Source: a virus
Lineage: Duplodnaviria; Caudoviricetes
DNA: 64,000 bases
Direction: 5' to 3' (one strand)
Virus record (IMG/VR): IMGVR_UViG_3300046318_000318
Shown: positions 1-64,000 of the stretch, one piece after another
How positions within the stretch are numbered: the first letter of the stretch is position 1
Layout of the letters: each line of letters opens with the position of its first letter
Notes under the pieces: model-generated
What the model saw: the letters and a program-made list of their open reading frames with translations, nothing else
The model's database searches: none
What the model was told of the DNA's origin: nothing
Made by a program: the position numbers and the translations under genes

Positions 1-234
1 TAATTCATCAGCTATCTTGAGATTGTTCTCAAGACTCACGCCTGTATGTTTAAAGTTAGGTAACTGAATGACCAAAAAAGCTTTACCAGATTCCAAGTTC
101 TTCATGAACTCGTCAAACTGCTTGTCATTCATCTTACCGAACACAGCTTTGTAGACGTCAGAATTACCTGACTTAGGTGCTATCTTTTCTATGTAAGACA
201 GTATGACTGCCTCGGCTTCTTTTCTTTTGGCCAT
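1..234 (-). CDS. Virion RNA polymerase beta-subunit fragment (phiKZ gp149-like), N-terminal part; runs off the window edge
   Basis: Hand translation from ATG at 234 gives MAKRKEAEAVILSYIEKIAPKSGNSDVYKAVFGKMNDKQFDEFMKNLESG..., open to position 1. The N-terminus and its position next to uvsX match my recollection of gp149-like proteins. Not in the ORF track. Confidence 0.7.
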   Translation of the reverse strand, partial: MAKRKEAEAVILSYIEKIAPKSGNSDVYKAVFGKMNDKQFDEFMKNLESGKAFLVIQLPNFKHTGVSLENNLKIADEL

Positions 235-244
235 TCTCCACACC

Positions 245-574
245 TCAAATAGGTTTAGGTAGATTGTGCTGAATCATGAAGGGTACGACCTTAGACCTAA
301 ATAAAGTCAGCCAGTCAGACACATCTCCATTAGGAATCAAACAGAATCTTTCTTCTGTAGAGTCTACAGGAGCCATAATTAACTGCATGCTGAAATAACG
401 ATTCAGTTGAAAGCGTTGTACAGAGGAGCATTTGTCAGAAGCTTCTGTTACAAAACGATTTGTGTCATAGGCATCTAATGATTGACCAAGCCCATTGGAG
501 ATAAGTATCTGTCTGACTTCAGCCACCAGATCTATTTCACCTTTTTCTCTGGGTTTAAAATAATCTTGACTCAT
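245..574 (-). CDS. Conserved jumbo-phage hypothetical protein (likely start MSQDY at 574)
   Basis: ORF 245..628; co-oriented between uvsX and the vRNAP gene; AGG-type SD spacing suits the downstream gene. Confidence 0.7.
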   Translation of the reverse strand: MSQDYFKPREKGEIDLVAEVRQILISNGLGQSLDAYDTNRFVTEASDKCSSVQRFQLNRYFSMQLIMAPVDSTEERFCLIPNGDVSDWLTLFRSKVVPFMIQHNLPKPI

Positions 575-636
575 GATGTTTGTTCTTTTCAGTAAATGAG
601 AACATGAGTGACCACTCAGGTCACTCATGTTTTATG

Positions 637-2046
637 TTAGGTTAACCAATAGGGTTTATATTCACCCTTGCGCATTCTGAGCAAATCCATGGTACTCAAA
701 AACTTCAGTGGGTGGGTTTCGTTATTCACGGTCCACCAACCACGGGTTTGTGACAGGATCATATCCCAATCATAACCCAGCTCTTTTAAATCTTTATAGA
801 GTTCTGCTGGTGTGCAGAAGTATTCAGATTGAGCTTTAAAGTATTCTTGTATCTGGCAAAGCTCAGAAGTGATATTCATGGCTCGTCGGAGTTTCAAATC
901 TTTATCCAACTTACCACGAACCGTAGTTCTAGACAACTTACACTCAGGATAAATATCCAAAGCATAGTTCTGCAAAGATCCGTTTAGACCAAAACGTCCA
1001 GAGTCTTTAATGTAATTGAACTCGGTCAACCCAGGCAATACACCTTCGGTCTGACTAACGATGATTTCAATGGTATTTCCTGACGGGCCTGACTTGGATC
1101 TCAACTGTTTCAAACTGACCAAATTAAGATCAAGATCACCAGCTGCGTTATTGTCACTAGATTTAGGGTATTCAGGTCCTTTTGTACCTTGGTTAACTAG
1201 AGGCGTAACTGAGTTAGCCATCCAGAAATTGTTAGTCAAAAAGAAAAACTGATCTGTGACACCTTTGATCTTTTCACCCATCTTCATATGCTGAAGTTTC
1301 TTAGGTGGTGGTGCGGCATATGGACCAGATGCAATGGCTGTGTCTTGACCAAGATGGGCTGATAACAACATGAAATGGTTGTGTGTGCCTGCTAGACCAG
1401 GCACTTCCATCAGGAAGCGCATCTTAGCTAGACCTTGGCGCATGTGGATGGTGTTACCACCCGACTCACCCAGGGCATTCTCATCCTGCATTCTGGCTAC
1501 ATCTTCAGTCTCAAACCTACTAAAACTATCCACTTCAGAAAAGGTAGGGATGATAGTCTTCATTAATGTTTTACCATCTCTCTCCATGAAAGGGGTTTCG
1601 TACATGATAGAACTATCACCTTGTTTCTTATTCTCTTTCAAATAAGACTTCAGCTTCTCATACCAATCATTACCATGGTAAACAGTACGGTCAGTAATAA
1701 CCCAGGTGCCATCTGTAATGATATCTTTATTAGCAAAGGAAGTGAATTGATTTGTCAGCTGTCGAAGACGTTCTTCGTGAATGTTGATTTCTGTGTCATA
1801 AGTAGACATAGAAGTTTCAGCTGCAGACATTAGTCGATCAGCTGCCGACAACATCATGTAATGCATGATGGTGGATTTGAACATGTTGCCACGTCCTGTG
1901 ATGCCTGTCAAAGCACCTAATCCACCTAATAGAATACTCTCTCCGTGTTTACCCTTGACATAGAAACCTGTAGGTATATCCAGACAAGCTCCGATGTTGA
2001 GCATGATCTTGACACTGGGAGCTGGTTGAAAACCTTGTTTGATCAT
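637..2046 (-). CDS. uvsX: UvsX/RecA-like recombinase (phiKZ gp152-like)
   Basis: Walker A GITGRGNMFKST, VDSFS Walker B region, 469 aa, synteny with RNase H. Confidence 0.85.
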   Translation of the reverse strand: MIKQGFQPAPSVKIMLNIGACLDIPTGFYVKGKHGESILLGGLGALTGITGRGNMFKSTIMHYMMLSAADRLMSAAETSMSTYDTEINIHEERLRQLTNQFTSFANKDIITDGTWVITDRTVYHGNDWYEKLKSYLKENKKQGDSSIMYETPFMERDGKTLMKTIIPTFSEVDSFSRFETEDVARMQDENALGESGGNTIHMRQGLAKMRFLMEVPGLAGTHNHFMLLSAHLGQDTAIASGPYAAPPPKKLQHMKMGEKIKGVTDQFFFLTNNFWMANSVTPLVNQGTKGPEYPKSSDNNAAGDLDLNLVSLKQLRSKSGPSGNTIEIIVSQTEGVLPGLTEFNYIKDSGRFGLNGSLQNYALDIYPECKLSRTTVRGKLDKDLKLRRAMNITSELCQIQEYFKAQSEYFCTPAELYKDLKELGYDWDMILSQTRGWWTVNNETHPLKFLSTMDLLRMRKGEYKPYWLT

Positions 2047-2151
2047 AATTATTCCTTGAGGGACGTAGCGGGTTTACGCTGCACATAGTATGGAAACTCG
2101 TGCTAGTTTTTTCATTTGCTTTCTAGCGCTCAACTTACAAGGTAGTTATCA

Positions 2152-3006
2152 ATGAATCTCAATATAGAAGCTCCGGTACAGAGCCTGGAACAAATGGCCC
2201 AGGTTATCACTCTTGAATCTTCATTTATAGACAATGCGATCTTTCGCATCAATGAATTCTTTCCTAAACTAAGTAACCAACTTAGCGATACCGTTTCAGG
2301 TTTTACTGGTGAACGTTTCGGTGGATATGACACACCTAAAATTACAGCGTTCCAAGCACAACGTGATTTTAAAGTTATCTCGAAACGTGTTCAATCTCAT
2401 AATTTCCTGGACTTTCAAGATATTCTTGTTCAAGTACCAGAAGGCTTTGATGGTAACCTCATAGATTACCTTCGGCTATTAGACCGCATCCACCTCGATG
2501 TTTTTAAAGAAACCCTTGAAGTAATAGGAGATTACAACATTGTTCTCTCATCTTTTATCACAAATAAAGAAGATAAAACGTCGCTTCGTGTGCATACTCA
2601 AGTTTATACGAGAGCCGATGCAAAAAGACAGCAAGTTCTAAAAGACATAGCTGGCTTCTTCAAACACGATAGTGATCTGTCTCGTCTTCCTCTGCGCAAA
2701 GTGATCGCTCGCTTTGCTGATATGGAACAGCTGACCGATGCAGCTGTGGATCTTACTAAAGATAACCATATTAAAAATCTTGAGAAAGTTAAAGCTGCTG
2801 TTAATGAAACAGTTATTTATCTTGACAAGATCATGGCTAATAAAGAAACAAGTGAAGTGTCTGGCTATGCAGCTAAGCAACTTGCTGAGAGTGCTATGTC
2901 GGTGGCGCGCTTGGTGGAGACTTGTTCTGTTTATGCTTTCAAAACCAGACAAGCTATCGAATGCACCAGATCTCTGGTGGACACAATCGATAAAGTAACA
3001 AAGTAA
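2152..3006 (+). CDS. Virion head protein (phiKZ gp153-like)
   Basis: 284 aa, divergent from uvsX; N-terminal ITLES resembles a prohead-protease S/A/G-x-E type site. Confidence 0.6.
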   Translation: MNLNIEAPVQSLEQMAQVITLESSFIDNAIFRINEFFPKLSNQLSDTVSGFTGERFGGYDTPKITAFQAQRDFKVISKRVQSHNFLDFQDILVQVPEGFDGNLIDYLRLLDRIHLDVFKETLEVIGDYNIVLSSFITNKEDKTSLRVHTQVYTRADAKRQQVLKDIAGFFKHDSDLSRLPLRKVIARFADMEQLTDAAVDLTKDNHIKNLEKVKAAVNETVIYLDKIMANKETSEVSGYAAKQLAESAMSVARLVETCSVYAFKTRQAIECTRSLVDTIDKVTK

Positions 3007-3010
3007 AGAA

Positions 3011-3048
3011 ATAAGATACTACAGGACCTGATGGTCCTGTAGTATCTT
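3011..3048. terminator. Bidirectional intrinsic terminator
   Basis: aagatactacaggacc-tgat-ggtcctgtagtatctt inverted repeat between convergent genes. Confidence 0.75.
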
Positions 3049-3061
3049 AAATGCTTTTTTG

Positions 3062-3508
3062 TTAAGCTGCACTCAGTTCAGGTAAACTCCGAACCAATTT
3101 CTTGATATCATAGCGCATGACATCTTCATTGGCATACTTGATCCACTGCGGTGTGGTTTCAATCAAGTGTCGAGCCATGCTGTCTAGATCAGAAGCTGTG
3201 TAGTTACCGCTTTTGAATTGATCTAGATTAAAGCTTTTACCATGATAGGTAAAACTTTTCTCATGGGCAAATTCTTTCCACAGCACTTCTTTAACAAACA
3301 TGGTGTCTGTCACTGCGGAAGGATTCTTACCCAATTGAAAAATGTCATTGAGTTTTCTAGCCAAAGCCTGATCGGACGTGGGTTGCACATCTATCACAGA
3401 AAGAAGACTGGAGATATACATCAGTCTCTTAAACATACCGGGAAGTATAAAACCGACGGCTGATTGTACTTTGTCTGAAAATCGCTCCATCATTGTAGTT
3501 GTTAACAT
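3062..3508 (-). CDS. Conserved hypothetical protein (gp154-like position)
   Basis: 148-aa ORF in operon with RNase H. Confidence 0.65.
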   Translation of the reverse strand: MLTTTMMERFSDKVQSAVGFILPGMFKRLMYISSLLSVIDVQPTSDQALARKLNDIFQLGKNPSAVTDTMFVKEVLWKEFAHEKSFTYHGKSFNLDQFKSGNYTASDLDSMARHLIETTPQWIKYANEDVMRYDIKKLVRSLPELSAA

Positions 3509-3522
3509 GATAAACGAACGAG

Positions 3523-4995
3523 TTAGTTAAGAAAAATTCTATCGGCAAAATAGTTAGACCATATACCGATACCAGAGTTACATTCTATTACAAATGCATA
3601 GCGAAGAGTTCTTTCTGAGTCTCTCCAAGAGATTAAAAAAATCTTAGGAGAATGATCCTCTAGCTTTTTAAGGTTATTCCGGGGTGGAATGTCCAGACCG
3701 AATAACACAGGTAGGTCTATCTTGTCAGTTCTTTCCTTGTAGGTGACAGAGATAGACAGCTTAATGTTTTTCAGAGCTGAAGTATATTCAGGTTTAAGAA
3801 CATGTTGAGTGATGGACTCCTTTTTTACAAGTTTAGATTCCAAGTCATAGAATGTACTTGTAACATCATGGATCTGAAAACCGTTGTGATTATCAGGCAC
3901 ATCACAGCCTGTTTTAGAGTAAGTTTGAAACTTAATCAACATATCCTCAAGGAAGTTGAAAGTCTCGATTGCTCTCATAGACAGGTTAGTTGGATTCAAC
4001 TCTACGGTAACTGATTGGTTATCTAGGAAGTTTAACCCCTTGGACTTCCTATCACCAAGTAAACAATACTTACCATGTTTCTCTAGATAAGGATAGACTT
4101 CTTTGCTATATACCCGATCTAGCTTCATCATCACTATAGAGTTGTGATTATTGGCATGATCAATTTGTTTGGCTTTGACATCCTCAATGACTTTTTCAGG
4201 TTCATAAAGTCTGACCACGGCAAAACCAGTTTCAGGTATGCGCTTACCAATGATGAAATCACCCACGCCTTTACCTGGCTCAGCTTGGAAGTAGCTGCCA
4301 GCTATGTTATACTCTTGGGTGGTGTTGAAATAAACTCTTTTGAAGTTCAGGAAAGGATGGCGCTCTACTGAAGATTTCCAATAGCCTTTAGGATCACTGT
4401 AGGTATAATGATCCTTACAGAGATTATCGGTAGAGTAATTCATACCGATCACAGCCAAGGCATCTGCTCTGGTATTACCCATGTCGTTGTTATGACCTCT
4501 GACCCACTCAATCGTGATCTCTTGACCTATAGATAGAAGTTGTTTATAGTAAGCATAGACTTCCATCCAGATGTCTGCGTTAACTACAGGCAATCCATCT
4601 TGCTTAATCCAGTTGTTTCTTTCCCAACCTTTACACCACTCAGTCAAACCTTTCTTGACATATTCACTATCTGTGAGAAAATGAATAGACTTGGGTTTAT
4701 GCTGTTGCAGTTCTTTGAGTGTGGACAGAAAAGCAAAGACCTCAGCTCGGTTGTTGGTTCCGTCCACAGCTGAAGTGCCAATGAAGTCTATAAACTGTGT
4801 GGGGGATACTTCGACGATGTCGTCTTTAAGCTGTTTTTTATAGCCTTTGTTGGTGAGAAGGTACCCACCATCTAACTTAACAGAAGGTTTACCTTCTAAA
4901 CTAAACAGATAGCCGTGGGTGCCGAATCCTATTTTACCTGGATTAGGTCTGGCAGAACCGTCGATGTAAACCACGGCATTGATTTGTGTGTCCAT
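3523..4995 (-). CDS. rnhA: Ribonuclease HI with long C-terminal extension (phiKZ gp155-like)
   Basis: YIDGSARPNPG, TNNRAE, TDSEYV, WVRGH, NTRADALA catalytic motifs. Confidence 0.9.
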   Translation of the reverse strand: MDTQINAVVYIDGSARPNPGKIGFGTHGYLFSLEGKPSVKLDGGYLLTNKGYKKQLKDDIVEVSPTQFIDFIGTSAVDGTNNRAEVFAFLSTLKELQQHKPKSIHFLTDSEYVKKGLTEWCKGWERNNWIKQDGLPVVNADIWMEVYAYYKQLLSIGQEITIEWVRGHNNDMGNTRADALAVIGMNYSTDNLCKDHYTYSDPKGYWKSSVERHPFLNFKRVYFNTTQEYNIAGSYFQAEPGKGVGDFIIGKRIPETGFAVVRLYEPEKVIEDVKAKQIDHANNHNSIVMMKLDRVYSKEVYPYLEKHGKYCLLGDRKSKGLNFLDNQSVTVELNPTNLSMRAIETFNFLEDMLIKFQTYSKTGCDVPDNHNGFQIHDVTSTFYDLESKLVKKESITQHVLKPEYTSALKNIKLSISVTYKERTDKIDLPVLFGLDIPPRNNLKKLEDHSPKIFLISWRDSERTLRYAFVIECNSGIGIWSNYFADRIFLN

Positions 4996-5031
4996 ACAGC
5001 TCTCTTTTAAATAACAAGTCAGTTGATAAAT

Positions 5032-5427
5032 CTACTTGCTACTTTTTAGATTGACGACGTCATTGATCATATCTTCAGGTTGTCGTCGCTTAAGCTTTCC
5101 GCAAACGATCTCATAGGCTCGTTCATTGACTCTACAGTTCTCAAGATCTTTCTTATCTAGCTCTATAGTCAGCTGTTTGGAAACTAAGTCTTTATTCAGT
5201 AAAGCTATTTCTTTTCTCTGCTTCATAACAGTGACACCAGTGGAGACTGAATTATATATTAGCAAAGCACCAAAGGTAAGTACACTGACTATGATAATTA
5301 ATATGATAGCAAGCCAGATGTTGAACTTCTTGCTGAAAGGGTCTAGCTCCCCTTTTTTAACATTAAAGCCTATTTTAAAACTGGTATAGACCACCTTGAT
5401 GATGGTCTTTAATGGTTTTAGCTCCAT
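5032..5427 (-). CDS. Single-pass membrane protein with coiled coil
   Basis: Hydrophobic IWLAIILIIIVSVLTFGALLIY followed by a heptad region. Confidence 0.65.
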   Translation of the reverse strand: MELKPLKTIIKVVYTSFKIGFNVKKGELDPFSKKFNIWLAIILIIIVSVLTFGALLIYNSVSTGVTVMKQRKEIALLNKDLVSKQLTIELDKKDLENCRVNERAYEIVCGKLKRRQPEDMINDVVNLKSSK

Positions 5428-5453
5428 TTTTTTCTTTCAGGTAAAGACACGAT

Positions 5454-6767
5454 ATGAACTTAATCAAAGGCTTCGTTAACATAAACAGTTATGTTAACAA
5501 CACTCAGGGACAGGTAGCACCCTTAGGTGAACTCAGCACATGGTCAGAAACTTATAGCAGGGAAAAAGGAGAGTACTCTGACCCTGCTTATAACAATCTG
5601 AAATTAACGACTTTCAAATCTATTAAGATATCAGACAAAACACATTATGTTTTACCTGCGATACAGGTAAAACATATTTTGGATGTTGTTTCCACATGTT
5701 TGAATTACTCGACTAACCACATACAGCCTTTTGATTCAAACGATTTCCGAAACACAGTCATCTCTGCTCATAACGATAAGATCGCTGGATTAAACTTTGG
5801 ACCGTTTGTTTCTAACGGGCCCGTGGCTATGCCTCAGTGGTTATCATGGGTGGATCTAGCTACTACTAACGATGAGATCAAGATTTGGTTGTCAGATGCT
5901 TCTTTCAGAGATCAATACGATGAATATGAAATAGAAGTCATACCACCTGTTACTGATTTGAATGTTCTGTTTGGTTTCTATGCTCCTGCTGCCGCAGCCA
6001 TAGCCACCAACACAGTAGCCACGATCTATGAAAGAATAGATGCTATTAAGAATGGCGATCCTGAAACTTTTATCAGAATATTGCCTTTTGAATATAGCAA
6101 CAGTACAAACCCTACACAAAAAATAGTCACCAATTGGTCTGTGGTTATTTATGGTAAGGCTGGGGATCATATCGATGCTATCAAAGAAGCTGTTACAGCT
6201 TATGTATTAGCTAACTCTACCAGATCTATAACCGATTGGGAAAATATTCTACCTGAACTGTTTAGAAGAACAGAGTTCATAATGGTGCCTCTGTGGCATA
6301 AGAAGTCTATACCTAACTTGACAGATCTGTCAGCTTTGTATAGCAGCATCATTAAGTTCACAGAGATAAAAGCTTTCTTAGAGACTATGTACCCTATCAC
6401 GGTATATCCTTCTAACTACATAGCTGATAATCTGTCTATCATGCCTTATGATTATAAAGGTATAAGCTTAGCTGTGTTCCCAGGCATAACTAACATCTTA
6501 GGCAGACGCAGTCTGGTAGAACTCTTTCCTGACTATATAGCTGTGCCTAGTACGTCTTTAGACTTCGCTCGTATGTCTATCAAGACTTCTGAATTCGCTA
6601 TACTGTTAGGTAAGTTACTGGTAGCTGCTGAAAGTACATCTGTGTACGCATCTCTACCTAATAACTTCAGACGCATCACCAGAAATGGTAAGTTGTATAT
6701 CTCTACTGTGTATGATAACATCAACTACATGGTAGCTACAGCTTCTAACACAGACTTTACATCATGA
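5454..6767 (+). CDS. Conserved virion structural protein (phiKZ gp157-like)
   Basis: 437-aa ORF, GQVAPLGELSTWSETY motif, synteny. Confidence 0.6.
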   Translation: MNLIKGFVNINSYVNNTQGQVAPLGELSTWSETYSREKGEYSDPAYNNLKLTTFKSIKISDKTHYVLPAIQVKHILDVVSTCLNYSTNHIQPFDSNDFRNTVISAHNDKIAGLNFGPFVSNGPVAMPQWLSWVDLATTNDEIKIWLSDASFRDQYDEYEIEVIPPVTDLNVLFGFYAPAAAAIATNTVATIYERIDAIKNGDPETFIRILPFEYSNSTNPTQKIVTNWSVVIYGKAGDHIDAIKEAVTAYVLANSTRSITDWENILPELFRRTEFIMVPLWHKKSIPNLTDLSALYSSIIKFTEIKAFLETMYPITVYPSNYIADNLSIMPYDYKGISLAVFPGITNILGRRSLVELFPDYIAVPSTSLDFARMSIKTSEFAILLGKLLVAAESTSVYASLPNNFRRITRNGKLYISTVYDNINYMVATASNTDFTS

Positions 6768-7384
6768 GTGATAATGTACTACCCACGATAGGATCTTCTG
6801 GCTCGTATAAACTTTTAGCTCCTTTTGATACTCTTATCACAGAAGGTGAAAGATATACGTGTCAAGGTATCAGATCCTTAAATGACTATTTGGCTAATAA
6901 CGAAGATCCTTATAAGGATATCTACGTTAAATACCGGATACCAGATGCTGACTATGAACTCGATCTGCAAAACAACATGCATATCGTTTCTCTACAGTCT
7001 GATATAGGACATTGGTTATATGTGCCTGCTAGGTACATTTCTACCTACCCTATGGTAAATGGCATACCTTACAGGTCATATGTACTTACTGCTTCTCTAC
7101 CTTCTTTTCCTGTAGACAGAGATCTGAGCTTCTTACAAACAGAAGTGCGTAATCTGTGTATGGATACTCTGGGTGTAGTACCTACAGTTAAGTTTGTAGA
7201 AAGCAGCCGTGTGGTGTTAGTGTCCTCTGGTAAGCATGATACGCTGACTACTGCTAGAGCCGGTGTATCTCAAGGTAGAGGTACTGATAGAGCGAGATAC
7301 ATGGAACTGTTATACAGACATGATCAGGCTTTGACTAAGATAGCTGAGCTAGAAGCTTATATCAAAAGAAGACTGAGTATTTAA
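6764..7384 (+). CDS. Conserved hypothetical/virion protein
   Basis: 206 aa, ATGA overlap with the upstream gene. Confidence 0.65.
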   Translation: MSDNVLPTIGSSGSYKLLAPFDTLITEGERYTCQGIRSLNDYLANNEDPYKDIYVKYRIPDADYELDLQNNMHIVSLQSDIGHWLYVPARYISTYPMVNGIPYRSYVLTASLPSFPVDRDLSFLQTEVRNLCMDTLGVVPTVKFVESSRVVLVSSGKHDTLTTARAGVSQGRGTDRARYMELLYRHDQALTKIAELEAYIKRRLSI

Positions 7385-7390
7385 AAAAGC

Positions 7391-7437
7391 AAAAAAAAAA
7401 ATCATCCCCGGCCTGTGAAGGCTAGGGGGATGATTTT
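7391..7437 (-). terminator. Cassette terminator T1 (divergent member of the repeat family)
   Basis: A10-atcatccccggcctgtgaaggctagggggatgattttt, abutting the stop codon of ORF 7437..7760. Confidence 0.85.
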
Positions 7438-7760
7438 TACTTTCCAGCAGGACAATGACCTGTAAAGTCCAGTTCATAACCTTTGCCGGGGGTAATATTC
7501 ACTGTTGGATATCTCCATCCAACAGCGCGACCATAGTGGTCGCGAAAGAAGACATGTGCCCCCAGCTGTCGCTGGGTGTTGTATCGGGTCCACTCCGACC
7601 TGTCGATCAGGTAGACGTCGGCCGTCCCGCCATCGGGGAGTGATAAGCTACACTCCCCGCTACCGTCGTCAACCCCACCCCAATCTTCGCCGTCGTCCCA
7701 CTCCTCGGCAAATGACGAGAAGAATGGAACTGTAATTTTTATGTTAGAATTTGCGTACAT
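7437..7760 (-). CDS. Cassette 1 cargo: acidic hypothetical protein
   Basis: 107 aa, GC-richer than flanks, strong AGGAG SD, preceded by a structured leader. Confidence 0.75.
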   Translation of the reverse strand: MYANSNIKITVPFFSSFAEEWDDGEDWGGVDDGSGECSLSLPDGGTADVYLIDRSEWTRYNTQRQLGAHVFFRDHYGRAVGWRYPTVNITPGKGYELDFTGHCPAGK

Positions 7761-7810
7761 GACTATCTCCTGTTAACCTGTATTCACGATATGCGAACTT
7801 GAACAGGCTA
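7761..7810 (-). promoter_or_regulatory. Internal copy of the structured leader (no promoter motif upstream)
   Basis: Transcript AGCCUG-UUCAA-GUUCGC-AUAUC-GUGAAU-A-CAGGUU-AACAGGAG; same two-stem, 5x1 loop architecture as the cassette leaders. Confidence 0.65.
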
Positions 7811-7896
7811 ATAATCCCTTTTTGCTGGCCAAGCGTCAGGGCAGGTTTTGGCCCAACTATTTATTTAAAGAGGTTAGTTGTCAACCTCTTGGGAAG

Positions 7897-7983
7897 TCAG
7901 CGACGTGTCGTCACTGCTTCCCAAATGATGAAAGGCGTTGTGATCGCCGCAAAGGCGATCACTGCAATGTCAATCATATCCAT
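7897..7983 (-). CDS. Cassette 1 first cargo: 28-aa hydrophobic peptide MDMIDIAVIAFAAITTPFIIWEAVTTRR
   Basis: ATG at the same SD spacing (GAGGAG-TACATT-ATG) as in the other cassettes; below the ORF-track cutoff. Confidence 0.65.
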   Translation of the reverse strand: MDMIDIAVIAFAAITTPFIIWEAVTTRR

Positions 7984-8078
7984 AATGTACTCCTCAGCTG
8001 ATAGCTAGATCAAAAACAATCTATTAAACTACAGCTATACATCAAGTTAAGTATATATGACTGAAATCTTTTACAAGG
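7984..8078 (-). promoter_or_regulatory. Cassette 1 putative early promoter + structured leader + SD
   Basis: CTTGTAAAAGATTTCAGTCATATATACTTAACTTGA...AGCTGTAG-TTTAA-TAGATT..GATCTA-G-CTATCAGCT-GAGGAG; near-identical to 11971..12064. Confidence 0.85.
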
Positions 8079-8252
8079 TCAAGAAAGCACTCTAGCTTCT
8101 CTCACAGAAGATATCATCCTATACCCACCCATGCGCAAAGGTTTGGTAGGTTCTGTATAGATCTCCAGAACTTTATCTTCCTTCTTGGCCTGCTCGATAA
8201 GCTCACTCACCACTTTTTCAAACTCTTCACGGGTCTTGATATTTTCAAACAT
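8079..8252 (-). CDS. Small hypothetical protein (57 aa, MFENIKTREEFEKVV...)
   Basis: Hand-translated ORF directly downstream of sbcC with an AAGGAAAG SD. Confidence 0.55.
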   Translation of the reverse strand: MFENIKTREEFEKVVSELIEQAKKEDKVLEIYTEPTKPLRMGGYRMISSVREARVLS

Positions 8253-8263
8253 GATTCTTTCCT

Positions 8264-10762
8264 TTACATTAAAGCAGGTTCAGTAAAATCTACACAGTTG
8301 TTATACCCACAACCTTTAGGTATCACCACGTTGTTAGGACATAGTACCACCACGTCTGCATTGGCTATACTGCCATAGCTGTCTTCATAATGGGATATTA
8401 GAAAGACTTGACTATGATTAGAGTTAGTCATCAGGTCAGTTACGGTGTTGAAAGCTGACTTTCTGTGAGCAGAATCCATGTTAACGGAAAACTCATCTAA
8501 GAACAAAGGTGCCTTATCCAGCTTTAGGTATTTCATAGACACTCTCATGAAAGCCATGTCTATCACTTCCTTCATAGCAGATGATCCCAGACTTACATCA
8601 GAGATATCGTTCTTATCATTGACTTTGACTTGAAACTTATAATCAAGTTCTAATTCATCGTCTAGTTGAAAGACAGGTTGTATCTCAAGAGGATATAACC
8701 AGACTTTCTTGATAATAGCGTTCATCTGTATAACGAAATGATTGATGAAGTTAATCAACCCTTTAGCGATAAGTCCTTCAGTAGGACTTAACTCTTTGAG
8801 CATGATCTTATACACTTCAGCCTGTTCTTGATACTCAGCTATCTGTTTCTCTATAGAGGTAAGCAGAGCTGCTTGGATATCTATCCTGGACACCATCTGA
8901 GTCAAACTAGCCAGTTCAGACTTAACCAACCTGATACAAGAAGTTATAAAATCTTGGCTAATAGTTTTCTCTATGTCTCTTACAGCTGAGCTATGGGCTG
9001 TCTGTAGATTAAACAGCTCTTGTTTCTTGAGATCTAGATTTTCTACGATGGCTATAGACTTAAGTAAGGATTGTTCTTTTACTTTGCTTCTTCTGATTTT
9101 TACCTGATAGTCCTGAGCAGACAGTTCTAATTTAGCATACTTGATCTTAAGGGCGGATAGGTCGTTACTTTGATTCTCAGCTGTGATCTGTTTGATCTTA
9201 GATAATTCAGCTAACTTATCTATAGAGAGATTGAGTTGTTTCTGTTTGTCCAGTTCCTGACTGTATGTCTGGATCATCTGTCTTACGCCTATAGGAGCCG
9301 TTCTCAGAGAACCATAAGACATGATGTGTTTCCACATGCTGTCTAAAGCTTCTACTTGTGTCATGAGTTTAAGAAACTGACTCATCAAAGTTAGATATTC
9401 AAACTGTTCAGCTTTTACACTCTCTAACAATTTAATCTGAAGTTCCAACACAGGTATGTCTTTATCCAATATTTCTCTGGATCTCAAACATTCATCATAC
9501 AGAGACTGAGAGAAACCTTTGAACCAAGTATGTTTACAGTTAGGGCAGCTAACTTCGTTATGTTGTTTAGCGTGGTCGTACTCCTTTAACTGAGTAAAGA
9601 GTTTATCAGAAGCAAATCTGGTGTTGTTAAGCTTCAGATTAAGATCTGCCAAAGCCTGAACATTACTCTGATAGCTTTCTTTTGTGTAACCTTTGTTAGC
9701 ATGCTTATACATCTCTGTCAGATACTCATCTAACTGAGGTTTAACAGAAGATAAAGCAGCAGATACAACATCAGGGTTTTTAACAATAGGGAAACTCAGT
9801 TGTTTATGCAACTGATCTATTTCATCTTGTATAGACTTAAGGCTCACATCTAGATCTTGAAAAGAAGCTAAGTTGTTCTGTTCCAACATGGATATAGACT
9901 TGCTCTGTTCATCCATCTCTTGATAGACCTTATGCAGAAGAGTCTCTAAAGACTTGATATCTGATTTAACAAATAACAAATCATCGAGTATTTCTTGCTT
10001 ACCCACATAGTTTTCTGGATTAATAAACTTGTTTCTATCTTGAACAGTATCTGTAGCTGCTTTCCTAAGTTTGAGCTGTATGGTATCAAAATCAGAAAGT
10101 GTGCTTGCCTTTAAGATAGACTGATCTGTTTGAGAAAGCAATCCGTCTAAGAACATGTTCAAATGACGTATGTCTTCTCTGTATTTGATATGCTCTTGCT
10201 CATTAGGCAGCTTGTTAGTCTCCTGCACTAATCTAGCTTGCTGTAGTTTGACAGCTCCTTGTATATCTCGGTACTGTTCTTTAAGCTTGTTGTAGAAACC
10301 TATAGCAAAGGTGTAATCACAATCAGCTATCTGGGTAAACCACTTTCTTCTCTCAGCCACAGACATCTTACTGAACTTAACTCTACCTGTCATAAGCCCA
10401 TGTACATCTGGAGTGATGTTAAACTCTTTTCTGACAAGTTCTTTAAACACAGTTACTGTGTGTCCAGGATTAAGCTCTTCCCCATCTTTACAAAAAGAAA
10501 ACTTATTACCCAGAGCTGTGAAGTCACTCTTTAAGGTATAGGTGCTTCCGTTGTGCTGGTAGGTTATATGTTTGTAACCTGACTTCTTATACTCAGAAGC
10601 TTCAGCAGGCAGAGGGCTCAATTCTTTAATCAAGCTGCTTTTACCAGATCCGTTACTACCAAGAATCAGCTGTATTTTTTTATCTGGGCTGTATTTGAAA
10701 TACTCTATAGAGTTCAAAGACATTCTCTCGTAGCCTTTAATCACCACTTCTTTTATCTGCAT
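8264..10762 (-). CDS. sbcC: SbcC/Rad50-like SMC ATPase (phiKZ gp165-like)
   Basis: Walker A GSNGSGKS, CPNC zinc hook in coiled coil, signature SLGSSAM, Walker B LFLDE. Confidence 0.9.
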   Translation of the reverse strand: MQIKEVVIKGYERMSLNSIEYFKYSPDKKIQLILGSNGSGKSSLIKELSPLPAEASEYKKSGYKHITYQHNGSTYTLKSDFTALGNKFSFCKDGEELNPGHTVTVFKELVRKEFNITPDVHGLMTGRVKFSKMSVAERRKWFTQIADCDYTFAIGFYNKLKEQYRDIQGAVKLQQARLVQETNKLPNEQEHIKYREDIRHLNMFLDGLLSQTDQSILKASTLSDFDTIQLKLRKAATDTVQDRNKFINPENYVGKQEILDDLLFVKSDIKSLETLLHKVYQEMDEQSKSISMLEQNNLASFQDLDVSLKSIQDEIDQLHKQLSFPIVKNPDVVSAALSSVKPQLDEYLTEMYKHANKGYTKESYQSNVQALADLNLKLNNTRFASDKLFTQLKEYDHAKQHNEVSCPNCKHTWFKGFSQSLYDECLRSREILDKDIPVLELQIKLLESVKAEQFEYLTLMSQFLKLMTQVEALDSMWKHIMSYGSLRTAPIGVRQMIQTYSQELDKQKQLNLSIDKLAELSKIKQITAENQSNDLSALKIKYAKLELSAQDYQVKIRRSKVKEQSLLKSIAIVENLDLKKQELFNLQTAHSSAVRDIEKTISQDFITSCIRLVKSELASLTQMVSRIDIQAALLTSIEKQIAEYQEQAEVYKIMLKELSPTEGLIAKGLINFINHFVIQMNAIIKKVWLYPLEIQPVFQLDDELELDYKFQVKVNDKNDISDVSLGSSAMKEVIDMAFMRVSMKYLKLDKAPLFLDEFSVNMDSAHRKSAFNTVTDLMTNSNHSQVFLISHYEDSYGSIANADVVVLCPNNVVIPKGCGYNNCVDFTEPALM

Positions 10763-10851
10763 GTCTATCCTTTTAGGCTTTATACATCTGATTTATCTGA
10801 GTCTTAAAGAAATATCAGAGTTTATTTTGTGATGTTAAACAAGGATTTAAA

Positions 10852-11721
10852 ATGATAACTGAGTCAAAGTTAAAACTGTACTCTCTGGGCATCGTAGTGC
10901 AAACTAAGCCAGATGACACAGATATGATAAAAGTAGTCCCTATAGAAGAATACTCTTATGTAGACGGTAAACTGTCTGAACATAAAGAAGAGTTCAAAGC
11001 TGACTACAAAGATATGTCAGGTACTATAAAGAAAGCATCTGCTGAAAGTTCAGTGATCATAGAAGCCAGATGGTTTCCTTTTGCACATAGTAACCGCATC
11101 ACATCTCCTGATGTGGTAGTGAACGAAACAGTGATTATCTTTAGCTATGCCGATACAGATAAGTACTATTGGACGACTATCTATAGAGAACCTAAACTAA
11201 GAAGACTAGAAAGAGTTTTATACGCTTTCAGTAATCTGGCTACAGGTATAACCAAGAGAGCTTTTGATAAGCTATCTAGTTACTGGTATGAGGTAAGTAC
11301 TAAAGACAAACATATTTGGTTAAAGACTACGAAGTCTGATGGTGAACCTTTTGAGTATGATGTGAAGATAGATACCAGAAAGGGTTATGTAGAGGTAAAG
11401 GATGATGTGGGTAACTACTATGTGTTGGACAGCCCTAGTAACACCATCACTATAAATGCCTTAGAGAAGATACATCTTAAAGCTCCGTTTATACACTTTG
11501 AAGCAAGCGAAAGAGTATTAACCACAGCTCCTAAGATAGATGAGAAAGGTGATGAGATCACTGAGACTGCTGGTGGTGGTATCACCAATACTGCCGGTGG
11601 GACAATTACTGAAAGAGCCGGTAAAGTGTTGTGTGACACACCTATAGTGGAAAACACAGGTGAGGAATATACAGCTGGAGCTTCTAGAGCTAATCCGCAT
11701 ATCTGCGCAGTAGACTGCTAA
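10852..11721 (+). CDS. Baseplate central spike (phiKZ gp164-like; OB fold + beta-helix)
   Basis: Divergent from sbcC; C-terminal ITETAGGGITNTAGGTITERAG beta-helix repeats; ends PHICAVDC. Confidence 0.65.
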   Translation: MITESKLKLYSLGIVVQTKPDDTDMIKVVPIEEYSYVDGKLSEHKEEFKADYKDMSGTIKKASAESSVIIEARWFPFAHSNRITSPDVVVNETVIIFSYADTDKYYWTTIYREPKLRRLERVLYAFSNLATGITKRAFDKLSSYWYEVSTKDKHIWLKTTKSDGEPFEYDVKIDTRKGYVEVKDDVGNYYVLDSPSNTITINALEKIHLKAPFIHFEASERVLTTAPKIDEKGDEITETAGGGITNTAGGTITERAGKVLCDTPIVENTGEEYTAGASRANPHICAVDC

Positions 11722-11723
11722 AC

Positions 11724-11768
11724 AAAAAAAAATAACACCCCCGGCCTGTGAGGGCTAGGGGTGTTATT
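11724..11768 (-). terminator. Cassette terminator T2
   Basis: aataacacccccggcctgtgagggctaggggtgttatt with A-tract; identical to T6. Confidence 0.85.
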
Positions 11769-11769
11769 C

Positions 11770-11970
11770 TCACGAAAACGCCAGATAGGGTTTTCGTGAA
11801 AAGACCCGGACCCCGTCCTCGCGGACGAAACTCCAGGTTTTCCTAACCATACACTTTTTGTACCGGGTTTCCCCGGTTTTAATGCTTTTGCTCATCCGCG
11901 CAGCTGCGCGGAGAGCGTACCCCGCAGCATAAAATGCTGCGGTGGTTTCACGACGGGTCATGTGTTCCAT
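11770..11970 (-). CDS. Cassette 2 cargo: small basic hypothetical protein
   Basis: 66 aa, Arg/Lys-rich, GAGGAG SD, stop abuts T2. Confidence 0.7.
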   Translation of the reverse strand: MEHMTRRETTAAFYAAGYALRAAARMSKSIKTGETRYKKCMVRKTWSFVREDGVRVFSRKPYLAFS

Positions 11971-12064
11971 AATACACTCCTCAGCTGATAGCTAGATCAA
12001 AAGCAATCTATTAAACTACAGCTATGTATCAAGTTAAGTATATGTGATTGAAATCTTTTATAAG
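11971..12064 (-). promoter_or_regulatory. Cassette 2 putative early promoter + structured leader + SD
   Basis: CTTATAAAAGATTTCAATCACATATACTTAACTTGA...GCTGTAGTTTAATAGATTGCTTTTGATCTAGCTATCAGCTGAGGAG. Confidence 0.85.
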
Positions 12065-12075
12065 CCGAATAAAAA

Positions 12076-12105
12076 ACTCTATACCAGCCTAGGCTGGTAT
12101 AGAGT
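12076..12105. terminator. Perfect 30-bp palindrome/terminator centred on CCTAGG
   Basis: actctataccagcct|aggctggtatagagt. Confidence 0.75.
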
Positions 12106-12113
12106 AATTCTTT

Positions 12114-14291
12114 TTAACCGTACAGGTAAACTGCACCGTAACCAGCTTGAGCTATAGGAGTAGCTGTCTTGGTTAAACCAGGATCTCTACCCCAAGCACC
12201 CACAGCCATCTCTTTAAGATCATCAGAAAGAGATACCTCGACACCAAACTTTTCGTTGTTGCCGATAGCTGAGTCAGGGAATACACGAGCTACTTCAGTC
12301 CACATACCAGTGACATCACTCTTCTTGAAGATATAAAGCATGCCTGCATCAGTACCTTTGGTGTCTTCATATTCAGCACCTACAGCGATGGTCTTACCGT
12401 TAGGAGAAACCCACACACTTCTACCGAAATGAGAATACTGACGCTGTCCGCTAGGGGTCAATTTCTGACCTCTGACATAGGCACCGTTGATATAGTCCCA
12501 AAGCTCTACATATCCATAACCATCACTATACTGGATATTTTTAGCAGCCATTTGGTCGGTTATCCATGTATTTGTATTAGGAGCTAATACACCGCGACAA
12601 GCAGCAGCTAACAACTTACCGTCCGAAGACATGTTCTGAACAGAGTTACCTAAATGACCGTAATGATCAGAGTGCCTGGGTGTAGAACTCTTCAACGTTT
12701 GGATCAAAGTAAACTGACCAGAGCCATTGTCTTTATACACATGCAAGGCACCCATCCAAGACACAGGGTATTGAGTTGGATTTGTATATGTAGCGGACTC
12801 ATCTAAAGTATCAAAAACAGAAATGGTTCTGCCATCTCTAGATATAGATACACTACCTGTGTTCTCAAGTGTATTAGGTATAGTGAGTGTTTGGCTCAAT
12901 ACCCAATCAGAGGCTGTCTTTCTATAAACCAAAGCTCTAGCGTTAGTACCAGCTGTGTTAAAGATCCAAGGTGTGTTCCATCTCTGTTTATAAGCTGCGC
13001 CATAAAAGCTATCAGCTATAACCAATACAGCGCCATCACCAGAAATCTTCACATCTGCATCTAGGGGGTATTCTTTAAAGTTGCTATTCAGGGAAATAGT
13101 TTTGTTCAAAGACCACGTATTGGAACCTGACACTCTGTTATAGATCTCTACAGCTGTGGTGCCATCTAAGTTAGCAGATTGTGAGACAGGCGTGGAATAA
13201 GAGAAATTAGCTTGAGTAAACTCAGAACCATAGAACTTATGCTCACCCAAAGTCAACACACCACCATCATAGCTAAGAGAAGCTTTGATAGCGCCTGATG
13301 TACCGGTGGGTCTTTGTATACGCTGTACATGAGACCAGGTACCACCTGACTTCACATACATATCAGCATAGTCACCACCAGACTCATGGTTACGATTAGC
13401 AGCTAAGTTAACATCACGTTTGTTACTGGTGGTTACCATGACTTGTCCGTCACCAGACAAAACCACGTTAGCACCATAGCCCTCACCAGCAGATGCAGTA
13501 TAACCTGCTTTGCTATTAGCTGTAACTATTTGCTTCTCTGTTATGGGAAGAAAAATAGTCTTGGTGGAGAACTGAACAATATCGCTATAACCAGATGCAC
13601 CAGAGTTAACACCTGTGTGTTTAGCTCTTACATAGTAAGTGGCATTCTCAGACAAACCTGTTACAGTCCAACTGATCTTATTAGCGCTGCTATTAATAGC
13701 TTCGCCAATCAACGTGTTAAAGTTGATATCACTAGATACTTGCCAAGATGAGGAGCTGTGAGTATCTGTGCCACCCACCACATCAAAAGGAGCAGTTACA
13801 AAAGTAACATCCCCACCCAGATTGTTGGATAGATTAACAGGAGATTGAATAACAGGTTTGTTAATCAAAGTCTGACCAACAGCTATATCAAACACTCGGT
13901 CGTTGATCCTAAAGCCTGCGATGCCATTAGCACCAGGTGCTGTATAGGTGATCACATCTTCTACACGACTTACAGTACCAGTTATGGCAGAGATACTGTA
14001 ACTGGTAAATGTATCATAGTTGGTGATGGTGTAAGTAGCTACCTGATTGGAGTTCAATAGAACAGGACCTTGGATACTGATAGTATCAGCATCTATAAGG
14101 TCTATAGGTAATCTACCCAAAGCGTCTAGACCGGCGATACCCCCAGGCCGATTGATCATCGACCTGTGGATACCACCAAGATTTTGCACAGCTGTTAAGT
14201 CTGTAGTGGCGTCAGTGCCGCCTTCATTGATACCCAGGACTCTGTCCAGAGCCCCGAGGTTCGCTGAAGGTCCTTGCAAATTACGAGGCAT
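12114..14291 (-). CDS. Tail fibre/appendage protein with Fn3-like domain and C-terminal FG-GAP-like beta-propeller
   Basis: Fn3-like segment (GLSENATYYVRAKH); repeats such as SHFGRSVWVSPNGKTIAVGA and EKFGVEVSLSDD; N-terminus shared with 16649 and 53167. Confidence 0.65.
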   Translation of the reverse strand: MPRNLQGPSANLGALDRVLGINEGGTDATTDLTAVQNLGGIHRSMINRPGGIAGLDALGRLPIDLIDADTISIQGPVLLNSNQVATYTITNYDTFTSYSISAITGTVSRVEDVITYTAPGANGIAGFRINDRVFDIAVGQTLINKPVIQSPVNLSNNLGGDVTFVTAPFDVVGGTDTHSSSSWQVSSDINFNTLIGEAINSSANKISWTVTGLSENATYYVRAKHTGVNSGASGYSDIVQFSTKTIFLPITEKQIVTANSKAGYTASAGEGYGANVVLSGDGQVMVTTSNKRDVNLAANRNHESGGDYADMYVKSGGTWSHVQRIQRPTGTSGAIKASLSYDGGVLTLGEHKFYGSEFTQANFSYSTPVSQSANLDGTTAVEIYNRVSGSNTWSLNKTISLNSNFKEYPLDADVKISGDGAVLVIADSFYGAAYKQRWNTPWIFNTAGTNARALVYRKTASDWVLSQTLTIPNTLENTGSVSISRDGRTISVFDTLDESATYTNPTQYPVSWMGALHVYKDNGSGQFTLIQTLKSSTPRHSDHYGHLGNSVQNMSSDGKLLAAACRGVLAPNTNTWITDQMAAKNIQYSDGYGYVELWDYINGAYVRGQKLTPSGQRQYSHFGRSVWVSPNGKTIAVGAEYEDTKGTDAGMLYIFKKSDVTGMWTEVARVFPDSAIGNNEKFGVEVSLSDDLKEMAVGAWGRDPGLTKTATPIAQAGYGAVYLYG

Positions 14292-14306
14292 GGACCTACT
14301 CCTTTA

Positions 14307-14633
14307 TCAAACAGCTTTTTCTAAACCGTGTACACGAATAGACACGTTGCTAGAACTGGCTTGGAAGAACATCTTCTCGCCAGGACTCATAGTCATACAG
14401 CTACGTTCAACGATGCCGCCGTCCTGAGGGATCTTGGCATTGAAGTCAACGAAGTCAGCAGGAGATGGAGTTTCACTTGTGGTGATAGCCACTTTAAGGA
14501 ACACGTCTACTGTGTCCATGTTCAAAGCGTTATAACTGGCAGTAGTGAACACCACACCAGTAGAAGGTACTTCATACACCTTCACAAAGTTGTTAGCTAT
14601 AGCCATAGCTTTACCAAGCAAACCGTTTGCCAT
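14307..14633 (-). CDS. Small tail-associated protein (paralog of 63377..63778)
   Basis: 108 aa; shared spacing of P..D..., RS...S..E..F, IR..G. Confidence 0.6.
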   Translation of the reverse strand: MANGLLGKAMAIANNFVKVYEVPSTGVVFTTASYNALNMDTVDVFLKVAITTSETPSPADFVDFNAKIPQDGGIVERSCMTMSPGEKMFFQASSSNVSIRVHGLEKAV

Positions 14634-14658
14634 AATAAACTCCTGATCTCAAAAAATG

Positions 14659-15336
14659 TTAGGGTGTGTTAAACTGATTAAAAAACATAACCAGTTGTCT
14701 GAGAGTGATGTACTTCTCTACTGGAGCAGCAGACAATACTTCGGCATCGGAAGCCACAGGTAAGTTTTGAACATTACCCAAACCCACTACGATCTTATCT
14801 GGTGCTGGTCTGTTAAGAATCTGAGTGGCGATACCATTAATAGCCGTAATCAGTTCTAGATGTCCGTAAACATAATCTAAGTTCTGATCGTGGTTAATAG
14901 GTGGAAAAGCACTGGGTTTGTCTGTGACGACATCCCAGACTGTGGTTCTTGGGTTATAGGCCATAGTGGCCAATCTCTCAAGAACATAATTATAATTAGC
15001 TGTCCATTCACCGCCGATAGTCTGATACGTTACTCGTAGAGTGCCGTTGGGGAAGTCAGTGTTAAAACTGATGCCGCCATACAGCATTTTTCCGATAGAT
15101 CTAGCCGCTCCTATATACGGTAGAGTAAGCATGTAATGCTGGTTCTCTACCATAGGTGTAATCACACCACCTGGACCCTCGTGTGAAACACTGAGATTAT
15201 CCAGATAAAATGGTGCGAAATTAGGGATTATGATCCTATAACGCGAATTGTTGACTTCGGTAAAAGTGTGTAGCTCATTAACGATTTTGTTACTGAGCAA
15301 TAGGCCAGTCGTGTCTAAAGGGTACGTTGACGGCAT
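14659..15336 (-). CDS. Virion tail/baseplate protein, YPLDxTG family (likely start MPSTY at 15336)
   Basis: YPLDTTG...N.I..E N-terminus shared with 55136..56218. Confidence 0.65.
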   Translation of the reverse strand: MPSTYPLDTTGLLLSNKIVNELHTFTEVNNSRYRIIIPNFAPFYLDNLSVSHEGPGGVITPMVENQHYMLTLPYIGAARSIGKMLYGGISFNTDFPNGTLRVTYQTIGGEWTANYNYVLERLATMAYNPRTTVWDVVTDKPSAFPPINHDQNLDYVYGHLELITAINGIATQILNRPAPDKIVVGLGNVQNLPVASDAEVLSAAPVEKYITLRQLVMFFNQFNTP

Positions 15337-15381
15337 AAAAGTTCTTCCTGAAGTTGACCATCCGATTTGGAGAAACAAGAA

Positions 15382-16638
15382 ATGTACAGCTACGTAAAAG
15401 CGGTGTGTTTAGCACGCACTGCCGGATCACAATGGATAGAGCAGAATATATCGAACCATGTTGTGTTCTCTATCTACGACACTTTCGCTAAGGTGTACAT
15501 CGAATTGAGCTTACCAGCTCTTCCTCAGAATATATACATCGACCTAGACACACTCAGATCAGAGTTTTCCAGCTTTGCTGGAACTCTGAATGAAATGCTT
15601 GTTTTATTAGGATCTAGAACATTAGAAACTGTTCCTCAGTTCCCTAACACAGAAGTTAAGTTTGTGAAGTATTGTGATGCGGTTCGAGCCAGATATAAAA
15701 TAGATATCTGTAGAATAGGCGTCAATCTTCCTGCAAATTACCCTGCAGAAGATAAACCTGATTTGGTTTTGACCAGACCTATTTATAGCACAGACATGTC
15801 TCTCATTCACAGCCACTGTTTAGTGACTGTGAATGGATTTGTGCATATGACTGATACTGACGGTGAAAAAGCTTACGTGGTAGATGGCGGTAAAACACTT
15901 CAACACTCACGTATGAATAAACTAGGCATCATCAGTTTTCTAGATGTGGGTAGACTCACCAAGATAAAACTGAACCCAGGTAACATCATACCTCAAACCC
16001 CCTCTGGTAACTTGGTAGATAGAACATTCTTTAGTGTAGATGCGGATTTAACTAGAAAGTCTTGCATACTTATACTGGGTGGGTACATAGTCATGCCTGA
16101 GCAAGGAGTCTTCTGGCAAACAGGTACCAATACTTTTGCTTTAGATTGGACCAAGATACCTCATATTGAACGTATCTATGAATCAGGCAAGACTTTGAAT
16201 CTGAGTTCTTTAAACCTAAATGCAGATCTCCTCAACCCTAATCTGTTTAGTTTACCAGAGATGATCAGCAATACCACACTAACTAAGTACATGACTTTAA
16301 GTCAAAGCTTTTTAGTGGTAGTGGATAAAGAGTTCTTAGTGACTAAGAAGATACCTATAAAGCATTCTAATATGCCAGGTATGTTCATAGCTTATCAAGA
16401 TCCTTCTTATCCTCTATTTGTGGGACATGGTAAGATCGCTGAGTATTGGAAAACACATGAAGGTGATAATCAGAGATGGGCCGTTACAGTAGCCGATAGC
16501 TATTATCAGAATTTCATTATCTCTCAACAGAACACAACCAACCTGAACTTAGTTAACAACAACGAAGTTAATCAAAGAAGTTTTTATAACTCCAGAGGTA
16601 ACATGTTAGAGATATCTGGTTACAACCTCACACCTTAA
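15382..16638 (+). CDS. Conserved chimallivirus virion protein
   Basis: Long ORF (track 15367..16638; ATG at 15382), divergent within the structural block. Confidence 0.6.
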   Translation: MYSYVKAVCLARTAGSQWIEQNISNHVVFSIYDTFAKVYIELSLPALPQNIYIDLDTLRSEFSSFAGTLNEMLVLLGSRTLETVPQFPNTEVKFVKYCDAVRARYKIDICRIGVNLPANYPAEDKPDLVLTRPIYSTDMSLIHSHCLVTVNGFVHMTDTDGEKAYVVDGGKTLQHSRMNKLGIISFLDVGRLTKIKLNPGNIIPQTPSGNLVDRTFFSVDADLTRKSCILILGGYIVMPEQGVFWQTGTNTFALDWTKIPHIERIYESGKTLNLSSLNLNADLLNPNLFSLPEMISNTTLTKYMTLSQSFLVVVDKEFLVTKKIPIKHSNMPGMFIAYQDPSYPLFVGHGKIAEYWKTHEGDNQRWAVTVADSYYQNFIISQQNTTNLNLVNNNEVNQRSFYNSRGNMLEISGYNLTP

Positions 16639-16648
16639 GAGAAACAAA

Positions 16649-19600
16649 ATGAGTAAACATATTTATAAAAATGATTCTGGTAGTTCTTCTTATATAGCCA
16701 GTATAAGTAACGGCGGTACAGGTGGGGCTAGTGCTACACAGGCTGCTGATAAGCTAGGTCTTTTGACCACAGACATGTTAGGCGTAGAGAAAGGTCTGGC
16801 TTTATTGGAATCTGTGAGTGGTCAACCTGTGTTGTCTATGGTAACTCTAGGTGATGAAGCCATCGTTAATAGAGTATCTGTGATTGGCTTAACCAATGCA
16901 GATATCAACACACAGCAAACTTACACCATTGTCAACTACGACAGTTTTACTAAGTATGCTGTTGTAGCTATTAATGGCAGTGTGGATAGTGTCAATGGTG
17001 CTGAAATACGCTACACCACTCCAGCTGTACCTGGTGAGTGTGGTTTTACCATTAACGGACAGAAGATATTGTTGAGAGCTATCGCTGGTGCTTATGTTAA
17101 TCCACCCACGATCACATCTCCTGTTAATAACAGTTTGGATAAAGGGCCTGATGTTACTATCACGACATCTCCTTTTCAAACCACAGGCGGTACAGATAAC
17201 CATCTGAGTACAGATTACCACATAGCTGAAGATCCTTTGTTTGAAACTGGATTTGTGGCTTACAGTAATCAGATCGCAGGTAAAACATCTTTTACAATAC
17301 CGAGTCTGCAAGCTGTCAAGACTTACTATATAAGAGCCAGACATCGTGGTGAAATGCTGTCTGTGAGCGGATGGTCTGCTGTGGCGATGTTTACTACGAA
17401 AACAGTATACAAACCTAACAAACCTTCTATCACATCCCCTCTGAATGCTCAGGAAGGATTAGGTCCTAATCTGACAGCTACTTCCTCAGCTTATAGCTTA
17501 ACTGGAAGCAGTGAGAGCTTACTGGCAGATGTGGAATGGCAACTGTCTAAGTCTAATACATTCAGTCCTTTGATTAACAGCTCTTCTGAGACTGGGCTGA
17601 ATGCTATTTGGAACAGCATAGATTATTCAAGTACTTATTATCTTCGGATAAGACATACATCTAACATCGGTACTGCCCCTAGTGATTGGAGTGATGTTAT
17701 AAGTTTTATGTCTGGAGCTATCCCTAATCCAAATACTCCCACTATCACAGCTCCTGTAGGTCAACAGGATATCGATCTGATATTGACAGCAGATGCATTT
17801 CACAGTGATGTGGGTGAGACTCATGCATCTTCCACATGGCAGATCTCTACAGACAGTAGTTTTGCCACAATAGTGAGTACCAAGTCTGTAACCAACAGCA
17901 CGACTCACCTGACTACTTATACAGTATTAGGTCTGAATACAGCTACTACTTATTACGCAAGAGTTTCTTATAAATCTGATCAAGGTAGAAGCAGTGCTTT
18001 TAGCGCTCCTGTTAGCTTTAACACCTTAGGTGTTTTGGTAGATACTCCTACGATCACATTTGTGAGCGGTGCTGATCCTTATTTGAATGCTTTGTCTAGT
18101 TACTATGTAGCTAACGATTCTGCTGGTCCTGTCAGTAAAATGCATTGGCAAGTCTACACCACTTCTGATTTCACATCTGGTGTTGTCTACGATCAAGAAG
18201 ACAACTATAACGGTACAGGTAATCCTTCCTTAACTGGTATCTATTTACCACCTAGTACGGTTCTGTATTTCAGAATGCGTTACAAATCTGCTAATGGTTT
18301 TTATAGTGGATACTCTAACGTATTGACTTCTACTTCTAGATCATATCTAACACCCCCTACTTTAAACACAGCTACTGTAGCAGAAGCAACAGGTACGTTT
18401 AGCTGGAACAGAGGTAGTAATACCGTCGTTGGTGTTGCCACTTCTTACAGATTTAGTCTTTATCCAACTTCTGATTTTTCCGGTGTTGGTGTGGATATAA
18501 ATACAGCATCCAGTACAATTAATGCTACTTTGGTTTATGATACTACTTACTACTGGAAAGTAGAACAGACAGATACCTTAACTTCTGCTGGATATACTGA
18601 AGTGAAAACTTCCACCACAGGTACTGTCAGTGTAGGTGCGCAACCTGATGTAGTTTACACTCTAACTTCTAGTGTTGATACTTATAACGAAGGTGAATCT
18701 GCTGTATTTATTTTGACTAAAAGCAGAGAAGATACTTCTGGTGACTTCTTAACTTTCAGTGGGGATGCTGGTAATGTCGCTGATATTAACTACTTATTAG
18801 AGAACACTTTGTCTTTTGGGGCAGGAATTGACGCACAACTAATTGTAACTGTACCTTTATTAGCTGATAACTTTACAGACGGTGATAAAATACTTACAGC
18901 TAACTGGAGAACTGGATCTATCACAGGTCCTATTGTAGCTAGTAAGTCAATCACTGTAGTAGACGTTTCTTTAACACCGGTTACACAACCTAGTGTCCAG
19001 CAACCTACCTTAACATTCACTGATAATACAGGTCCTAATTTATCAATTCTGGCAACTGATTACTCAGCTAATGCTGAAGCAGGTGTTTTAGAAACGGTGA
19101 TATGGCAATGGTCTTCAGATGCTACATTTACTGTTGTGGATGGTGAGCACCGAATTGACAGCACTGGTTCTACTGGTTATGATTTTAACAACACTGATTA
19201 TAGAGTTTTAAATAACATATACCTACCGCCTGGCACTACAATTTATATTAGGGTTACATACATATCAGCATCTGCAACAAATGCAGTATCCAATTTCATA
19301 AGCGGTTCTATAGCTTCTGGTGCTTATATCACAGCAGGTACTATAACAAATCCAGCTAATGATAGTTTAGACTTTGATCCTATTTACGGTAGTTTGGACA
19401 CTCCTATCTCCTCGACTCAATTTAGTCTTTTTCCAGGTTCTCAAAGCACAACCTTTTTAAACATATGGAAAGCTGGGTGGAGTGAACAATCTGCTCAAGA
19501 ATGGATGACATCCCCAATAGTAGATTATCCTGGACATGAATTTGGTTTATTGAACTTGGAATACGACACTCAGTATAATGCAAGAATACGAACAGTGGCT

Positions 19601-20131
19601 TCAGCTGATTTCTTCTCAGGTAACGCAATAGTATCCGCACAAAGCCCTATAACTACATTTAGAACAAAAGTATGTGACGTTTATTCTACCGCATCTATAG
19701 TCGCATCTATGACATCGCCGACGACAATGTCTGGTTATATACCTAAAAATAATCCTAACGATATATGGGTAGGTTGGGGCGCTAATACTGCTGATAACAC
19801 TATGAACGCCACATATATGTTAGCATCAGCAAGCGCACCGCAAACAGCTATAGATCAAGCTATGGCTTTGTATGGTGGTAACGTTAAGATGCGTACCTAT
19901 GAGTACTTACTTGGTTTGAACGGTGTTACATACAGTGCTTCAGAACTTAGTACTAATGCGGGTAGTTATTTGTACTGGTTCAGTGTAAATCTTGCTAATG
20001 CCTCAAGTGATGGACACAACGTCTCTATCACAAATAATTCTTTATGGCAATTGACATTTAATATAGATGGTACATTCACAGGCGTTTACGCTGGTGAGAT
20101 AGTTCCTAGTGATTTTGGTGGCCCTCCATAA
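16649..20131 (+). CDS. Large Fn3-repeat / Calx-beta-like virion appendage protein
   Basis: Several Fn3-like units (TYYIRARH, TYYLRIRH, TYYARVSY, VLYFRMRY); Calx-beta-like segment (YNEGESAVFILT...ADNFTDGDK). Confidence 0.65.
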   Translation: MSKHIYKNDSGSSSYIASISNGGTGGASATQAADKLGLLTTDMLGVEKGLALLESVSGQPVLSMVTLGDEAIVNRVSVIGLTNADINTQQTYTIVNYDSFTKYAVVAINGSVDSVNGAEIRYTTPAVPGECGFTINGQKILLRAIAGAYVNPPTITSPVNNSLDKGPDVTITTSPFQTTGGTDNHLSTDYHIAEDPLFETGFVAYSNQIAGKTSFTIPSLQAVKTYYIRARHRGEMLSVSGWSAVAMFTTKTVYKPNKPSITSPLNAQEGLGPNLTATSSAYSLTGSSESLLADVEWQLSKSNTFSPLINSSSETGLNAIWNSIDYSSTYYLRIRHTSNIGTAPSDWSDVISFMSGAIPNPNTPTITAPVGQQDIDLILTADAFHSDVGETHASSTWQISTDSSFATIVSTKSVTNSTTHLTTYTVLGLNTATTYYARVSYKSDQGRSSAFSAPVSFNTLGVLVDTPTITFVSGADPYLNALSSYYVANDSAGPVSKMHWQVYTTSDFTSGVVYDQEDNYNGTGNPSLTGIYLPPSTVLYFRMRYKSANGFYSGYSNVLTSTSRSYLTPPTLNTATVAEATGTFSWNRGSNTVVGVATSYRFSLYPTSDFSGVGVDINTASSTINATLVYDTTYYWKVEQTDTLTSAGYTEVKTSTTGTVSVGAQPDVVYTLTSSVDTYNEGESAVFILTKSREDTSGDFLTFSGDAGNVADINYLLENTLSFGAGIDAQLIVTVPLLADNFTDGDKILTANWRTGSITGPIVASKSITVVDVSLTPVTQPSVQQPTLTFTDNTGPNLSILATDYSANAEAGVLETVIWQWSSDATFTVVDGEHRIDSTGSTGYDFNNTDYRVLNNIYLPPGTTIYIRVTYISASATNAVSNFISGSIASGAYITAGTITNPANDSLDFDPIYGSLDTPISSTQFSLFPGSQSTTFLNIWKAGWSEQSAQEWMTSPIVDYPGHEFGLLNLEYDTQYNARIRTVASADFFSGNAIVSAQSPITTFRTKVCDVYSTASIVASMTSPTTMSGYIPKNNPNDIWVGWGANTADNTMNATYMLASASAPQTAIDQAMALYGGNVKMRTYEYLLGLNGVTYSASELSTNAGSYLYWFSVNLANASSDGHNVSITNNSLWQLTFNIDGTFTGVYAGEIVPSDFGGPP

Positions 20132-20142
20132 TCAGAGCATAG

Positions 20143-20174
20143 TCCTATACCAGACCCTAGGGTCTGGTATAGGA
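20143..20174. terminator. Perfect 32-bp palindrome, bidirectional terminator
   Basis: tcctataccagaccct|agggtctggtatagga between convergent genes. Confidence 0.75.
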
Positions 20175-20187
20175 GTTATGCTCTATT

Positions 20188-20604
20188 TTAACTAAAACCC
20201 AAAAGTATAGCCATAAGCTCAGCGGCAGTTTTAAAGAAAGATGTTATGTCGTCACCTTCTCTGAGTTCTAATATGGCTTTTATAGCTGCTACGCTAAACA
20301 CCAATACAGTAACTACAGTAGCGCTTATAAGTGCCCAACGTATAACAGCAGAACGCTTCAAATCATCTTTTGCTTTTAGCAATTCTAATTCAGCTCTAAC
20401 TGTATCAGCTTTATGATCTTCTATCTCTTCACCCTCAGCAAAATGAGTATCTACCATATCTTCCAATATAGCGATCTTTTCTTGCTTGGATAAAGTCTCG
20501 AAAATAGGTAAGATGTTTTCTCTCACATCCCCATCATGATCGTCGTTAGCATGAGACTTGATTCTCAGTAAAGCACTTTTAAACTTACTTACATTATCGG
20601 ACAT
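20188..20604 (-). CDS. Membrane protein with C-terminal hydrophobic helices
   Basis: 138 aa, WALISATVVTVLVFSVAAI. Confidence 0.6.
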   Translation of the reverse strand: MSDNVSKFKSALLRIKSHANDDHDGDVRENILPIFETLSKQEKIAILEDMVDTHFAEGEEIEDHKADTVRAELELLKAKDDLKRSAVIRWALISATVVTVLVFSVAAIKAILELREGDDITSFFKTAAELMAILLGFS

Positions 20605-20605
20605 G

Positions 20606-21361
20606 TTAAGACTCCTGTGTAGGCAGAGGCTGTGCCTGAGCAGGCTGTGCTATTTTCTGAGCTTCGGGGGTCTCATCAAAAGGTGGTAGATTCCATTCAT
20701 TATCCCAGATCTTACCCATGAGTTCTTTTTCAGCTGGTACTTGAGAACTACCCAACATACTTTTCTCAGGTTTAAAGGGAAGATGAGAAACCTTCAGGAT
20801 AACTCTAACAGGTTTACCCTCAGACTTTTCATTGATCAAAGGCAGTATGGTATCTAACTCCACATCGATCTTACACCATTCAGACTCAGTACCGTCTTTC
20901 TTCTTATAGACATCTACTTCATAGGTCAGATTAGGCAAGACGATGACAGTCGTAGATCCGTCTTCTTTAACCAACTTCATCTCTACAGATTTAGAGTGGA
21001 AGACGTATCTGGATTTTTTTAAACGTTTCTTAGCTACGTTTCTGAAACCTTCAAAGAAGTCTTGATCTATAGCAATATTATACTCTGTGTTGTTTTGCAG
21101 AGCCTTATCACCATCCTTCTTAACCTTGTATGTAAAAGTATAAGAAGTCTCAGTATTCTTAACTTCTTTTCTAACCCTACATCTGACACCGTTCATGAAC
21201 TCACTTTCGATTTGTTCTTGTTCGATGACCTGAGAGGCTTGTTTCAAACCTTCGGGATTGGTAATGTGAGCATAGATAGCTACTTCGATTTCACTGTTTA
21301 ACTTACTTTGATTAACAGCATCATCTTCAAAAGCTAACTGCAGCATGTTAAATAATTTCAT
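20606..21361 (-). CDS. CYTH-like (triphosphate tunnel) protein, probably head-packaged
   Basis: EIEV, RCRVRK, KSRY, EVDVY, KIDVE motifs; N-terminal LAFED possible cleavage site. Confidence 0.6.
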   Translation of the reverse strand: MKLFNMLQLAFEDDAVNQSKLNSEIEVAIYAHITNPEGLKQASQVIEQEQIESEFMNGVRCRVRKEVKNTETSYTFTYKVKKDGDKALQNNTEYNIAIDQDFFEGFRNVAKKRLKKSRYVFHSKSVEMKLVKEDGSTTVIVLPNLTYEVDVYKKKDGTESEWCKIDVELDTILPLINEKSEGKPVRVILKVSHLPFKPEKSMLGSSQVPAEKELMGKIWDNEWNLPPFDETPEAQKIAQPAQAQPLPTQES

Positions 21362-21371
21362 AGATATCCTT

Positions 21372-22085
21372 TTACCACTTTGAGAAAGCTGGTTTGTGCT
21401 CTAAAGAAAGTAAAGCAGCAGATATTTTCTTTACTTCTTTGAACTCTTTCTCAGAGATCGCTGTGTGTAAAATTTGCCGCTTAGGTAAGCTGTGATTCAC
21501 CACAAGCTTATGGTAACCCTTAGGTAAGAACAGATCATCTTTATAGAAGAGTCCTTCTGGGTTCTCTATTTCTACAAACCAGGTAATTATGATCGCACTG
21601 TTGACTAGACCACCTTTACCTTGTAGGAGTAAATCTGCAAAAACTATTTTACCTACTGTACGCTGATTGATGTTCGTGTGATCCTTGTCATACCCTACTA
21701 TCCAGTGCTCTCTTGTTCTATCAGCATCTGGTACCAGAGTCTTATCAGGTATCAGAGCAGCTTCAAAATCAAGTCTAGAAATGACATAGCCATTTTTGAA
21801 CTTATCAGAATCCATCAAAGTTTTATCAGCTAGGATGTCATCCAGAAAAACCGCATACCCGTTAAGACAATCTTCTATATTCATAGAAGCACTTATACGA
21901 GGTACTGTTCTATCTTCCCCTGGTGTGGCCTTATAAGGCATTAAAGGATAGAAACTGTCAGGTGGATTCTTATCTATGCGTATTAAAAAAGGCTGAAGAG
22001 TCTGTGTCTTATCCACCACAGTGAAGTTTTTCAACTTCTGAGGAGTTTGATTCTTTATGTATTCCTTGAGATTATCTTTAGACAT
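21372..22085 (-). CDS. Hypothetical, probable head protein
   Basis: EDRTVPRIS motif; C-terminal SLEHKPAFSKW. Confidence 0.6.
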   Translation of the reverse strand: MSKDNLKEYIKNQTPQKLKNFTVVDKTQTLQPFLIRIDKNPPDSFYPLMPYKATPGEDRTVPRISASMNIEDCLNGYAVFLDDILADKTLMDSDKFKNGYVISRLDFEAALIPDKTLVPDADRTREHWIVGYDKDHTNINQRTVGKIVFADLLLQGKGGLVNSAIIITWFVEIENPEGLFYKDDLFLPKGYHKLVVNHSLPKRQILHTAISEKEFKEVKKISAALLSLEHKPAFSKW

Positions 22086-22086
22086 A

Positions 22087-22416
22087 CTACTTAACCTCTA
22101 GCTTCTTAAGCATATCTCGTTGAAAGTCTCTGGCTTTACCCATCTGACTATTACAATCTTTCAGATGTTTGTTAAGAGTAACAGAATGATTAATTAAAAG
22201 ACTTTCCCTACCTTTATCCCCAGCAGACATATATTCTGTCTTGCTAGGTGGGGTGGATATTTCACAATCTTTGAGTAGCTCATTAGGAATAGTGATATAA
22301 CTGTATTCAGTTTTAATCACAGTCACAGGCTCAGTTCTAAATGTAGAGCAGCCCATAATACCCACGGTGGAAATCACCACCATTAAACGCCAGTAGCTGT
22401 ACCAGATTTGAAACAT
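22087..22416 (-). CDS. Putative o-spanin (Rz1-like lipoprotein)
   Basis: Signal peptide with lipobox IMGC, YITIP..LL.DC pattern, overlaps 3' end of upstream gene. Confidence 0.7.
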   Translation of the reverse strand: MFQIWYSYWRLMVVISTVGIMGCSTFRTEPVTVIKTEYSYITIPNELLKDCEISTPPSKTEYMSAGDKGRESLLINHSVTLNKHLKDCNSQMGKARDFQRDMLKKLEVK

Positions 22417-22898
22417 TTCTCATCTCCATCACAAAAAGATTCCCACAAAGCCTCGATATTTACTTCACTTGCCTTTTCACGGTAAGCTTCAACATCCGTA
22501 TCTGTAACACCAGGATCTGTATCTAATCCTTCGATGTCTTTAATACCTTTAGATTTCTGAAGATCAGAAATTCTTTTATCCTTTTTAGCCAGTATAGTTA
22601 CAGTACGTTTATCACGCTGGCTTAACTCAGTTGTCAATTCCAAAGTCAATTTCTCAGAAATAGCGATGCGGTTCTGAAGTATGTTAACTTCTTTGTCTTT
22701 AGAAGCAACAACTGCTTTCATGTCTTCTATGACTTTGTTTTGTTTCTCTAGTTCTACCTTAAGACTAGCCACAGTCTCAAAGCCAAACTTTTCCCTGATC
22801 TGGTCCATGTTAAAAAACATGAATAAAGATATCAGAAAAGTGAGCATGATAACCAAGTACAGACCGTACTTCTTACCTGCAAATAAAGCGGTTAACAT
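22383..22898 (-). CDS. Putative i-spanin (Rz-like)
   Basis: N-terminal TM helix, long coiled coil, C-terminal Cys pair. Confidence 0.65.
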   Translation of the reverse strand: MLTALFAGKKYGLYLVIMLTFLISLFMFFNMDQIREKFGFETVASLKVELEKQNKVIEDMKAVVASKDKEVNILQNRIAISEKLTLELTTELSQRDKRTVTILAKKDKRISDLQKSKGIKDIEGLDTDPGVTDTDVEAYREKASEVNIEALWESFCDGDEKCFKSGTATGV

Positions 22899-23476
22899 AA
22901 GTTCATTTCTCCATTGTTCTTAATGAAAGTATAGCCTATAGCTATAGAGTCTATAGCGTGTTCATCCAGACTATCTAAACTAACCTTTAACACAGGTAGT
23001 ATTAAAGGATTCCTAAGGATAGCTTCCTTAACAGAACCTTTGTCGCTGCTCATAGTAGCCCCTATGGTTTTCTTAACCACCATAGGTTCTATGGTTCTGA
23101 AGAGTGTGTTGTGATTATGGGTTATGACACAATCATGCAGATGACTTATTACCTCTACTAAAGAAGCATAAGCACTGGGTCTAAAGCTTGAATAGAAAGG
23201 ACTTTCACAAGCCACCACTACAGGGTTATAGGTTCTGATCACATTTGAAAAAGCATTCTTAAGTCTATACAACTTAAATACTCTTTCAGGATGATAGTCT
23301 TCTTCAAACTCTATTGTATTTTCAAGATGTTCGTTAACCAGAGTAAAGGCAGTTATACTAACTACTTTCTTGCTCATCATGTCAATTTCGTAGACTGAAA
23401 CACCTGTTCTATTTAACCCTGGATCCACAGACACCATGTTATACGATTTAAAGCCATCAGGTATATCTAGAGGCAT
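22892..23476 (-). CDS. ruvC: RuvC-like Holliday junction resolvase
   Basis: VSVDPGLNRTG, VACESP, HAIDSIAIG acidic catalytic motifs. Confidence 0.8.
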   Translation of the reverse strand: MPLDIPDGFKSYNMVSVDPGLNRTGVSVYEIDMMSKKVVSITAFTLVNEHLENTIEFEEDYHPERVFKLYRLKNAFSNVIRTYNPVVVACESPFYSSFRPSAYASLVEVISHLHDCVITHNHNTLFRTIEPMVVKKTIGATMSSDKGSVKEAILRNPLILPVLKVSLDSLDEHAIDSIAIGYTFIKNNGEMNLC

Positions 23477-23530
23477 AAGACTTACCTTTTTTATTTAATA
23501 CAATTTCATAGCATATAAAAACAGGGTAAA

Positions 23531-23563
23531 TATCTGACTGAGCCTTCAGTGGCTCAGTCAGAT
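23531..23563 (-). terminator. Intrinsic terminator
   Basis: tatctgactgagcc-ttcagt-ggctcagtcagata. Confidence 0.65.
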
Positions 23564-23568
23564 ATGGT

Positions 23569-24408
23569 TTAGCTAAGAGTCAGCAAAGGTTCAACGCTAC
23601 CCACGTTCAGCATAACCGTCATATTACGGTTGATGGCGTTCATAGGCAAGAATGTACCAATGAAGTTACAAACCTGCATCGCTATGGCTTCGGTGTAACC
23701 AATAGAAGCACCGTTGAAGTCACCGGTCACGACACGATCCACACCAGAGCACAAAGCGATCTCAGAGATAATAGCGTAGTTAGGATCTCCATAGATCACA
23801 TTACATACGTTCATGAACTCTTCAATATCAGTAACACCCATGGTAAAAGGTACTTTGGCATTGGCAGCGATGTAATCACCTGTAGTGACCAGTACCCCGC
23901 CAGTGCCTATAGCAGGTGGGGTAGGGTTAAGATCACCAGCGTTAGGAGAGAACTCCACACTGGTAACCACACCAGAGTTTACTGTTCTCAATTCAAGAAC
24001 AGGTACTGTAGAAGAAACATCCATCAGTCTTGCATAATAAGCAGCGTAAGTAGCACCGTTATGCGTTTCCAATCTACGCATGCGATACTTGATACGCTCA
24101 GAAGCAGTCAGATCGTTAGCGATAGGTCGCAGAACAAAAGGTAGATGCTTGTACAAAGCAGCGTCACGAGGACGATGTTGTACCACTTCAGTCTTAGGAG
24201 TACCGTCAGCACCCACCGTAACTCTAACACCACCATTACCGATACACAAATATTTAAGTGTGGGTAACTCACCACCAGCTAAAGTCAATCCAGCGTGTAC
24301 GTTGAACTTCTCGTTCAATGTGCTATTGGGTTTGATAGTCAGAGGCAGATCCATGTACTGAGCTGTTTGCAGATGTGCACTGTAAACTGTACGTACGATA
24401 TTTTCCAT
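23569..24408 (-). CDS. Virion structural protein (phiKZ gp139-like)
   Basis: 279 aa, RTVYSAHLQT N-terminus, ISEIALCSG. Confidence 0.6.
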   Translation of the reverse strand: MENIVRTVYSAHLQTAQYMDLPLTIKPNSTLNEKFNVHAGLTLAGGELPTLKYLCIGNGGVRVTVGADGTPKTEVVQHRPRDAALYKHLPFVLRPIANDLTASERIKYRMRRLETHNGATYAAYYARLMDVSSTVPVLELRTVNSGVVTSVEFSPNAGDLNPTPPAIGTGGVLVTTGDYIAANAKVPFTMGVTDIEEFMNVCNVIYGDPNYAIISEIALCSGVDRVVTGDFNGASIGYTEAIAMQVCNFIGTFLPMNAINRNMTVMLNVGSVEPLLTLS

Positions 24409-24423
24409 GTTGATCCTTGTTTA

Positions 24424-26604
24424 TCAGGCAAATTTTAAAACTGACTTTTCTTCAGGAGTCAGAGATTCATAGATCTCATGTCCTAAATAACCTTTTTGGC
24501 TGTATAGTCCTGGTACATAACCTGGATAATCAGCTTCCATAACATGTCCTGGGAATAGTAAACTTACATCTGTGTCGTAAGTACCTTCTAGCAAAGCATC
24601 ATTTTTCAAAGTGATGACTTTATCCAGATTGATACTTACATCAAAGACATCAAAGTTTTTATCTATTACAGTCTCTATGTTTCTATCTACGATTACTTCA
24701 GTATCCGTGTCAAGAACATTGACTTCCACTTTAGCAGATTCTTCCAAACCTACTGTACAGAGTCTTTCCCCTACTCTGATGGCAGCCCAGTTAACAGGTA
24801 CGACTTCTTTGTCATTGATCTCTCTGAGATACTGTACGCTATAACTACTCAGCTGTACCATGATACTGATCATGGCTTTCTGTACGTTAGCCATCTGCTT
24901 AGTCTCATCTATGACATAGCCTGTGGCAGCCATAAAGATGTTCTTCATGAGATCATCAGCTTCACTATCTAGATAGTCATAGGTAGTTAGATTCTTCTCA
25001 GATAACCAATCGGTAAAGAGAGTTTGTGTAGGCATTAAGCTGTATCTCTTATCTCTATAAAGAGTATGGATCATCTCAGCTATCTGACCCCTATCAAACA
25101 AATCACCTGTATTGCCAAGTACAAACCATTGTCTTTGCACTGAATTATACAGTCTGTTTACCAATTCCAAAAAAGAAGAAGTTGAGTAAACAGGTATGAC
25201 ATGCGGCATGTCATCTAGTAAAGCTTGCGCTATCTGAGGCTTATCCGTAAAGATTTCTTTTTTAACACCTTTTAACATGGTGGTTAAAGAAGGTCTTGGA
25301 TTCCTTACTTCCTTGATATTGATGAAATCAGGTACATATTCACTGTCTAACTTAAATCTCTTATGTAGGATATAAGTATAGTAAATGAAAGCATCTGCTG
25401 TTTTCATTGTGTATATCTGAGAAGACTTAGGGTCCTTAAACGATGTATATACATCGTAGTATCCCATTCTGGTCAGTTGTACCCAAGTTCTAACCAACAC
25501 CTCTTCCATGGTGTCAGGTACTGAATCTGTGTAATCCAGCATAGACGACTGAAGATCCTTGCTCTGTATCACACTAGAGGAAGAAGTTTTCAACAGATGA
25601 GTAATCGTAGAAGTATTGTCATTCAGATAAGGTATGTTACCGACAGCTGTGGGTCTTTCGTATTCATACAACTTATCCAAAGAAAAATAATCTTTCTCAG
25701 GTACGTTGGTCTCTAGATTAAGAGGTTTCTTTCTAACCCTTACTTCTGGATAGATCTTATCATCAAAAGCAGCTAACTGCCTTACAGACAGTTCAGCTAA
25801 AGGTATACCTCTATCTGAGAGTAACTTCTCTATCAGAAGTTTGAATTGCTCTACCTTACCAGAGTTTCTTTCTAAATAGTTAATGTTTCTATAAAGAAAC
25901 ATCACTTGTTTGAAAGTCATGTACGGCATATACCTGTCTAATCTACCATGACTTGTCAAGTATTCTCTGATGTGAAAACTATGAGCTTCAAAAGTTTTAC
26001 ATTTCTCAGCTCTTAGATTTAAAAGCTTGCTGACTAAGTTTAAACAAAGTATAGCAAACTGAGCTGCGTTATATAAACTATCTGTCAAACCAAAAGCTTG
26101 CACATGCCATCTCTTCTGATAGTTCCAGATGTAGCTTTGCATTCTGGATATCAGGGTGGTTTCTTGTGGTTCTACAAGAGCGGGATCGTAACTGACTATA
26201 GTCCAATCAGGAGAAGCCAGTGTTTTAATCATATCAGCGGGTAGCAATATACCATTGATAAGCAACTCTTGTTCGGGATGATCTTTCAACAGACTGTAGT
26301 AGTATCTACTACCGTATCCGTATGCAGCCTTAGTGGCTGAGTGAGTAACCAGATTTTCCTTAGAAAAAACTATGGATTCGAGCGTATCTAATGATGTGAC
26401 ATACATAACTGTGTCTGTGGAATGATAAATTCCACAGATGTTTTTGTAATACTTCCATTGAGATTTGTCGTCAGGTTTACCGATACCTTTCGAAGTCAAA
26501 AGGTAATCCTGCATCATTTCAGCTGCTGTTTCTGATTTGATGCATATAGTTTTCACAAGCTTCTTATTGGCCTCTAGGTACAGTTTAAAGAAGTTTGTAT
26601 CCAA
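24424..26604 (-). CDS. Virion structural protein (phiKZ gp128-like)
   Basis: 726 aa, divergent from the portal as in phiKZ. Confidence 0.6.
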   Translation of the reverse strand: MDTNFFKLYLEANKKLVKTICIKSETAAEMMQDYLLTSKGIGKPDDKSQWKYYKNICGIYHSTDTVMYVTSLDTLESIVFSKENLVTHSATKAAYGYGSRYYYSLLKDHPEQELLINGILLPADMIKTLASPDWTIVSYDPALVEPQETTLISRMQSYIWNYQKRWHVQAFGLTDSLYNAAQFAILCLNLVSKLLNLRAEKCKTFEAHSFHIREYLTSHGRLDRYMPYMTFKQVMFLYRNINYLERNSGKVEQFKLLIEKLLSDRGIPLAELSVRQLAAFDDKIYPEVRVRKKPLNLETNVPEKDYFSLDKLYEYERPTAVGNIPYLNDNTSTITHLLKTSSSSVIQSKDLQSSMLDYTDSVPDTMEEVLVRTWVQLTRMGYYDVYTSFKDPKSSQIYTMKTADAFIYYTYILHKRFKLDSEYVPDFINIKEVRNPRPSLTTMLKGVKKEIFTDKPQIAQALLDDMPHVIPVYSTSSFLELVNRLYNSVQRQWFVLGNTGDLFDRGQIAEMIHTLYRDKRYSLMPTQTLFTDWLSEKNLTTYDYLDSEADDLMKNIFMAATGYVIDETKQMANVQKAMISIMVQLSSYSVQYLREINDKEVVPVNWAAIRVGERLCTVGLEESAKVEVNVLDTDTEVIVDRNIETVIDKNFDVFDVSINLDKVITLKNDALLEGTYDTDVSLLFPGHVMEADYPGYVPGLYSQKGYLGHEIYESLTPEEKSVLKFA

Positions 26605-26625
26605 TTTGTTCTCCAGGAGTTCTTA

Positions 26626-29304
26626 ATGAGCGAGAAGATAAATCAAGTAATCAAATCTATTAACTCTGGTAAAAATTACCCAGCTGTGGATTTGGTTCAG
26701 AAGAATCCAGAGTTGGCTGCTCTGGTAAGTAAACTTACCAGATCAAGAGATAGAACAGAATCTCAAATCATCAACTCAGATGGTAACTCAGCCATCGATC
26801 AGAGTCAGATGCTTGGCATATCTGATAAAATAAAAACCAAAAGAAAAGACAATGAAAACATCATTCAACTCTTTCCGGATATTGAATTAGGCATTCAAAT
26901 TCTGGTGAGTTCTATCTTGTCGCCAAAGGATATGGTCAAGACAGAACTTATTTACAAGCTAAAAGATAGTATTTTCCCTTCTGAAATCACGATGGGATTG
27001 CACGATATCGTTAGGAAACATCTGGAGAATCATTACGATTTGCTGAAAGATCTTCCTGTTCTTCTGAGAGAATCTTTGTTCGGTACAGGTAGTTACATCA
27101 AAACTGTAATACCAGAGTCTATTCTTGATGACATTATTCATCAGAGAACCATCTCAAAAGAATCTTTAAATCTAGCAAGTGAGTCTGGCTTCGCACAGAT
27201 ATCTAAGTCCATAGGTATCTTAGGCGGGTACGAACAAGATAAACGAATAGGTTTAGAATCTATCTTCACAGGTAGTAAACCAGCAGCCTCTTCAGGCGCT
27301 CTGTTCCAAAGGCTGAATGGAAACGTGAGTGTGTTTGACGATAAGATCAACATCACGGACAGCATGGAGTTGCTTAAGTTCAGTAAGCTTAAAGAATCTG
27401 TCAGAAAGAAAGCCATACGCAAACTAGCTGTAGAGAGTAATAGACTAGACAACACCATCATGACCAACATCATGTTTGGTGAACCCACAGGTAAATCACA
27501 GAACCTATTAGTAGTTCCTGATAAAGGATCTTCTTCTAGAAAGTCTATCGGTAGACCCCTCACTATGAAAATGCCTAGTGAGGCTGTCATACCTGTATAT
27601 ATACCCGGTGACGAAACCAAACATATCGGATACTTTGTACTGATAGATAGCTCAGGTTATCCAGTATCCGCTAACAGTAATCTTCAGGGTACTCAGTCTT
27701 TGAGTTCTTTGTGGCAACAAGCCAATCAAGGTGGTAGCTCTTCAGGTTTGATTCAAAAAGCCAGACAGAACTTGATAGCTGGTAATTGTAACGACACCAA
27801 CAACTTAGACCAGATAGTAAGGATCTATGGCAGTATTGTAGAAACCAATCTGGTAAACAGACTCAGGAACGGTGTATATGAATCTGAGTATGAGATTTCT
27901 GAGAATGAAGAAGTCTATCGGATCATGTTAGCCAGATCTCTGGCCGGTAAATTTACCACCATGGTTTATATACCTGAAGAGTTTATGACTTACTTTGCTT
28001 TTAAGTATCATCCAAACGGTACAGGTAAATCCTTACTGGATGATCTTAAGATCATTACAAGCATTCGTTCTATTCTTTTGTTTGCTCGTGTGATGGCTCT
28101 TACTAAAAGTGCCATTAACCTGACTCATGTCAATATGAATCTAGATCCTAATGATCCAGATCCAGAGAAGACTATCGAGATGGGCATGCATGAAGTATTG
28201 AAAATGCGTCAGAACTATCTACCTTTGGGCATTAACACACCCACGGATCTGGTAGATTGGATCAACAGAGCCGGATTTGAGTTTACATTTGACGGGCATC
28301 CTGGTATACCTCAGACCAAATTTGAATTTGAATCTAGAAATATTCAACATCAAGTACCTGATGATAGCTTAGATGAAAGTCTTCGTAAACAAACCTACAT
28401 GGCATTTGGTATTAGTCCAGAGACTATTGACAATGGCTTCAACTCTGAGTTTGCTACTACAGTAGTGTCTAACAACATTCTTTTGTCTAAACGAGTGAGC
28501 CAGTATCAAGACATTCTCTGTAGACAACTTGTCGATTACGTACAGAAGTTGTTGTCGTGCGATGAAGTTTTCAAGAAAGAAGCTTTGGATTTCCTTAAGG
28601 AAAACAAAGGTCTGATGGAGAAAACTTTCAGCGCTCAGGAAGTTAAAGATTTAGATGAAGATACTGAAGATGGCAATCTGCTGTTTGCTATTGAAAAGTA
28701 TCTGGAATATCTGGATATAGAACTACCCAAGCCTGATGAAACATCTGTAGACACACAGTTGGAAGCCTATACCAAATATGAAGAAGCTTTGGATAAAGCT
28801 ATTACAAGCTGGATCAGTCCAGATATCATAACGTCTGATGTCTCTGGTGAAATCAGTAGTTATGCTGATACTATCAAGAACATTGTGCGTGCTCATTACT
28901 TAAGACAGTGGATGTCTGATAATAACTTCTTGTCTGAACTGGGAGATATGGTCACCAAGGATGAAGATGGTAAAGCTAATATGGATGTCTTTGATATCAA
29001 TAAAGCTCACATCGAAGGTTTGGTGAAAATGTCTGTGCGGTTTATTGACTCTATGAAGTCTGTTAAAGCTGCTGCTGATAAGGATATACAGAACCTAGGT
29101 ACTGAACCTGCTCAGTCTAGCGGAGACAGTTCACAGTCAGGAGATGGCGGTGGATCACAAGACGGTGGTGCTCAGGATGGCGGTATGGATGATTTCTCTT
29201 TAGATGGAGAAGATGACATGTCAGCTCAAGATGGAGCAGCACAGGACGGTGGCACGCAAGATGGTGAAGAAGCACAACCTGCTCAAGAACCGCCTGCTCA
29301 GTAA
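26626..29304 (+). CDS. Portal protein (phiKZ gp129-like)
   Basis: 892 aa, LFPDIELGIQILVSSILSP motif, synteny, acidic low-complexity C-terminus. Confidence 0.7.
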   Translation: MSEKINQVIKSINSGKNYPAVDLVQKNPELAALVSKLTRSRDRTESQIINSDGNSAIDQSQMLGISDKIKTKRKDNENIIQLFPDIELGIQILVSSILSPKDMVKTELIYKLKDSIFPSEITMGLHDIVRKHLENHYDLLKDLPVLLRESLFGTGSYIKTVIPESILDDIIHQRTISKESLNLASESGFAQISKSIGILGGYEQDKRIGLESIFTGSKPAASSGALFQRLNGNVSVFDDKINITDSMELLKFSKLKESVRKKAIRKLAVESNRLDNTIMTNIMFGEPTGKSQNLLVVPDKGSSSRKSIGRPLTMKMPSEAVIPVYIPGDETKHIGYFVLIDSSGYPVSANSNLQGTQSLSSLWQQANQGGSSSGLIQKARQNLIAGNCNDTNNLDQIVRIYGSIVETNLVNRLRNGVYESEYEISENEEVYRIMLARSLAGKFTTMVYIPEEFMTYFAFKYHPNGTGKSLLDDLKIITSIRSILLFARVMALTKSAINLTHVNMNLDPNDPDPEKTIEMGMHEVLKMRQNYLPLGINTPTDLVDWINRAGFEFTFDGHPGIPQTKFEFESRNIQHQVPDDSLDESLRKQTYMAFGISPETIDNGFNSEFATTVVSNNILLSKRVSQYQDILCRQLVDYVQKLLSCDEVFKKEALDFLKENKGLMEKTFSAQEVKDLDEDTEDGNLLFAIEKYLEYLDIELPKPDETSVDTQLEAYTKYEEALDKAITSWISPDIITSDVSGEISSYADTIKNIVRAHYLRQWMSDNNFLSELGDMVTKDEDGKANMDVFDINKAHIEGLVKMSVRFIDSMKSVKAAADKDIQNLGTEPAQSSGDSSQSGDGGGSQDGGAQDGGMDDFSLDGEDDMSAQDGAAQDGGTQDGEEAQPAQEPPAQ

Positions 29305-29315
29305 TCTTTAAATAG

Positions 29316-29358
29316 AAAAAAAATAACACCCTGGCCTTTTGGGCTGGGGTGTTATTTT
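29316..29358 (-). terminator. Cassette terminator T3
   Basis: aataacaccctggccttttgggctggggtgttatttt; identical to T5. Confidence 0.85.
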
Positions 29359-29363
29359 AATTC

Positions 29364-29852
29364 TTATTTACTCAGGAGTTGTTTCAACTCCGTGATGTCT
29401 TTGGCAATACCGCCAGATCCATCCCAGGAATCACCTAGGAGCTGGATCATCGACGACAACCCAACCGCCCCTGTGGGAATTCCCAACAGGGTCAGTAGAT
29501 TGTTTTGGGTAGTCTTGACAAAGACCCCCTCATTACCACTCTTGTAGCGCTCATGGACACATACGTGCCCGTATTCGCTACCTTGGACAATCAAGAGCCG
29601 ATTAGTCTCCCAATCATAGGAGACGTACATGTCTCCGTCATTAATCTTCTCATACAGGACACCATCATAGTATCCCGTACCATTTGCCCACTCTTGGCGA
29701 TAAACCAGGATTTTGTTTTCTTTAACAAGTCTTTGACAGTGTCGGTAAAACACTGTCCCTGCTTCTGTCGTCGGAATGCGACCATTATTGTACAGGGTTT
29801 CATTGCCCTCACCCCAAAAGGTGAAAACGAATTTTTCGAATGTCTGTGCCAT
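29364..29852 (-). CDS. Cassette 3 cargo: hypothetical protein
   Basis: 162 aa, GC-richer, AAGGAG SD. Confidence 0.75.
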   Translation of the reverse strand: MAQTFEKFVFTFWGEGNETLYNNGRIPTTEAGTVFYRHCQRLVKENKILVYRQEWANGTGYYDGVLYEKINDGDMYVSYDWETNRLLIVQGSEYGHVCVHERYKSGNEGVFVKTTQNNLLTLLGIPTGAVGLSSMIQLLGDSWDGSGGIAKDITELKQLLSK

Positions 29853-29946
29853 GAGTATCTCCTTAACTGATAGTGTCGCAGAAAGAACGACTTAAACCAC
29901 AGCGATAGCTCAAGTTAAGTGTACGTGATTGAAATATTTTCTAAGG
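29853..29946 (-). promoter_or_regulatory. Cassette 3 putative early promoter + structured leader + SD
   Basis: CTTAGAAAATATTTCAATCACGTACACTTAACTTGA-GCTATC-GCTGTGG-TTTAA-GTCGT..GCGAC-A-CTATCAGT-TAAGGAG. Confidence 0.85.
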
Positions 29947-29980
29947 CGAGAAAAAGAAAAACACCGAGGTGTTTTTCTTT

Positions 29981-30238
29981 TTAACCTTTTATTATCTTAT
30001 TGTGTATCTTTTCCAAGACCAATAAAAAGATAATCAAAGCTATAAAACCTCTTAACACAAAAGCTGGAAAAGCCAACCAAGGATGTAACCCTTCCATGAA
30101 AACACTTATACCTTCAGTTACGCTAAAGATAAAGATAGCTGTGACTATAGATACAAAAGCTGTCAGGCTTAATAACAAACCATAAGCACTTACAGCTATA
30201 GCCAGAAGAAGCACAACCAGCATGAGAAGATAACCCAT
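29981..30238 (-). CDS. Small integral membrane protein
   Basis: 85 aa, almost entirely hydrophobic. Confidence 0.55.
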   Translation of the reverse strand: MGYLLMLVVLLLAIAVSAYGLLLSLTAFVSIVTAIFIFSVTEGISVFMEGLHPWLAFPAFVLRGFIALIIFLLVLEKIHNKIIKG

Positions 30239-30298
30239 TTGTTCCTTTCGGTTAAAAAAGATTACCCTGGCTTATGCCAGGGTAATCTGATTCTTCAC

Positions 30299-32161
30299 TT
30301 ACACATCTTTACGGATGAGATAGCCACGACCGATGATGTTCTCGTATACACGATACACCACACCATCCTGAGTGATAATCAAATCATGGATACTGGTGTG
30401 CTGGCCTTGTTTCTTGTGAAGCACCAAAGAGTCTATGATCTTAGCAAGGATCGGAGTCTTACCGTGGTTCACAGAGCACAGCTGACCATCAAACTTGTAA
30501 CCAAGCTCACGGTCTGTCATAGGCAGGTAAGTCAGAGTGTAGTTCTCCGACAAAGAGATGCATCCGATCAGCTCACTGATGTCCAGGAGATTGCGAACTT
30601 CGTTGTCGATTTCATCACCCTCAGTTCGGAAGAACATGTTGATAACGTCATGACCGAAGTTACTCAAACCCAGATTACCCATCTGACCACAGTTCTCATG
30701 GACATACGAAACCAAAGCTTCGTAGTCCTCAGTGAAACTGTCGATGGTCACATCTTTGAGTTGTAGGTTGTTAGCCAGAAACTCATTGATCAGATTGGTG
30801 ATCCGGCGATCCACAGTCACCATCACAGAGATCTTGTCGTCCTGAGAACCTTCCACACCCCATTCATCACTGGCTTGCTTGAAAGCTGCGGACAAAGATT
30901 TCATAGTAAGAGCGAGTTGCTCAAAGTTAGAAGCTTTAGCCAACATCTTCTTGTATTCAGTCATATCGTCTTTGGACAATATGGCGTTAGTAGCGATACC
31001 AAAGCACCTGAATACTTTACCACCAGCTGTGATACATTTGGATTTACCAGCTAAGATGACTGAATCCTCACTGATCTCCAAGATCATGTTGTTACCATCA
31101 ACAACAGTGATATCAGCTTCATCAATCGCAGAGGCTTGTTTAAGAACCTCTACTTGCTGATTGAAGTTGTTGTTGCGTACCACAGAGTCCATAGGGTAAG
31201 CTTTACCCATGAACGTGATGGTGTGTTTGGATCGATCCATCTCATCTCCGTTGACATACACCACGTCTTTCAGACCTTGTGGTTCTGGTTTGCTGGCTGG
31301 TTTTTGGGCTTGTGGTTTTTCGTCTACCACATAACTCTTCTGTTGAACAGATACGTTACCGTATCGCTCGACGTTACCAGCGATGTTGGCAGCAGCAGGA
31401 TTTTGCATCATACCTGGATTACCCTGATGCATGAACCCACCCACAGGACCCTGCTGCATAGGTTGCTGCATAGGCATCTGTTGCGGGAACTGCTGAGGCA
31501 TCTGTTGCGGGTAGCTATGCATAGGTTGCTGCATAGGCATCTGCTGAGGATAGCTATGCTGCATAGGCATTTGGAGCGGGCGTCCAAACTGATCTACAGG
31601 CTGACCCTGTTGATTATAGAAAATCTGTTGGTTTTGTTGGTTTTGCATGGGTTGTGACAATTGCTGTTGATACATTCTGTTTTGCAGATCCTGCAACTCC
31701 AATTTTAAGTTGTTGAAAAAGGCGGCGTTTTGCGCTGATGCGTCTACTACCCGTGAGTCTGAAGCATCATGCACTGCGTCCACTGTAAGTACTAACATAC
31801 TCGTATAGAGAGTCAAATACTTTTGAACGCAGTCTTTCATAGCCATGTCTGTAGAGGTATGATTTCTCTTCTCCACTTCTAAAGCCATGAATAATAATGT
31901 TTGGGTCAAAACTTCTTGAAACTGTGGGTTGTTCCAATTGTTCATAACCAAACTGTTGTAACAATACATCCTGGCTCGGCTGTTGTTGGCTCTCATAGAA
32001 GCCTCATTAGCCATTGCAGCAGCTGTCTTGTGGACAAGATGCTGACAACCAGGTGGTGATGTCACTTGTACTGATAACGGGAAATTGTACTCCTCATACA
32101 TAATCAGCGGTAGTATGGGAGCATCTGTAGGTAACATTTGAACTCCTTGTGATTTACTCAA
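30299..32161 (-). CDS. Conserved chimallivirus protein with central Q/P/M-rich low-complexity region
   Basis: 620 aa, directly downstream of the nvRNAP subunit; QQMPMQQP repeats. Confidence 0.7.
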   Translation of the reverse strand: MSKSQGVQMLPTDAPILPLIMYEEYNFPLSVQVTSPPGCQHLVHKTAAAMANEASMRANNSRARMYCYNSLVMNNWNNPQFQEVLTQTLLFMALEVEKRNHTSTDMAMKDCVQKYLTLYTSMLVLTVDAVHDASDSRVVDASAQNAAFFNNLKLELQDLQNRMYQQQLSQPMQNQQNQQIFYNQQGQPVDQFGRPLQMPMQHSYPQQMPMQQPMHSYPQQMPQQFPQQMPMQQPMQQGPVGGFMHQGNPGMMQNPAAANIAGNVERYGNVSVQQKSYVVDEKPQAQKPASKPEPQGLKDVVYVNGDEMDRSKHTITFMGKAYPMDSVVRNNNFNQQVEVLKQASAIDEADITVVDGNNMILEISEDSVILAGKSKCITAGGKVFRCFGIATNAILSKDDMTEYKKMLAKASNFEQLALTMKSLSAAFKQASDEWGVEGSQDDKISVMVTVDRRITNLINEFLANNLQLKDVTIDSFTEDYEALVSYVHENCGQMGNLGLSNFGHDVINMFFRTEGDEIDNEVRNLLDISELIGCISLSENYTLTYLPMTDRELGYKFDGQLCSVNHGKTPILAKIIDSLVLHKKQGQHTSIHDLIITQDGVVYRVYENIIGRGYLIRKDV

Positions 32162-32180
32162 CTAAAGTAAATGTTACCAA

Positions 32181-33818
32181 TTATTTTTCCAGGACCCTGT
32201 TTGGAAGATAGAACATCTTCAAGGCTTTCTCTGTCTCAGAAAGAATATGCTCAAGCTCAGGGTTCTGAATGAAGTTTCCTGTGTTGATATCTATCTTTGC
32301 ATATGGATTCAAGCGGTTAGTCGGTGACGGATTGCTTTTACCCAGAAAGAGAATACTTCCTGTACTGATCATACTGACATCCAAATGGTTGGCTTCAGAA
32401 ATCACAGTTCTACCTTTACTCTCACGAGATCCATTACCTGTCGCTTCTTGCATGGCTGCTTTAGATGTGATCTTCAGGTACTTGTGGTCACCTGAGTACG
32501 ACACTGCTTCAGCCACGATCCTTGACGATGCCAGTTTATAGATAGGTCCCGGATTGATCATTTTAGCCATGGTGGTGCGAACGTCCTGAAACAACAGACG
32601 ATTCCTCTTTTGAAGGATCTTGTTGATTTCAAACATGCATTTAATCATGCTTGAGGTAATGTCGTACAGCATGTAGTACATGACATCCAGGTTCTTTAGC
32701 CACATGTTGAGGTTACTGTTGGTATCCTCAAGCACCATCTGGTTAAAGCTCTTAACAATCACAGCCAACAGATCGTAATATGTGTCTACACAGATATCTC
32801 TATCAGCCAACTTCTCAATAGCGATAGAGTCCATGCAATCATCCAGAGATATCAAGTGATCCTTGATATCCATGATCAGTTTACTATGAGAATGATTACC
32901 CGAAAAGATAATGCTACCCAAAGTCATCATCCACTGTTCTCTGGTCTCCAGAAATGGAAGAGTCATCTGCAATGGGAAATGATCCACCACGTAAAAGAAA
33001 CCAGCACAGAACTCACGAATGTTGTCATTCCAAAGGTGTCTTGGAATAGCCAGTCGAATCTCAGTCGGTTTATAAAACTTATCCTTACTGGTCTTTGGCT
33101 GAATCTTGGTAGACTCAACAATCACCCAATCACTCTCAGGAAAAGTCTCTGCATTAATCTCAGACCCACCAGTTTTAGGTATACAGCCTGTATACCTTCT
33201 AAAGGTTTCTGAGAACCCATATTTAGCCAACAAGTAATGAATGTTGCAAGTGTTGGCTTTTGTAGTGGGTGGTAACTTTTTGGTGTTACTGTTTCTCCTA
33301 TACAGACTGGCCCAGATGACGTGTGTCGTGATACGGACACTATCCACGGTGATGGAATGGTAACACCGATAAAAACTGTTGCGATCACGAAGAACACGCA
33401 CAAACACACTGGACTGCCCAGGAGATATCACCTTGTCAGATATCACTGGAGTGACATGGTACATCGTACCGGACAAATGAAAAGTACCTGCTTCACCTAT
33501 AATAGGCAAAGACAGATACCGATCAGGTAAACGCTCGCCTTCAAACTCAAACATGAACTTTACCAGGTAAAGATCAGATTGAGAAATGTCAGCGGTGCGT
33601 TTGTTATTCTTTACCCGAGTGTATTCAGTATACTCCTCAAGAGGCGTGCACCTTTTACAACCCAGATAACGAAGTCCGGGGGGGTAACCTTTCAGATTCA
33701 TGAAGACCTTATGCAAGTAGTCCTCAGGTCTCTGCATCACTGCTTGACCAACACCGTTCATGATCAAGGGATTTACCGGTGGTGTGTTCTGCACCAGAAA
33801 ATCGTGAAATTGCCCCAT
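32181..33818 (-). CDS. Non-virion RNA polymerase beta subunit, N-terminal part (phiKZ gp123-like)
   Basis: 545 aa, GLRYLGCKRCTPLEEY and YLSLP..G.AG.F.LSG..Y motifs; synteny near MCP. Confidence 0.75.
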   Translation of the reverse strand: MGQFHDFLVQNTPPVNPLIMNGVGQAVMQRPEDYLHKVFMNLKGYPPGLRYLGCKRCTPLEEYTEYTRVKNNKRTADISQSDLYLVKFMFEFEGERLPDRYLSLPIIGEAGTFHLSGTMYHVTPVISDKVISPGQSSVFVRVLRDRNSFYRCYHSITVDSVRITTHVIWASLYRRNSNTKKLPPTTKANTCNIHYLLAKYGFSETFRRYTGCIPKTGGSEINAETFPESDWVIVESTKIQPKTSKDKFYKPTEIRLAIPRHLWNDNIREFCAGFFYVVDHFPLQMTLPFLETREQWMMTLGSIIFSGNHSHSKLIMDIKDHLISLDDCMDSIAIEKLADRDICVDTYYDLLAVIVKSFNQMVLEDTNSNLNMWLKNLDVMYYMLYDITSSMIKCMFEINKILQKRNRLLFQDVRTTMAKMINPGPIYKLASSRIVAEAVSYSGDHKYLKITSKAAMQEATGNGSRESKGRTVISEANHLDVSMISTGSILFLGKSNPSPTNRLNPYAKIDINTGNFIQNPELEHILSETEKALKMFYLPNRVLEK

Positions 33819-33836
33819 GTTACATTCCTTTGTTGG

Positions 33837-35063
33837 TTAAGAAAACTTACGCATAGCTGCCCATACACCCAGTCCAGTTACCAAGCCAGCTCCCGCCATC
33901 TTGAGATACTCACTGCTGTCCTTACGTTCAGCTGACCTACTGTCATAATAATCATCTCTGACTCTAGATTTTTGCTTAATATTATCTTCCAAAACCACAG
34001 TCTCGGTATTGAGTTTGTCTTTCAACATCTCATACTCCATTTTAGCCATCTTGGCTTTTGTCTCAAGCTCAGCGACTATCTTCTTGGTTTCAAGAAGAGT
34101 TTGTTCAAATGTGAAGCGTGTTTCGTTGAGTTCTGCTGTTTTCATTTCATTGGCTGCGCGCATAGATTCAGTTTCTTTTTTGGCCTGCTCAAGCAGAATG
34201 CTATTGCTTGCTTTTGAAGCCTCTAACTCATTTTGCATAATCAGAAGTTTCTGTTTGCTGAGTTGTTCAGCTTGGTCGTCAGACAAAGCTTGCTCAGCAG
34301 TTGGGTAAAGACCCAGTTTATCCTGAGCCTCATCCAAGCCCAGTATGCTAGGTATGGTGGTCATGCTACCATCTTTGGACTTCAGTTCTGTGTAATAGAC
34401 CCCGTTAGACCTGGATGGATCTTTAATAGGTTCAACCTCAATAAGAGACTTACCCATTTTTATGAACCTTTTACCATACCGGTTATCGTTGTCTACCACC
34501 TGTATGGTAGCGCCGCTGTAGATGTTTTCAAGACCCATGTCTTTAAACTGTCTAACGGTCCTACCTTCAGCACTGTAGGGATGGTGTATGTTAGCATGAT
34601 AATCTTTACTCATGAGTAACAGATCCACACATGGCGCGTAACAAACTTTCAGCTTCGAGAGATTAGAAATAGGATAACGACTATCCACCACAATCTCACA
34701 ACTGAAGATAGACCTGTTAGTGTCAAATGCTTCAGTCAGAACCAGACGGATGGTTTCCAGTTCCTCATTACCAGAACCATTCAACTTCTGATACTCAGTC
34801 AGCATGTTGATTACCTCAACGATAACCGCATTGTTCTGGAACTTGTAGATTGATCTGACGATAAACTCTTTGGAATGCACGACGCCATTAACAGCACGTC
34901 GAACAAACACAGGGAGATTATTCCTATTAACAACCACAACGTCTTCAGTTGTGTCGTTGATGAAGAACATTGTCTTGCGGAAAGGGCTGTGAAGCTCTTT
35001 CGTATTCTGTTCGTTTACCACCTTGGTTTCAGAACCGATATTTTGTACTTGGCTTGCCAGCAT
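33837..35063 (-). CDS. Conserved hypothetical protein (phiKZ gp122-like) with coiled coil and C-terminal hydrophobic tail
   Basis: 408 aa, first gene of the operon with the nvRNAP subunit. Confidence 0.65.
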   Translation of the reverse strand: MLASQVQNIGSETKVVNEQNTKELHSPFRKTMFFINDTTEDVVVVNRNNLPVFVRRAVNGVVHSKEFIVRSIYKFQNNAVIVEVINMLTEYQKLNGSGNEELETIRLVLTEAFDTNRSIFSCEIVVDSRYPISNLSKLKVCYAPCVDLLLMSKDYHANIHHPYSAEGRTVRQFKDMGLENIYSGATIQVVDNDNRYGKRFIKMGKSLIEVEPIKDPSRSNGVYYTELKSKDGSMTTIPSILGLDEAQDKLGLYPTAEQALSDDQAEQLSKQKLLIMQNELEASKASNSILLEQAKKETESMRAANEMKTAELNETRFTFEQTLLETKKIVAELETKAKMAKMEYEMLKDKLNTETVVLEDNIKQKSRVRDDYYDSRSAERKDSSEYLKMAGAGLVTGLGVWAAMRKFS

Positions 35064-35135
35064 AAGTTCCTCTTTTTAAAAGTTGATTAAGCTCTTTGAG
35101 ACAGAGCGGTCAATTAAAGTATGTGTGACTAACGA
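35064..35135 (-). promoter_or_regulatory. Variant early-promoter-like motif upstream of the nvRNAP operon
   Basis: GTCACACATACTT resembles cassette core (A/G)TCACATATACTT, followed by hairpin GCTCT-GTCTCAA-AGAGC and SD AAGAGG. Confidence 0.5.
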
Positions 35136-35151
35136 TAGATACAAACAGAAC

Positions 35152-35196
35152 AAAAAAAAAATAACACCCCCGGCCTGTAAGGGCTAGGGGTGTTAA
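35152..35196 (-). terminator. Cassette terminator T4
   Basis: ataacacccccggcctgtaagggctaggggtgtta; one substitution from T2/T6. Confidence 0.85.
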
Positions 35197-35197
35197 T

Positions 35198-35223
35198 TTA
35201 CGCCTCGATCACGCTCCAGCCAT
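35198..35223 (-). pseudogene. Collapsed cargo of cassette 4 (reads MAGA-stop)
   Basis: AAGGAGATAATC-ATG GCT GGA GCG TGA TCGAGGCG TAA, then terminator immediately. Confidence 0.65.
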
Positions 35224-35316
35224 GATTATCTCCTTAACTGATAGTGTCGTAGAAAGAACGACTTAAACTACAGCGATAGCTCAAATAGAATATATGTGAT
35301 TGAAATTATTTACAAG
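35224..35316 (-). promoter_or_regulatory. Cassette 4 putative early promoter + structured leader + SD
   Basis: CTTGTAAATAATTTCAATCACATATATTC...GCTGTAG-TTTAA-GTCGT-TCTTTCT-ACGAC-A-CTATCAGT-TAAGGAG; near-identical leader to cassette 3. Confidence 0.85.
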
Positions 35317-35371
35317 AACTTATTTAGAAAAAAGATACACACAGCCTCATGGCTGTGTGTATTTTAATCTA

Positions 35372-36478
35372 TCAGAAGTCAAACTCCATAGCCCCAGCTG
35401 GAACATCATGAGTATTCATACCCAGTAGATACCCACCTAAACGTTCTTCCTGAGCAGCACCTTGAATACCATCAATAGTAATCCAATCAGCTGTAAAGGC
35501 CAAAGGTAGTTTCTTAGGAATATCAAACTCAGGTTGGATGCCAAAGAAACTGTAAACTTCACCTGCGTAATAACAGACTTGTTGGCAAAGTTTCTCAGCT
35601 GTCAGACCAGATACTTCTCTTCCATTACGGAACAGAGTCTTATTAACCCAATCCAGTTCTGTCTGTATCACAGCTTTGATCATCTCAGCTATCTGTGTGC
35701 GACACTGATTAAAAGCCATCAGACCTTTAGAAGTACGCATCATGGCATCAAGGATGATCATATCACCTTTAGAGTGAATATGATATTCATCCTGACAGAT
35801 TTTCTGCACAGCTTTGGCAAATGGAATATATCTACCTGCTTCACCGTACGAGAAAGTCACTGTAAAGCTTGCCATGAACTGGATACGTTCCAGACACAAA
35901 AGAGCAGCTACATACATAAAGACCACGTTGTAGACTTCCTGACTGTTTCTATCCAGTTGGTTAAGAGCCAGTTTATGAGAGACCTCATAAGCTTTTTCAA
36001 GAACTGCGTTGATAACAGACATTCTTTCAAACGAAGGCTTTAGGGCCAGGATATCTCTCATGACCTTATCAGGATCATCAAAAGCATTCTTGACCATCTC
36101 GCTGTATGTCAAAGCATGCACTTGCTCATTGTCACCCACACGCTGCCAATATGACCACAGAGTCGTATCGCTGGTAAAGTTAGCTCCAATACCGGAGATA
36201 CCCTTACTCACCACACTGTCAGCTTCCCATTGCCAAGCAATAGTATCCAACATGATCTCGTAATCTGTGCGAGGGCAAGTCTTAAACTCTAACAAGCAAG
36301 ATTGGAAATCGAATTCCATCTCATCCCAGTCCTGAGCTTTGAGTTTCTTATACAGATCTCTCAGCTCAGGTAACTGTACATTGATAGAGTCTGTCAATCC
36401 AGCATCTTCACCAAGTACAAGCTCAGTGCCGATATAGTCTTTCTTTTCATTGTTGAAAATCTTACTAGAATAACTCAT
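35372..36478 (-). CDS. nrdB: Class Ia ribonucleotide reductase beta subunit
   Basis: WEADS, DNEQVHALTY (E-x2-H-x3-Y), LERIQF, QDEYHIH; likely start MSYSS at 36478. Confidence 0.9.
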   Translation of the reverse strand: MSYSSKIFNNEKKDYIGTELVLGEDAGLTDSINVQLPELRDLYKKLKAQDWDEMEFDFQSCLLEFKTCPRTDYEIMLDTIAWQWEADSVVSKGISGIGANFTSDTTLWSYWQRVGDNEQVHALTYSEMVKNAFDDPDKVMRDILALKPSFERMSVINAVLEKAYEVSHKLALNQLDRNSQEVYNVVFMYVAALLCLERIQFMASFTVTFSYGEAGRYIPFAKAVQKICQDEYHIHSKGDMIILDAMMRTSKGLMAFNQCRTQIAEMIKAVIQTELDWVNKTLFRNGREVSGLTAEKLCQQVCYYAGEVYSFFGIQPEFDIPKKLPLAFTADWITIDGIQGAAQEERLGGYLLGMNTHDVPAGAMEFDF

Positions 36479-36489
36479 ACTCACCTTTT

Positions 36490-38934
36490 TTAAAGTTTGC
36501 AACTATCGCCGCAGTTCTCTTCCACAGCCATCTCTTGAACTTCCCCGGAACCATCTTTGCTGTTGGTGAGTGTGTTACTGTAATACTTAGACTTAACCCC
36601 ATACTTAATCATGGTAAAGTATTCAGTCAGAATCTGTTTATCACTGAGCATCACATTCTTAGATCTGTCTTTATAGGTATCCACGCTGATAGACTGATCA
36701 GTGAACTTTTGCATAACAGCATAAGCTTTGATCATATCCACACCAGGGATATCATAACCGATCTCGTACTTATCACCCAACAGATCGCTGTCAGTAGCTA
36801 CCCAATCCACTGTGTTGTTCTCATCAGACTTCTTCAAAGACAAAGCGCGGATAGGATAAGGACCGTTAGGCACACCTGAAGCTTTAGATGAGGATTCAGT
36901 AGGCATCAGGTTTATCAGACAGCTAAAACGAATACCGCCGTTTTTCACTATATCTGAACGAAGAGCTTCCCAATCATACTGAAGATCCACGGTAATCAAC
37001 TCATCTACAGCTTTCTTATAGCTATCAATAGGCAACCATCCATTAGCCCATTTTGTTTTATGGATCCAAGGAGCATTACCTTTTTCAATACCTAATTCAA
37101 GAGCTGCTCTAATGACAAAGTAAGCATGGCGTTCAGAGATACGATGAATCTCATTACGACCTTCAAGTGTACTATACTTAAGACCTTTACGAGCAAGTAG
37201 TGTAGCCAGACCAATGTGACCGACACCAGCATTCAAACGACTCTTAGCAGTGAATCCAATATGCGGCAAAGCATAAGTAGACAGATGAATACATCTATCA
37301 ATCATTCTCAGAGCTAGTTTACAGGTTTTATGGTATTGTTCGTCTGTATGAATGTTAGGAAGAACAACAGCACCAAGTGAACACAATGCTACCTCTCCTG
37401 GAATTTCTTTACTAACTATATCACCCACCACATAGTTCTTATAGGTGTTGCTATTAGGCACTGAGAAGAACTCACCTTTTGTCAAACTACCTGCATAAGT
37501 CCTACCTCTACCAGTCACAGACACTTCAAGATTGTAAGGAAGCTTAACTATGTTACCGTTGGTCTGTGAGAATGAAATATGACCGTAATCACCAGTTCTG
37601 TACAGGTCTTGCACCGAGTTATAACCAGCTGTCGATTCGCAAACTTCCAAGCAGAGATTTGAGCTATGGATGGGTTCTTGAAAAGGAGTATGGCGATTAG
37701 CTTCTTCAATGTTGAAGTGATACAGAGTAGACACCTCTTCAAACTGTGTCAGCATAGTCAAACACAGATCACGAGCACTCACGTACTCTTTAACAAAGTT
37801 ATCATCCTCTTCATACTTCTTATACAAAGCCTCAAACTTCTGAATATCACCGCTGAACATAGCTGCGTGAAGATCAGGAGCTGTATAACAATTAAAACAA
37901 AACATTTGTTCATCGTCTCTTGCTTTTCTAGCAAAGAAACTATTAGTCATCACCGCAAAGTGTACATCACGATTGCGTTTGGCTTCAGGAGTCCTTGGGT
38001 TCTGAAGCATGATGAGATCTTTGGCTTCTTTTTCAAAGATGTCAAAGTAAAACGTAGCAGCCCCAGCACGACCTGCTTGCACACCTTTAATAGTGTTCTT
38101 AGCTGTAGTAGCGAAGTAAGGACGCTTGCCACCATGAGGGAACCTACCACCGCGTACAGGATCACCGATAGATCTCAGATTATGATGAGTACCAATGCCA
38201 GCAGAAGCAGCTGTCATCTTAGAAGCGATCATGTCACCACAATCGATAGACTCGTTGTTATCGGACACCTCGACGAGGCAACAACTGGCGTAGCCATTTA
38301 GAGGACTGCCTAAGTTCACATAGTTGGGTGTAGGCGCATTAAGACGATTCAGGCTAAACTCATCGTAGTATTCTTGCACCAACTTAAGCTTCTCTTGACT
38401 GTCTTCGATATCATCAGACAAGCGCATAGCCATACGCATGAACGTATATTGAGGAGTCTCATACCTGATACCAGATACCAGATTAGAAATGCTGTACTTG
38501 TGATGGATTTGTTTGATCTGGCTGTGTGCGTAGTTAAAGTCACGCTTATGGTCTATGATACTTTCAATCGCTTCAAACTCAGCATCTGTATAACCCATGT
38601 CAATCACCAATCCGGTCTTAATAAGATCTTCATTGATCTTCTTAACCGAAGGCATCTCATCACCATAGAGAGCTTTATGTAACCAAGCAGCATACAATCG
38701 ACCAGCCATCACGTTATGCGGCCAATCTTTCTTATACAAACAAGCGTTGATCAACTCTTTCTGAAGACTCTGGCTGTTTTCAATCTCTTTACAGTTACTC
38801 AGAGCATCAAGCACCACACCTGACCAATCCACGCGATCGCCTAAACTGTCAGTAGCCCATATAGCCCATTTGTTGAGTTTAGAGGGTGTATATTCTTCTT
38901 TAGTTCCATCTCGCTTGATGATATACTTGATCAT
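36490..38934 (-). CDS. nrdA: Class Ia ribonucleotide reductase alpha subunit
   Basis: N-terminal ATP cone (IIKRDG), ASCCL, SSNLCLE, MPTESSS, C-terminal CGDSC. Confidence 0.92.
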   Translation of the reverse strand: MIKYIIKRDGTKEEYTPSKLNKWAIWATDSLGDRVDWSGVVLDALSNCKEIENSQSLQKELINACLYKKDWPHNVMAGRLYAAWLHKALYGDEMPSVKKINEDLIKTGLVIDMGYTDAEFEAIESIIDHKRDFNYAHSQIKQIHHKYSISNLVSGIRYETPQYTFMRMAMRLSDDIEDSQEKLKLVQEYYDEFSLNRLNAPTPNYVNLGSPLNGYASCCLVEVSDNNESIDCGDMIASKMTAASAGIGTHHNLRSIGDPVRGGRFPHGGKRPYFATTAKNTIKGVQAGRAGAATFYFDIFEKEAKDLIMLQNPRTPEAKRNRDVHFAVMTNSFFARKARDDEQMFCFNCYTAPDLHAAMFSGDIQKFEALYKKYEEDDNFVKEYVSARDLCLTMLTQFEEVSTLYHFNIEEANRHTPFQEPIHSSNLCLEVCESTAGYNSVQDLYRTGDYGHISFSQTNGNIVKLPYNLEVSVTGRGRTYAGSLTKGEFFSVPNSNTYKNYVVGDIVSKEIPGEVALCSLGAVVLPNIHTDEQYHKTCKLALRMIDRCIHLSTYALPHIGFTAKSRLNAGVGHIGLATLLARKGLKYSTLEGRNEIHRISERHAYFVIRAALELGIEKGNAPWIHKTKWANGWLPIDSYKKAVDELITVDLQYDWEALRSDIVKNGGIRFSCLINLMPTESSSKASGVPNGPYPIRALSLKKSDENNTVDWVATDSDLLGDKYEIGYDIPGVDMIKAYAVMQKFTDQSISVDTYKDRSKNVMLSDKQILTEYFTMIKYGVKSKYYSNTLTNSKDGSGEVQEMAVEENCGDSCKL

Positions 38935-39070
38935 GAATGACTTCCTTATTAGGGTTAAATCTGTTAGTTTTCTCTAAGTATTTTGTACTGAGCCAAACTA
39001 TAAGTCTGCTAGTTATTTAGATATTCGAGGCAAAAAAAAAAGATACCAGGGATGTCCCTGGTATCCTTAA

Positions 39071-39517
39071 TTAAGATTCTGTCGGAAAGTCATATACCAA
39101 GGTTTCATCCTGTTTAGATACCTCAGGTGCCTTAGGCGTGATCTTAGTAACTTTCAGATCGATAGGTTCACAAGGCTTAGTGATATGCTCATACAAAGCA
39201 CTCTCAAAGGCTGTTAGCATATTCTTAAACTGAGTCTTCAGTTTTTTATAGATAAAGATCCTCTGTTCTTTATCCCTAACGATAATAGTGAAGACATCAC
39301 TGGTAACGTTGGCTGTGACGATGCTGTAGATATTCTTACGCTTCAGAAACTTATGTTCAGCTGAGTTAACTTTGATGCTTCTCATCATACCTACAGACAC
39401 AGGCTGTTTGTCATCGTAAGAGATAGAGATAGACATCTGATCGATATTCTTAACAGAAGCTTGAAACAGATTGCTAAAGGCCATTAAGTTAAGACCGTGA
39501 GATTTAAGGATTTGCAT
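39071..39517 (-). CDS. Hypothetical protein
   Basis: 148-aa ORF flanked by terminators at about 39030-39066 and 39584-39619. Confidence 0.6.
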   Translation of the reverse strand: MQILKSHGLNLMAFSNLFQASVKNIDQMSISISYDDKQPVSVGMMRSIKVNSAEHKFLKRKNIYSIVTANVTSDVFTIIVRDKEQRIFIYKKLKTQFKNMLTAFESALYEHITKPCEPIDLKVTKITPKAPEVSKQDETLVYDFPTES

Positions 39518-39583
39518 AATATTTTACTAAGGATGAATTGAGACGACTAATCTATATAACTTTAGTCTAAATAAAAAAGGGAA

Positions 39584-39619
39584 AAAAGAAAAGGACCCCC
39601 GGAAGGGTCCTTTTCTTCT
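39584..39619 (-). terminator. Terminator after major capsid gene
   Basis: aagaaaaggacccc-cgga-agggtccttttctt with A-tract. Confidence 0.75.
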
Positions 39620-39648
39620 ATTAGAGGCAATATTACTATCGCCTAAAC

Positions 39649-41790
39649 TCAAACGAGTTTGTAGTTGATTTGCACTTTATTAAGTACAGCAGGTACGTTG
39701 TTCACAACGAAGGTCGTCATGATAGGCAGGTGTGTCACGAATGCGTAACGTGGCTGCACAACGGTCTCTTTGCTGTAGGTGTTACCACGGCTCAGATTAG
39801 CAGTCATCACCAACTCAGGACCCCAGATCATGTTGCCGAAGTTCAATGGGTTAGGAGCAGTGTTACGCTGCTCGTTGAACACACCGAAGGTCATGAAGAT
39901 CTTACCAGCAACACGGCTATCAAGGGTAGAGACGATGCGAACATCAAACTCACCACCCAACGTACGCAGGTCACCAGACACGTTCAAGTAACGAGCCAAC
40001 ACTGGATCTGTGCCGATGATCACGACTGGTACAGCAGAGATACCACCGCTCAGAGCGTCGGCAGCAGCCTTGTACTCGGAGTCACGATACATGCGGTAAG
40101 CGTAATCACGCAGCTTGTTCACCAGAGCAGCTTGCATGTCTTGAGCGCGTTCGAACGACTTGATGGAGTCCACCATGGTCGCCATATCCAGAGTTTCCTG
40201 GAAGTAGGTAGGACGCACAAAGAAACGACCCACACCCAACACGTCAGGACCTTCACCCAACACGTCAGCAGCATCCACATATTGAGCCAAGGTACCAGCA
40301 GCGTCGATCAGAGCAGAAACTGCTTCGTTAGACACGCGGATACGAGTAGCGCTGATCAGAGCTTGCACGTCGGTAGCGTCGACAGAAGCGTCGACCACAG
40401 CAGGATGCATAGCAGAGATAGGCGAACGCAATGGCACAGCGTACAGTTGCGTGAACTTGGTCACGTCGATCAACTGACCGCGTTGACGACGGTTGATGTT
40501 CGTGTAGAAAGCAGTCAGGTCGTAACCTTCAATGGTACCAGCGTTGACCACTGCGACCACAGGAGCGGCAGGAGCAACAGCTTGATCCAATTGCTGACCA
40601 GTAGAGTCCAGAATGACGTGAGTCTGCACAGCGTTACCGTAGATAGAAGTCTTACCGGTTTCGATGTTCACAGAACCAGTCAACTTCAGCTCAACGCGAG
40701 CAATCAGGTTACCAGTAACCACACCAGCCAGATCCACCAGAGCAGAACCGTCAGCTTGCTTGGTATCGCGGTTGATCAGAACGCTCGTGGTTTCGAAGTT
40801 CAGAGTCATCACGCGATAATTGTTTTGCGTGCTGTATGTGAAGTTAGCCAAAGGTAGGTTCGACACATTGAAGCGCAGAACGTCAGCACCGAACTTGACA
40901 TACACGTTCTTGAGGTTCAAGAAGGTGTCCAGAGTGTCGGTGTTGTCCATCACGCCAGTGGCCAGCAGAGCATCAGTTTGACCCACGGCGATCAGGTTCA
41001 GTTCTTTACCGATCTTCAGAGGAGCGGTGGTGATAGATTGACCTTCGACGATCACAGCAGCAGGAGCTACGACAGCAGGATCCACGAACTGAGCGGCGTT
41101 TTGAGGACGCACAGCTGGAATCACGCGGGTCTGTTCTTTCTTCAGGATCGAAGCATCGGCCACAGCACGGATGATGTTCTTCTTACCAAAATCACGGAAT
41201 GCGCCGTCGATGTTGTGTTGAGTTGCGTCAAACACAGTCATCAGATCCACGGTCACGCCAAAACCAACTTGGTCAGGAGTCAGAACCAGAGTAGGGAAGA
41301 AGGTTTCGCCAAACTCGTCTTGACGAGCAGACTGCATGTTGTAAGCGATCGAGTAGATCGAAGCATTGCGGTTCTCGCGCTCGTCATAAGCTTCCAGACC
41401 GAATGCACGCTCAGACATACCTTCAGCAGCACCCATGGTTTGCACAACCACAGCACCTTCCATAGCCACAGGGCTAGAGATGGTCTTGCGGCTCAGCAGA
41501 TGGCGTGGGTCAGCAGCGATCATACCGCCGATAGAACCAGCAGCGATTTGAGCGGGGGTGAGTTTGTAACCCAGACCCAGGTCAGCCACGATCGATTCGA
41601 TAGCGGTGCTCAGACCTTCATGTACATTGTTCAGTTCAGCCAATTGGAAGTCTTGTGCAGATTCCAGGGCAAACATGGTCTTGGTAGACTCAGGAGTAAC
41701 CATGCGACCACCTTCAACGGTGTTACGCAGATGCACCAGCAGTTGCTGAACTTGGGTTTTTTGTTGACCCGTGGATTTACCAAATTTCAT
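39649..41790 (-). CDS. Major capsid protein (phiKZ gp120-like)
   Basis: 713 aa; propeptide with ALES/AIES/AMEG/GLEAY sites; YSIAYNMQSARQDEFGETFFPT motif; strong codon bias. Confidence 0.9.
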   Translation of the reverse strand: MKFGKSTGQQKTQVQQLLVHLRNTVEGGRMVTPESTKTMFALESAQDFQLAELNNVHEGLSTAIESIVADLGLGYKLTPAQIAAGSIGGMIAADPRHLLSRKTISSPVAMEGAVVVQTMGAAEGMSERAFGLEAYDERENRNASIYSIAYNMQSARQDEFGETFFPTLVLTPDQVGFGVTVDLMTVFDATQHNIDGAFRDFGKKNIIRAVADASILKKEQTRVIPAVRPQNAAQFVDPAVVAPAAVIVEGQSITTAPLKIGKELNLIAVGQTDALLATGVMDNTDTLDTFLNLKNVYVKFGADVLRFNVSNLPLANFTYSTQNNYRVMTLNFETTSVLINRDTKQADGSALVDLAGVVTGNLIARVELKLTGSVNIETGKTSIYGNAVQTHVILDSTGQQLDQAVAPAAPVVAVVNAGTIEGYDLTAFYTNINRRQRGQLIDVTKFTQLYAVPLRSPISAMHPAVVDASVDATDVQALISATRIRVSNEAVSALIDAAGTLAQYVDAADVLGEGPDVLGVGRFFVRPTYFQETLDMATMVDSIKSFERAQDMQAALVNKLRDYAYRMYRDSEYKAAADALSGGISAVPVVIIGTDPVLARYLNVSGDLRTLGGEFDVRIVSTLDSRVAGKIFMTFGVFNEQRNTAPNPLNFGNMIWGPELVMTANLSRGNTYSKETVVQPRYAFVTHLPIMTTFVVNNVPAVLNKVQINYKLV

Positions 41791-41826
41791 TTCGAGTTCC
41801 TTAGTTGGTTTCAGAAAAGTTAACTG

Positions 41827-42438
41827 TCACAAAACGCTACCTTGAAGTTCTTTCAGGTAAACAGAATAAATGCCGAGGCTGGATGCTCTGCCGGACGACA
41901 TCATAGAATAGAACTGATCGACGCATTTTTTAGAAAAGTTAAATGCGCCTTTCTTGGTTTGGAGAGTATTGATAATACCCTCGTCGACGATAATGTAAAC
42001 GACGTGAGTGTCTTTTACGAATGTGTAAGTTTTAGACTCTATACCGAAAGCATCTTCAATCTCCACAACAGGCATTCCATCCTGCATTGTGGTTAGTCTA
42101 TTTCTCATGTATAGTTTATTTTCTTCCATACCAACTAAGGGTTGAACGGAATACTCCAGCTCTTTTAATTGCTCTGTGGTGAGATTTTGGAAATGACAAG
42201 ACAGTTTAAATCCATCGAACCAAAACAGATTCTTATTTCTGTATGTGGTGTATAAAGGACTAAAAGCCTCATCGACATAGGCCCAATCTCTCAGATCATT
42301 AAGCGATAGAACACCACGGACTTTACCGTAGTTTCTAAAATCCATAATATCTATTTTATTACGTATCAATATCTGATATATCCATCTGGGGATTGGACAC
42401 ACAACAGATGAATTCAAAAAAGGTATGTCGGTACTCAT
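41827..42438 (-). CDS. Conserved protein (phiKZ gp119-like; likely start MSTDI)
   Basis: Between MCP and DnaB as in phiKZ. Confidence 0.6.
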   Translation of the reverse strand: MSTDIPFLNSSVVCPIPRWIYQILIRNKIDIMDFRNYGKVRGVLSLNDLRDWAYVDEAFSPLYTTYRNKNLFWFDGFKLSCHFQNLTTEQLKELEYSVQPLVGMEENKLYMRNRLTTMQDGMPVVEIEDAFGIESKTYTFVKDTHVVYIIVDEGIINTLQTKKGAFNFSKKCVDQFYSMMSSGRASSLGIYSVYLKELQGSVL

Positions 42439-42522
42439 GGTTAAACCTCGGTGAAGATTTTTATCAGATAGGGCTATGTTATGTCTCGATCGTACCAAAC
42501 ACTTAAATAAGAAGATAAGTCC

Positions 42523-44061
42523 ATGGATGATAAACTGCTGCTTGCCAAAAGCATTACCCTCTTGTTTCGTGAAAGCCAGCTGAAACAGAAAACAGAAAAC
42601 AGTTCAGATCTGGTCAGAACCGTACTGGAAAGCATCAAGATTATTGACGACGCTTCTACTTTGAATGTAAACACAGACAAAGAAATTATCGTTCGGTTAA
42701 AAACCACAGTCCTTGAGATGTGTGGTTATCCACCAGAACATGAATACGATACCAACGCTCTGATTCAAACCATTAAGCACAACTGCATGTATGACAACAA
42801 TCTGTTTGAAGTCATACAGTCTGGTTTGCAAGACAATATTCCTGAGAGCAATCTGAAGCGCTCTATCGTTAACATCAGGAAGACAATTAATAACTATTTC
42901 AGAGAACGTAAGATCGGTGAAGTACTGAGTAAGTACAGCATGGACTTTCGTTACAAAAGAGATAGTATCAAAGATATCAACGGATATATCGCTGAACTCA
43001 TTAGTCAACTAGAACCTTTACAGCTGAACACAAGCTCTAAAGATCCTGCTGTGATGGGTGAGGTGGATCTGGGTAGCGATGAATCTTTGAGGGAAGTGTT
43101 CTCAGCTATCAAGCAGAATAATGAAGGTACTCGTATCTATAAGACAGGTTGGACTGATCTTAACGATATGTTGCAAGGTGGTATACGCCCAGCTGAGTTT
43201 ATCATAACCCCGGCACTCCAACATAAATACAAGACAGGTTTTAATCTTTCTTTATTTGCCCAAATTGCTAGATTGAACCAACCTAACAATATAGATCCGG
43301 GTAAGAAACCTTTATTGTTGAGGATCTCTTTTGAGGATGAGCTTGTAAACAATCTTCAGTTCTTGTATCAGTATCTTAAGTACAACGAGACAAGAGAATA
43401 CGTAAGTATGAAAGATCTGTCTGTTGAGGAGATGGCGTCTTACGTAAAGAAAGAGTTGCAACAAACTGGTTTCCATGTTAAAATGATGCGAGTGGACCCT
43501 ACTCAGTGGTCTTATCGCAACATCTGTAACAAAGTTATTGAACTGGAAGCCCAGGGTTACAGCATCGAAGGTTTGTTTCTGGATTATTTAGCTATGGTGC
43601 CTACGACAGGATGTATTACATCTGGTCCTATCGGTACAGACATGAGAGATCTGATCAGACGAGTGAGAAACTTTTGCGCTCCTCGCGGTACATTCGTAGT
43701 TACGCCTCATCAACTTTCTCCTGAGGCTAAAGCTTTGGTAAGAGGTGGTGTTGCAGAAGATCAGTTTGTGAAAGAAGTGGCTGAGAAAGGTTATACCTCT
43801 GGAAGCAGGCAGCTAGATCAGGAAGTAGACTTAGAAATCTACATCCATCTGGTTAAACACAATAGAGAGACTTATTTGACAGTACAGCGTGGTAAACATC
43901 GTTTACCTACAGTGATCAACGACGACTATAAGTATTTCATTTTGAAGTTTCCTAAGGGCATGCCTATCCCTGAAGATATCAACGAAATACAACATATTCC
44001 AATTAGAAAGCTTAGGTCAGTAGCTACCAACACAGACGAATCTTTGTTTCTACCTAGCTAA
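42523..44061 (+). CDS. dnaB: DnaB-like replicative helicase (phiKZ gp118-like)
   Basis: ALQHKYKTGF Walker A variant, SFED, FLDYL Walker B, PHQLS, QRGKHR. Confidence 0.85.
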   Translation: MDDKLLLAKSITLLFRESQLKQKTENSSDLVRTVLESIKIIDDASTLNVNTDKEIIVRLKTTVLEMCGYPPEHEYDTNALIQTIKHNCMYDNNLFEVIQSGLQDNIPESNLKRSIVNIRKTINNYFRERKIGEVLSKYSMDFRYKRDSIKDINGYIAELISQLEPLQLNTSSKDPAVMGEVDLGSDESLREVFSAIKQNNEGTRIYKTGWTDLNDMLQGGIRPAEFIITPALQHKYKTGFNLSLFAQIARLNQPNNIDPGKKPLLLRISFEDELVNNLQFLYQYLKYNETREYVSMKDLSVEEMASYVKKELQQTGFHVKMMRVDPTQWSYRNICNKVIELEAQGYSIEGLFLDYLAMVPTTGCITSGPIGTDMRDLIRRVRNFCAPRGTFVVTPHQLSPEAKALVRGGVAEDQFVKEVAEKGYTSGSRQLDQEVDLEIYIHLVKHNRETYLTVQRGKHRLPTVINDDYKYFILKFPKGMPIPEDINEIQHIPIRKLRSVATNTDESLFLPS

Positions 44062-44063
44062 AC

Positions 44064-44108
44064 AAAAAAAAATAACACCCTGGCCTTTTGGGCTGGGGTG
44101 TTATTTTT
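44064..44108 (-). terminator. Cassette terminator T5
   Basis: Identical to T3. Confidence 0.85.
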
Positions 44109-44109
44109 A

Positions 44110-44751
44110 TCAGCAGAGCACAGGCTGCTGAGAAGCTTTGAACTTCTCACGCATAGCTTGTACTCGCTCTTCTAACGACTCCAGAATTTCTGGATGGCCC
44201 AGAAGAGTGTCCGTCATTACCTGACGAATTTCCATCAAAGCGTAATACGCTTGTTGGAAACCAACCACAGATGCTGCGTAAGCATCTGCTTCCAGCTCAA
44301 AACGTTGAACGGATTTTGTTAATCCAGCATTTTCAAGACGGAACATATGCTGGTCTTTGAGATGGCCAAACTCATGTTCCGTGATGAACCTCAGTGTCTC
44401 TTCGGTATAGAGACCTTTCATGGTCAATACCAGATCGACCTTACCGATCGACATGGTCATCCCACCACCGAAATTTTTAACAAGCTCTGTGAGGTTTGTC
44501 ACAAAGACTTTCCCTGTTACAGGATGTCTTACCATAGTGGTCAGCCAATACCAATTTGGCATCTCGACCCACTTCACTTTTCTCCCGTTAGGGAGCTTGG
44601 CGGTCTTGCACCACCAAGTGGTGCAGCAGATGGTCAGGACAAGCCTGACCACTTGACTCTCCTTCAACCGGTCCCCGAACAGGGACCAACCGGTGGTCAA
44701 AGCCACAGCCGTGAAGAAAGTAACGCCAAGTACCAAAGAAAACTGTTCCAT
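44110..44751 (-). CDS. Cassette 5 cargo: membrane-anchored HExxH zinc metalloprotease (M48/M56-like gluzincin)
   Basis: N-terminal TM; HEFGH plus downstream ELEAD; SD spacing indicates start MEQFS at 44751. Confidence 0.7.
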   Translation of the reverse strand: MEQFSLVLGVTFFTAVALTTGWSLFGDRLKESQVVRLVLTICCTTWWCKTAKLPNGRKVKWVEMPNWYWLTTMVRHPVTGKVFVTNLTELVKNFGGGMTMSIGKVDLVLTMKGLYTEETLRFITEHEFGHLKDQHMFRLENAGLTKSVQRFELEADAYAASVVGFQQAYYALMEIRQVMTDTLLGHPEILESLEERVQAMREKFKASQQPVLC

Positions 44752-44843
44752 AACTATCTCCTTAGTCACAAGTTCGAAAGATGTTTCGATTAAACTGTAA
44801 CGATAGTCAAGTTAAGTATATGTGACCAAAATACTTTATAAGG
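44752..44843 (-). promoter_or_regulatory. Cassette 5 putative early promoter + structured leader + SD
   Basis: CTTATAAAGTATTTTGGTCACATATACTTAACTTGA...GTTACAG-TTTAA-TCGAAA-CATC-TTTCGA-A-CTTGTGAC-TAAGGAG. Confidence 0.85.
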
Positions 44844-44896
44844 ATATCTAGTTAACCTGGATATCTTTTGACTATAAACCTTAAGGACTTTACAAT

Positions 44897-45820
44897 ATGA
44901 ACGGTAAACTATATCAAGAAGAACAAAGTACAGCTTCTTCTAATGGTAAAGAGTACGATCTAAATATTCTATTTAAGAGAATTAAGAATAAACAATCTAT
45001 AGACATACCTATTGATAAACTCATATGGGTGTTAGAATATACAGTTATAGACGAACTAAGAGTTAAAAACGCTGATGTCTCAATTCCTATATTGATTTAC
45101 AATGACAAAAAAGATGGATATGTGACTATAGACGGAGCGCACAGACTGACCAAAGCTTTTAGATTAAAGATGAAAGTTATACCTGGTGTGATGTTAAGTG
45201 ATGAGGATATGGAAGCAGCTGAGATAAATAAAAAGAAAATAGCTTTGCTATCCGATAGTAATAATGTTTGGCAAATAGATTTTGGTCCTTCTTACACACC
45301 CAAAGAGATGTTAGAACTGGGTGTTTTTGAAGGTAAGTATGTCAACAACGTGAAAGGCATACCAGCTGACTGGAAGAAAAGTGATAAAGTATTAGGCTCT
45401 GATGATGAACCTGATCCCAGTGTTAATAAGTACGGAGTTAAATCAAGACAACCTTTATCAGTTTGGAAAAAGAACGATTGGATAAAAACAGACCCTAACG
45501 GATGGTTCGCTTGGTACTGTAATTATTATCTAGGTAGAAGACTAGGTGAAGAAGATGAATGGCAGATCAAACGCTGGAGAAGTTTTGTAGCTAGACATCA
45601 GGCTCAGATCAAAGCAGATCCCAAAGGACATCTTAAAGACAGACGCTTAGCTCAAAAGCAAGGTTTGTTACAATGGGCGTGGGATTGGGAACAGAACTTC
45701 ACTGATAAGAACGTAACTATCAACGCTAAAAGAATAGCTAAGTCTGCTGGCGCTAAGCTAGATAAAGAAGAACCAGCTTTAGAAAATATGATTCTGCCTG
45801 CTTTTGCCAGGTGGATTTAA
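44897..45820 (+). CDS. ParB/sulfiredoxin-like domain fused to a conserved Trp-rich domain of unknown function
   Basis: IDGAHRL ParB-like motif; FEGKY, DPNGWFAWYCNYYLGRR; C-terminal ALE...PAFARW. Confidence 0.6.
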   Translation: MNGKLYQEEQSTASSNGKEYDLNILFKRIKNKQSIDIPIDKLIWVLEYTVIDELRVKNADVSIPILIYNDKKDGYVTIDGAHRLTKAFRLKMKVIPGVMLSDEDMEAAEINKKKIALLSDSNNVWQIDFGPSYTPKEMLELGVFEGKYVNNVKGIPADWKKSDKVLGSDDEPDPSVNKYGVKSRQPLSVWKKNDWIKTDPNGWFAWYCNYYLGRRLGEEDEWQIKRWRSFVARHQAQIKADPKGHLKDRRLAQKQGLLQWAWDWEQNFTDKNVTINAKRIAKSAGAKLDKEEPALENMILPAFARWI

Positions 45821-45874
45821 ATATCAAATAGATCATATGCTCTCACCCTTTTCCATAACACGTAAGGTTTACAA

Positions 45875-46399
45875 ATGGCTAACGTTTTAAATTTCTCTAA
45901 AGTAACTGCACTGCCTGTTACTTTCAGTCCTTCCACTCTGTACCTTATTCCAGGTACCCTACCTGATGAGATGCATGTATATGTGTCTGATTCTACCGGT
46001 ACTTCTGTTAAGAAGATAATCGACAGAGATGACATCATCGGTCTGATTAACACCACAGCTCCCGCTGACAACATTGTCGGCATCATTAATTGCTTTGGTT
46101 CTAATGAGGTTGTTGCTACTGGTAATTACGTTGGGTTTTTAAATGCTCATAAAGTCTTTACCTTTGATAAAGTACGTGTGAGTCTTCGCACCCATAGCGC
46201 AGATGCTGATATTAACTTCACTCTTGAATCCAATATGGATCCAGCTTTTGCAGTAGGTACTTTACTAGCAGGTAATAAAACAGCTGAGTTAACAGGTCTT
46301 AACTACACCACGACTCTCAATGAGACTATCACTGTCTCTATAGCAAGCACAACCAATACCACAGGTAAAGGTTTGATAGCTCTTTTGATTAAATCATAA
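45875..46399 (+). CDS. Tail-cluster-type protein with LxFxKV N-terminal module
   Basis: N-terminus shared with 62008 and 62496 ORFs. Confidence 0.55.
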   Translation: MANVLNFSKVTALPVTFSPSTLYLIPGTLPDEMHVYVSDSTGTSVKKIIDRDDIIGLINTTAPADNIVGIINCFGSNEVVATGNYVGFLNAHKVFTFDKVRVSLRTHSADADINFTLESNMDPAFAVGTLLAGNKTAELTGLNYTTTLNETITVSIASTTNTTGKGLIALLIKS

Positions 46400-46411
46400 T
46401 CAGACATAAAC

Positions 46412-46443
46412 TCCTATCTAGCTCCCTAGGGAGCTAGATAGGA
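46412..46443. terminator. Perfect 32-bp palindrome, bidirectional terminator
   Basis: tcctatctagctccct|agggagctagatagga. Confidence 0.75.
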
Positions 46444-46455
46444 TTATGCTGTTAT

Positions 46456-46869
46456 TTAAAACGGTGGGTTGCTGTTCTGATGAGCGCGACGCATCAATTC
46501 ACTGAAAGAGATTTTGGCTCCATTCGAAGAACTATCTTGTTTGATAGCTTGACTAACAGGCGTCTGGATCTTGCTAGGTGGTACTTGCACGTATTCAGAA
46601 TCAGGCAATACTTTAGTTTCTTTGACCAAAGTCTTTACCTTGGGTTCTTTACGAGCCAGATCTTTAGCTGTTCGAGTAGGGGCTTTAGTGACCTCTACTT
46701 TAATAGCTTTTTTAGGGACTTTAGCAGCTGCTCCTAGTTTAGCAGCAGCTTTGACCACAGCTTTTTTCACAGCCGCTTTAGCAGCAGCTTTACTGATCTC
46801 ACTGATCATAGCTGCTTCGCTTACTTGTTTCTTAGCAGCTGGTTTAGCAATTTTCTTTGCGGTAGTCAT
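46456..46869 (-). CDS. Lys/Ala-rich histone H1-like protein
   Basis: AKKIAKPAAKK, KAAAKAAVKKAVVKAAAK. Confidence 0.6.
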   Translation of the reverse strand: MTTAKKIAKPAAKKQVSEAAMISEISKAAAKAAVKKAVVKAAAKLGAAAKVPKKAIKVEVTKAPTRTAKDLARKEPKVKTLVKETKVLPDSEYVQVPPSKIQTPVSQAIKQDSSSNGAKISFSELMRRAHQNSNPPF

Positions 46870-46870
46870 T

Positions 46871-47431
46871 TCATCTTCTCCTATAGGTGATGAAGTTATA
46901 TGTTAATAAGCCCTCACCTGTGAAGATAGGTGTTTGACTTTCCAGTTTAAAAAGATCATGAGGTACGGTAGGTACATAGACCGCATCCGTGAACATGTCT
47001 ACAAGATGTTGATGGTTCTTATAGATTTGTGTCAGATGTATAACATCTGCGTATTTAAATCCTTCATTGACAATCAGATCTCTACCGCCTATGATAAACA
47101 GCTTAGAGTCTTTACCCGTACGAGGGTTATTAGCAGTGAGTTTTAAAGCTTTGAACGCTTTGATGTATTCAACAGGATCACTTACTTTAAAAGTGAGTAA
47201 AGTGTTTACATTTTCATCTATGGGAATATCCCTAGATGTAACTATTGCATTTACACGATCTGGTAGAGATTTACCTATAGAGTCAAAGGTTTTTCTACCC
47301 ATCAAGACAGTTTCAAAAATAGTCATATCTTTGAAACGTTTGAGATCAGCAGATAGTTTCCAAGGGATCTTACCATCGATCCCTATAAGACCATCTACAT
47401 CCCTGGCGTAAATAAGTTCTACTGATGGCAT
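46871..47431 (-). CDS. folA: Dihydrofolate reductase
   Basis: GLIGIDGKIPWKLSADLKRFK, MGRKTFDSI, LPDRVN, FIIGG. Confidence 0.92.
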   Translation of the reverse strand: MPSVELIYARDVDGLIGIDGKIPWKLSADLKRFKDMTIFETVLMGRKTFDSIGKSLPDRVNAIVTSRDIPIDENVNTLLTFKVSDPVEYIKAFKALKLTANNPRTGKDSKLFIIGGRDLIVNEGFKYADVIHLTQIYKNHQHLVDMFTDAVYVPTVPHDLFKLESQTPIFTGEGLLTYNFITYRRR

Positions 47432-47432
47432 G

Positions 47433-47729
47433 TTAAGTAGCTACCGGGTAAGGTATGTGTGGATGTGGGTCGTATCCTTCCAGTTCAATATCTTCAGATT
47501 TGATCTTAAAGATATCTGTCTCGTCTGTTTTAAAGACAAGTCGTGGAAGAGATCTGGGCTCACGAGAGATTTGTTCATCTACCAAATGCAATTGATCTGT
47601 GTAGATATGTGTATCTCCAGTAGACCAAATGAACTCATTAGGTTCCATATCAACATGTCGGGCAATCAAATGCAACAGCAATGAATACTGAGCTATGTTG
47701 TAAGGGCTCCCTATAGGTGTATCGACTGA
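47433..47729 (-). CDS. thyA: Thymidylate synthase exon 2
   Basis: SVD..IGSPYNIAQYSLL, GDTHIY, YDPHPHIPYPVA; joins exon 1 in frame as QR|SVD. Confidence 0.92.
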   Translation of the reverse strand, partial: SVDTPIGSPYNIAQYSLLLHLIARHVDMEPNEFIWSTGDTHIYTDQLHLVDEQISREPRSLPRLVFKTDETDIFKIKSEDIELEGYDPHPHIPYPVAT

Positions 47730-48861
47730 CATTAATTAACTTCGGTGTGGTAAAACCAATCTTTGTATTTATCCTTTTTAACCCTGTGTGTCACTAAACC
47801 TTGCGATATTTTGAAATATCTAGAAGCATCAGCACATGAGTTAAAAAGAATTCCACCTGCAAATACCTTACGAGTGTTTGTTGGTGGGATACCTATTCTG
47901 TTTTCCCTAAGTTTTCTTTTTGTTTCTTCAGTATGTTTTCTATTGAAGAAAGAATTCTTAGAACCGGTTCTTAAACGTTGACGTGCTCTGATTTTTTCAA
48001 TTTGTTCTTCAGAAAGTTTACAACCTTTGTTGTAGCTATGACCTTTATGCATTAAAGATATAAGCTTTCTGGTTTCAACTGAATGTTGTCTTCCAAACAT
48101 TCCATTAGCTGAACCATTTTTACCCCAAAGGTTTTTTCTTTCTAAAACAGACATTGACGCTATATTTTTAGCTTGTGTTTTGTTTCTTCTGTCTAATATG
48201 TCATCACGTTTTGGATGATTAGATAAAGAATTGCCAAATTTAGAATTTAAACTTATATTAGCCAGTAGGTTTTTATTCAGACCTGTGTATGACTTTATTA
48301 TAAGCTTTTCCTCTAATTGAAAAGCTTCTTCCCTAGAACTACACGGAATAGAGGAAACTTTATAATCAGTTCCTTCACACCATGCTTCTTGTAAACGCAG
48401 ATTATGGTGATTGTTTCTTTTCAACGACCTAAAATGAGTTCGAAGTCTTTTCTTTAAATTTGACGTACTACCTATATAAAACACACCTGTTTTTGTTAAT
48501 GTGAGTATATAAACACAAAAATCATTACTGTTCATATAGATTCCTCGTTAGGATTACCATATAATGAACACAGCACTGCTTTACATCTCTGTAAAGATAG
48601 ATCATATCACCACCTTCAGCCTTACCTGTTAAGGGTTCCCCGTTTCGAAGCGATTCACATCGGTTCTACGTCTTTCGACTGATCGTTGAACTTTCTCCAG
48701 TTTAAAGGAGCTTAGCTGCTGATTGTCTCTACCTACTAATTTTCAAACACGTTACGTATGTGTTTTCACACTCCGCTTTGGTTTAGTAGTCTAACAAGGG
48801 TTTCCAGCAATTAGAGGAATTTTCAAATAGGTATTTCTACCTATACAGCGCTCAGTTATTA
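47730..48861 (-). ncRNA. Group I intron in thyA
   Basis: P1 CAGCGU/GCGCUG with U.G at the splice site; P10 ACUGA/UCAGU; P AAUUGCUGGAAA, Q AAUCAGCAG, R UCAACGAUCA, S GAUAUGAUCU (P7 GAUCA/UGAUC); P9 CUUUACA-GAGA-UGUAAAG; terminal G at 47730. Confidence 0.9.
47732..48535 (-). CDS. Intron-encoded GIY-YIG homing endonuclease
   Basis: CVY-x10-YIG, KKRLRTH, FQLEE, NUMOD3-like HSVETRKLIS/HTEETKRKL, C-terminal HTH. Confidence 0.9.
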   Translation of the reverse strand: MNSNDFCVYILTLTKTGVFYIGSTSNLKKRLRTHFRSLKRNNHHNLRLQEAWCEGTDYKVSSIPCSSREEAFQLEEKLIIKSYTGLNKNLLANISLNSKFGNSLSNHPKRDDILDRRNKTQAKNIASMSVLERKNLWGKNGSANGMFGRQHSVETRKLISLMHKGHSYNKGCKLSEEQIEKIRARQRLRTGSKNSFFNRKHTEETKRKLRENRIGIPPTNTRKVFAGGILFNSCADASRYFKISQGLVTHRVKKDKYKDWFYHTEVN

Positions 48862-49710
48862 ACGCTGGAACATAAGTAGGTTCAAACGCTTCTTACCACC
48901 TTCATTGAGAGCAGGTTGTACAAAGCATTGGAACATAACATGGCATGGTGCCAAAGCACCCATACCCAACAATACATTCAGATCAGGAGAAATCTTATTG
49001 TCAGGAATGAATTGTGGTAACCATGAGCTTACCACAAGACGTGAAGAATAAGGATTGTTTTTCAGTTCAGCCAGAAGAATACCTAATTGATCTACCTTAG
49101 AGACATAAGTCTTCTGAATGAAATCAGTCTCTGTGACGGGATCTGTTCCATCATCTTCTGCTTCTTTATAAGCAAGATATTCTTTATAAGCTTCTTTAAA
49201 AGCTTCTACTTTATCAGAAGGAATATCTTCGATAGGTGGTTTGTTTCTGAGAAGTTGGTGAATGTTACTCATCTCATCAGCAGGGGCATGGCGCCAGTTA
49301 AAGCCGTACAAAGGACCGATAGATCCGATACGCTCACTGATCTGTTCACGAAGTTTAGCCATGAGCATTTCATTACCGGCCATACTCTGACGATCTTCTT
49401 CTGATTCAAACTTAGACAAGAAATATTCCATGAACTTATCCACTGTTTTTTCAGTGACAGCCCAGTTATCCCAGATATGCACATTTGCTTCATTCAGCAA
49501 AGTGTTATCAATCTCACCAGCGATAAACCAAAGCAATTCTTCTTTCATACCTCGAAAGAAGATCTTACGAGTAGTGACCAAAGGAAAACCATCACTCATG
49601 TTGAATCGGACTTGTCTACCGAAGATAGATCGACGACCTACGCCGGTACGATCGGGATGATCATGTCCATTGTCACGGATATCCTTGAGGAGTTCTATAT
49701 AAGTCTTCAT
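48862..49710 (-). CDS. thyA: Thymidylate synthase exon 1
   Basis: DRTGVG, EELLWFIAG, HIWDNW, GPLYG..WR, SRLVVSSW, ALAPCH, ends MFQR. Confidence 0.92.
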
Positions 49711-49716
49711 GGTGGT

Positions 49717-50040
49717 TTATATGTTTTTAAAGATGATGTAAGAACCAAGACTGATGATTATCCAAGACAACAACATCAGCCAATAAATCATTTTCTCTCT
49801 TTGGTCTAACAGATAGCTTATGTCATCTTTAAGATCCAAAAGCTGATTAAGATCAGCAAGTTGAGATTCAATTTCAACGATGTCTGATGTCAGAGCATCT
49901 ATTTTCTTGTAACTCTGATTGATTCTTGTGTCTATACGTTTGCTATCTTTACCAATAGCAGCTTTAAGACCAGCCATAGATCTCTGCAGAGATGTTACAT
50001 CTACACCCACGTCAGCTTTATAACGATGATGTCTGGACAT
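49717..50040 (-). CDS. Coiled-coil protein with C-terminal membrane anchor
   Basis: Heptads then MIYWLMLLSWIIISLGSYIIF. Confidence 0.6.
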   Translation of the reverse strand: MSRHHRYKADVGVDVTSLQRSMAGLKAAIGKDSKRIDTRINQSYKKIDALTSDIVEIESQLADLNQLLDLKDDISYLLDQREKMIYWLMLLSWIIISLGSYIIFKNI

Positions 50041-50042
50041 AG

Positions 50043-50330
50043 TTAGTTAAAGTAAAGATTGACGACAAGAGCTGCAAAAATAGAACTTGTTATCGCCAGT
50101 GCAATAAGCATTCTTCTGACATTATCCAGCTGTTCCTGAAGAGCGTAGACGCTATTGCCCAATGATTCTAGTTTGAGGTTGGTACCTGCTTCAACAGTCG
50201 ACGCGTTGGTTTGGAGAATTATCAGCTTCGACTCCAGGTCTGTGATAGCTTTATTCAATTCTTCTTTACTAGCTGCTAAAGGTTTAGTTGTGGTGTTGCC
50301 GTTTGCTTCTTCAATAATGAGGTTTTCCAT
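50043..50330 (-). CDS. Coiled-coil protein with C-terminal membrane anchor
   Basis: Heptads then MLIALAITSSIFAALVVNLYF. Confidence 0.6.
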   Translation of the reverse strand: MENLIIEEANGNTTTKPLAASKEELNKAITDLESKLIILQTNASTVEAGTNLKLESLGNSVYALQEQLDNVRRMLIALAITSSIFAALVVNLYFN

Positions 50331-50340
50331 GATTGTTTCC

Positions 50341-50802
50341 TTAGGTTAAAAAACGTTTCCATTCATAAGGCATCCAGCATCTCTCTATGCCTTTAAACAT
50401 AGGAGCTATCTGCTCATGCTTATATCCAGCTAACCCTGTGCCTACCGCTGTGACAAAAAAAGTTTTGTCTTTGAGTATAGTGGTTACTATTCTAAAGGTC
50501 TCTACTCTTTTCTCTATTTCTTCTAGCGGTAGAGGTTGCAGCATATGTGACTTAGTAGGTAAGGCATAACAGTTACCCATTCTACCCTCACCTACACCGT
50601 AGATAGCTCCATAGTCTGTAGCAGCTTTAAGAGCAGCACCTTTACCATGTCTACCAGCTAGGTTAGAACCAAATACAAAAAGTATACTTGGGTAGAGGAT
50701 AATGTTGTTCTCAGGAAAGTAATATTTGACACCTTTTTCAATAGGTAGAAGTACAGTGTCATACTTCTTCATCATCTCAAAATCTATTTCAAAATTTGAC
50801 AT
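50341..50802 (-). CDS. Macrodomain-like protein
   Basis: FVFGSNLAGRHGKGAA and VTAVGTGLAG resemble the two glycine-rich macrodomain loops. Confidence 0.6.
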   Translation of the reverse strand: MSNFEIDFEMMKKYDTVLLPIEKGVKYYFPENNIILYPSILFVFGSNLAGRHGKGAALKAATDYGAIYGVGEGRMGNCYALPTKSHMLQPLPLEEIEKRVETFRIVTTILKDKTFFVTAVGTGLAGYKHEQIAPMFKGIERCWMPYEWKRFLT

Positions 50803-50839
50803 ATTTGTTTTCCATAATCAAAAAATGAAAGCTGTGAAT

Positions 50840-50883
50840 AAAAAAATAACACCCCCGGCCTGTGAGGGCTAGGGGTGTTATTT
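50840..50883 (-). terminator. Cassette terminator T6
   Basis: Identical to T2. Confidence 0.85.
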
Positions 50884-50884
50884 A

Positions 50885-51283
50885 TCAAGCTTGATGTGTG
50901 ATCCAAGCTTGAAGAGCCTGACCCATGGCCAGCTCTTCAGCACGTCCTGATCTCACATCAGGGAACTTTACATGGACCATGAACCACTTGATCGTGGCTC
51001 CTTCGGGCAATGTGGTTGCCCCTTCGGGCAGTCGTGGTCCAGAATATTGACCAACAATGATTGTCTCATTGCTGGTCAGGTCCACGGTCACCCGTGCAGC
51101 GGGGATTTCCACCCCCAGCTGCTGAGAAAATACAGAAGCTGTGTCGGCATGACCGACACAGCTTTCCACCCCTACCTCCAAAAACTCCTTGACTTCAGCC
51201 GGAGTGATTTGGATCACTTTGATGTCGGCGATGAGCGCCGACACCATGTTGAGACTGAAAGCGTTGCAAATTTTAATTGCCAT
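50885..51283 (-). CDS. acrIII-1: Cassette 6 cargo: DUF1874/AcrIII-1-like cyclic oligoadenylate ring nuclease
   Basis: NAFSLNM, SCVGHADTA (catalytic GH), LGVEIPAARVTVDL, GPRLPEG, as in the STIV B116 / SIRV1 gp29 / YddF family. Confidence 0.75.
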   Translation of the reverse strand: MAIKICNAFSLNMVSALIADIKVIQITPAEVKEFLEVGVESCVGHADTASVFSQQLGVEIPAARVTVDLTSNETIIVGQYSGPRLPEGATTLPEGATIKWFMVHVKFPDVRSGRAEELAMGQALQAWITHQA

Positions 51284-51377
51284 GAGTATCCCCTTAACCA
51301 GCAGTGTTACAGATGTGTAACTTAAACCACTAGCGATATCTCAAGTTAAGTTTATGTGATTGAAATATTCTCTAAGG
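51284..51377 (-). promoter_or_regulatory. Cassette 6 putative early promoter + structured leader + SD
   Basis: CTTAGAGAATATTTCAATCACATAAACTTAACTTGA...CTAGTGG-TTTAA-GTTACA-CATC-TGTAAC-A-CTGCTGG-TTAAGGGG. Confidence 0.85.
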
Positions 51378-51380
51378 GAT

Positions 51381-51420
51381 ATAAGAGATATCCTACCCTT
51401 AAGGGTAGGATATCTCTTAT
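51381..51420. terminator. Perfect 40-bp palindrome/terminator
   Basis: ataagagatatcctaccctt|aagggtaggatatctcttat. Confidence 0.75.
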
Positions 51421-52106
51421 TCTTGAAAAGCTATTTTGTACTTAGGTAACTTAAGCTGTAGAACATCGTGTACGTGATGTCTATTGATATCGCAAGCAGA
51501 TCTTAATCCGTATAAAGCTTTCTTGCTTTTTAAACAATAGTTCTCTACGTTATTGAACCACTTGGTAGAATCACAACCCTTAGCCAATCCACAAGCTCTA
51601 CGCTCATTGAACAACCCACCGATACCGCCATTGTAAGCAGCATCAGCCATGGCTATACGATCCATGTTGTCAGGTATCATAGACAGCTTGTTAAAGTTAG
51701 TCTTAGTTAGCAACACCATAGCTCTGATCTGTAGATCAGGTCTTTGATATACGTTAGACCAACTCAGCTCTTTCAGATCACTATGTCTGGTTTTCATTTC
51801 TGATAACAGATCGAATCTGACAGATCCATCTTGATTATAGGCTTTGGTGATTTGGCCTAAACCTGCTCCTTCTTCTCTGTCTGTTTTAAGACGAGAAGCT
51901 GGATTCCAACATTTACTGTGCTTTAAGCTTATGCAGCTTTCATGTTCTATAAGAGCGCCGAAATATGCTTGAGGTTTAAATCCAGGCATATAAAGATTGG
52001 CTTGATCTTTTACAACAGGGAAATACTGTTTGGCTTGTTCAGGGATGTAAAGACTCTGAGAAAAGGCAAGGGCTGACGTCATGGTGAGAGTCAGCCCTAA
52101 TCCCAT
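51417..52106 (-). CDS. Lytic transglycosylase (SLT-fold) endolysin with N-terminal signal
   Basis: IEHES catalytic Glu, GAGLGQIT, AAYNGG; TGATG coupling to upstream membrane gene gives start MGLGL at 52106. Confidence 0.8.
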   Translation of the reverse strand: MGLGLTLTMTSALAFSQSLYIPEQAKQYFPVVKDQANLYMPGFKPQAYFGALIEHESCISLKHSKCWNPASRLKTDREEGAGLGQITKAYNQDGSVRFDLLSEMKTRHSDLKELSWSNVYQRPDLQIRAMVLLTKTNFNKLSMIPDNMDRIAMADAAYNGGIGGLFNERRACGLAKGCDSTKWFNNVENYCLKSKKALYGLRSACDINRHHVHDVLQLKLPKYKIAFQE

Positions 52107-52468
52107 CAGTGCACCGCTGCGAAGATAAGGATGGCGATAGCTAAACATACGACACTCATCGCTATAGCGATTTTACCAGATCCATCTGCTGTCGTGATAG
52201 CTTTCTTAAACACTCGCTCCATGTCGATATAATCGAAAAGAGCTTTGCGTGAAAGATGCAGGATGGCTACGTATACGATAACCTTGAGGGTAATTACGAT
52301 AGTAGCTAATGTAGACCCACCAAAAGGCAGGTTACCAAGGATACCCAGATCAGGATCTGTCAGCATCCAAATAGCTAATACCAGTAAAGAACCCACACCC
52401 ATGTAGTAATGACGAAAACGCATAGAAGGTTCCTTCTTGACTTTAGGTTTCTTAAATAAACCGATCAT
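52106..52468 (-). CDS. Putative holin-like membrane protein (3 TM)
   Basis: Three hydrophobic helices, coupled to the endolysin. Confidence 0.55.
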   Translation of the reverse strand: MIGLFKKPKVKKEPSMRFRHYYMGVGSLLVLAIWMLTDPDLGILGNLPFGGSTLATIVITLKVIVYVAILHLSRKALFDYIDMERVFKKAITTADGSGKIAIAMSVVCLAIAILIFAAVH

Positions 52469-52477
52469 GCTCTAAAA

Positions 52478-53131
52478 TTAAGCTGCTTGGGTTGAATACT
52501 TCAGTTCAGGAAGCATGGTTGCAAACTCAAGCAGAGTCTTAGGCACAGGCTTAGCACCAGCACGCAACTCATTCTGCATAGTAATGCAGGTGGTCCACAT
52601 CAGATCACGAAGAACAATAAAGTCATTAGCCATACTTGCCCATTCTGGAACTGTAGAGTCTTTATAACTCACCAGAGAAATAACGCTGTCAAAACCGCTG
52701 GATTTGGCAAAGTCGTTCAGGATACCAGAAACATGCTTATCCACAGCAGTGGTCAATGCATCCATATAGCCTTCAGGAGCTGTAGAGATAAACTGATCAG
52801 CCACAGGGGCCACAGGAGAACCAGTGACAGGCAAAGCCATGCCAAAGCTGGTACCGTCCAAAGGACCTGGTATCCGATCACTGCGATTATACATCATGGA
52901 GAACAGATGTTCTAAACCATGATCCACCACGGTGTACTCCACAGCCACCGCATCACCAGCCAACTTCAAAGTCTCTTTGACGTATTGATAGATAGTGGTT
53001 ACAGGACGGACAGGTTTAACCACCTTTTTGTACCAGCTGAAAGGATGAGCGCGATTGCGGATGTGCATTTCATACACGGGGTACTCGATGATTTTGTCGT
53101 TATCGACACGAGCGTAAACGGTTTGTTCCAT
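52478..53131 (-). CDS. Tail fibre assembly/chaperone-like protein
   Basis: Follows the fibre gene; C-terminal ILNDFAKSSGFDSVISLVSY..S..PEW...A..F..LRD..W pattern. Confidence 0.55.
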   Translation of the reverse strand: MEQTVYARVDNDKIIEYPVYEMHIRNRAHPFSWYKKVVKPVRPVTTIYQYVKETLKLAGDAVAVEYTVVDHGLEHLFSMMYNRSDRIPGPLDGTSFGMALPVTGSPVAPVADQFISTAPEGYMDALTTAVDKHVSGILNDFAKSSGFDSVISLVSYKDSTVPEWASMANDFIVLRDLMWTTCITMQNELRAGAKPVPKTLLEFATMLPELKYSTQAA

Positions 53132-53166
53132 TTGAAAATCCTTTTGGAGAAAGTTAAAGAGTTACT

Positions 53167-55125
53167 TTAAGCAAAGATATAGGCTTTGCTGTTTTTAGAC
53201 GCTATAGGTGCCACCACACTATCGCCTGAAAGAGAAACAGAAGTACCAAACTGTTTATTGGCAGCTTTGTCACTTGCAAATAAACGATTACGTTCTACCC
53301 AAGAAACTCCTACCTTACTAAAGATATAAGCTTCACCACATTCAAACATAGAAGGTATGCTTTGCTTAGGAGCACCAACAATCAAAACATTGCCTTCAAA
53401 GTTAGTCTTCATAGATAACCCAAACAGGTTACTCATCAGACCATCAGAAGCCTGTATCTTGTTAGACACGCTCCAACTAGAGCCAGATCTCACGTAGTTA
53501 TACACAGCACCAAATCTCAAAGGAGCTGAACTCTCAGTAAAGGGCTGGCCTGTTGCAGATACAAACATGCTGCTTCCATCACTGTTTATTTCTACGCACG
53601 AACCAAAACTTCCTCTGGAAATATTCTCAGCACCAGCAGGAGAAATTCTTTGCTCCAACAACCAGGACGAGGCACTAGCTACGTAGACATAAGCAGCGCC
53701 AGACTGTTGAATGCTATCGTTAGTTTCACCTGAAGATCCAAAGATGACTCTTAAACCATCGCCGGATACAGCAACTGATTGACCAGCTGAGAAAGGTGGG
53801 CTTGCGGCTATTACGCTATTAGGCAACAGTTTAATCTGTTCTTGCCAAGAAGAACCTGTGCGTTTGTACATAACGCAAGCGCCTATTTTCAAAGCACCTG
53901 AAGAAGTATGTGTTTGACCAGGCGCACCAGCTGCTAATACAGATCCATTTTCAGATAGATCTAAAGACCAACCAAAATAACTGCCTACCTGAGACTCACT
54001 AAAGGTTAACTTAGCTTGTTGGTTCCAGTTGGTTCCTGATCTTGCAAAGATGTAAACAGATCCACTGCTGTTATTGTCATAAGGACATCCCACAGCTATG
54101 GTGTTACCATCTCCGGAAATACCTACGGTGTGTCCAAACATATCGTAAGAACCACCGTCACCAGCCAATAACTTAGAAGACTGTATCCAGTTACTGCCAG
54201 ACTTGGTATAGATCAAAACAGCACCAGCGTCAAAACCATTACTGGTATCTGCAAAATTACCAAATACAACAGTATTACCATTGTCAGACACAGCAACGGA
54301 TACTCTGCTTCTATCTTCAGCCATGTAAGCTTGTATTTCTACAGTAGGTAGATAGCTGTCTTTGGTTCTGAATTGCACAGGTCTTGACCAAATGCTGTCT
54401 GTGTAACCAGAAGCTTTATATCTCACTCTTACCCAGAAGTCTGTGTTTGCTATTAAGCTTGCACTAAAACTGGTTAAGTTACTGTTAGAGTTGTAAGATG
54501 AAGCTACTATGTTAGCCAAACTAAAGTTAGAGTTCGTAGCCACTTCCCAATCAGATTGAGCATGTGTACCAGTGCCGCTATCTACTTCAAAAGGGGAAGA
54601 ATAGAATGTAACACCAGGACCTAAGCTACCAGTACCCATTTGAGGAGCCAATAGCTGGGGTTGTATAACTGCATTGCTACCACTGGCTTTAACAGTAACA
54701 TCTATAGCCCTACCGTTAATTAAAAAACCAGCTTGGCCCACTGCGCCAGGAGCTATATAAGTTATCTCACCTGGATTGGTAGTCGTATTTAAAGTCACAG
54801 TACCTGTAGGGGCTGTGACTGTATAGTCTTTATCACTGCTATAGTCTGTTATTAAGTAAGTATTGGTAGAAGAAATGACTACACTTCTTGGACCTTTAAC
54901 ACTTACAGATAACAAATAAAGAGGTAAAAGATGATTAGGTAAATTACCAGCGTTGTCCAAACGTATAGGTTTGTTGATGTTGTCTATTTCAGATAGAGGC
55001 ACACCACCCAGTTTGATCAACGCATTAGGAGCTGTAGATGCATCAGTACCACCTAAGTCGATACCTACTGTCACACCTGGATCAAAATCCAAACCAGCTC
55101 TTAAGATGCTGCGTTTCATTCCCAT
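53167..55125 (-). CDS. Tail fibre with Fn3-like domain and FG-GAP beta-propeller
   Basis: Repeats DMFGHTVGISGDG..IAVG.P...GSVYIF.R.G..W.Q..KL; N-terminal module shared with 12114 and 16649. Confidence 0.7.
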   Translation of the reverse strand: MGMKRSILRAGLDFDPGVTVGIDLGGTDASTAPNALIKLGGVPLSEIDNINKPIRLDNAGNLPNHLLPLYLLSVSVKGPRSVVISSTNTYLITDYSSDKDYTVTAPTGTVTLNTTTNPGEITYIAPGAVGQAGFLINGRAIDVTVKASGSNAVIQPQLLAPQMGTGSLGPGVTFYSSPFEVDSGTGTHAQSDWEVATNSNFSLANIVASSYNSNSNLTSFSASLIANTDFWVRVRYKASGYTDSIWSRPVQFRTKDSYLPTVEIQAYMAEDRSRVSVAVSDNGNTVVFGNFADTSNGFDAGAVLIYTKSGSNWIQSSKLLAGDGGSYDMFGHTVGISGDGNTIAVGCPYDNNSSGSVYIFARSGTNWNQQAKLTFSESQVGSYFGWSLDLSENGSVLAAGAPGQTHTSSGALKIGACVMYKRTGSSWQEQIKLLPNSVIAASPPFSAGQSVAVSGDGLRVIFGSSGETNDSIQQSGAAYVYVASASSWLLEQRISPAGAENISRGSFGSCVEINSDGSSMFVSATGQPFTESSAPLRFGAVYNYVRSGSSWSVSNKIQASDGLMSNLFGLSMKTNFEGNVLIVGAPKQSIPSMFECGEAYIFSKVGVSWVERNRLFASDKAANKQFGTSVSLSGDSVVAPIASKNSKAYIFA

Positions 55126-55135
55126 GACACTTACC

Positions 55136-56218
55136 TCAGTTAGACCATTCGTTATGACCGACGATAAACATCGTTTCAGGCGTAATGGCGATGTTGGGAC
55201 TCATCATACAACAAGCCATCATAGCTGCGATCTCATCTGTTTCAACAAAAGAACGCACTGTAATAGTGGTGGACTTAGCCAACACAGGTCCAGTAACACT
55301 TTGTTTACGCAATAAGATTCTGAACCTTTCTTCTTGTTCGCCTTCAAAACCAGGTCTTAAAGATACGTTAAAAGAAGCTCTGCCTGCTGTAATACCTAGA
55401 GGACCAGACAACATGTTAAAATCAGAAGCATCTGTCGTAACGTGTTCTATGGTCCAGAAGAGATTGGTACCGTCTGGTATGTTGGTACAAGAGATAGAAA
55501 CATTCAAGTTGTCATCATTAGACATTATAGTTTTACTATAAGTCCAAGTAACCCCATTGAAGTTAAGCTGATCTAAGGCAAACAACAATTTGTCAAACGT
55601 AACTACTTTTTCAACAGGCAAACTGTTTCTGATTTCTATTTCAGTCACAGCTTCATATCTGTTAGCCATCACCCAGTCTATCAATGCCTGGAATGCAGGT
55701 ACATCAGACAAAGTAATAGCGTTGCGTATGCGTTCAAGTGCTACAATAACAGGTTCAAATCCAACCACATCTTCCAGCATGTGTCTGTGAAGAGTTGGCG
55801 GGTATTCAAAAGGTTTATTTAAAACACTATCCCAAGGTACAGGACGATTGTCATTGATCAAAGTCTGATATAGACTCTCAACACCTTCAGCATTATGCTG
55901 AAACAATCCGCCTAGGACCTGGTAATTAATACGAACAGTAGAAGATACATCCGGTTTCTTAATGAGGATGACCTCACAAATTTCTTTACCGAATCTTAAC
56001 GTTGCTTCTTGCAACATCTGAACGCAGGAATAATCTACGTTCTTTACCAAAGGTGCGTTAGTAACAGTGTCTATAACGACCAACCCATCTGTATAGATAG
56101 GGCCGTAAGTAGGCACCACTGCTTTGACCTGTGTGTTGGCTAAAGTTTTAACTTCGCCAACGACCCTATTGTCTGGATTTAAACCAGTCGGGTCGAGAGG
56201 ATATCTTATCAGCGGCAT
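55136..56218 (-). CDS. Virion tail protein, YPLDPTG family, with C-terminal Calx-beta-like domain
   Basis: YPLDPTG..PDN.V.GE; C-terminal TGPVLAKSTTITV similar to TGPIVASKSITV in 16649. Confidence 0.65.
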   Translation of the reverse strand: MPLIRYPLDPTGLNPDNRVVGEVKTLANTQVKAVVPTYGPIYTDGLVVIDTVTNAPLVKNVDYSCVQMLQEATLRFGKEICEVILIKKPDVSSTVRINYQVLGGLFQHNAEGVESLYQTLINDNRPVPWDSVLNKPFEYPPTLHRHMLEDVVGFEPVIVALERIRNAITLSDVPAFQALIDWVMANRYEAVTEIEIRNSLPVEKVVTFDKLLFALDQLNFNGVTWTYSKTIMSNDDNLNVSISCTNIPDGTNLFWTIEHVTTDASDFNMLSGPLGITAGRASFNVSLRPGFEGEQEERFRILLRKQSVTGPVLAKSTTITVRSFVETDEIAAMMACCMMSPNIAITPETMFIVGHNEWSN

Positions 56219-56286
56219 TGAATAACTCCGTTTGCTCTATGGCGACCATTCGATTTGTAGTTTAAACAGATCGTTTTACATCATAA

Positions 56287-56320
56287 GTTATAGAGTCGGT
56301 CCTAGGACCGACTCTATAAC
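56287..56320. terminator. Perfect 34-bp palindrome/terminator
   Basis: gttatagagtcggtcct|aggaccgactctataac. Confidence 0.75.
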
Positions 56321-56328
56321 CATGACGA

Positions 56329-56847
56329 TTACTCTAATTCACTTTCGACAGCAGAAATCAAAAGACATGGATCGTATCTCCATGCATCTTTATAACCCAA
56401 CGCCATAGCGCAAATTTCAGAGCAAATAGTTTTACTCTTAGTATCACGCATCAGGAAGTTGATGTATCCAGATATCAATTTGTAATCATAACAAGATCCT
56501 TCATACTTACGAAATATTTCCGCAGCCGCGATAGGATTTTTACCTGATACATCTAAAATGATCCACTTAGACGGAGAAGGTTTGATTCGTTTGAATCTTA
56601 CACCACCAAACTTATTGGCTCGCCTGTTAGAGTAGAAAGGCATACGATCCATTCCACTACTAGAAGCACACCAATAACCATCTTCATTAGGTTCTAGATT
56701 ACCATCTGGCATGTATTGTTCTACACCGTCGCCTGGTTCAAACATAATCTCGGTATGAGAATATTTACCGTTTAAACGAAAGCGAATAAGTCTATCCACC
56801 AAACCAGATAGACCTTTGCCGGTGCCTTTAAATCCCAACAGTTTCAT
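56329..56847 (-). CDS. Permuted papain-like (NlpC/P60, YiiX-like) amidase/peptidase
   Basis: YSHTEI before ICSEI (His precedes Cys), G..YD. Confidence 0.7.
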   Translation of the reverse strand: MKLLGFKGTGKGLSGLVDRLIRFRLNGKYSHTEIMFEPGDGVEQYMPDGNLEPNEDGYWCASSSGMDRMPFYSNRRANKFGGVRFKRIKPSPSKWIILDVSGKNPIAAAEIFRKYEGSCYDYKLISGYINFLMRDTKSKTICSEICAMALGYKDAWRYDPCLLISAVESELE

Positions 56848-56858
56848 TTAAGACTCAC

Positions 56859-59800
56859 TTATATAGATGCAGCTATAGCTACAGCTGTTTCAGCAGACGT
56901 CTTAGCACCCAACAAGTTATTCTCAGCTGTCAATCCGTTAGCTTGACTGAATGACCATACAGCAGCTGCAAAGTCATTGAGTGTATACACAGGTTGATTG
57001 TCGAGTTTATAGGTTCTCACAGACCTTGCTTTAAAGTCAATAGAACCGTTGGTCTCGTCATCAGGAGAGGCGTTGGGCTGGCCATCCACCACAGGCAGGG
57101 CATCTATACCAGCGCTTGTATAAGACAGAGAGCCTCTTCTGAATCTCCAGTTAGTAGGAAGAAGCAAATCGGTACCGTCAAATCTAAGCACTTCAGGGTA
57201 TCTCATACCCAAAGGAGTAGCTTGCCATTCAGCAATCACATCGTAAACATCTTCTGCGATAGCCTTACCATTACCGATATCGATACGTAAGTCTGTCGGA
57301 GAAAGAGTCACTAAGTGTTTGGTGGTGTTAGGACCTCGTCCAAAGACAGGTTGTCCAAAACCATCCTTATTTTCTTGCTGCGCTACAGGTATGCTGATCT
57401 CAACAAGGTTATCAAATACCAGAGAAAGTGTGTCGTAGCCTTTCTTGCGAATTTCTAATCTGCACTTCAGTCTGGCTTCATCATATTCGTAGACAAGTTT
57501 AGCACTTGTGGCTACGTTCTCCACTATAGTCAACGGTTGAGCACCAGGTGCTGCATTTTCATCAAAAACAGCCACTGTAGATCCAGCTACTAAACCCGAA
57601 AGAGTAAGTTCAGCTTCATCTAAAGGATACAGGGCTGCATTCTGTAAGGCAAGAGTAGTAGTTCCGTCTATACGGAATGCATCTAGTCTGTTTGTGAGGG
57701 CTGAAGTAACAGCAGCTATCTTAACAGAAAGCTTAAATCCATTTACTGGATCTATTGCTTCACTAGCCAGATTGGTAGGACTACAAGTTTTCCACACACC
57801 CGTAAAACCAGAACCTGTGTCTAAATCATACTCGTAAGAATGATTATTGACATTGATGCCTTGAGGAGTGCTGGAAGTCAATCCAGTCCATCCCAATATC
57901 TTCCAAGGCCATGTCCAGATGATAGAATCGCCCACAGTGTTCATAACCACGGCACCCTGGCTGGTAAATTCTGGCGTACCAGTAGCTACATAAGAACTAC
58001 CTGTATTGTTTGTCTTTTCGACAAATACCAAAGCAGCTCTGGCGGTGGTATCGCTTGTGAAGCTATCCCACATACAAGTACCGTAAACAGACAGATAAGA
58101 CATAGGTACACTACCGCCATTACCACGATTACCATGGTAATAAGATTCAAGCTGTTGAGGACCAATGGTCTTGGTTGCGTCTACTGTGTAGTTATTAACC
58201 ATCTCTAAGCCCTTGGTGGTGTTAGTACCACTAGAGATAGAGTTATTAAGAGCCGTTACCCAATTGCGTTTAACTTTAATGGTGTCGTTGTTACCACCAT
58301 CAGAAAAGATATACTTCATTAAGTTAATGGTACCGGCATTAAACGGTGCTGCTGCGGTGCCTGTATTTCTAAACTTAAGTTTCTTTCCACTGTTGGCAAA
58401 GAACAACCCGTTTAAAGGATGTGTATTAGGAGCATCTGGCCAGTTACATGTATTTGCAGAAACACAATCTTCACTCATGCCAGTGTATTCAATAGCATGT
58501 GTTGCTTGTGTTGTGCCTGTGGTGCCTAAAGGCACATCTGCATATGTGTGTTTAAGAATACGAAGCTTCTTACACGACATCACCAATATACGTTTAGTGG
58601 TAGTCAGAGCGTGTTCTATAAGTAGATCAGGACATGTGTTGATCTGAATAGCGCCGCTAATGGCAGTGGCCGGTCCTACGTTACCAGCTCTTACTTGTTT
58701 AAAGGTCCACTTACCATACAAGTTAACCAACACCATTGGGTAGCCACTTAAGCTGTTAGATTTCATTCTGAGAGCAGAAATGTTACCTACCTTACCACCG
58801 AAATAATTTTGCTGAAACAGAATACCGTAACCGTCAGCATATGTACCGCTGTAGTTACTAAGACCTTGATGAAGGTCGTCGATATCTGGCTCAGAATAGA
58901 TCTCCTGGATGACGGCTTGATCGGCGCAGTGTATGTGCCGCATGTAACAAGTATATGCCTGAGCCACTGTCCAAAACCAATCGCCAGTTACCCATTCAGC
59001 AGTCAAATTACCAGCACTTGTAAAGATACTCTTATATCTTTGCGACATGTTGGTGTCGGGTAATTTATTAACATTAAACGCTGTGTTGTTACTGGTTTGT
59101 GTGATAATAGTAGGTATTCTGATTTTACAACCGGACAATGGCATATGACCACACGGTTGGCCATCCAAACCCATACCTATAGTTAACACACCTGTATTAG
59201 AGATATGTACGTTGTTACATCTAGAATCTAAAGAATGATTAGCAGATGTGAAACTATTAGCAGCATTGGGCCAGAACGTGTAAGTATCACTTCCTGGGCT
59301 ATCTTCTATTTCTACGCCAGGATAGGCTATTATAGATTCAGCCACTATGTATGGCAACTGATGAGTTTGACCTCTGGAACCTGTGGTTAAACCTATTTCA
59401 AAAGGGTGTCCTTTAAAGACACAAGTACCTAACCTAGGATGGCTATGGCCTTTTTGCTCAACACCTGTAATAAAGATCCAGCCTTGCTCATCAGCAGCTA
59501 TGGCATTGCATCCGATGCCTGAAATAGAACCAGCTGTAAAATCACCACTGATTTTTCTTACTTTCAGATAACCAGATGTTGGCATGGGTTGACCAGGGGT
59601 ATAAACTATTCCTCCAGTCCTGGCTGACATCACTAATAGTAACTGCCCGTCTGCACCAGCTTGAGACAATGTAGTTTCATATGCAGGTACAGTGCCAGAC
59701 CCACCGTTGAAAGGTATGAGTCTGCACTGAGTAGTATCTACTCTAAAGTTACCAGCCAAAGAAGCTGACACTGTGATGCTTCCAAAAGGACAAGTGTTAC

Positions 59801-59942
59801 CGCCTGTACTTAAAGAGTTTTTACCGTAACGAGTATCGCTATCTAACAACAACGTACCGCCGTTGATGTTATATGTATCGTTACCTGTTTTCAACGTAAG
59901 ATCGGTAAAGTTCTTAGCGTCTGTGATGGTATATGTAGTCAT
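56859..59942 (-). CDS. Large beta-rich virion protein (possible beta-helix tailspike)
   Basis: 1027 aa, T/N/G-rich, in the tail cluster. Confidence 0.55.
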   Translation of the reverse strand: MTTYTITDAKNFTDLTLKTGNDTYNINGGTLLLDSDTRYGKNSLSTGGNTCPFGSITVSASLAGNFRVDTTQCRLIPFNGGSGTVPAYETTLSQAGADGQLLLVMSARTGGIVYTPGQPMPTSGYLKVRKISGDFTAGSISGIGCNAIAADEQGWIFITGVEQKGHSHPRLGTCVFKGHPFEIGLTTGSRGQTHQLPYIVAESIIAYPGVEIEDSPGSDTYTFWPNAANSFTSANHSLDSRCNNVHISNTGVLTIGMGLDGQPCGHMPLSGCKIRIPTIITQTSNNTAFNVNKLPDTNMSQRYKSIFTSAGNLTAEWVTGDWFWTVAQAYTCYMRHIHCADQAVIQEIYSEPDIDDLHQGLSNYSGTYADGYGILFQQNYFGGKVGNISALRMKSNSLSGYPMVLVNLYGKWTFKQVRAGNVGPATAISGAIQINTCPDLLIEHALTTTKRILVMSCKKLRILKHTYADVPLGTTGTTQATHAIEYTGMSEDCVSANTCNWPDAPNTHPLNGLFFANSGKKLKFRNTGTAAAPFNAGTINLMKYIFSDGGNNDTIKVKRNWVTALNNSISSGTNTTKGLEMVNNYTVDATKTIGPQQLESYYHGNRGNGGSVPMSYLSVYGTCMWDSFTSDTTARAALVFVEKTNNTGSSYVATGTPEFTSQGAVVMNTVGDSIIWTWPWKILGWTGLTSSTPQGINVNNHSYEYDLDTGSGFTGVWKTCSPTNLASEAIDPVNGFKLSVKIAAVTSALTNRLDAFRIDGTTTLALQNAALYPLDEAELTLSGLVAGSTVAVFDENAAPGAQPLTIVENVATSAKLVYEYDEARLKCRLEIRKKGYDTLSLVFDNLVEISIPVAQQENKDGFGQPVFGRGPNTTKHLVTLSPTDLRIDIGNGKAIAEDVYDVIAEWQATPLGMRYPEVLRFDGTDLLLPTNWRFRRGSLSYTSAGIDALPVVDGQPNASPDDETNGSIDFKARSVRTYKLDNQPVYTLNDFAAAVWSFSQANGLTAENNLLGAKTSAETAVAIAASI

Positions 59943-59948
59943 GTGCTA

Positions 59949-60158
59949 TCACCACTTAGGGACTTTATCAGGACAAGTACTAGATTGAAAGTAAGACTTG
60001 GTTGCCAAAGGACAACTACACAAGCCACATACTTCAACCTCTCGTTTGATGTAAGGTATCGTTGTGATTTTGATATTCACACATGCCTTACATATAGCTA
60101 ACCTATTAGCTACAGTCTCAGCCGAAGCTGGTCTGGGATCTAAAATAGCATTTAACAT
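59949..60158 (-). CDS. Small Cys-rich (zinc-binding) protein
   Basis: CKAC...CGLCSCPL..K...CP...W. Confidence 0.6.
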   Translation of the reverse strand: MLNAILDPRPASAETVANRLAICKACVNIKITTIPYIKREVEVCGLCSCPLATKSYFQSSTCPDKVPKW

Positions 60159-60823
60159 CTCATGTTTCCTTTATAGACCACATTCTTTTCATTTTCATAA
60201 GATGGCATGTTTATCATATTTACATACCTAAAGAAGTAATTTGACACAACATAATGTAACATTCTGTCTTTGGTATGTAAATTGTCATGACCTATTATCC
60301 ACTCATATGTAACAAACGGATAATAAGTCCAACCTGATTCTAAACTTATAAGAACCCTGAACACATAATCGAATACATTGTCAGGCCATCCTTTATAAAC
60401 CAATAACTCTTTTGTCATTCTCAGATAACAAATAGAGTCATCTTTTTTAAGTATCATGGTCTGATGAGGCTTGGTCTTTTTTGTTTTTTCATTCTCAAAA
60501 GACCAATGTTTGATTCGCTCATCTGTTAAAAGCTCTTTACCGTGACTGTATACTTTGTAGCTGTTGGTATAAACAGGTCTTATATATTCAGGTAGTATCA
60601 TGTCTAAATGTTCAGGAGCGAGTAAACTGATATCATCATCATCTACAAACGAAACATATTTACTATCTGTTTCGCTATAGCCTTTTTCCCGACCGTAAGC
60701 CACAGACTTATTCTTATTATCTATAACGCTAAAAGGGATCTGTAAAGAATCAAAATGTTCTTTATTCTTAGTGACTGTATTTAGCTCTCTGGTCACTAAG
60801 GTGAAAATTGAAAATTGCGTCAT
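60152..60823 (-). CDS. GT2-like glycosyltransferase
   Basis: AYGREKG...YVSFVDDDD (DxD) nucleotide-sugar-binding motif. Confidence 0.6.
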   Translation of the reverse strand: MTQFSIFTLVTRELNTVTKNKEHFDSLQIPFSVIDNKNKSVAYGREKGYSETDSKYVSFVDDDDISLLAPEHLDMILPEYIRPVYTNSYKVYSHGKELLTDERIKHWSFENEKTKKTKPHQTMILKKDDSICYLRMTKELLVYKGWPDNVFDYVFRVLISLESGWTYYPFVTYEWIIGHDNLHTKDRMLHYVVSNYFFRYVNMINMPSYENEKNVVYKGNMRC

Positions 60824-60828
60824 AATAA

Positions 60829-60864
60829 AAAACCCCACCCCCCTGTTACAGAGGATGGGGTTTA
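60829..60864 (-). terminator. Intrinsic terminator
   Basis: aaaaaccccaccccc-tgtta-cagaggatggggttt with A-tract. Confidence 0.55.
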
Positions 60865-60870
60865 AGTTAC

Positions 60871-61695
60871 TTAGTAACCACCGGCTTTGCCAAGGGTGAT
60901 ACCAGCTTCGAACATACCACGCAGGTTGGTGCAGCTCTGGTTCAGGAAAGCAGTTTTAAATGCTTGCAAGCTGGCGATCTGACCACCGTGGTTGTTGTGG
61001 TTGCTGTGCTCACGAGCATCCAAGGATGCGATAGCTGTAGCGTTGGCGTCAGCCGTAGCCTGAGCTGCGGCGGCTGCAGAAGCAGCAGCAGAAGCAGTAG
61101 CTTGAGCAACAGCAGCGGCAGTAGCAGCGGCAGTGATCTGAGCAGACAAGTCACCGATGGAAGTCTGCAGAGCAGCGATCTGAACAGCGGTCTGTGCGTC
61201 AGCAGCTTGCAGGTTGGTGATGGTGGTTTGCAGAGCAGTGATCTGAGCCTGCAGAGCAGCGCAGTCACAACCGTTGCCGGCGGGCAGGTTGTCAAGAGCG
61301 GTTTGCAGAGTCGTGACTTGCGTTTGCAGGCCGTCGATCAGGTCTTGCAGAGCTTGCTCAGCAGCTTGAGCACGGTTGACTTCAGCAGCCAGATCCACAG
61401 CCAGGCTGTTGACCATGGTTTGCAGAGTGGCAACGACGGTGTCGTTTTCCAGAGCGGTGATGCGATCGCCCAGACTAACCAGTTGGGTGATGATGTTCTG
61501 ACCAACTTGGAAGCCTTCGGTGTTAGGATCAGCATCCAGCAGAGCTTGGATCTGAGTAACAGCAGCTTGCAGAGCAGTGATGTTTACGTTAGGCAAGCCC
61601 AACAGCGCATCAATCTCAGACTTGATGGCGGCGCCAGTGGCGATACCGAATTGCGTGGCAATACAGCCAAACAGTTCTTCAACAGTTTGTTCCAT
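60871..61695 (-). CDS. Ala/Gln-rich coiled-coil protein (fibritin/collar-like), strongly codon-biased
   Basis: Long heptad repeats; GC-rich codon usage like the MCP. Confidence 0.7.
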   Translation of the reverse strand: MEQTVEELFGCIATQFGIATGAAIKSEIDALLGLPNVNITALQAAVTQIQALLDADPNTEGFQVGQNIITQLVSLGDRITALENDTVVATLQTMVNSLAVDLAAEVNRAQAAEQALQDLIDGLQTQVTTLQTALDNLPAGNGCDCAALQAQITALQTTITNLQAADAQTAVQIAALQTSIGDLSAQITAAATAAAVAQATASAAASAAAAAQATADANATAIASLDAREHSNHNNHGGQIASLQAFKTAFLNQSCTNLRGMFEAGITLGKAGGY

Positions 61696-61749
61696 TTGAA
61701 ATCCTTAATATTAAAGAGAGGTACCTTACCCCCATCTGATAATAGGTAT

Positions 61750-62004
61750 TTATTCAGAAGGTGGTGTAGGAGTGGGTTGTGGGTTACAAAGCGACGCAGG
61801 ATCGATCAACGGACCGTTTAAAGTGGTAATGACCTGCTTTAAATTATCTATAGAGGATTGATGATTAGCGATTTGGAGTTGCAACATTTCTCTTATCTGT
61901 TTACCAGTTTCTACGCCTATGGCAAAGAAAGCTCGTTCTAGACAAGAGCAGTTTTCAAGATCAACGACAGGCAGAGGTGGATTAGTGGTTGTTTCGCCGG
62001 ACAT
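61750..62004 (-). CDS. Small protein similar to the N-terminus of 60871..61695
   Basis: C...F..G...G..I...L....I..L pattern in both. Confidence 0.55.
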   Translation of the reverse strand: MSGETTTNPPLPVVDLENCSCLERAFFAIGVETGKQIREMLQLQIANHQSSIDNLKQVITTLNGPLIDPASLCNPQPTPTPPSE

Positions 62005-62007
62005 TTC

Positions 62008-62436
62008 TTAACTCACTGTTTCGTTTACTCTATTCAGAGTACCGTTTGTATTATAAAGGAAGTCTTTAACAATGGTGAAATATGTGCCAAATGTAGATAT
62101 CTTCTTAACGTTGTTGTTAGGAAAATATTCAAAGGTTTTATAAACACCGTTGCTATAGTCTATGCGTATAGCGTTCTTACTATTAGCACCAGATCCATAC
62201 GTGTAGATCGGATTGGGATTCCGCATCATCAAGTAAGGATGACTGTTGATAAGGTTCGTAACGGCTGTTAACACATCTGTGCTATTGTTGGTCTTGTAAT
62301 ATACAGTACCATTAGCATCTGTCATGTAAATAGTCAATTCACTATTTACATCGTTTTTAACAAAGTATACACTTGAAGGTTCTGGATTAACAGGAACTGT
62401 GTTAACTTTGTAGAACTTAAGTTCTTGTAAAGCCAT
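62008..62436 (-). CDS. Tail-cluster protein with LxFxKV N-terminal module
   Basis: LKFYKVNTVP...SSVYFV. Confidence 0.6.
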   Translation of the reverse strand: MALQELKFYKVNTVPVNPEPSSVYFVKNDVNSELTIYMTDANGTVYYKTNNSTDVLTAVTNLINSHPYLMMRNPNPIYTYGSGANSKNAIRIDYSNGVYKTFEYFPNNNVKKISTFGTYFTIVKDFLYNTNGTLNRVNETVS

Positions 62437-62495
62437 TTTTGTTATAACTCAGTTTAAAAGCATCAGAGAACCGAAGTTCTCTGATGCAATTATTT

Positions 62496-63080
62496 TTACC
62501 AAGCTTCTTCTTCGAGGAAGCCACGGATAGGCTCGCCACCAGACAACAGACGGTTAGAACCACCCGAAGCGATAGACAGACCATCCAACACAGGCTTGTT
62601 ACCGTGGTTGTGGTTACCGGTCACAGCTGCATCGATCTGAGCAGGAGTGGACGTAGGACGACCCACGATGTTAGACCATTGCAGAACCACATCCAGCGAT
62701 TCATATTCAGCAATCTTGATCCAGGCGGTGGTGGCGGTGTTGTACACATAAGTAGCAGCACCGTTAGCCACGCTAGTGTCAGCAGTGGCGTTCAGCACCA
62801 AAGCCAGAGACACAGTAGCTGGGTTCAGAGCATCACGAGCAGCGATGTCGGTCACCACAGACATGGTGCCCATACCAGCGATACTACCAGCCACGCTGGT
62901 GTTGATCATGGTCTGGATTTCAGACTTGTTCAACAGATGACGAACCGTCGTGCCATCAGCAGACGACAAATACATTTCAAACAGAGCGGCGTTGACACTG
63001 TCAGCCACCATGTACATCGTTGAGCCTTCATACGTGGCTGGCAACGAGGCTACTTTACGAAACTTCAAAACTTGATCCAT
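62496..63080 (-). CDS. Tail-cluster protein with LxFxKV module and C-terminal HxHxNK...EEAW
   Basis: LKFRKVASLP...STMYMV; NHNHGNKPVLDGL; EEEAW. Confidence 0.65.
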   Translation of the reverse strand: MDQVLKFRKVASLPATYEGSTMYMVADSVNAALFEMYLSSADGTTVRHLLNKSEIQTMINTSVAGSIAGMGTMSVVTDIAARDALNPATVSLALVLNATADTSVANGAATYVYNTATTAWIKIAEYESLDVVLQWSNIVGRPTSTPAQIDAAVTGNHNHGNKPVLDGLSIASGGSNRLLSGGEPIRGFLEEEAW

Positions 63081-63116
63081 GATTGGTCCTTGTTAAAAGA
63101 GAGAGAAAACAGAAAA

Positions 63117-63365
63117 TCACCACGCTTCTTCATGCATGTGTGTAGCTACCGCCACACCATTCACCAAGAGCTTATTTTGCGGTGTTATAGACAAGTCATC
63201 TAATAAGGGCTTATTGGCGTGAGTATGATTAGTACCACTTCCGCCAGTTCCACCTGTGCCATTAGACCCAGATTCACCTTCTATGTTCTTGGCTGAGTCA
63301 TCAGTAGGCTTGATAACTCCAGAACGAAGTATGCGCCTTCTGCCAGAGTCGTATCGTATATACAT
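63117..63365 (-). CDS. Small protein with C-terminal HxHxNK...EEAW module
   Basis: NHTHANKPLLDDL...HEEAW. Confidence 0.6.
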   Translation of the reverse strand: MYIRYDSGRRRILRSGVIKPTDDSAKNIEGESGSNGTGGTGGSGTNHTHANKPLLDDLSITPQNKLLVNGVAVATHMHEEAW

Positions 63366-63376
63366 ACAAAACTCCT

Positions 63377-63778
63377 TTAAGCAGCAGGTCTGTCATCAAA
63401 GCCATCTAATCTGATAACATTATCAGCCACATCACACACAGCGAACAAAGCTTCATTTCTGGAGAGAAGAATAAAGCTTCTGTTATAAACGGCATCAGGG
63501 TCTAGAATGATACCGCTTTCATACAAATCTTCTAAAGTAGGCTGGGTCTTATCACTGACCCAGATTTTTACTTTAGACTGATTGGTATTGGCATTGGTGA
63601 TGTTGATGGTTACATACACACTTAAAGACAACGCGTGTGTTCTGTAAATTTCTTCGATCTGATTAACAGGTAAGACAGCCTTAGCTAAAAGACCTGTCTT
63701 GTTCTTATAGTCTTCAGAATCTATCTTGGTTACTCTAGAAGTAAACGGATCTTGATATCTAGAATTCAAACTACTCAT
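63377..63778 (-). CDS. Small tail-associated protein (paralog of 14307..14633)
   Basis: 133 aa, C-terminal two-thirds aligns by eye with the 14307 ORF. Confidence 0.6.
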   Translation of the reverse strand: MSSLNSRYQDPFTSRVTKIDSEDYKNKTGLLAKAVLPVNQIEEIYRTHALSLSVYVTINITNANTNQSKVKIWVSDKTQPTLEDLYESGIILDPDAVYNRSFILLSRNEALFAVCDVADNVIRLDGFDDRPAA

Positions 63779-63834
63779 AGGGATCCTTTTGTTTTAAACG
63801 TCAGGTTTTCTTAAATTTGTCATAAGATTGATTA

Positions 63835-63999
63835 TTAAGACATGAACTTATGCGAACCAAACAGCACCGCAGTATCATGATCAAAGTGTATTCTTGATCT
63901 GATATCGTCTAGTATATCCATGCTTAACCAAGAATGAGTAGATGGATCATAGTTTTGACTGTCAGATACCTGACTTATATCCACAGGTAAAGTCAAAGC
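63835..63999 (-). CDS. Possible 3' end of a gene entering from the right edge
   Basis: Open frame ALTLPVDISQVSDSQ...SHKFMS-stop; start not visible. Confidence 0.3.
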   Translation of the reverse strand, partial: ALTLPVDISQVSDSQNYDPSTHSWLSMDILDDIRSRIHFDHDTAVLFGSHKFMS

Positions 64000-64000
64000 T

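Follow-up and report, generated by a model that had tools for sequence, protein, structure and literature searches.

Six putative early-gene cassettes with shared promoter, leader and terminator arms in an uncultured phiKZ-like freshwater phage

Analysis of a 64 kb stretch of phage DNA (the window) revealed six small stand-alone units of putative early genes. The window belongs to an uncultured, freshwater, phiKZ-like giant phage: its NrdA, a virion protein, a divergent DnaB, a DUF7194 protein and the major head protein matched only, or best, those of phiKZ-like phages, with 30–48% amino acid identity, and a megablast comparison of cultured phages with the window gave no matches. The stretch is present, as assembled contigs, in 24 freshwater sequencing runs. 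When the DUF7194 neighbour was used as a metagenome query, the sole return was the source contig of a relative, G001. The relatives are without exception contigs of metagenomes from similar freshwater samples. The cassette census was based on the window (six cassettes) and 120 kb of G001 (ten full arms), and slots were compared in four relatives with flanks 75–94% identical to those of the window, the flanks of slots 1, 2 and 4 being 90–94% identical in DNA. A distant relative, G002, shares with the window only positions 245–6767 and therefore yields no slot comparison. The window also contains a group I intron carrying a GIY-YIG endonuclease, and G001 has several insertions in its core genes.

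Each unit consists of an upstream arm of about 100 nt, a cargo, and a terminator of about 45 nt belonging to a single family, and all lie on the minus strand. The upstream arm comprises a promoter of about 38 nt followed by a leader of about 57 nt. The features are as follows:

637–2046, minus strand: UvsX-like recombinase gene (phrog_97, E 3e-32), candidate enzyme for arm-to-arm homologous recombination
7391–8079, minus strand: cassette 1, upstream arm 8079–7984 (promoter 8079–8042, leader 8041–7984)
7983–7897, minus strand: cassette 1 ORF1a, 28-aa hydrophobic peptide
7890–7868, minus strand: cassette 1 hairpin
about 7818–7761, minus strand: cassette 1 promoter-less leader-like element, preceding ORF1b
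7760–7437, minus strand: cassette 1 ORF1b, 107-aa ORFan
7436–7391, minus strand: cassette 1 terminator (T1)
11724–12066, minus strand: cassette 2, upstream arm 12066–11971, about 90% identical to arm 1
11970–11770, minus strand: cassette 2 cargo, 66-aa ORFan
11768–11724, minus strand: cassette 2 terminator (T2), identical to T6
29316–29947, minus strand: cassette 3, upstream arm 29947–29853
29852–29364, minus strand: cassette 3 cargo, 162 aa
29358–29316, minus strand: cassette 3 terminator (T3), type B, like T5
35107–35132, minus strand: weak promoter-like site without conserved leader (E about 1), position conserved in G001 and another relative, L050
35152–35317, minus strand: cassette 4, empty, upstream arm 35317–35224
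35223–35209, minus strand: cassette 4 residual ORF (ATG 35223–35221, three codons, TGA 35211–35209)
35199–35152, minus strand: cassette 4 terminator (T4)
44064–44843, minus strand: cassette 5, upstream arm 44843–44752
44751–44110, minus strand: cassette 5 cargo, 213 aa, membrane HExxH protein like Peptidase_M48/CapP
44107–44064, minus strand: cassette 5 terminator (T5), type B
50840–51378, minus strand: cassette 6, upstream arm 51378–51284
51283–50885, minus strand: cassette 6 cargo, 132 aa, DUF1874/AcrIII-1-like
50884–50840, minus strand: cassette 6 terminator (T6)

A preliminary description had placed six such loci on the minus strand, and all of them are present: nhmmer profiles run over the 64 kb gave six hits to the full upstream arm (E 3e-19 to 8e-27), six to the terminator arm (E 1e-17 to 2e-12), and none elsewhere. 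Five matches to the 26-nt core motif of the upstream arm were found in the window at three or fewer mismatches, against none expected in shuffled sequences; the slot 4 copy, with at least four mismatches, was recovered by the profile search. That description had missed the presence of two ORFs in cassette 1 (ORF1a and ORF1b) and the lack of a cargo in slot 4, where an ATG, three codons and a stop are followed by the terminator; the product of cassette 4 is predicted to be an RNA of roughly 100 nt. The weak promoter-like site beside this slot precedes a 408-aa gene at 35063–33837. The cargos are, as had been proposed, GC-richer (47–54% G + C, versus 41% for the window and 37–45% for neighbouring genes) and mutually unrelated by blastp.

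The promoter motif is continuously conserved over about 38 nt, including TTAACTTGA, and its copies (six in the window, at least ten in G001 and at least nine in G002) are all on one strand. In G002 the promoter part stands upstream of many genes, and the leader is absent. A scan of positions 7000–13000 for sigma-70 promoters missed arms 1 and 2 and gave fewer hits than expected from shuffled sequences, so that a sigma-70 reading was rejected. A long, AT-rich, over-represented and co-oriented motif matches the description of early promoters of the chimallivirus virion RNA polymerase, which are long conserved motifs 5′ of hypothetical genes, with conservation at about −10, −20 and −30 upstream of early operons (PMC7598289, PMC11512511). 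The arm promoter is probably early and read by the virion RNA polymerase. The motif itself was not found in the cultured phages LucasX, FLC9 and Xoo-sp14. The lone metatranscriptome contig (7858–8320) spans arm 1 and does not begin in it.

The least ordinary component of the cassettes is the covarying RNA leader, which the preliminary description did not split from the family-wide promoter. The leader folds, in order, into helix P1, a GU/AC step, an invariant UUAA bulge and the P2 hairpin, and ends 1–2 nt 5′ of an exposed Shine-Dalgarno (SD) sequence (UAAGGAG), which is followed by the AUG; in all copies AAGGAG is separated from the ATG by 7–8 nt. Across 12 pairs, 96.5% of cells are paired, compared with 23–52% when partners are slid; both sides have changed in 45 cells, and the observed score was reached by none of 500 shuffles. 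Both helices covary while the unpaired nucleotides G-UUUAA and AC are invariant in all 16–17 leader copies. In 17 of the 18 native cargo contexts the leader takes up this fold, and the predicted accessibility of the SD and AUG rises modestly, from 0.43 with a shuffled leader to 0.56 with the native one (p 2e-5). In three phages, compensatory changes have preserved the helices of the promoter-less, diverged copy 5′ of ORF1b. A covariance model (R1) found no extra leaders in the window, the ORF1b copy scoring only 12 bits, and no leader in G002 or in the three closest cultured phages named above; in G002, unrelated 5′ hairpins follow the same promoter. No Rfam family matched the arms or the leader, and weak Rfam hits at 29300–29410 were dismissed as terminator-like chance matches. 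Judged by these sequence comparisons, the leader appears specific to this phage lineage, unlike the promoter, which is shared with the distant relative.

The cassette terminators have predicted free energies of −16 to −22 kcal/mol and are followed by 7–11 T. About eight further intrinsic terminators, overlooked before, were found in the window; each is unique in sequence, and the T family is therefore specific to the cassettes. Directly 5′ of arms 2, 3 and 4 lies a terminator hairpin of unique sequence, the conserved terminator being at the 3′ end of the cargo.

Most cargos are ORFans with no match in Pfam, PHROG or PADLOC. Cargo 6 matched PF08960 (32.5 bits against a cut-off of 26) and Csx16 (E 3e-9), and in alignment with PDB entries 2J6B and 2X4I the GH(A/D)xT and PRLPEG motifs align, with GH..T and RLPEG kept. 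It resembles the AcrIII-1/Crn2/Csx16 DUF1874 ring nucleases in its PF08960 domain and conserved catalytic-site His motif, and differs from them in a C-terminal extension of about 27 aa and in being carried by a jumbo phage of the nucleus-forming type. By its sequence, cargo 6 is therefore a putative member of the AcrIII-1/DUF1874 ring nuclease family and may cleave cyclic tetra-adenylate and block type III CRISPR signalling. For cargo 5 the protein atlas gave M48-like leads only; for cargo 3 it was empty, and the predicted structure of cargo 3, with a mean pLDDT of 43, is too poor to be usable. Homologue searches with cargo 3 and ORF1b returned only relatives of the studied phage. The suggested counter-defence toolkit has a single cargo family with a known role of that kind (DUF1874/AcrIII-1), the other cargos being ORFans or an M48-like peptidase; most cargos may act against the host.

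Comparison of orthologous slots, a check put forward in the preliminary description, bore out the expectation that the same slot would hold different cargo between conserved arms: slots 1, 2 and 4 hold unrelated cargo or none. Slots 3, 5 and 6 keep theirs. Each of slots 1, 2 and 4 has at least three states, among them unrelated ORFans, a DUF1874 paralogue, an empty cassette and absence of the cassette. Three cargos were found in slot 1, where ORF1b is replaced in G001 by an unrelated 101-aa ORF, and three in slot 2 (66 aa in the window, 208 aa in G001 and 109 aa in L053), the cassette being absent in L044. Slot 4, empty in the window, holds a 112-aa DUF1874 paralogue in G001 and an 84-aa ORFan in L050, and its empty junction recurs in a contig of run X10. 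The slot 3 cargo is retained in G001, L050 and L052 and, more distantly, in G004, and that of slot 5 is shared with G001 at 92% amino acid identity. Cassette 6 is about 97% identical to that of G001 in its 5′ half, with the 3′ half and terminator stem replaced. The points where homology is lost are the start codon (ATG) and the terminator: in slot 4 of L050 against the window, they lie at position 35221, which is the ATG, and at 35192, within the T stem. Slot 4 of G001 sits within a larger divergent block (window 29934–35221).

The arms were found to be reticulate mosaics of one another, in keeping with the proposal that left and right arms are reassorted. The upstream arms pair as 1 with 2 (88% identity over 116 nt) and 3 with 4 (87% over 98 nt), and the terminators pair otherwise, T2 and T6 being identical over 43 nt and T3 and T5, both type B, 98% identical over 46 nt; these pairings had all been noticed before. 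T6 matches the paralogous T2 and not its own orthologue. Identical P2 hairpins of 16–20 nt are paired with different promoters and different P1 helices, and in L050 the arm of slot 4 brings together a promoter of the slot 3 type, a P2 of the type found at g83074 and a terminator of the slot 1 type. The DUF1874 paralogue in slot 4 of G001 travels with a slot-6-type P2. Among arm sites, 687 of 1275 pairs are incompatible, and the neighbour similarity score is 0.70, compared with 0.46 on permutation (p<0.0002), a test that block-wise inheritance of hairpins can inflate. Loose contig ends at 8032–8077, 11724–11768 and 12029–12069, considered as rearrangement junctions, proved to be paralogous arms. 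The recombining is probably done by UvsX-type phage machinery; a UvsX gene had been reported in the window, and both the UvsX-like gene listed above and an SbcC-like gene are present.

We consider it fairly probable that the cassettes are PeSL- or moron-like expression sockets shuffled by homologous recombination. Each locus would work as an expression socket, an early transcription unit complete in itself and in most cases with one gene. Transcription would start at the promoter of about 38 nt, belonging to the type that serves the injected virion RNA polymerase of chimalliviruses; the leader would then fold, ending just before the exposed SD and AUG, and would insulate or enhance translation initiation; an arbitrary GC-richer accessory gene would come next, closed by an intrinsic terminator of the one family. 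At convergent junctions, the cassette terminator probably stops the facing core gene too. The expression function would keep the arms alike, so that stretches of 40–100 nt of transferable homology would recur at twelve or more genomic sites. If co-infecting relatives, or different sockets, recombined in or near these arms, cargo could be replaced, duplicated or deleted with expression left intact. Flanking core genes could supply the homology for exchange between orthologous slots, and therefore the arms are not strictly needed for it.

The same arms might be expected of ordinary early genes, alike by functional need, whose cargo differs through illegitimate recombination or long core-gene exchange. 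The early promoters of chimalliviruses are indeed long, highly conserved and 5′ of hypothetical genes, with terminators that share motifs (PMC11512511, PMC8244752), and the vertical stability of slots 3, 5 and 6, as well as the divergent block around slot 4 of G001, would suit such genes. However, the clean comparisons break at the ATG and the terminator stem, promoter and P1 helix vary where the P2 hairpin is the same, one arm is a mosaic of three other slots' types, T6 equals a paralogue and a DUF1874 paralogue has moved into slot 4 of G001 with its slot-6-type P2; identity at stem positions that covary freely is left unexplained by functional constraint, and we find this explanation rather improbable. 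Far more so is the idea that a dedicated site-specific enzyme moves the cassettes as mobile elements in their own right, of the homing, transposon-like or integron kind. Homing elements are indeed abundant in this genome, as the intron and the G001 insertions indicate, but none of the cargos has a nuclease, transposase or integrase domain, no terminal inverted repeats or target duplications were conspicuous in those aligned junctions that were read, the arms are promoter and terminator rather than recombination sites, and both are kept at the empty slot 4. Scans for integrase or recombinase domains, which covered the cargos together with slot-flanking and larger ORFs, found none; a transposon or integron reading was accordingly rejected, and the earlier label "integron-like" fails because there is neither an integrase or recombinase nor an attC-type site.

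The leader lends itself to a different emphasis, in which the cassettes form a post-transcriptional regulon: the leader would be bound by a factor, from phage or host, that controls when or where early messages are translated or raises their translation, and the shuffling would be a by-product. The invariance of the unpaired nucleotides beside covarying helices, the compensatory changes in the promoter-less copy within the cassette 1 message, the constant stop of the leader just before the SD and the modest gain in accessibility all point this way, but G002 has unrelated 5′ hairpins behind the same promoter, and the leader is absent from the three closest cultured phages and has no Rfam match. 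Such a regulon, which seems unlikely without being far-fetched, is compatible with shuffled expression sockets and does not exclude them. A related and doubtful suggestion is that the leader is a dedicated RNA adaptor, recognised by a phage or ribosomal factor that selects, times or routes the first messages of the injected polymerase. Folding on its own, the leader would allow any captured ORF behind it to be expressed. If so, the phage would maintain a standardised plug-and-play module for expression and recombination, and the promoter-less copy before ORF1b would show the module working inside a message too.

Many counter-defence genes are believed still to await discovery in nucleus-forming jumbo phages, and a 2026 review knows of just one anti-defence protein from jumbo phages, Tad1 (PMC13282480). 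Sockets made of promoter, leader and terminator offer a sequence handle for finding fast-turning accessory early genes in metagenomes. The putative AcrIII-1-type ring nuclease in one socket fits reports of type III CRISPR working against such phages, and the compact covarying leader is a candidate context-independent translation module.

Among known systems, the morons of lambdoid and other tailed phages, attributed to Juhala et al. 2000 and Hendrix et al., are reportedly stand-alone promoter-gene-terminator units with deviating G + C content and accessory function. The cassettes resemble them in having their own promoter and terminator, in sitting between conserved genes and in their deviating base composition; morons, however, are individually unrelated and expressed from the prophage by the host polymerase, whereas the cassettes have homologous arms in common and form part of a lytic early programme. 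With integron cassettes they have in common promoter-supplied sockets and interchangeable unrelated cargo, but they lack attI/attC site-specific recombination, and each dispersed unit has its own promoter. The early units of Chimalliviridae (phiKZ, 201phi2-1) likewise have a long, AT-rich motif of about 35 nt, repeated and co-oriented before small hypothetical genes, and terminators that share motifs (PMC8244752, PMC11512511, PMC7598289). The cassette motif differs from theirs in its lineage-specific sequence, absent from LucasX, FLC9 and Xoo-sp14, and a conserved two-helix leader and cargo turnover in fixed slots are not described in those three papers.

The PeSL of T4-type phages, in which a repeated early promoter, stem-loop terminator, SD and ATG flank ORFans and homologous recombination is modelled between motif copies (Arbiol et al. 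2010, PMC2839356; Comeau et al. 2014, PMC4122927), had been named as the analogue, and correctly so: both systems have repeated composite regulatory motifs with SD and ATG at the motif edge and ORFan cargos, and the insertions, deletions and replacements between close relatives fall at the motifs. In contrast to PeSL, the cassette promoter does not resemble a sigma-70 promoter, its presumed reader being the virion RNA polymerase; promoter and conserved terminator stand at opposite ends of the gene, whereas PeSL fuses them; the cassettes are dispersed singly among core genes, PeSL being packed in hyperplastic arrays; and a covarying structured leader is added. The architecture, leader covariation, cargo turnover, arm breakpoints and mosaic arms are observed; the cassettes are probably a variant of the PeSL/moron type, and would extend the PeSL idea, that regulatory motifs double as recombination handles, to a phage group with its own polymerase.

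Profiles built from the aligned arms of the cassettes (minus-strand units between core genes, each with an upstream arm, a cargo gene and a terminator arm) detected six full-length upstream arms and six terminator arms (T1-T6), and no more, in the 64-kb window, with E-values of 3e-19 to 8e-27 for the former and 1e-17 to 2e-12 for the latter. All were located on the minus strand, and the profile search of the window found no orphan arms outside the six cassettes. Repeat finding in the window also recovered 6/6 upstream arms and 6/6 terminators, and the 26-nt core motif gave five minus-strand matches at no more than 3 mismatches, with none expected in shuffles. T2 and T6 were identical over 43 nt, T3 and T5 were 98% identical over 46 nt, and the nearest leader pairs were 1 with 2 and 3 with 4. 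The G + C content of the cargos was 47-54%; the window as a whole had 41% and the neighbouring genes 37-45%. The six minus-strand cassettes, the repeat pairings and the GC-richer cargo of the preliminary description were thus confirmed in every particular.

The core proteins NrdA, virion protein, divergent DnaB helicase, DUF7194 and major head protein had their best or only matches in phiKZ-like jumbo phages, with 30-48% identity. No close match to the window was found among cultured phages at the DNA level, and 24 freshwater metagenome runs contained the stretch. Judged by these matches, the DNA comes from a freshwater jumbo phage that is uncultured and related to chimalliviruses. Relatives for the slot comparison came in four sets, all metagenomic contigs. 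G001 (IMG/VR 3300021440_000015, 120 kb) is collinear with window 4-55682 at 76-95% DNA identity; L050, a 201.5-kb JGI contig, has 93-94% DNA identity to the window; L053, L054 and L055 have about 91% identity; and L044/G004 have about 69-81% protein identity. G002 (IMG/VR 3300035670_000017) is a distant relative with 29-47% protein identity and no DNA similarity to the window. Slots 1 and 2 were covered in L053, slots 3 and 4 in L050, and slots 5 and 6 were compared with G001 only.

Cargo of the six minus-strand slots in the window and in related contigs
Slot 1: window, 28-aa peptide and 107-aa ORFan; G001, 30-aa peptide and an unrelated 101-aa ORF; L053, like the window (68% aa); L044/G004, an unrelated 113-aa ORF without the peptide
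Slot 2: window, 66 aa; G001, 208 aa; L053, 109 aa; L044/G004, no cassette
Slot 3: window, 162-aa cargo; G001 and L050, same family; L044/G004, same family, elsewhere on the contig
Slot 4: window, empty; G001, 112-aa DUF1874 paralogue of cargo 6 (55% aa); L050, 84-aa ORFan
Slot 5: window, 213-aa cargo; G001, same (92% aa)
Slot 6: window, 132-aa cargo; G001, same family (81% aa)

The expectation that orthologous slots hold different cargo between conserved arms held for three of the six slots (1, 2 and 4) and failed for slots 3, 5 and 6, where the cargo was stable. The slot 2 cargos of the window, G001 and L053 were mutually unrelated, and the slot 3 family showed 74-80% aa identity among the close relatives G001 and L050. 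Homology between the window and G001 broke at two pairs of positions, 7438/7766 and 11768/11977; between the window and L050 it broke at the ATG (35221) and within the terminator stem (35192). At slot 6, identity fell from ~97% to ~65% in mid-cargo and reached ~100% right past the terminator stem, and the stem itself differed. Slot 4 of the window (35152-35317) consists of an ATG, three codons and a stop, followed by the terminator, and the same empty junction was present in a contig of another sequencing run. This cassette would yield an RNA of ~100 nt made of leader and terminator; this could be what a cargo deletion left behind, or an independent small RNA. Cassette 1 has two ORFs, a 28-aa hydrophobic peptide (ORF1a) and a 107-aa ORFan (ORF1b). 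The peptide ORF (7897-7983, minus strand) lies directly behind arm 1 and is 79% identical (aa) in G001 despite the replaced next ORF; its product may be a small membrane protein, or the ORF may lie upstream of ORF1b in order to be coupled to it.

Arm blocks were found in many combinations across the copies. The GTTACACATCTGTAAC hairpin stood behind three different P1 helices (P1 and P2 being the leader helices) and two promoter variants, and arm 2 of the window was closer to arm 1 (about 90% identity) than to its orthologues in G001 and L053 (only 75%). In L050, the slot 4 arm combined a slot-3-type promoter and P1 with a g83074-type P2 and a slot-1-type terminator. Slot 4 of G001 kept the promoter variant specific to that slot and carried a slot-6-type P2 along with a slot-6-type cargo. 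Window T6, identical to T2, was unlike its G001 orthologue, and loose contig ends at arm boundaries were paralogous arms. Among informative site pairs, 687/1275 were incompatible with a single tree; compatible sites were clustered along the arms (neighbour similarity score 0.70 versus 0.46 permuted, p<0.0002), a value that block-wise inheritance of hairpins may inflate. On this sequence evidence, the arms recombine with one another.

The promoter part, the first ~38 nt of the upstream arm, reads CTTnTAAA, 3 nt, TTTCA, 1 nt, TCACATATACTTAACTTGA. The motif occurred in at least nine co-oriented copies in G002, where unrelated 5′ hairpins follow it, and was absent from the three closest cultured phages. 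In jumbo phages encoding their own RNA polymerases, the early promoter is a lineage-specific AT-rich motif upstream of early operons, and that of 201phi2-1 is conserved at -10, -20 and -30 upstream of hypothetical genes (PMC7598289, PMC11512511, PMC8244752). The window motif fits these published promoters and may be read early by the virion polymerase; a sigma-70 promoter was rejected, as a sigma-70 scan of 7000-13000 flagged neither arm 1 nor arm 2. A freshwater metatranscriptome contig (run X24; 7858-8320), for which DNA carry-over is possible, spans arm 1 and is uninformative on starts. It covers the end of the SbcC-like gene, a 57-aa ORF, arm 1 and ORF1a, and ends about 10 nt past the hairpin 7890-7868.

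The leader (~57 nt) was confined to the window lineage (window, G001, L050, L053 and G004); it was absent from the three closest cultured phages, and an Rfam search returned no family for it. Its 17 copies fold into P1 (4-6 bp), a G-C and U-A step, an unpaired invariant UUAA, a P2 hairpin (4-6 bp) and an invariant AC, with the 3′ strand of P1 ending 1-2 nt ahead of UAAGGAG. Paired cells amounted to 96.5%, versus 23-52% with slid partners; 9/12 pairs changed on both sides (45 cells), and 0/500 shuffles reached the covariation score. With 48 nt of the differing cargos included, the fold was in the minimum-energy structure of 17/18 cassettes, and accessibility of the Shine-Dalgarno (SD)/AUG region was 0.56 for the native versus 0.43 for the shuffled leader (Wilcoxon p 2e-5). 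A promoter-less, diverged leader copy directly upstream of ORF1b shares this topology, with UCAA or CUAA as its bulge; in the window, G001 and L053, compensatory changes preserve both of its helices, and its covariance-model score was only marginal. Because of the covarying fold, its formation ahead of different cargos, the SD/AUG accessibility and this promoter-less copy, we argue that the leader would act on the RNA, in translation initiation or stability, and not as a promoter part.

Terminator stems had a dG of -16 to -22 kcal/mol and were followed by 7-11 T, and variants preserved the stem by compensatory changes. Each of the remaining intrinsic terminators in the window (minus-strand examples are 12076, 29955, 30259, 35333, 39041, 39587 and 60832) was unique in sequence; the terminator family is therefore cassette-specific. 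Terminator hairpins also stand immediately ahead of arms 2, 3 and 4, and these too are unique in sequence. At slots 1, 2, 3 and 5, a convergent plus-strand core gene (DUF7194, baseplate protein, virion protein and DnaB-like helicase) ends at a stop codon 2-11 nt before the hairpin. A shorter T run toward the core gene as well makes it probable that these hairpins terminate in both directions.

Cargo 6 and its slot 4 paralogue in G001 belong to DUF1874 (STIV B116, AcrIII-1, Csx16 ring nuclease family), with the GH..T and PRLPEG motifs conserved. Such a cargo is biologically sensible, since the reference list of PMC13282480 cites a type III CRISPR system that works against nucleus-forming phages. 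A membrane HExxH protein, weakly similar to M48 and CapP, is the cargo of cassette 5; the remaining cargos in the window and relatives are ORFans, with homologues in relatives of the source phage only, and cargo 3 gave no usable structure model (pLDDT 43). Of the proposed counter-defence toolkit, one cargo family (DUF1874/AcrIII-1) stands, the others being ORFans or M48-like; with a single known family, a toolkit is only plausible. In G004 (L058 about 1500-2300), a ~75% aa relative, a leader-bearing cassette drives a putative MORN-repeat protein, as read by eye, so that a cassette can also house a large, repetitive cargo.

Features other than the cassettes were also found. The thymidylate synthase gene is interrupted as follows:
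47433-49710, minus strand, thymidylate synthase gene, split by a group I intron
48859-49710, minus strand, exon 1
48579-48871, group I intron (Rfam RF00028, 67 bits)
47732-48535, I-TevI-like GIY-YIG homing endonuclease ORF, between intron core and exon 2
47433-47732, minus strand, exon 2
In G001 the intron core is present and the 847-bp endonuclease segment is missing. The T4 td intron with I-TevI is a parallel to this arrangement. NrdA of G001 has a ~1.0-kb in-frame insertion (G001 17724-18728 / L051; 1148 versus 814 aa) at window position ~37650, within nrdA (36490-38934); the insertion is absent from the window and L050, and looks like an intein or similar element. Extra segments of ~0.5 kb inside the G001 DnaB-like helicase gene (10207-10704; window about 43685) and ~0.9 kb adjoining its major head protein gene (14818-15708; window about 39570-39667) are probably further introns or homing elements. 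G001 lacks window segments 44899-45265 (366 bp) and 45823-46400 (577 bp, with a 174-aa ORFan on the plus strand), neither of which has cassette arms. The C-terminal 1.4 kb (18723-20143) of a 1160-aa ORF (16649-20131) was unalignable with G001, and L053 has a 244-aa version instead (window 12217-13567) of the 725-aa FG-GAP protein (12114-14291); these look like module swaps in probable tail/host-recognition proteins. Imperfect in-frame tandem repeats occur in ORF 60871-61695 (21- and 39-nt units, 61141-61581) and in a 620-aa ORF, 30299-32161 (12-nt units, 31455-31579).

We consider it likely that the cassettes are expression sockets and that their arms, which are under functional constraint, also serve as handles for recombination: homologous recombination would use arms held alike by their expression function. 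Among the window's products, a UvsX-like recombinase (637-2046) and a nuclease subunit resembling SbcC may both be involved. The main alternative, that the arms are simply what an early gene looks like in the source phage and have no part in turnover, agrees with published chimallivirus transcriptomics and with the three stable slots (3, 5 and 6), and exchange between orthologous slots could run through core-gene homology; against it stand the mosaic arms and the breakpoints, and we judge it unlikely. That the leader is first of all a putative regulatory binding site seems rather doubtful, and would be compatible with expression sockets. No site-specific recombinase domain was found in any cargo or in the slot-flanking and larger ORFs scanned; an autonomous mobile element or integron was therefore rejected, and the integron-like character suggested earlier was not borne out.

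We found no description of such cassettes or leader in chimalliviruses in the open-access literature. The cassettes look like morons, and they work like the promoter-early stem-loop (PeSL) cassettes of T4-type phages (PMC2839356, PMC4122927), although they fall outside the PeSL definition with respect to the promoter. Unlike PeSL, they have a promoter set apart from a conserved terminator, are dispersed singly between core genes, and carry an additional covarying leader.

Follow-up and report, generated by a model that had tools for sequence, protein, structure and literature searches.

What is the element that recurs seven times on one strand of a giant-phage genome fragment, each time just before a start codon, with stems that change in sequence around a small loop that does not? 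The question is raised by a stretch of viral DNA of 64,000 nucleotides (hereafter the window), in which a first-pass annotation had described copies of a structured RNA directly upstream of the Shine–Dalgarno sequence (SD) and had read them as a protein-binding motif of early mRNAs. Among the genes of the window is one for a major capsid protein of phiKZ type (Pfam PhiKZ_MCP, E = 7e-178); the closest GenBank phage capsid is only 42% identical to it, and at the nucleotide level the window matches no GenBank phage. The sequencing runs that contain it are freshwater metagenomes, and the phage is uncultivated. Judged from its sequence, the source is a giant phage of fresh water with kinship to phiKZ. 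How the early messages of giant phages are translated, protected or shut off is a largely open field; those with their own polymerases turn on early genes without host factors.

Related sequences came from several sources. A 120-kb IMG/VR contig (G001) is 90–96% identical to window positions 163–55682 over most of that span, has two stretches that are ~77% identical, and extends ~63 kb further. A pattern scan supplied two more related contigs, G012 (113 kb) and G013 (36 kb; ~73% identical over 21 kb). Matches from the first IMG/VR pattern scan were nearly all due to chance, and a scan of metagenomes gave two real copies only, on short contigs: L190, with one new leader copy, and L186, with a duplicate of the C1 leader. 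Logan contigs of four metatranscriptome runs (X20, X23, X24 and X25) over window positions 29300–49299 are short and cover mostly the capsid gene; one such RNA contig spans the C3 promoter, and the contigs are too sparse for 5′ ends.

Seven leaders on one strand

All seven hairpins are encoded on the minus strand, each ending 12–14 nt before an ATG, and the 3′ arm of every one runs directly into GGAG or GGGG (Table 1); the sequences quoted in the first-pass annotation were all found in these positions. A structure descriptor (P1 of at least 5 bp, TTYAA, P2 of at least 5 bp, one opposing base) gives exactly seven minus-strand matches in the window, plus two unrelated plus-strand matches, against a chance level in Markov shuffles of 0.65 for both strands together, or ~0.3 per strand. 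With filters off and every window position searched, a covariance model likewise returns seven copies only, the next match having E=0.6. C1 and C2 are near-duplicates, as are C3 and C4, so that the window holds five independent versions. A descriptor match at window 46447–46486 (+), conserved at G001 8319–8358 (−), adjoins a long inverted repeat; it lacks both SD and promoter and probably has nothing to do with the motif.

Drawn from the G of TTGA through AUG, the seven leaders have identical topology in their minimum free energy (MFE) and centroid structures. The layout of C1 is representative of the labels used below: P0 (GAUACAU/GUGUAUU), P1, the UUUAA bulge, P2 and an SD bulge, GAGGA. Folding energies are only modestly better than those of shuffles (z from -1.0 to -3.8); the value of -3.8 belongs to the operon-internal copy, 'int', which forms a complete P0–P1–P2 fold and is without a promoter box. 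Elsewhere in the window, a group I intron at 48579–48871 (−) (Rfam RF00028, 67.4 bits; gathering score 50) sits between ORFs 47732–48535 and 48859–49710.

Table 1. Leaders and promoter boxes in the window (positions counted from its first nucleotide)
Feature	Position	Hairpin	Strand	Remarks
Leader C1	11968..12030	12023-11983	-	66-aa ORF downstream; MFE = centroid, -17.1 kcal/mol
Leader C2	7981..8043	8036-7996	-	P0 GAUGUAU/GUACAUU; 28-aa ORF downstream
Leader C3	29850..29911	29903-29866	-	162-aa ORF downstream
Leader C4	35221..35282	35274-35237	-	Just 4 codons downstream (MAGA, stop)
Leader C5	44749..44808	44801-44765	-	213-aa ORF, weak Peptidase_M48 match
Leader C6	51281..51342	51333-51298	-	132-aa STIV_B116-like (DUF1874/AcrIII-1-type) ORF
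Leader 'int' (operon-internal)	7758..7816	7809-7775	-	Loop UUCAA; 107-aa ORF downstream
C1 promoter box	12029..12068		-	CTTATAAA..ATTTCA..CACATATAC-TTAACT-TGA
C2 promoter box	8042..8081		-	
C3 promoter box	29910..29949		-	
C4 promoter box	35281..35320		-	Variant ..CATATATTCTATTTGA
C5 promoter box	44807..44846		-	
C6 promoter box	51341..51380		-	

A covarying core with an invariant bulge

Compensatory changes maintain the core P1 / G-C + U(Y)(Y)AA + purine / P2 in a set of 32 copies spread over five related contigs. These copies, 28 of them distinct, come from covariance model R2 applied to the window and four related freshwater phage contigs; the model also scores the G001 orthologue of 'int' weakly, and it misses a variant copy at G001 111839. 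Plain MAFFT misaligned the copies, and rows padded with N or with anchors were used together with model-based alignments. Among the 28 distinct sequences in the model-based alignment, 90.0% of pair cells are paired (62.9% in shuffles) and 109 cells carry double changes (36 in shuffles), with changes on both sides at 12 of 13 pairs: all six in P2 and six of the seven in P1. A manual ungapped alignment gives 93.4% of cells paired, against 60.3% after shuffling and 23–39% with slid partners, and there 13 of 14 pairs change on both sides. From an unsupervised MAFFT alignment, RNAalifold derives both helices, P1 and P2, as well as the G-C and U-R pairs. The covariation proposed from the seven window copies thus holds in the larger set of 28. 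P1 or P2 modules are common to several copies, however, and chimeric hairpins exist; with modules shared through recombination, independent compensatory events must be fewer than the cell counts suggest.

About 11% of the paired cells among the distinct sequences are G.U, which become A.C mismatches on the other strand, and the fold therefore belongs to the sense strand. This bears out the description of a structured element in transcript sense whose stems vary while pairing is kept.

The loop varies far less than the stems. It is UUUAA (GUUUAA with the preceding base) in 27 of the 28 distinct sequences; the window 'int' copy has UUCAA instead, and its G001 orthologue UCUAA; the base opposite is always a purine, A in 25 and G in 3. 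The UUYAA strand and the opposing purine had been singled out as the only conserved parts: both are indeed kept, but the G-C pair adjoining the loop is invariant as well (28 of 28). Conservation also reaches beyond the bulge to the 5′ flank (GA..UAUC) and the GGAG-to-AUG spacer, and a second, weaker conservation is seen in the apical loops of P2, which often close with (A/U)UC, the next base being U (CAUC, UAUC, UCUC, UUUC). Both RNAfold and RNAalifold pair the first U of the loop with the opposing purine; the 5×1 internal loop of the first-pass drawing is therefore acceptable, but a U-R pair with a 4-nt bulge fits equally well. An invariant bulge amid variable stems is, as had been argued, the pattern that one would expect of a specific recognition site. 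Pairing of the bulge UUAA with the SD or with the promoter was considered and set aside, as it is not conserved between copies.

Helix P0 and the ribosome site

The hairpin is predicted to be the upper part of a longer fold. Below it, about two-thirds of copies have a helix P0 between the predicted first bases of the transcript and the 6–7 nt that separate GGAG from AUG, and the SD region, (U)AAGGA, is then left as an unpaired bulge of 5–6 nt on the 3′ strand. The earlier outline of P1, bulge and P2 is thus present but incomplete, as it lacked the helix that places the SD in a bulge. Sixteen of the 19 leaders folded (from the window, G001, L190 and L186) form the full P0–P1–P2 rod, and in most full rods the first base pairs with the base directly before AUG. 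P0 positions are paired in 89% of cases, compared with 72% in shuffles and 21–46% with a slid partner, and four of its seven pairs change on both sides. Between C1 and C2, P0 shows a double compensatory swap, in which AC on one strand is replaced by GU and GU on the opposite strand by AC; further P0 sequences, such as AGAGU/ACUCU, occur in G012 and G013. The stack of P0, P1 and P2 measures ~21 bp, falling to 13–15 bp in the roughly one-third of all copies that are without P0. In the G001 orthologue of 'int', P1 and P2 are retained, a C-G pair of the window being U-A there, and P0 is lost because the different cargo of this locus starts right after the SD.

The core stands at a fixed distance from the start codon: in the 19 leaders measured, 43–45 nt separate the loop from AUG. 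The hairpin lies 13–16 nt from the predicted transcription start, and the whole predicted 5′ untranslated region (UTR) comprises 56–60 nt. With the native leader, the SD hexamer has a probability of 0.63 of being unpaired, against 0.38 for leaders whose upstream part was shuffled (p = 8e-5). The energy needed to open the ribosome site is 11.0 kcal/mol in the native leader and 9.6 in shuffled ones; this slightly higher cost means that the fold could repress translation rather than aid it.

Promoter boxes and the predicted start

A 40-nt box precedes 15 copies in the window and G001. Its 3′ segment, CACATATAC-TTAACT-TGA, together with upstream ATTTCA and CTTxTAAA blocks, aligns with ..TTTaAacagTATATTAC-N5-TGA of phiKZ; the phiKZ counterpart, cagTATATTAC-N5-TGA, was drawn from 42 TATATTAC sites of NC_004629 and compared with the 15 boxes here. 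The boxes share the layout of phiKZ early promoters, with an AT-rich −10 element, TGA 5–6 nt on, and conserved −20 and −30 blocks, and by this alignment the leader box is homologous to those promoters (TATATTAC-N5-TGA). Conserved −10, −20 and −30 blocks are described for early promoters of phiKZ and 201phi2-1 (PMC11512511, PMC8244752), and phiKZ-type transcription starts 6 nt after the promoter element (PMC5312081). The blocks of the leader boxes fit with a start at the G of TGA; given the homology, the start should lie upstream of P1. We infer that the virion RNA polymerase begins its transcripts at the G of TTGA, in which case the 5′ end would be base-paired. In two more distant contigs with the same promoter type, G006 and G002, it is a start at exactly that G that gives the first four bases their highest predicted pairing (0.65 and 0.95, respectively; 0.35–0.38 for random starts). 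A Bacteroidota-type −33/−7 promoter was also considered and is ruled out by spacing, and the best −35/−10-like hexamers, TTGTAA and TATACT, stand only 15 nt apart and do not form a sigma70-like promoter.

The presence of this box 5′ of the motif supports the placing of the copies in the leaders of putative early mRNAs. The accompanying statement, that a TTTaA motif occurs in the initially transcribed region of phiKZ early promoters, proved mistaken: the TTTaA of phiKZ lies in the −20 box, upstream of TATATTAC, and TTTAA occurs downstream of just 8 of the 42 TATATTAC sites, at no fixed position. Promoters of this type also occur without the motif, as six matches in G001 and ~20 promoters in G006, so the motif is not needed for initiation.

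Distribution of the motif

Covariance model searches found no match in G002, G003–G005 or G006, none in another seven loci, each partial, from related IMG/VR contigs, and none in phiKZ; of four other jumbo contigs searched over their full length, three had no match and one had a single weak match (E=0.65). The suggestion that the motif might be traced through the Chimalliviridae is thus not borne out: it is not general, with phiKZ and the distant relatives lacking a match, and in G006 and G002 the promoter type is present and the motif absent. The likeness to phiKZ lies in the promoters, in box and layout; phiKZ early leaders differ in being short, in matching no model, and in having no enriched 5′-terminal pairing (0.38 vs. 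0.33), which for phiKZ also rules out a general Chimalliviridae habit of 5′-terminal stems. Searches of Rfam with the whole window and with single leaders brought no copy to a gathering score, the best local match being Mu-gpT-DE with 19 bits against a gathering score of 49. An integron attC-like reading was rejected, as the core departs from GTTRRRY and there is no evident integrase.

Cargo genes and cassette exchange

The genes behind the leaders are mutually unrelated and mostly without assigned function. STIV_B116-like genes (DUF1874, AcrIII-1-type) follow the leader at C6 and at G001 21153, and at least these two cargo proteins are probably anti-defence ring nucleases. Leaders and cargo do not always travel together. 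L186 carries the C1 leader with a different cargo, and the cargo of the 'int' locus differs in G001. The C4 cassette (window 35191–35223, −) has a full promoter and leader with only its four-codon ORF, and at the same locus the 93%-identical relative G001 holds a second STIV_B116-like gene, at 21153–21491 (L150:1153–1491); the window phage therefore appears to have lost this cargo.

Several further observations may be recorded here. A variant leader at G001 111839–111945, with UUCAA, P1 starting from the first transcribed base and no P0, precedes, as does its equivalent at G012 46874, a conserved 18-codon ORF (MEVHEITLTEVEWLFYFG / MEAYEIILTEEEWNFFFG). G012 has at least eight cassettes with paralogous cargo starting MT(I/V)VTN..G.F.YNEK.E.HR.DGP (32153, 33424, 46108, 68359, 73144, 97132, 97594 and 113051); the P1 5′ arm and promoter are lost at 97594, and the hairpins at 97132 and 113051 are chimeric, with P1 broken. 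In the window, the 28-aa ORF of C2 and the 'int' leader are separated by a terminator-like hairpin at 7817–7900 (−), AGAGGUU..AACCUCU with UUUAAAU behind it.

Comparison with known systems

Hairpins with a sequence-specific bulge beside the ribosome site and otherwise free stems are known as the MS2 and PP7 coat-protein operators and as domain 2 of the thrS operator. The leaders described here resemble them in being bulged hairpins with variable stems that adjoin the ribosome site; unlike them, they are common to many unrelated genes rather than belonging to one autoregulated gene. The ompA leader exemplifies the 5′-terminal stabilizer stem-loop, a class of hairpins to which sequence-invariant bulges do not belong. 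Here too the predicted first nucleotides are paired, but their partner is the SD–AUG spacer, the fold spans the whole UTR, and an internal copy exists. A conserved element in early leaders is also mentioned for another phage with its own multisubunit polymerases, and the comparison extends to that mention alone.

The organization as cassettes recalls the PeSL units of T4-type phages, in which a sigma70-type promoter is combined with a terminating stem-loop; these conserved regulatory units are short, border small accessory genes that are unrelated to one another, and mark sites of gene exchange between close relatives (PMC2839356, PMC4122927). The present leaders likewise stand at boundaries of gene gain, loss or replacement (L186, the 'int' locus and C4). 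They differ in that the promoter is phiKZ-type and the hairpin, with its invariant bulge, lies between the start site and the SD; nor are they terminators, as there is no U-run and the 3′ arm runs into (U)AAGGAG and then AUG.

The five-base loop also invites comparison with the T-loop, which has the pattern Y-N-N-R-A with two bulged bases after position 5 (bioRxiv 10.1101/2022.12.26.521914) and, in three dimensions, a reverse-Hoogsteen 1–5 pair with a base intercalated between positions 4 and 5. UUUAA, UUCAA and UCUAA all fit Y-N-N-R-A, the Watson–Crick G-C pair precedes the five bases in all 28 distinct sequences, and UUCAA agrees with the tRNA consensus UUCRA. The two bulged bases of the terminal-loop form are missing, however, since P2 starts directly after the second A, and the apparent fit is only a lead. 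One further reading, which we regard as a long shot, is that G-C, UUUAA and purine make up a self-contained T-loop-like platform, with the purine filling the gap between positions 4 and 5, that would act as an address label on early accessory mRNAs read by the ribosome or a phage protein. If so, a factor would recruit, release or silence the gene set in the first minutes of infection by a nucleus-forming phage.

Function of the leader and rival explanations

The function that we consider most likely, on the sequence and predicted structure, is that of a portable translation and stability module in which the bulge would be a recognition site. Stated in full (a cis-acting RNA leader forming the 5′ UTR of early accessory cassettes, whose rod protects the 5′ end and displays the SD and whose bulge is contacted by a common factor), the proposal seems to us evenly poised between right and wrong. 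Under it, the virion RNA polymerase would start at the G of TTGA and so produce a paired 5′ end; the rod would shield that end from 5′-end-dependent decay and would show the SD in the same way whatever cargo comes next. The invariant bulge, perhaps with the semi-conserved apical (A/U)UC, would be contacted by one common factor, for which a phage protein, a host protein or the 30S subunit are candidates, and which would set the translation or lifetime of the gene set coordinately.

It is conceivable that the module is passive, the rod merely protecting the 5′ end and insulating the SD while the bulge is kept for folding or geometry alone. The predicted pairing of the 5′ end, the measurable effect on SD display and the use of other 5′-terminal hairpins, without this bulge, by related clades would all suit such a role. 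A passive rod has no need for sequence, though, yet the G-C pair and the purine are retained throughout and GUUUAA almost throughout, while every stem position varies; and the 'int' copies, which are not at a 5′ end, keep everything. We count this reading as unlikely, though far from negligible. Processing offers another route: T7 early R sites, coaxial duplexes of about two turns interrupted by an internal loop, and adhE are precedents for cleavage of the RNase III type, and cutting by RNase III or another double-strand-specific nuclease could free the SD from P0 and turn translation on. With P0, the helix would amount to about two turns with asymmetric bulges, and copies lie just 5′ of the SD, whether they follow a promoter or stand within an operon. 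RNase III would not need an invariant UUUAA, however, the copies without P0 leave only the shorter stack, and no processed ends are visible among the sparse RNA contigs, which makes a cleavage site improbable.

The remaining alternatives move the action away from the message. A nascent hairpin might act on the polymerase, by put-like antitermination or a programmed pause, instead of on translation; its fixed distance from the predicted start and the terminator-like hairpin just 5′ of the window 'int' copy would be in keeping with this, but the spacing to AUG is equally tight, P0 involves the SD–AUG spacer, and the motif is absent from phages that share the promoter type. We think it very improbable. 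That the element works as DNA, whether used by the virion polymerase as a hairpin (an alternative already raised in the first-pass annotation) or as a downstream promoter element, or serving as a structure-specific recombination site for cassettes, is in our view hardly credible: constant promoter spacing, swapped cargo and the chimeric hairpins of G012 could be cited for it, yet the G.U cells make the structure strand-specific, 'int' copies occur without a promoter and promoters without the motif, and the position is tied to the SD and AUG. The swaps are in keeping with homologous recombination of the ordinary kind, and no recombinase is apparent.

On the preferred reading, of a translation and stability module with a recognized bulge, a covarying leader with a small invariant bulge would provide a concrete, mutable handle for finding the factor. 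A compact natural unit of promoter, leader and ribosome site that works with unrelated cargo may also interest phage engineers.

A different leader type in G002

In G002 (loci L155–L162), eight early leaders are built differently, for example at 5511, 42290, 81563 and 117575 (−). Their order is a promoter ending in TGA, a conserved 5′-terminal hairpin (GAUCUUAGCC..), the stretch ACCYUUUC, a covarying hairpin and GGAGGUG; the ACCYUUUC stretch is partly complementary to the SD. The same contig has seven tandem copies of a ~177-bp repeat at 69690–70755 (−).

Follow-up and report, generated by a model that had tools for sequence, protein, structure and literature searches.

An apparently emptied early-gene cassette between nrdB and an RNA polymerase operon in a freshwater phiKZ-type jumbo phage

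Morons of lambdoid and other phages are autonomous units of promoter, gene and terminator that are located between core genes. The element considered here is similar in that it is a self-contained transcription unit between two core genes, and it is present in some relatives and absent from others. However, morons lack standardised control sequences that serve as recombination substrates, and in the unit described here the gene itself appears to be gone.

Another group of described elements is the PeSLs (promoter-early stem-loop), which are mobile regulatory cassettes of T4-type phages (Arbiol, Comeau & Krisch 2010, PMC2839356; Comeau et al. 2014, PMC4122927). In the portions of these papers drawn on here, a repeated terminator stem-loop (of the GGGG...CCCC type), an early promoter and a ribosome site surround small accessory ORFs, the units are transcriptionally insulated, and where very close relatives differ by an indel or a replacement, the endpoints fall within the elements and the crossovers lie after the promoter and before the ATG. 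The family described below resembles PeSL in these respects. The nrdB terminator is followed by a promoter, a leader and a Shine-Dalgarno (SD) sequence, and the unit then ends in its own terminator. There are six such copies around small ORFs in the window (the whole stretch of 64,000 nucleotides that was analysed) and nine strong copies in the related genome G001, and differences between close relatives end inside the elements in the pair L043/L044, at shared junctions and in cassette 2. Some features set the two families apart. As the same portions of the PeSL papers present them, PeSL promoters are strong, sigma-70-like and used by host RNAP, and the elements lie in long hyperplastic regions, whereas the cassettes of the window are not sigma-70-like, are most likely served by a virion RNAP and sit singly between core genes. 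Also unlike the PeSLs portrayed there, the cassettes carry a 38-nt covarying 5′ leader hairpin whose inner stem is variable between cassettes. Those portions of PMC2839356 and PMC4122927 mention no unit that was emptied while all its parts stayed intact. PeSLs also give rise to excised mini-circles that carry one element and an ORF; the contigs across the empty unit, in which rare forms would not appear, contain no such joints. Judged from its sequence, the family works like PeSL but is not PeSL in the strict sense.

The source of the window is an uncultured freshwater phiKZ-type jumbo phage. Its major head protein, encoded in the window, belongs to phrog_3231 (phiKZ-type) and its RNAP beta-like subunit has 250 phiKZ-like matches; these two genes place it among the phiKZ-like phages. 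There was no match to the region in a megablast search of 50,697 phage records, and the nearest published genomes are those of Ralstonia, Burkholderia and Xanthomonas jumbo phages, at only 25-34% protein identity. A pattern scan of IMG/VR with the 408-aa protein encoded downstream of the unit gave no relative, and a search of IMG/VR with nrdB found G001. Relatives are taken here to be those whose nrdB proteins fall within one 90% cluster, and their nrdB genes are 82-97% identical to that of the window at the nucleotide level. The nrdA gene, located 5′ of nrdB, encodes 814 aa in the window (36490-38934), 1148-1210 aa with an intein (Intein_splicing and LAGLIDADG matches) in G001 (L008:2567-6013), L049 and L062, and at least 950 aa in L059; nrdA inteins are thus present in some close strains and absent in others.

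RNAP-encoding jumbo phages carry an extended, highly conserved AT-rich motif before early operons, which is read by an injected virion RNAP (PMC7598289). In two experimentally studied phages with phiKZ-type early promoters, transcription starts 6 nt downstream of the motif (PMC7598289, PMC5312081). Transcripts of this class are made early and are independent of new protein synthesis. The motif of the window resembles the promoters of phiKZ-related virion RNAPs (vRNAPs) in being extended, conserved, AT-rich and located before small early-type genes (PMC7598289, PMC5312081). In sequence it departs from the phiKZ and AR9 consensus, which is common when phages are compared, and its class and start site are assigned by analogy (PMC5312081). 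The 19-nt core, TCACATATATTCTATTTGA (35299-35281), has the extended, conserved and AT-rich character of early promoters of phiKZ-type vRNAPs. It has six matches in the window versus 0.06 expected by chance, and all are on the coding strand, 5′ of small ORFs or of the RNAP-subunit operon. A weaker copy of the motif precedes the operon with the RNAP beta-like gene. The motif is conserved in G001, in L027/L029 and in G002, a contig from which nrdB and the 408-aa gene are absent. A simple scan for sigma-70-type promoters at 34900-35500 gave no match, and this reading of the promoter was dropped. By analogy with the two reviews (PMC7598289, PMC5312081), from which its class and start site are drawn, the cassette promoter is most likely read by virion RNAP. 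A similar promoter core (TTTCAGTCACATAT...) follows a terminator 3′ of nrdB in L027/L029 (5770-5810), where the nrdB protein is only ~51% identical, which indicates that the promoter motif is older than the strain group.

All parts of the unit are on the minus strand. Its slot is bounded upstream by the core gene nrdB (35372..36478), which encodes the ribonucleotide reductase small subunit (PF00268) and is called at 368 aa in contigs identical to the window. The intrinsic terminator of nrdB (35328..35362), identified by a terminator scan, has a 12-bp stem and a T-run at 35333-35328, and forms the left boundary of the inserted unit. Downstream, the slot is bounded by a 408-aa gene (33837..35063) in the position of phiKZ gp122, and the next gene (32181-33818) encodes the RNAP beta-like protein of 545 aa. 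By comparison with the cassette-free relatives L049, L054, L058, L062 and L063, the whole insert is 176 nt long (35152..35327) and consists of promoter, leader, mini-ORF and terminator. A second promoter-like motif, a weaker copy with three mismatches to the consensus, is located beyond it (35110..35128) and serves the 408-aa gene.

The sequence-only reading had described this unit as one in which all regulatory parts are intact around a collapsed gene, and each of these parts is indeed found in its place. The conserved promoter block (35281..35316), defined by the repeat family and by motif enrichment, is a probable virion-RNAP early promoter and includes the 19-nt core given above. Its intactness needs some qualification, as there are four mismatches to the commonest 19-mer, but the block is identical or nearly so to a second variant (...ATATTCTATTTGA). 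This variant drives occupied cassettes in the relatives G001 and L043, and thus the promoter of the empty unit is not decayed. The leader (35280-35224) occupies the interval between the promoter block and the ATG. Measured from the SD back to the promoter end, it differs at three of about 61 positions from the leader of cassette 3 (29850-29934), in line with the near-identity claimed earlier. The SD, AAGGAG (35230..35235), is located 6 nt 5′ of the ATG, and its GG core is invariant in the leader alignment. The cassette terminator (35152..35194), recognized both by the repeat family and by the terminator scan, has a stem of ~10 bp (AACACCCC...GGGGTGTT) followed by T10, so that a GC-rich stem-loop and a T-run are both present at 35194-35152. 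As had been noted, it is one base off the terminators T2 and T6; the difference from these hairpins, at 11723 and 50837, is a loop base. No regulatory part of the empty unit shows decay, as would be expected if the loss were recent or if the unit were maintained by selection.

Between these parts there is almost nothing. The start codon opens a four-codon ORF, ATG GCT GGA GCG TGA (MAGA-stop; 35209..35223), and a filler of only 23 nt (35198..35220), presumed to be the remnant of a lost cargo, separates the ATG from the terminator. The filler ends in an out-of-frame TAA (35200-35198) located 3 nt from the terminator hairpin, and the TGA of the mini-ORF sits 14 nt from the terminator stem. The 26 nt counted earlier from the ATG at 35223 to the TAA ending at 35198 hold, inclusive of the A of the ATG and the end of the TAA, as does the MAGA-stop frame. 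The earlier figure of ~90 nt for the RNA does not: if transcription starts ~6 nt past the motif, as it does at the phiKZ-type early promoters that have been studied, and stops within the T-run, the predicted length is ~120 nt.

The alignment of 17 leaders from the window and its relatives reveals two stacked helices directly 5′ of the SD, with 93% of cells paired. In the empty unit the hairpin spans 35237..35274, with an outer helix P1 (35274-35268 with 35244-35237) and an inner helix P2 (35262-35258 with 35250-35246) closed by a loop at 35257-35251. Among these 17 leaders, 9 of 12 pairs are changed on both sides and all five inner-helix pairs are compensatory. None of 500 shuffles reached the observed covariation score, and slid controls gave 18-49% pairing versus the 93% observed. 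Both the MFE and the centroid folds of the empty unit, started near 35278, reproduce the leader hairpin with the SD open and add the terminator hairpin. On this comparative evidence the leader is a real RNA structure that is under structural selection in the cassette family. Elsewhere in the window, a group I intron (48579-48871, minus strand; 67.4 bits) is the sole match that exceeds its Rfam gathering score.

The six cassettes of the window are all on the minus strand, at ~8.1, 12.0, 29.9, 35.3, 44.8 and 51.4 kb. When promoter plus leader is searched for with a covariance model, the window yields these six full copies and no others, and the empty unit has the top score among them (104.6 bits, E about 1e-20), an E value that excludes chance. 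The nine strong copies of G001 are distributed over 120 kb. Cargos in the window and G001 range from 28 to 219 aa and are mostly without a known family.

Since the flanks of the empty unit are repeats that break short-read contigs, and Logan unitigs stop within the promoter, the unit could in principle be an artefact in which the assembly collapsed across repeated leader and terminator sequences. However, the JGI contigs L038, L039 and L041, which come from other samples, hold the same complete structure except for T-run length; a fourth, L042, stops within the promoter. Logan contigs of three further runs, all freshwater and independent, cross the 408-aa gene, terminator, filler, ATG and leader without base differences: X6 record 8 spans 34600-35268 with one T fewer in the T-run, X9 record 24 spans 34955-35292 and X7 record 19 spans 35023-35226. 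Contig breaks are confined to the repeated promoter, as expected for short-read unitigs, and no joints or alternative forms on the same flanks appear in the contigs, which drop rare variants. The earlier call for read support to exclude a misassembly is thus answered by identical structures in other contigs, and the chance that the unit is an artefact is practically negligible. Contigs that are otherwise identical have 8 to 10 T in the terminator T-run (35152-35161), a variation that may be a homopolymer length polymorphism or sequencing error.

There are eight states of the slot between nrdB and the 408-aa gene among close relatives. Five nrdB variants (L049-52, L054-57, L058, L062 and L063-64) have no cassette. 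In these the gap from nrdB to the 408-aa gene is ~133 nt, and the T-run of the nrdB terminator is joined straight to GTTCTGTTTGTA and the promoter-like motif of the 408-aa gene. The empty unit is found in the window's strain only, whose members are at least 99.6% identical to the window. The remaining relatives carry a 112-aa cargo of PF08960 (the DUF1874/AcrIII-1 family) in G001/L008, a 103-aa cargo in L026, an 84-aa cargo in L053, a 91-aa cargo in L044, L045 and L048, two tandem cassettes with cargos of 187 + 91 aa in L043, L046, L047 and L067, or a 140-aa repeat-protein cargo followed by a further cassette in L059 and L061. The relatives L059 (3602-4351) and L061, with tandem cassettes at the slot, are more distant, with an nrdB that is 82% identical. 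Their 140-aa cargo is composed of short repeats with a weak DUF6745 match, and their cassettes each end in a copy of the nrdB terminator, not in the usual cassette terminator.

PF08960 is DUF1874, which we take to be the STIV B116-like, AcrIII-1 ring-nuclease anti-CRISPR family. The slot cargo of G001 and the cargo of window cassette 6 both match it above the curated cut-off and are 55% identical to each other; such a gene is absent from the empty unit. Several slot states come from the same samples (Ga0456316 for L044 and L065, Ga0456302 for L047 and L061, Ga0456276 for L045 and L064), which makes co-infection between lineages plausible.

This comparison, with five single cargos, a tandem pair or no cassette at the slot, supports the cargo turnover proposed from the sequence of the unit, and in no relative outside the window's strain is the same empty structure conserved. 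It also bears on a proposal made from the outset, namely that the unit is kept for a function of its own and yields an abundant early RNA of ~120 nt that acts as a decoy of a leader-binding factor or as an sRNA. The control parts are all intact and the copy is the most consensus-like of the family, the predicted RNA folds well (z = -3.3), and the leader hairpin is under structural selection. However, a recent origin or homogenisation with sister cassettes would account for an intact unit just as well, and the form is restricted to one strain, with five nrdB-variant lineages lacking any cassette at the slot and other relatives holding ordinary cargos there. Furthermore, no leader-binding factor is known, and Rfam 15 has no family for the leader or the whole unit (for 35100-35400 the best E is 0.1-0.2, well below gathering scores). 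We therefore view retention for such a function as very unlikely. In particular, the predicted RNA is unlikely to be functional because many relatives lack the unit entirely.

Translation of the mini-ORF might alternatively tune terminator read-through into the operon of the 408-aa and RNAP beta-like genes. The unit is directly upstream of this operon and its stop codon is only 14 nt from the terminator stem, as an attenuator would have it. But a promoter-like motif of its own precedes the 408-aa gene in every slot state, so that the empty unit is not needed for this gene, which is expected to be expressed without it in cassette-free relatives. The same terminator ends ordinary cargos elsewhere, and the folds include no alternative anti-terminator pairing. 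An attenuator is accordingly a highly improbable explanation.

The cassette is also the site of a sharp mosaic boundary between nrdB and the 408-aa gene. When the window is compared with G001, nrdB is ~96% identical at the DNA level and 99% at the protein level, and the 408-aa gene (33837-35063 in the window, L008:7756-8982) is ~57% identical at the DNA level and 50% at the protein level. A third allele of the 408-aa gene (L043/L044) is ~59% identical to both.

Some of the events by which cargo moves can be read directly from close pairs. L043 and L044 have an identical nrdB protein and 99.7% identical nrdB DNA, and L044 corresponds to L043 minus the first cargo, consisting of the first leader up to AGCTAAGGAGATA and then the second cassette onward. 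Since the switch point falls within this 13-nt stretch, which is identical in both L043 leaders, there is direct evidence of leader-leader recombination. In cassette 2 (window 11770-12053 versus L075/L016, G001:44724), the cargo is 66 aa in the window and 208 aa in G001, and the flanks are 94-96% identical. In cassette 1, the second ORFs of these two genomes cannot be aligned. Cargo families change slots as well, with the first slot cargo of L043 being 36% identical to the 208-aa cargo at 44.7 kb of G001.

The empty unit has a history in common with occupied units at the same slot. Its left junction (...ATCTTTTTT|CTAAATA...) is common to the window, G001, L026 and L053. A terminator loop variant, CCCTTACAGG, is private to this slot in the window, G001 and L053 (L026 ends too early). 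The window, G001 and L053 nevertheless differ throughout from the inner leader helix to the stop codon. Because the ends are shared and the middles differ, the exchanged module spans the region from the inside of the leader to the terminator. Such a pattern fits one old insertion whose middle module was subsequently replaced or lost. The promoter-plus-leader block of the empty unit is 95% identical to that of an occupied cassette at 84.2 kb of G001, and its leader alone is 95% identical to that of window cassette 3; the inner helix differs in the orthologue of the unit in G001.

Such identities raise another possibility, which is that the unit never held a gene and that its control parts were simply joined by recombination between cassettes. 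The two 95% matches do show control-part transfer, and no ancestral cargo has been found. However, a gene that collapsed would leave behind just such an ATG after a strong SD and a stop codon 3 nt from the terminator, and occupied units at this slot have the left junction and the terminator variant in common with the empty one. Moreover, crossovers in shared parts, the sole kind documented here, cannot create 23 nt of unrelated filler. Assembly from control parts is for these reasons an unlikely origin, and loss of a cargo is the better reading.

A cargo starting ATGGCTGGAGCG or ending GAGGCGTAA, as would be expected of the gene before its collapse, is present in none of the fetched loci. Exact and fuzzy searches of the window and the fetched loci with the head (CATGGCTGGAGC), the tail (TCGAGGCGTAA) and the middle of the filler matched only the window's strain, and exact-protein look-ups of nrdB and 408-aa variants returned no window-like strain with a full cargo. 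The only hints, an ATGGC start and a TCGA-N4-TAAAT tail, are shared with the DUF1874 cargo, and this spacing is too weak for the end of the filler to be counted as homologous to the end of that cargo. Apart from the L043/L044 pair, no inner branch of the star-like nrdB nucleotide tree is supported, and the window's nearest relatives on both flanks are cassette-free (L054, 96.6% in nrdB; L058, 95.4% in the 408-aa gene), so that phylogeny does not prove in which direction the slot has changed.

We consider it likely that the empty unit is a cassette of a self-contained early-gene family whose cargo was lost while the controls stayed intact. Cargo loss is the best reading because the left junction and the private terminator variant are shared with occupied units, and because the unit, like those with real cargos, has an ATG behind a strong SD and a stop placed 3 nt ahead of the terminator. 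The sequence-only reading had gone further and called the unit the scar of an internal cargo deletion. The loss and turnover of cargo on which that view depends are supported by the slot states, the shared junction and the terminator variant, but the cargo itself was not found, and since the fetched loci include no match to it, the internal deletion is deduced from the anatomy of the unit. The direction of change (loss), the deletion mechanism and the transcription of the empty unit are what we infer.

A likely sequence of events can be proposed. Each cassette combines a conserved AT-rich promoter with a leader hairpin at the 5′ end, a strong site for ribosome binding, a single small accessory gene and a shared intrinsic terminator, and the conserved leader and terminator would provide portable homology. 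Recombination between cassettes, either within one genome or between co-infecting relatives, could then swap, add or remove cargo, and the slot after nrdB is a hot spot of this kind. Probably, the cargo of the empty unit went by illegitimate deletion inside the gene, since crossovers in shared parts cannot leave 23 nt of unrelated filler, and this would account for the four-codon ORF and the filler. Most likely the empty unit still fires early and yields the terminated RNA as a by-product. It would also still be a ready acceptor for new cargo by double crossover. An integron-like reading was dropped on anatomy alone, as what the cassettes share is a promoter, a leader and a terminator, and the one resolved crossover took place by simple homology.

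The locus offers a snapshot of how small early genes, including those of anti-CRISPR type, may be exchanged at standardised cassettes in nucleus-forming jumbo phages, with eight slot states among co-occurring freshwater strains and one crossover resolved to 13 bases. In this way the PeSL principle reaches beyond T4-type phages, to a phage in which a virion RNA polymerase of its own is probably used, and the locus also points to a conserved 5′ leader hairpin as a component of the portable unit. The empty cassette itself is most likely an ordinary by-product of cassette shuffling. That it is instead retained as a leader-titrating RNA of ~120 nt that tunes other cassettes, or as a selected docking site for anti-defence genes, has a slim chance of being correct. 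The unit has practical value as a natural 'no-cargo' control, and it would be a ready insertion site if a cultured relative were engineered.

Two further units of the family have short ORFs. In cassette 1 (window 7897-7983, L018), the first ORF is a hydrophobic mini-ORF of 28-30 codons (MDMIDIAVIAFAAITTP...), and a second ORF is located between it and the terminator. The mini-ORF is conserved between the window and G001, which suggests that it probably encodes a real small membrane peptide. G001 also has a near-empty unit (L023:1495-1700 = G001:111815-112000) in which the same promoter is followed by an 18-codon ORF and then the terminator, with a leader that is different and weaker-scoring (47 bits). 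It could represent another collapsed cassette, or else a genuine gene for a micro-peptide.

Follow-up and report, generated by a model that had tools for sequence, protein, structure and literature searches.

A candidate AcrIII-1-family ring nuclease gene in a repeated cassette of an uncultured phiKZ-like freshwater phage

The stretch of DNA analysed here (64 kb; hereafter, the window) carries, at 50885..51283 on the minus strand, an ATG-initiated gene for a 132-aa protein of the DUF1874/AcrIII-1 family. We propose that this protein is probably a homodimeric, metal-independent cA4 ring nuclease that serves as a counter-measure to type III CRISPR immunity and that is cassette-borne in a phiKZ-like phage. 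The preliminary description of this DNA had named, in this open reading frame, an NAFS.NM block, an S.VGH..TA block, an Arg at the NR-equivalent position, and an RLPEG block, and each of these is present: NAFSLNM at residues 7-13; SCVGHADTA at residues 41-49; R64 at the NR-equivalent position of SIRV1; and RLPEG at residues 84-88, directly followed by a second LPEGAT (lid motif PRLPEGATTLPEGATIKW). The codon of the catalytic residue, His45, is CAT at 51151-51149 (minus strand). The preliminary description had also proposed an HMM search against DUF1874; in this search, the protein matches the Pfam profile PF08960 (STIV_B116-like, formerly DUF1874) with 32.5 bits (E 9.7e-8), above the curated gathering cut-off of 26 bits, and aligns with 85 of the 101 profile positions (3-87). 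A PHROG search gives a match to phrog_5063 (E 8.7e-14), and a phmmer search of PDB sequences returns family members only: AFV3-109 (1.1e-5), SIRV1 gp29 (0.007), 6scf (the H47A/cA4 entry of SIRV1 gp29), and STIV B116. PF08960 is carried by all 120 of the relatives among the matches listed.

Comparison with the cA4-binding site of a characterised family member extends the assignment from the profile to individual residues. In SIRV1 gp29, H47 is the absolutely conserved general acid, R85 is a lid residue, and cA4 is contacted by N8, S11, N13, S49, T50, R66, Q81, and lid R85 (10.1101/778746). A HMMER alignment places SIRV1 N8, S11, N13, H47, and T50 at N7, S10, N12, H45 (within VGHADTA), and T48 of the 132-aa protein, and places SIRV1 R66, Q81, R85, and E88 at R64, Q79, R84, and E87. 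Eight of the nine cA4-contact side chains of SIRV1 gp29 are thus kept here; the sole deviation, S49 to Asp47, replaces the SIRV1 residue with an Asp that is also present in the active THSA-485A protein. Across 50 aligned relatives, N7, S10, H45, T48, R64, Q79, R84, and E87 are invariant, and N12 is nearly invariant. This pattern of contact-residue invariance points to selection on cA4 chemistry. Pairwise comparison of alleles of the clade yields dN/dS values of 0.13-0.19 (about 0.15), indicating that the gene is under purifying selection.

Structure prediction gives the same family assignment. The AlphaFold2 model, built on the 50-sequence alignment, has a pLDDT of 87.6, and, in a Foldseek search of the PDB with this model, the top 17 matches are all AcrIII-1 or Crn2 structures (6scf, 2.9e-8; 2x4i, TM 0.85; also 2j85, 2j6b, and 8y7f/8y7g; maximum TM 0.86), and the next match has E 0.66. 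The predicted fold is AcrIII-1's own and is unrelated to CARF. Prediction of a two-copy complex gives an ipSAE of 0.71 vs. 0.23 for the best control, a mark that 20 of 30 solved homodimers and 1 of 23 monomers attain, with a symmetric interface comprising residues 8-12, 14, 16-25, 77-79, 81, and 99-103, and thus including S10, N12, and Q79. The predicted complex is a homodimer whose two-fold interface holds the ligand site. Because dimers of this family have already been solved, the dimer prediction may reflect likeness to those solved dimers more than independent proof. We conclude, from the agreement of profile, fold, catalytic His, and ligand-contact residues, that the assignment to AcrIII-1/DUF1874 in the preliminary description was correct, and that the 132-aa protein is, as securely as computation allows, an AcrIII-1-family ring nuclease. 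All family features that can be checked in silico are present in the protein; catalysis lies outside that set.

Three groups of known systems provide points of comparison. The AcrIII-1 protein of THSA-485A (Tsac_2833, DUF1874), a Thermoanaerobacterium phage, is 44% identical to the 132-aa protein over 102 aa (pairwise E 7e-27), has the same NAFSL, GHADTA, R, VxQ, and RLPEGxTTLPxG motifs, and is likewise encoded by a tailed phage; in a plasmid challenge, the THSA-485A gene did away with type III immunity when this immunity depended on cA4, but not when it depended on cA6 (10.1101/778746). Unlike the phage studied here, THSA-485A has a genome of 42 kb, is of temperate type, and infects a thermophilic Firmicute, and its protein is 102 aa long, lacks the C-terminal helix of the 132-aa protein, and has no known cassette flanks. 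SIRV1 gp29 (2x4i; 6scf with cA4), STIV B116 (2j85), and AFV3-109 (2j6b) have the same fold (Foldseek E 3e-8 to 4e-7), but belong to archaeal viruses, are 18-28% identical, and have a lid loop 7 residues shorter than the one here, with its duplicated LPEGAT. (The LPEGAT repeat characterises the bacterial/phage subfamily as a whole, with THSA-485A among its members, and a recent local duplication is thereby ruled out.) Crn2, the cellular DUF1874 protein, as in the Marinitoga Csx1-Crn2 fusion (8y7f/8y7g), shares its domain and fold with the 132-aa protein (Foldseek E 3e-5 to 4e-4), but is encoded within the type III CRISPR loci of hosts, where it adjusts the host's own signalling, whereas the gene studied here is a stand-alone gene between core phage genes. 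The window contains no cas genes, and the neighbours of the DUF1874 gene are phage genes (lysozyme-like, phrog_2072, thyA, FG-GAP fibre-like, and phiKZ-type major head protein, MCP); the gene is therefore virus-encoded and not part of a host CRISPR locus. A search of all six-frame ORFs of the window with a subfamily HMM detected no second DUF1874 copy.

Nucleus-forming jumbo phages are considered largely immune to DNA-targeting defences, and type III CRISPR is the best-documented exception. The earlier claim that type III immunity acts on such phages agrees with the literature, including immunity by way of cA4-activated Csm6. By homology, we infer cA4 cleavage and an anti-CRISPR role for the 132-aa protein. 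The host would have a cA4-signalling type III system, as the preliminary description proposed. Cas10 would make cA4 once the type III complex recognises phage mRNA; cA4 would bind at the dimer interface of the nuclease and be buried there by the RLPEG lid loop (R84); two cuts would convert it to linear A2>P, the general acid being the His45 of each subunit; and, with cA4 removed, cA4-activated effectors (Csm6/Csx1/Can-type and others) would stay off. For a phage with protein-shielded DNA and with mRNAs exposed in the cytoplasm, a ring nuclease would be a logical counter-measure. In the only natural case studied, a Serratia type III system that acts against the nucleus-forming phage PCH45, signalling is by way of cA3/NucC, and AcrIII-1-family proteins, which do not degrade cA3, would not counter it; cA4-activated Csm6 also gave full immunity in the Serratia system. 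This use of cA3, together with a duplicated LPEGAT lid that is not seen in the archaeal-virus structures, bears on the alternative that the protein degrades or sequesters, instead of cA4, another cyclic oligonucleotide (cA3, cA6, or a CBASS or other signal). We consider this alternative very unlikely: the THSA-485A protein, with the same duplicated lid, acts on cA4, and not on cA6, in vivo, and both the pocket of the predicted dimer, with its two-fold symmetry, and the conserved contact residues agree with the cA4-bound structure 6scf.

The DUF1874 gene lies within a cassette of repeated elements. A promoter-like core, ATTTCAATCACATAAACTTAACTTGA (51341..51366, minus strand), is followed by a leader with a hairpin (51284..51340, minus strand; GUUACA...UGUAAC nested in a longer stem), a Shine-Dalgarno (SD) sequence, AAGGGG (51295-51290, minus strand), 6 nt 5' of the ATG, the gene itself, and a terminator repeat that abuts the stop codon (50840..50883, minus strand), comprising a 13+3 bp GC-rich hairpin and then a T-run. 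The predicted folding energy of the leader, -16.2 kcal/mol (z -2.1), is weak taken alone; that of the terminator hairpin is -24.7 kcal/mol (z -6.2). The core is present at six cassettes and nowhere else in the window: for the 26-nt core, ATTTCAATCACATAnACTTAACTTGA, there are 5 matches at <=3 mismatches vs. 0 expected, plus a diverged sixth copy, and the 120-kb contig of a sister phage (G001) contains 5 copies. The upstream element occurs also at 29.9, 12.0, 44.8, 8.1, and 35.3 kb, and the 43-bp terminator repeat occurs also at 11726-11768, 35155-35195, and 7393-7428, with partial copies at 29317-29331 and 44066-44080; all copies of both elements are on the minus strand. The six loci have a common plan, in the order core, hairpin leader, AAGGAG-type SD, cargo, and terminator, and the other four cargos are 107, 66, 162, and 219 aa in length, with no Pfam or PHROG family assignable to any of them, save for a weak resemblance to M48 peptidases along a stretch of the 219-aa protein. 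Short blastn searches detected no cassette elements around the DUF1874 genes of two distant relatives (G004 and G006). Upstream of the cassette, a perfect 18-bp hairpin (51381..51420, minus strand; -29.6 kcal/mol, z -7.8) ends the upstream gene, which encodes a 243-aa lysozyme-like protein. This hairpin isolates the DUF1874 cassette, which, situated between two strong hairpins, is by its sequence its own transcription unit. The preliminary description had placed the gene under a cassette promoter; the six repeated loci with promoter-like, leader, SD, and terminator elements are real, and the promoter function of the core is a prediction from the motif. No sigma-70 promoter was found upstream of the DUF1874 gene, and the core is unlike TTGACA/TATAAT; transcription from it presumably depends on a phage multisubunit RNAP.

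The gene had been described earlier as GC-rich and apparently imported. The first part holds: the GC content of the DUF1874 gene is 0.519 vs. a mean of 0.413 (sd 0.049) for genes of the window, a difference of +2.2 sd; GC along the gene is 0.52-0.53 vs. about 0.41 in the window; and the five cassette cargos are all among the eight most GC-rich genes. The second part is ambiguous, because the MCP gene is equally GC-rich (GC 0.518, with the same GC3). GC-richness as a stand-alone argument for import was accordingly ruled out, and the composition of the DUF1874 gene is compatible either with foreign origin or with expression-linked codon usage. With respect to expression, contigs of a freshwater metatranscriptome, representing a variant allele with an unchanged His codon, tile positions 50889-51294 at depth 12-18, these being assembled contigs for which DNA carry-over is possible; in the same metatranscriptome, no contig lies on the downstream gene, and one short contig, of depth 5, lies on the upstream gene. 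The RNA-library contigs, which show neither ends nor strand nor level, are consistent with a separately expressed, well-expressed unit.

The timing of expression of the cassette matters for the proposed anti-CRISPR role, because SIRV2 gp37, an active family member that is expressed middle/late, exhibits no anti-CRISPR activity in native infection (10.1101/2023.01.10.523387). Early operons of jumbo phages that encode an RNAP can be preceded by a conserved AT-rich motif, whereas middle and late promoters are not predictable (PMC7598289). By analogy, early expression of the cassette is favoured rather than proved. A different reading accepts an active cA4 ring nuclease and locates its main benefit elsewhere than in a block of type III immunity at the onset of infection: expressed too late for that, the protein may instead bind or inhibit a host protein, or it may damp cA4-triggered abortive responses late in the cycle only. 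SIRV2 gp37 provides a precedent on both counts, since native timing can abolish its Acr activity and since it has a second, protein-binding function (10.1101/2023.01.10.523387), having been proposed to bind or inhibit a host lysine methyltransferase. The C-terminal helix extension of the 132-aa protein (residues about 108-132), which is found in the closest clade only and is absent from relatives of ~100 aa, could be a protein-interaction surface, and at least 5 contigs retain a natural allele whose catalytic His is replaced by Val. We regard this reading as unlikely, inasmuch as the gene is served by a strongly conserved promoter-like element of its own, similar in kind to those found at the early operons of jumbo phages with an RNAP, and inasmuch as the ligand-contact residues are invariant or nearly so in the 50 relatives, and we favour the reading of the protein as a cA4-directed counter-measure to type III immunity.

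The identity of the phage was assessed from its capsid and from the genomes of its capsid relatives. The major head protein encoded in the window (713 aa) is of phiKZ type (phrog_3231 at 8.7e-172), PF25620 (PhiKZ_MCP) is recorded on an MCP orthologue that is 99% identical, and other matches to the phiKZ-like core comprise the virion proteins phrog_3004 and phrog_3293 and the helicase phrog_3213. The closest named relative by MCP is Burkholderia phage FLC9, with 42% identity, and further named MCP relatives are Bacillus phage AgentSmith, Xanthomonas phage LucasX, and Ralstonia phages RP12/RP31. There is no near-identical DNA in INPHARED, and the DNA of the window is present in many freshwater metagenomes. 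We conclude that the phage, as judged from these comparisons, is an uncultured freshwater giant phage of the phiKZ-like group with no cultured close relative. Searches of the 64-kb window with phiKZ proteins by tblastn, and of all its large ORFs with PHROG and Pfam, revealed nothing convincing for chimallin, PhuZ, or RNAP/nvRNAP subunits; a weak gp68-like match lay at 34.5 kb (E 0.012). A search with the chimallin profile PF25677 (Chimallin_Phikzvirus), with phiKZ gp54 as positive control, detected chimallin in all five named capsid relatives and in four of five uncultured capsid relatives, among them G006, which has an MCP 57% identical to that of the window and carries both chimallin and PF08960. 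The closest relative, G001 (120-kb contig, 44% complete), yielded no chimallin match. On a 201-kb contig, L008, a 74%-identical DUF1874 gene lies 2.3 kb from a chimallin gene and has the same cassette promoter and leader, with a terminator repeat that is 100% identical. The preliminary description had called the phage probably nucleus-forming; the phiKZ-type MCP and the presence of chimallin in capsid relatives support this, but the chimallin gene is not within the 64-kb window. The phage is thus probably nucleus-forming, a property well supported by bracketing and, for this genome, inferred.

The occurrence of the family in such phages is rare. The preliminary description had suggested a survey of chimallin-encoding phages for DUF1874, and PF08960 was found in 2 of 49 chimallin-encoding IMG/VR contigs (1 of the 16 that are >=90% complete) and in none of five named phages (FLC9, LucasX, RP31, AgentSmith, and phiKZ). 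DUF1874 is also present on large contigs with no chimallin match, of 207, 301, and 459 kb. A tblastn search with the 132-aa protein detected three distinct phages, none of them a jumbo phage, among 50,697 INPHARED records. The literature searched contains no report, as a finding, of DUF1874/AcrIII-1 in jumbo or nucleus-forming phages, and describes no counter-measure to type III signalling in nucleus-forming phages. The protein thus adds a member to a known family, in a phiKZ-like setting that is biologically apt and apparently unreported, and an intact AcrIII-1 in a nucleus-forming phage would be the first candidate for the missing counter-move to type III immunity.

Comparison with related phages shows turnover at the cassettes. 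A sister cassette in the window (35152..35316, minus strand) is empty, consisting of core, leader, SD, ATG plus a 4-codon stub and a stop, and terminator repeat. In the sister phage G001, the MCP of which is 99% identical to that of the window, the corresponding slot (slot 35), immediately 3' of nrdB, is occupied by a second DUF1874 paralogue, and, in the distant chimallin phage G004, DUF1874 occupies the same position, directly after nrdA-nrdB. With one cassette empty, cargo must be dispensable. Cassette flanks are better conserved than cargo. At the slot of the gene studied here (slot 51), the G001 allele agrees with the window at 95-97% identity upstream and up to and including codon 49, and at 60% beyond; with L008, the corresponding values are 63-83% and 93%. 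The G001 allele of slot 51 is accordingly mosaic, and its point of change falls at a perfect palindrome of 13 bp within the coding sequence (51136..51164, minus strand; -22.9 kcal/mol, z -5.0) that places the His codon in its 3-nt loop, and that is nearly invariant in nucleotides across diverged alleles, even across paralogues 55-59% identical in protein. The same segment (51164-51136) was considered as an internal terminator; this was ruled out, since the T-run is not conserved in relatives.

Several related contigs and samples retain the DUF1874 gene at slot 51, and, in sister phages, it is present once, twice, or as a His-to-Val allele. The last of these, a natural allele of the same slot in a sister phage, in which Val replaces the catalytic His in at least 5 contigs, implies that the gene can be retained without catalysis. 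Such an allele would fit a protein that is a non-catalytic cA4 sponge, or a gene that is a passenger in decay, carried by a selfish cassette and of no use to the phage, and the empty sister cassette also fits the latter. Either possibility is very unlikely for the gene of the window, however, given that this allele keeps His45 and the other catalytic and contact residues, that dN/dS is 0.13-0.19, that the slot retains the gene across related contigs and samples, and that the gene is present in an RNA library. We therefore retain the reading of the window allele as a probably active cA4 ring nuclease.

The arrangement of the cassettes resembles that of the PeSL cassettes of T4-type phages, in which repeated promoter and terminator modules flank small non-essential genes (PMC2839356, PMC4122927). 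As with PeSLs, relatives here differ by insertion, deletion, or replacement at the modules, as exemplified by slot 35 and by the mosaic slot 51. PeSL promoters are sigma-70-like and are read by host RNAP, but the core here is not sigma-70-like, and the cassette is for that reason a functional analogue of PeSLs and not a member of the class. The cassette here adds a structured leader. The literature searched contains no description of PeSLs in phiKZ-like phages. The conserved flanks would allow gain, loss, and allele exchange of cargo by recombination at the six cassettes between core genes. More tentatively, and with more doubt than confidence, we suggest that the six repeats could constitute a PeSL-like, recombination-driven, plug-in expression system of a lineage of freshwater chimalliviruses, read by the phage (virion) RNAP and dedicated to rapidly exchangeable counter-defence cargo, in which the DUF1874 gene would be the sole recognisable passenger, the other four cargos would be anti-defence genes, and the palindrome would be a recombination hotspot for the shuffling of half-genes. 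The rarity of the gene, its variation in copy number, its mosaic alleles, and its His-to-Val variant point to an ongoing local arms race with freshwater hosts, and the cassette context offers a route to further counter-defence genes in jumbo phages. As a secondary observation, the dynamics of the cassettes are more unusual than the family membership of the gene.

The codon for the catalytic His, His45, of the DUF1874 gene is the loop of a 13-bp perfect palindrome within the coding sequence (positions 51136-51164, minus strand). Equivalents of the palindrome are present in four related loci (L001, L004, L008, and L013), its nucleotide sequence is nearly unchanged across DUF1874 alleles and paralogues, and the crossover point of a mosaic DUF1874 allele in the sister phage G001 coincides exactly with it. 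The palindrome may be a recombination hotspot, may be an RNA or DNA structural element, or may be a by-product of a motif, S-C-V-G-H-A-D-T-A, that can be encoded as a palindrome. The DUF1874 allele of a sister phage that occupies the same slot as the window gene (protein P0007; L004:7495-7890) has Val (GTG) where the window protein has the catalytic His (CAT), and the other contact residues are all retained. This His-to-Val allele is present on five contigs from several samples, among them JGI contigs that are 97 kb, 12 kb, and 2 kb long. The allele could be a natural sponge for cyclic tetra-adenylate or could be the sign of a second, non-catalytic function.

DUF1874 proteins differ also at the C-terminus. 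The window protein carries a C-terminal amphipathic-helix extension (residues about 108-132; positions 50885-50960, minus strand; model pLDDT 58-75) that is confined to the closest clade, where it occurs in the alleles of 131-132 aa; in relatives of 102-109 aa the chain stops past the last beta strand, with no helix extension, and the mosaic G001 allele has no such helix. A second position associated with DUF1874 lies immediately 3' of nrdB, where the window contains an empty cassette (positions 35152-35316, minus strand), that is, a promoter core, leader, SD, ATG, four codons, and terminator repeat. In G001 this position is occupied by a DUF1874 paralogue that lacks the second LPEGAT repeat, and in G004, a distant chimallin-encoding phage, the gene order nrdA-nrdB-DUF1874 matches that of the nrdB-adjacent slot.

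Four further cassettes, all on the minus strand, carry GC-rich cargos of 107 aa (7437-7760), 66 aa (11770-11970), 162 aa (29364-29852), and 219 aa (44110-44769). No Pfam or PHROG family was found for the four cargos; the 219-aa cargo contains an M48-peptidase-like stretch (weak match, E 1.3e-4). We regard all four as candidate accessory or counter-defence genes. The 107-aa cargo has its own SD, and a hydrophobic short ORF of about 29 codons (about 7990-8078, minus strand) lies 5' of it, directly 3' of the shared SD.

The thyA gene is interrupted: its exon 1 (48859-49710) is followed by a 267-aa GIY-YIG/I-TevI-like endonuclease ORF (47732-48535), and the region of interest spans 47732-48861. 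Within it, 45 nt (48680-48724) recur with 100% identity in an otherwise unrelated region of the 201-kb chimallin contig L008 (L008:15781-16356), and this match suggests a mobile intron common to both. L008 also encodes an AcrVA2-like protein (weak Pfam match; L008:1429-2280) about 8 kb upstream of its 74%-identical DUF1874 gene, and another cassette, with a 121-aa cargo, lies directly upstream of that gene.

Two large FG-GAP-repeat proteins are encoded on the minus strand of the window: one of 725 aa (12114-14291) and one of 652 aa (53167-55125), the latter adjoining a tail-fibre-like protein (55136-56218) and likely a host-recognition component. Chimallin of G006, a 144-kb relative, is divided between two adjoining open frames of 390 and 210 aa (L056/L057; G006:C1:23370-24795); an intron or a frameshift could account for this, as could an intein-free split.
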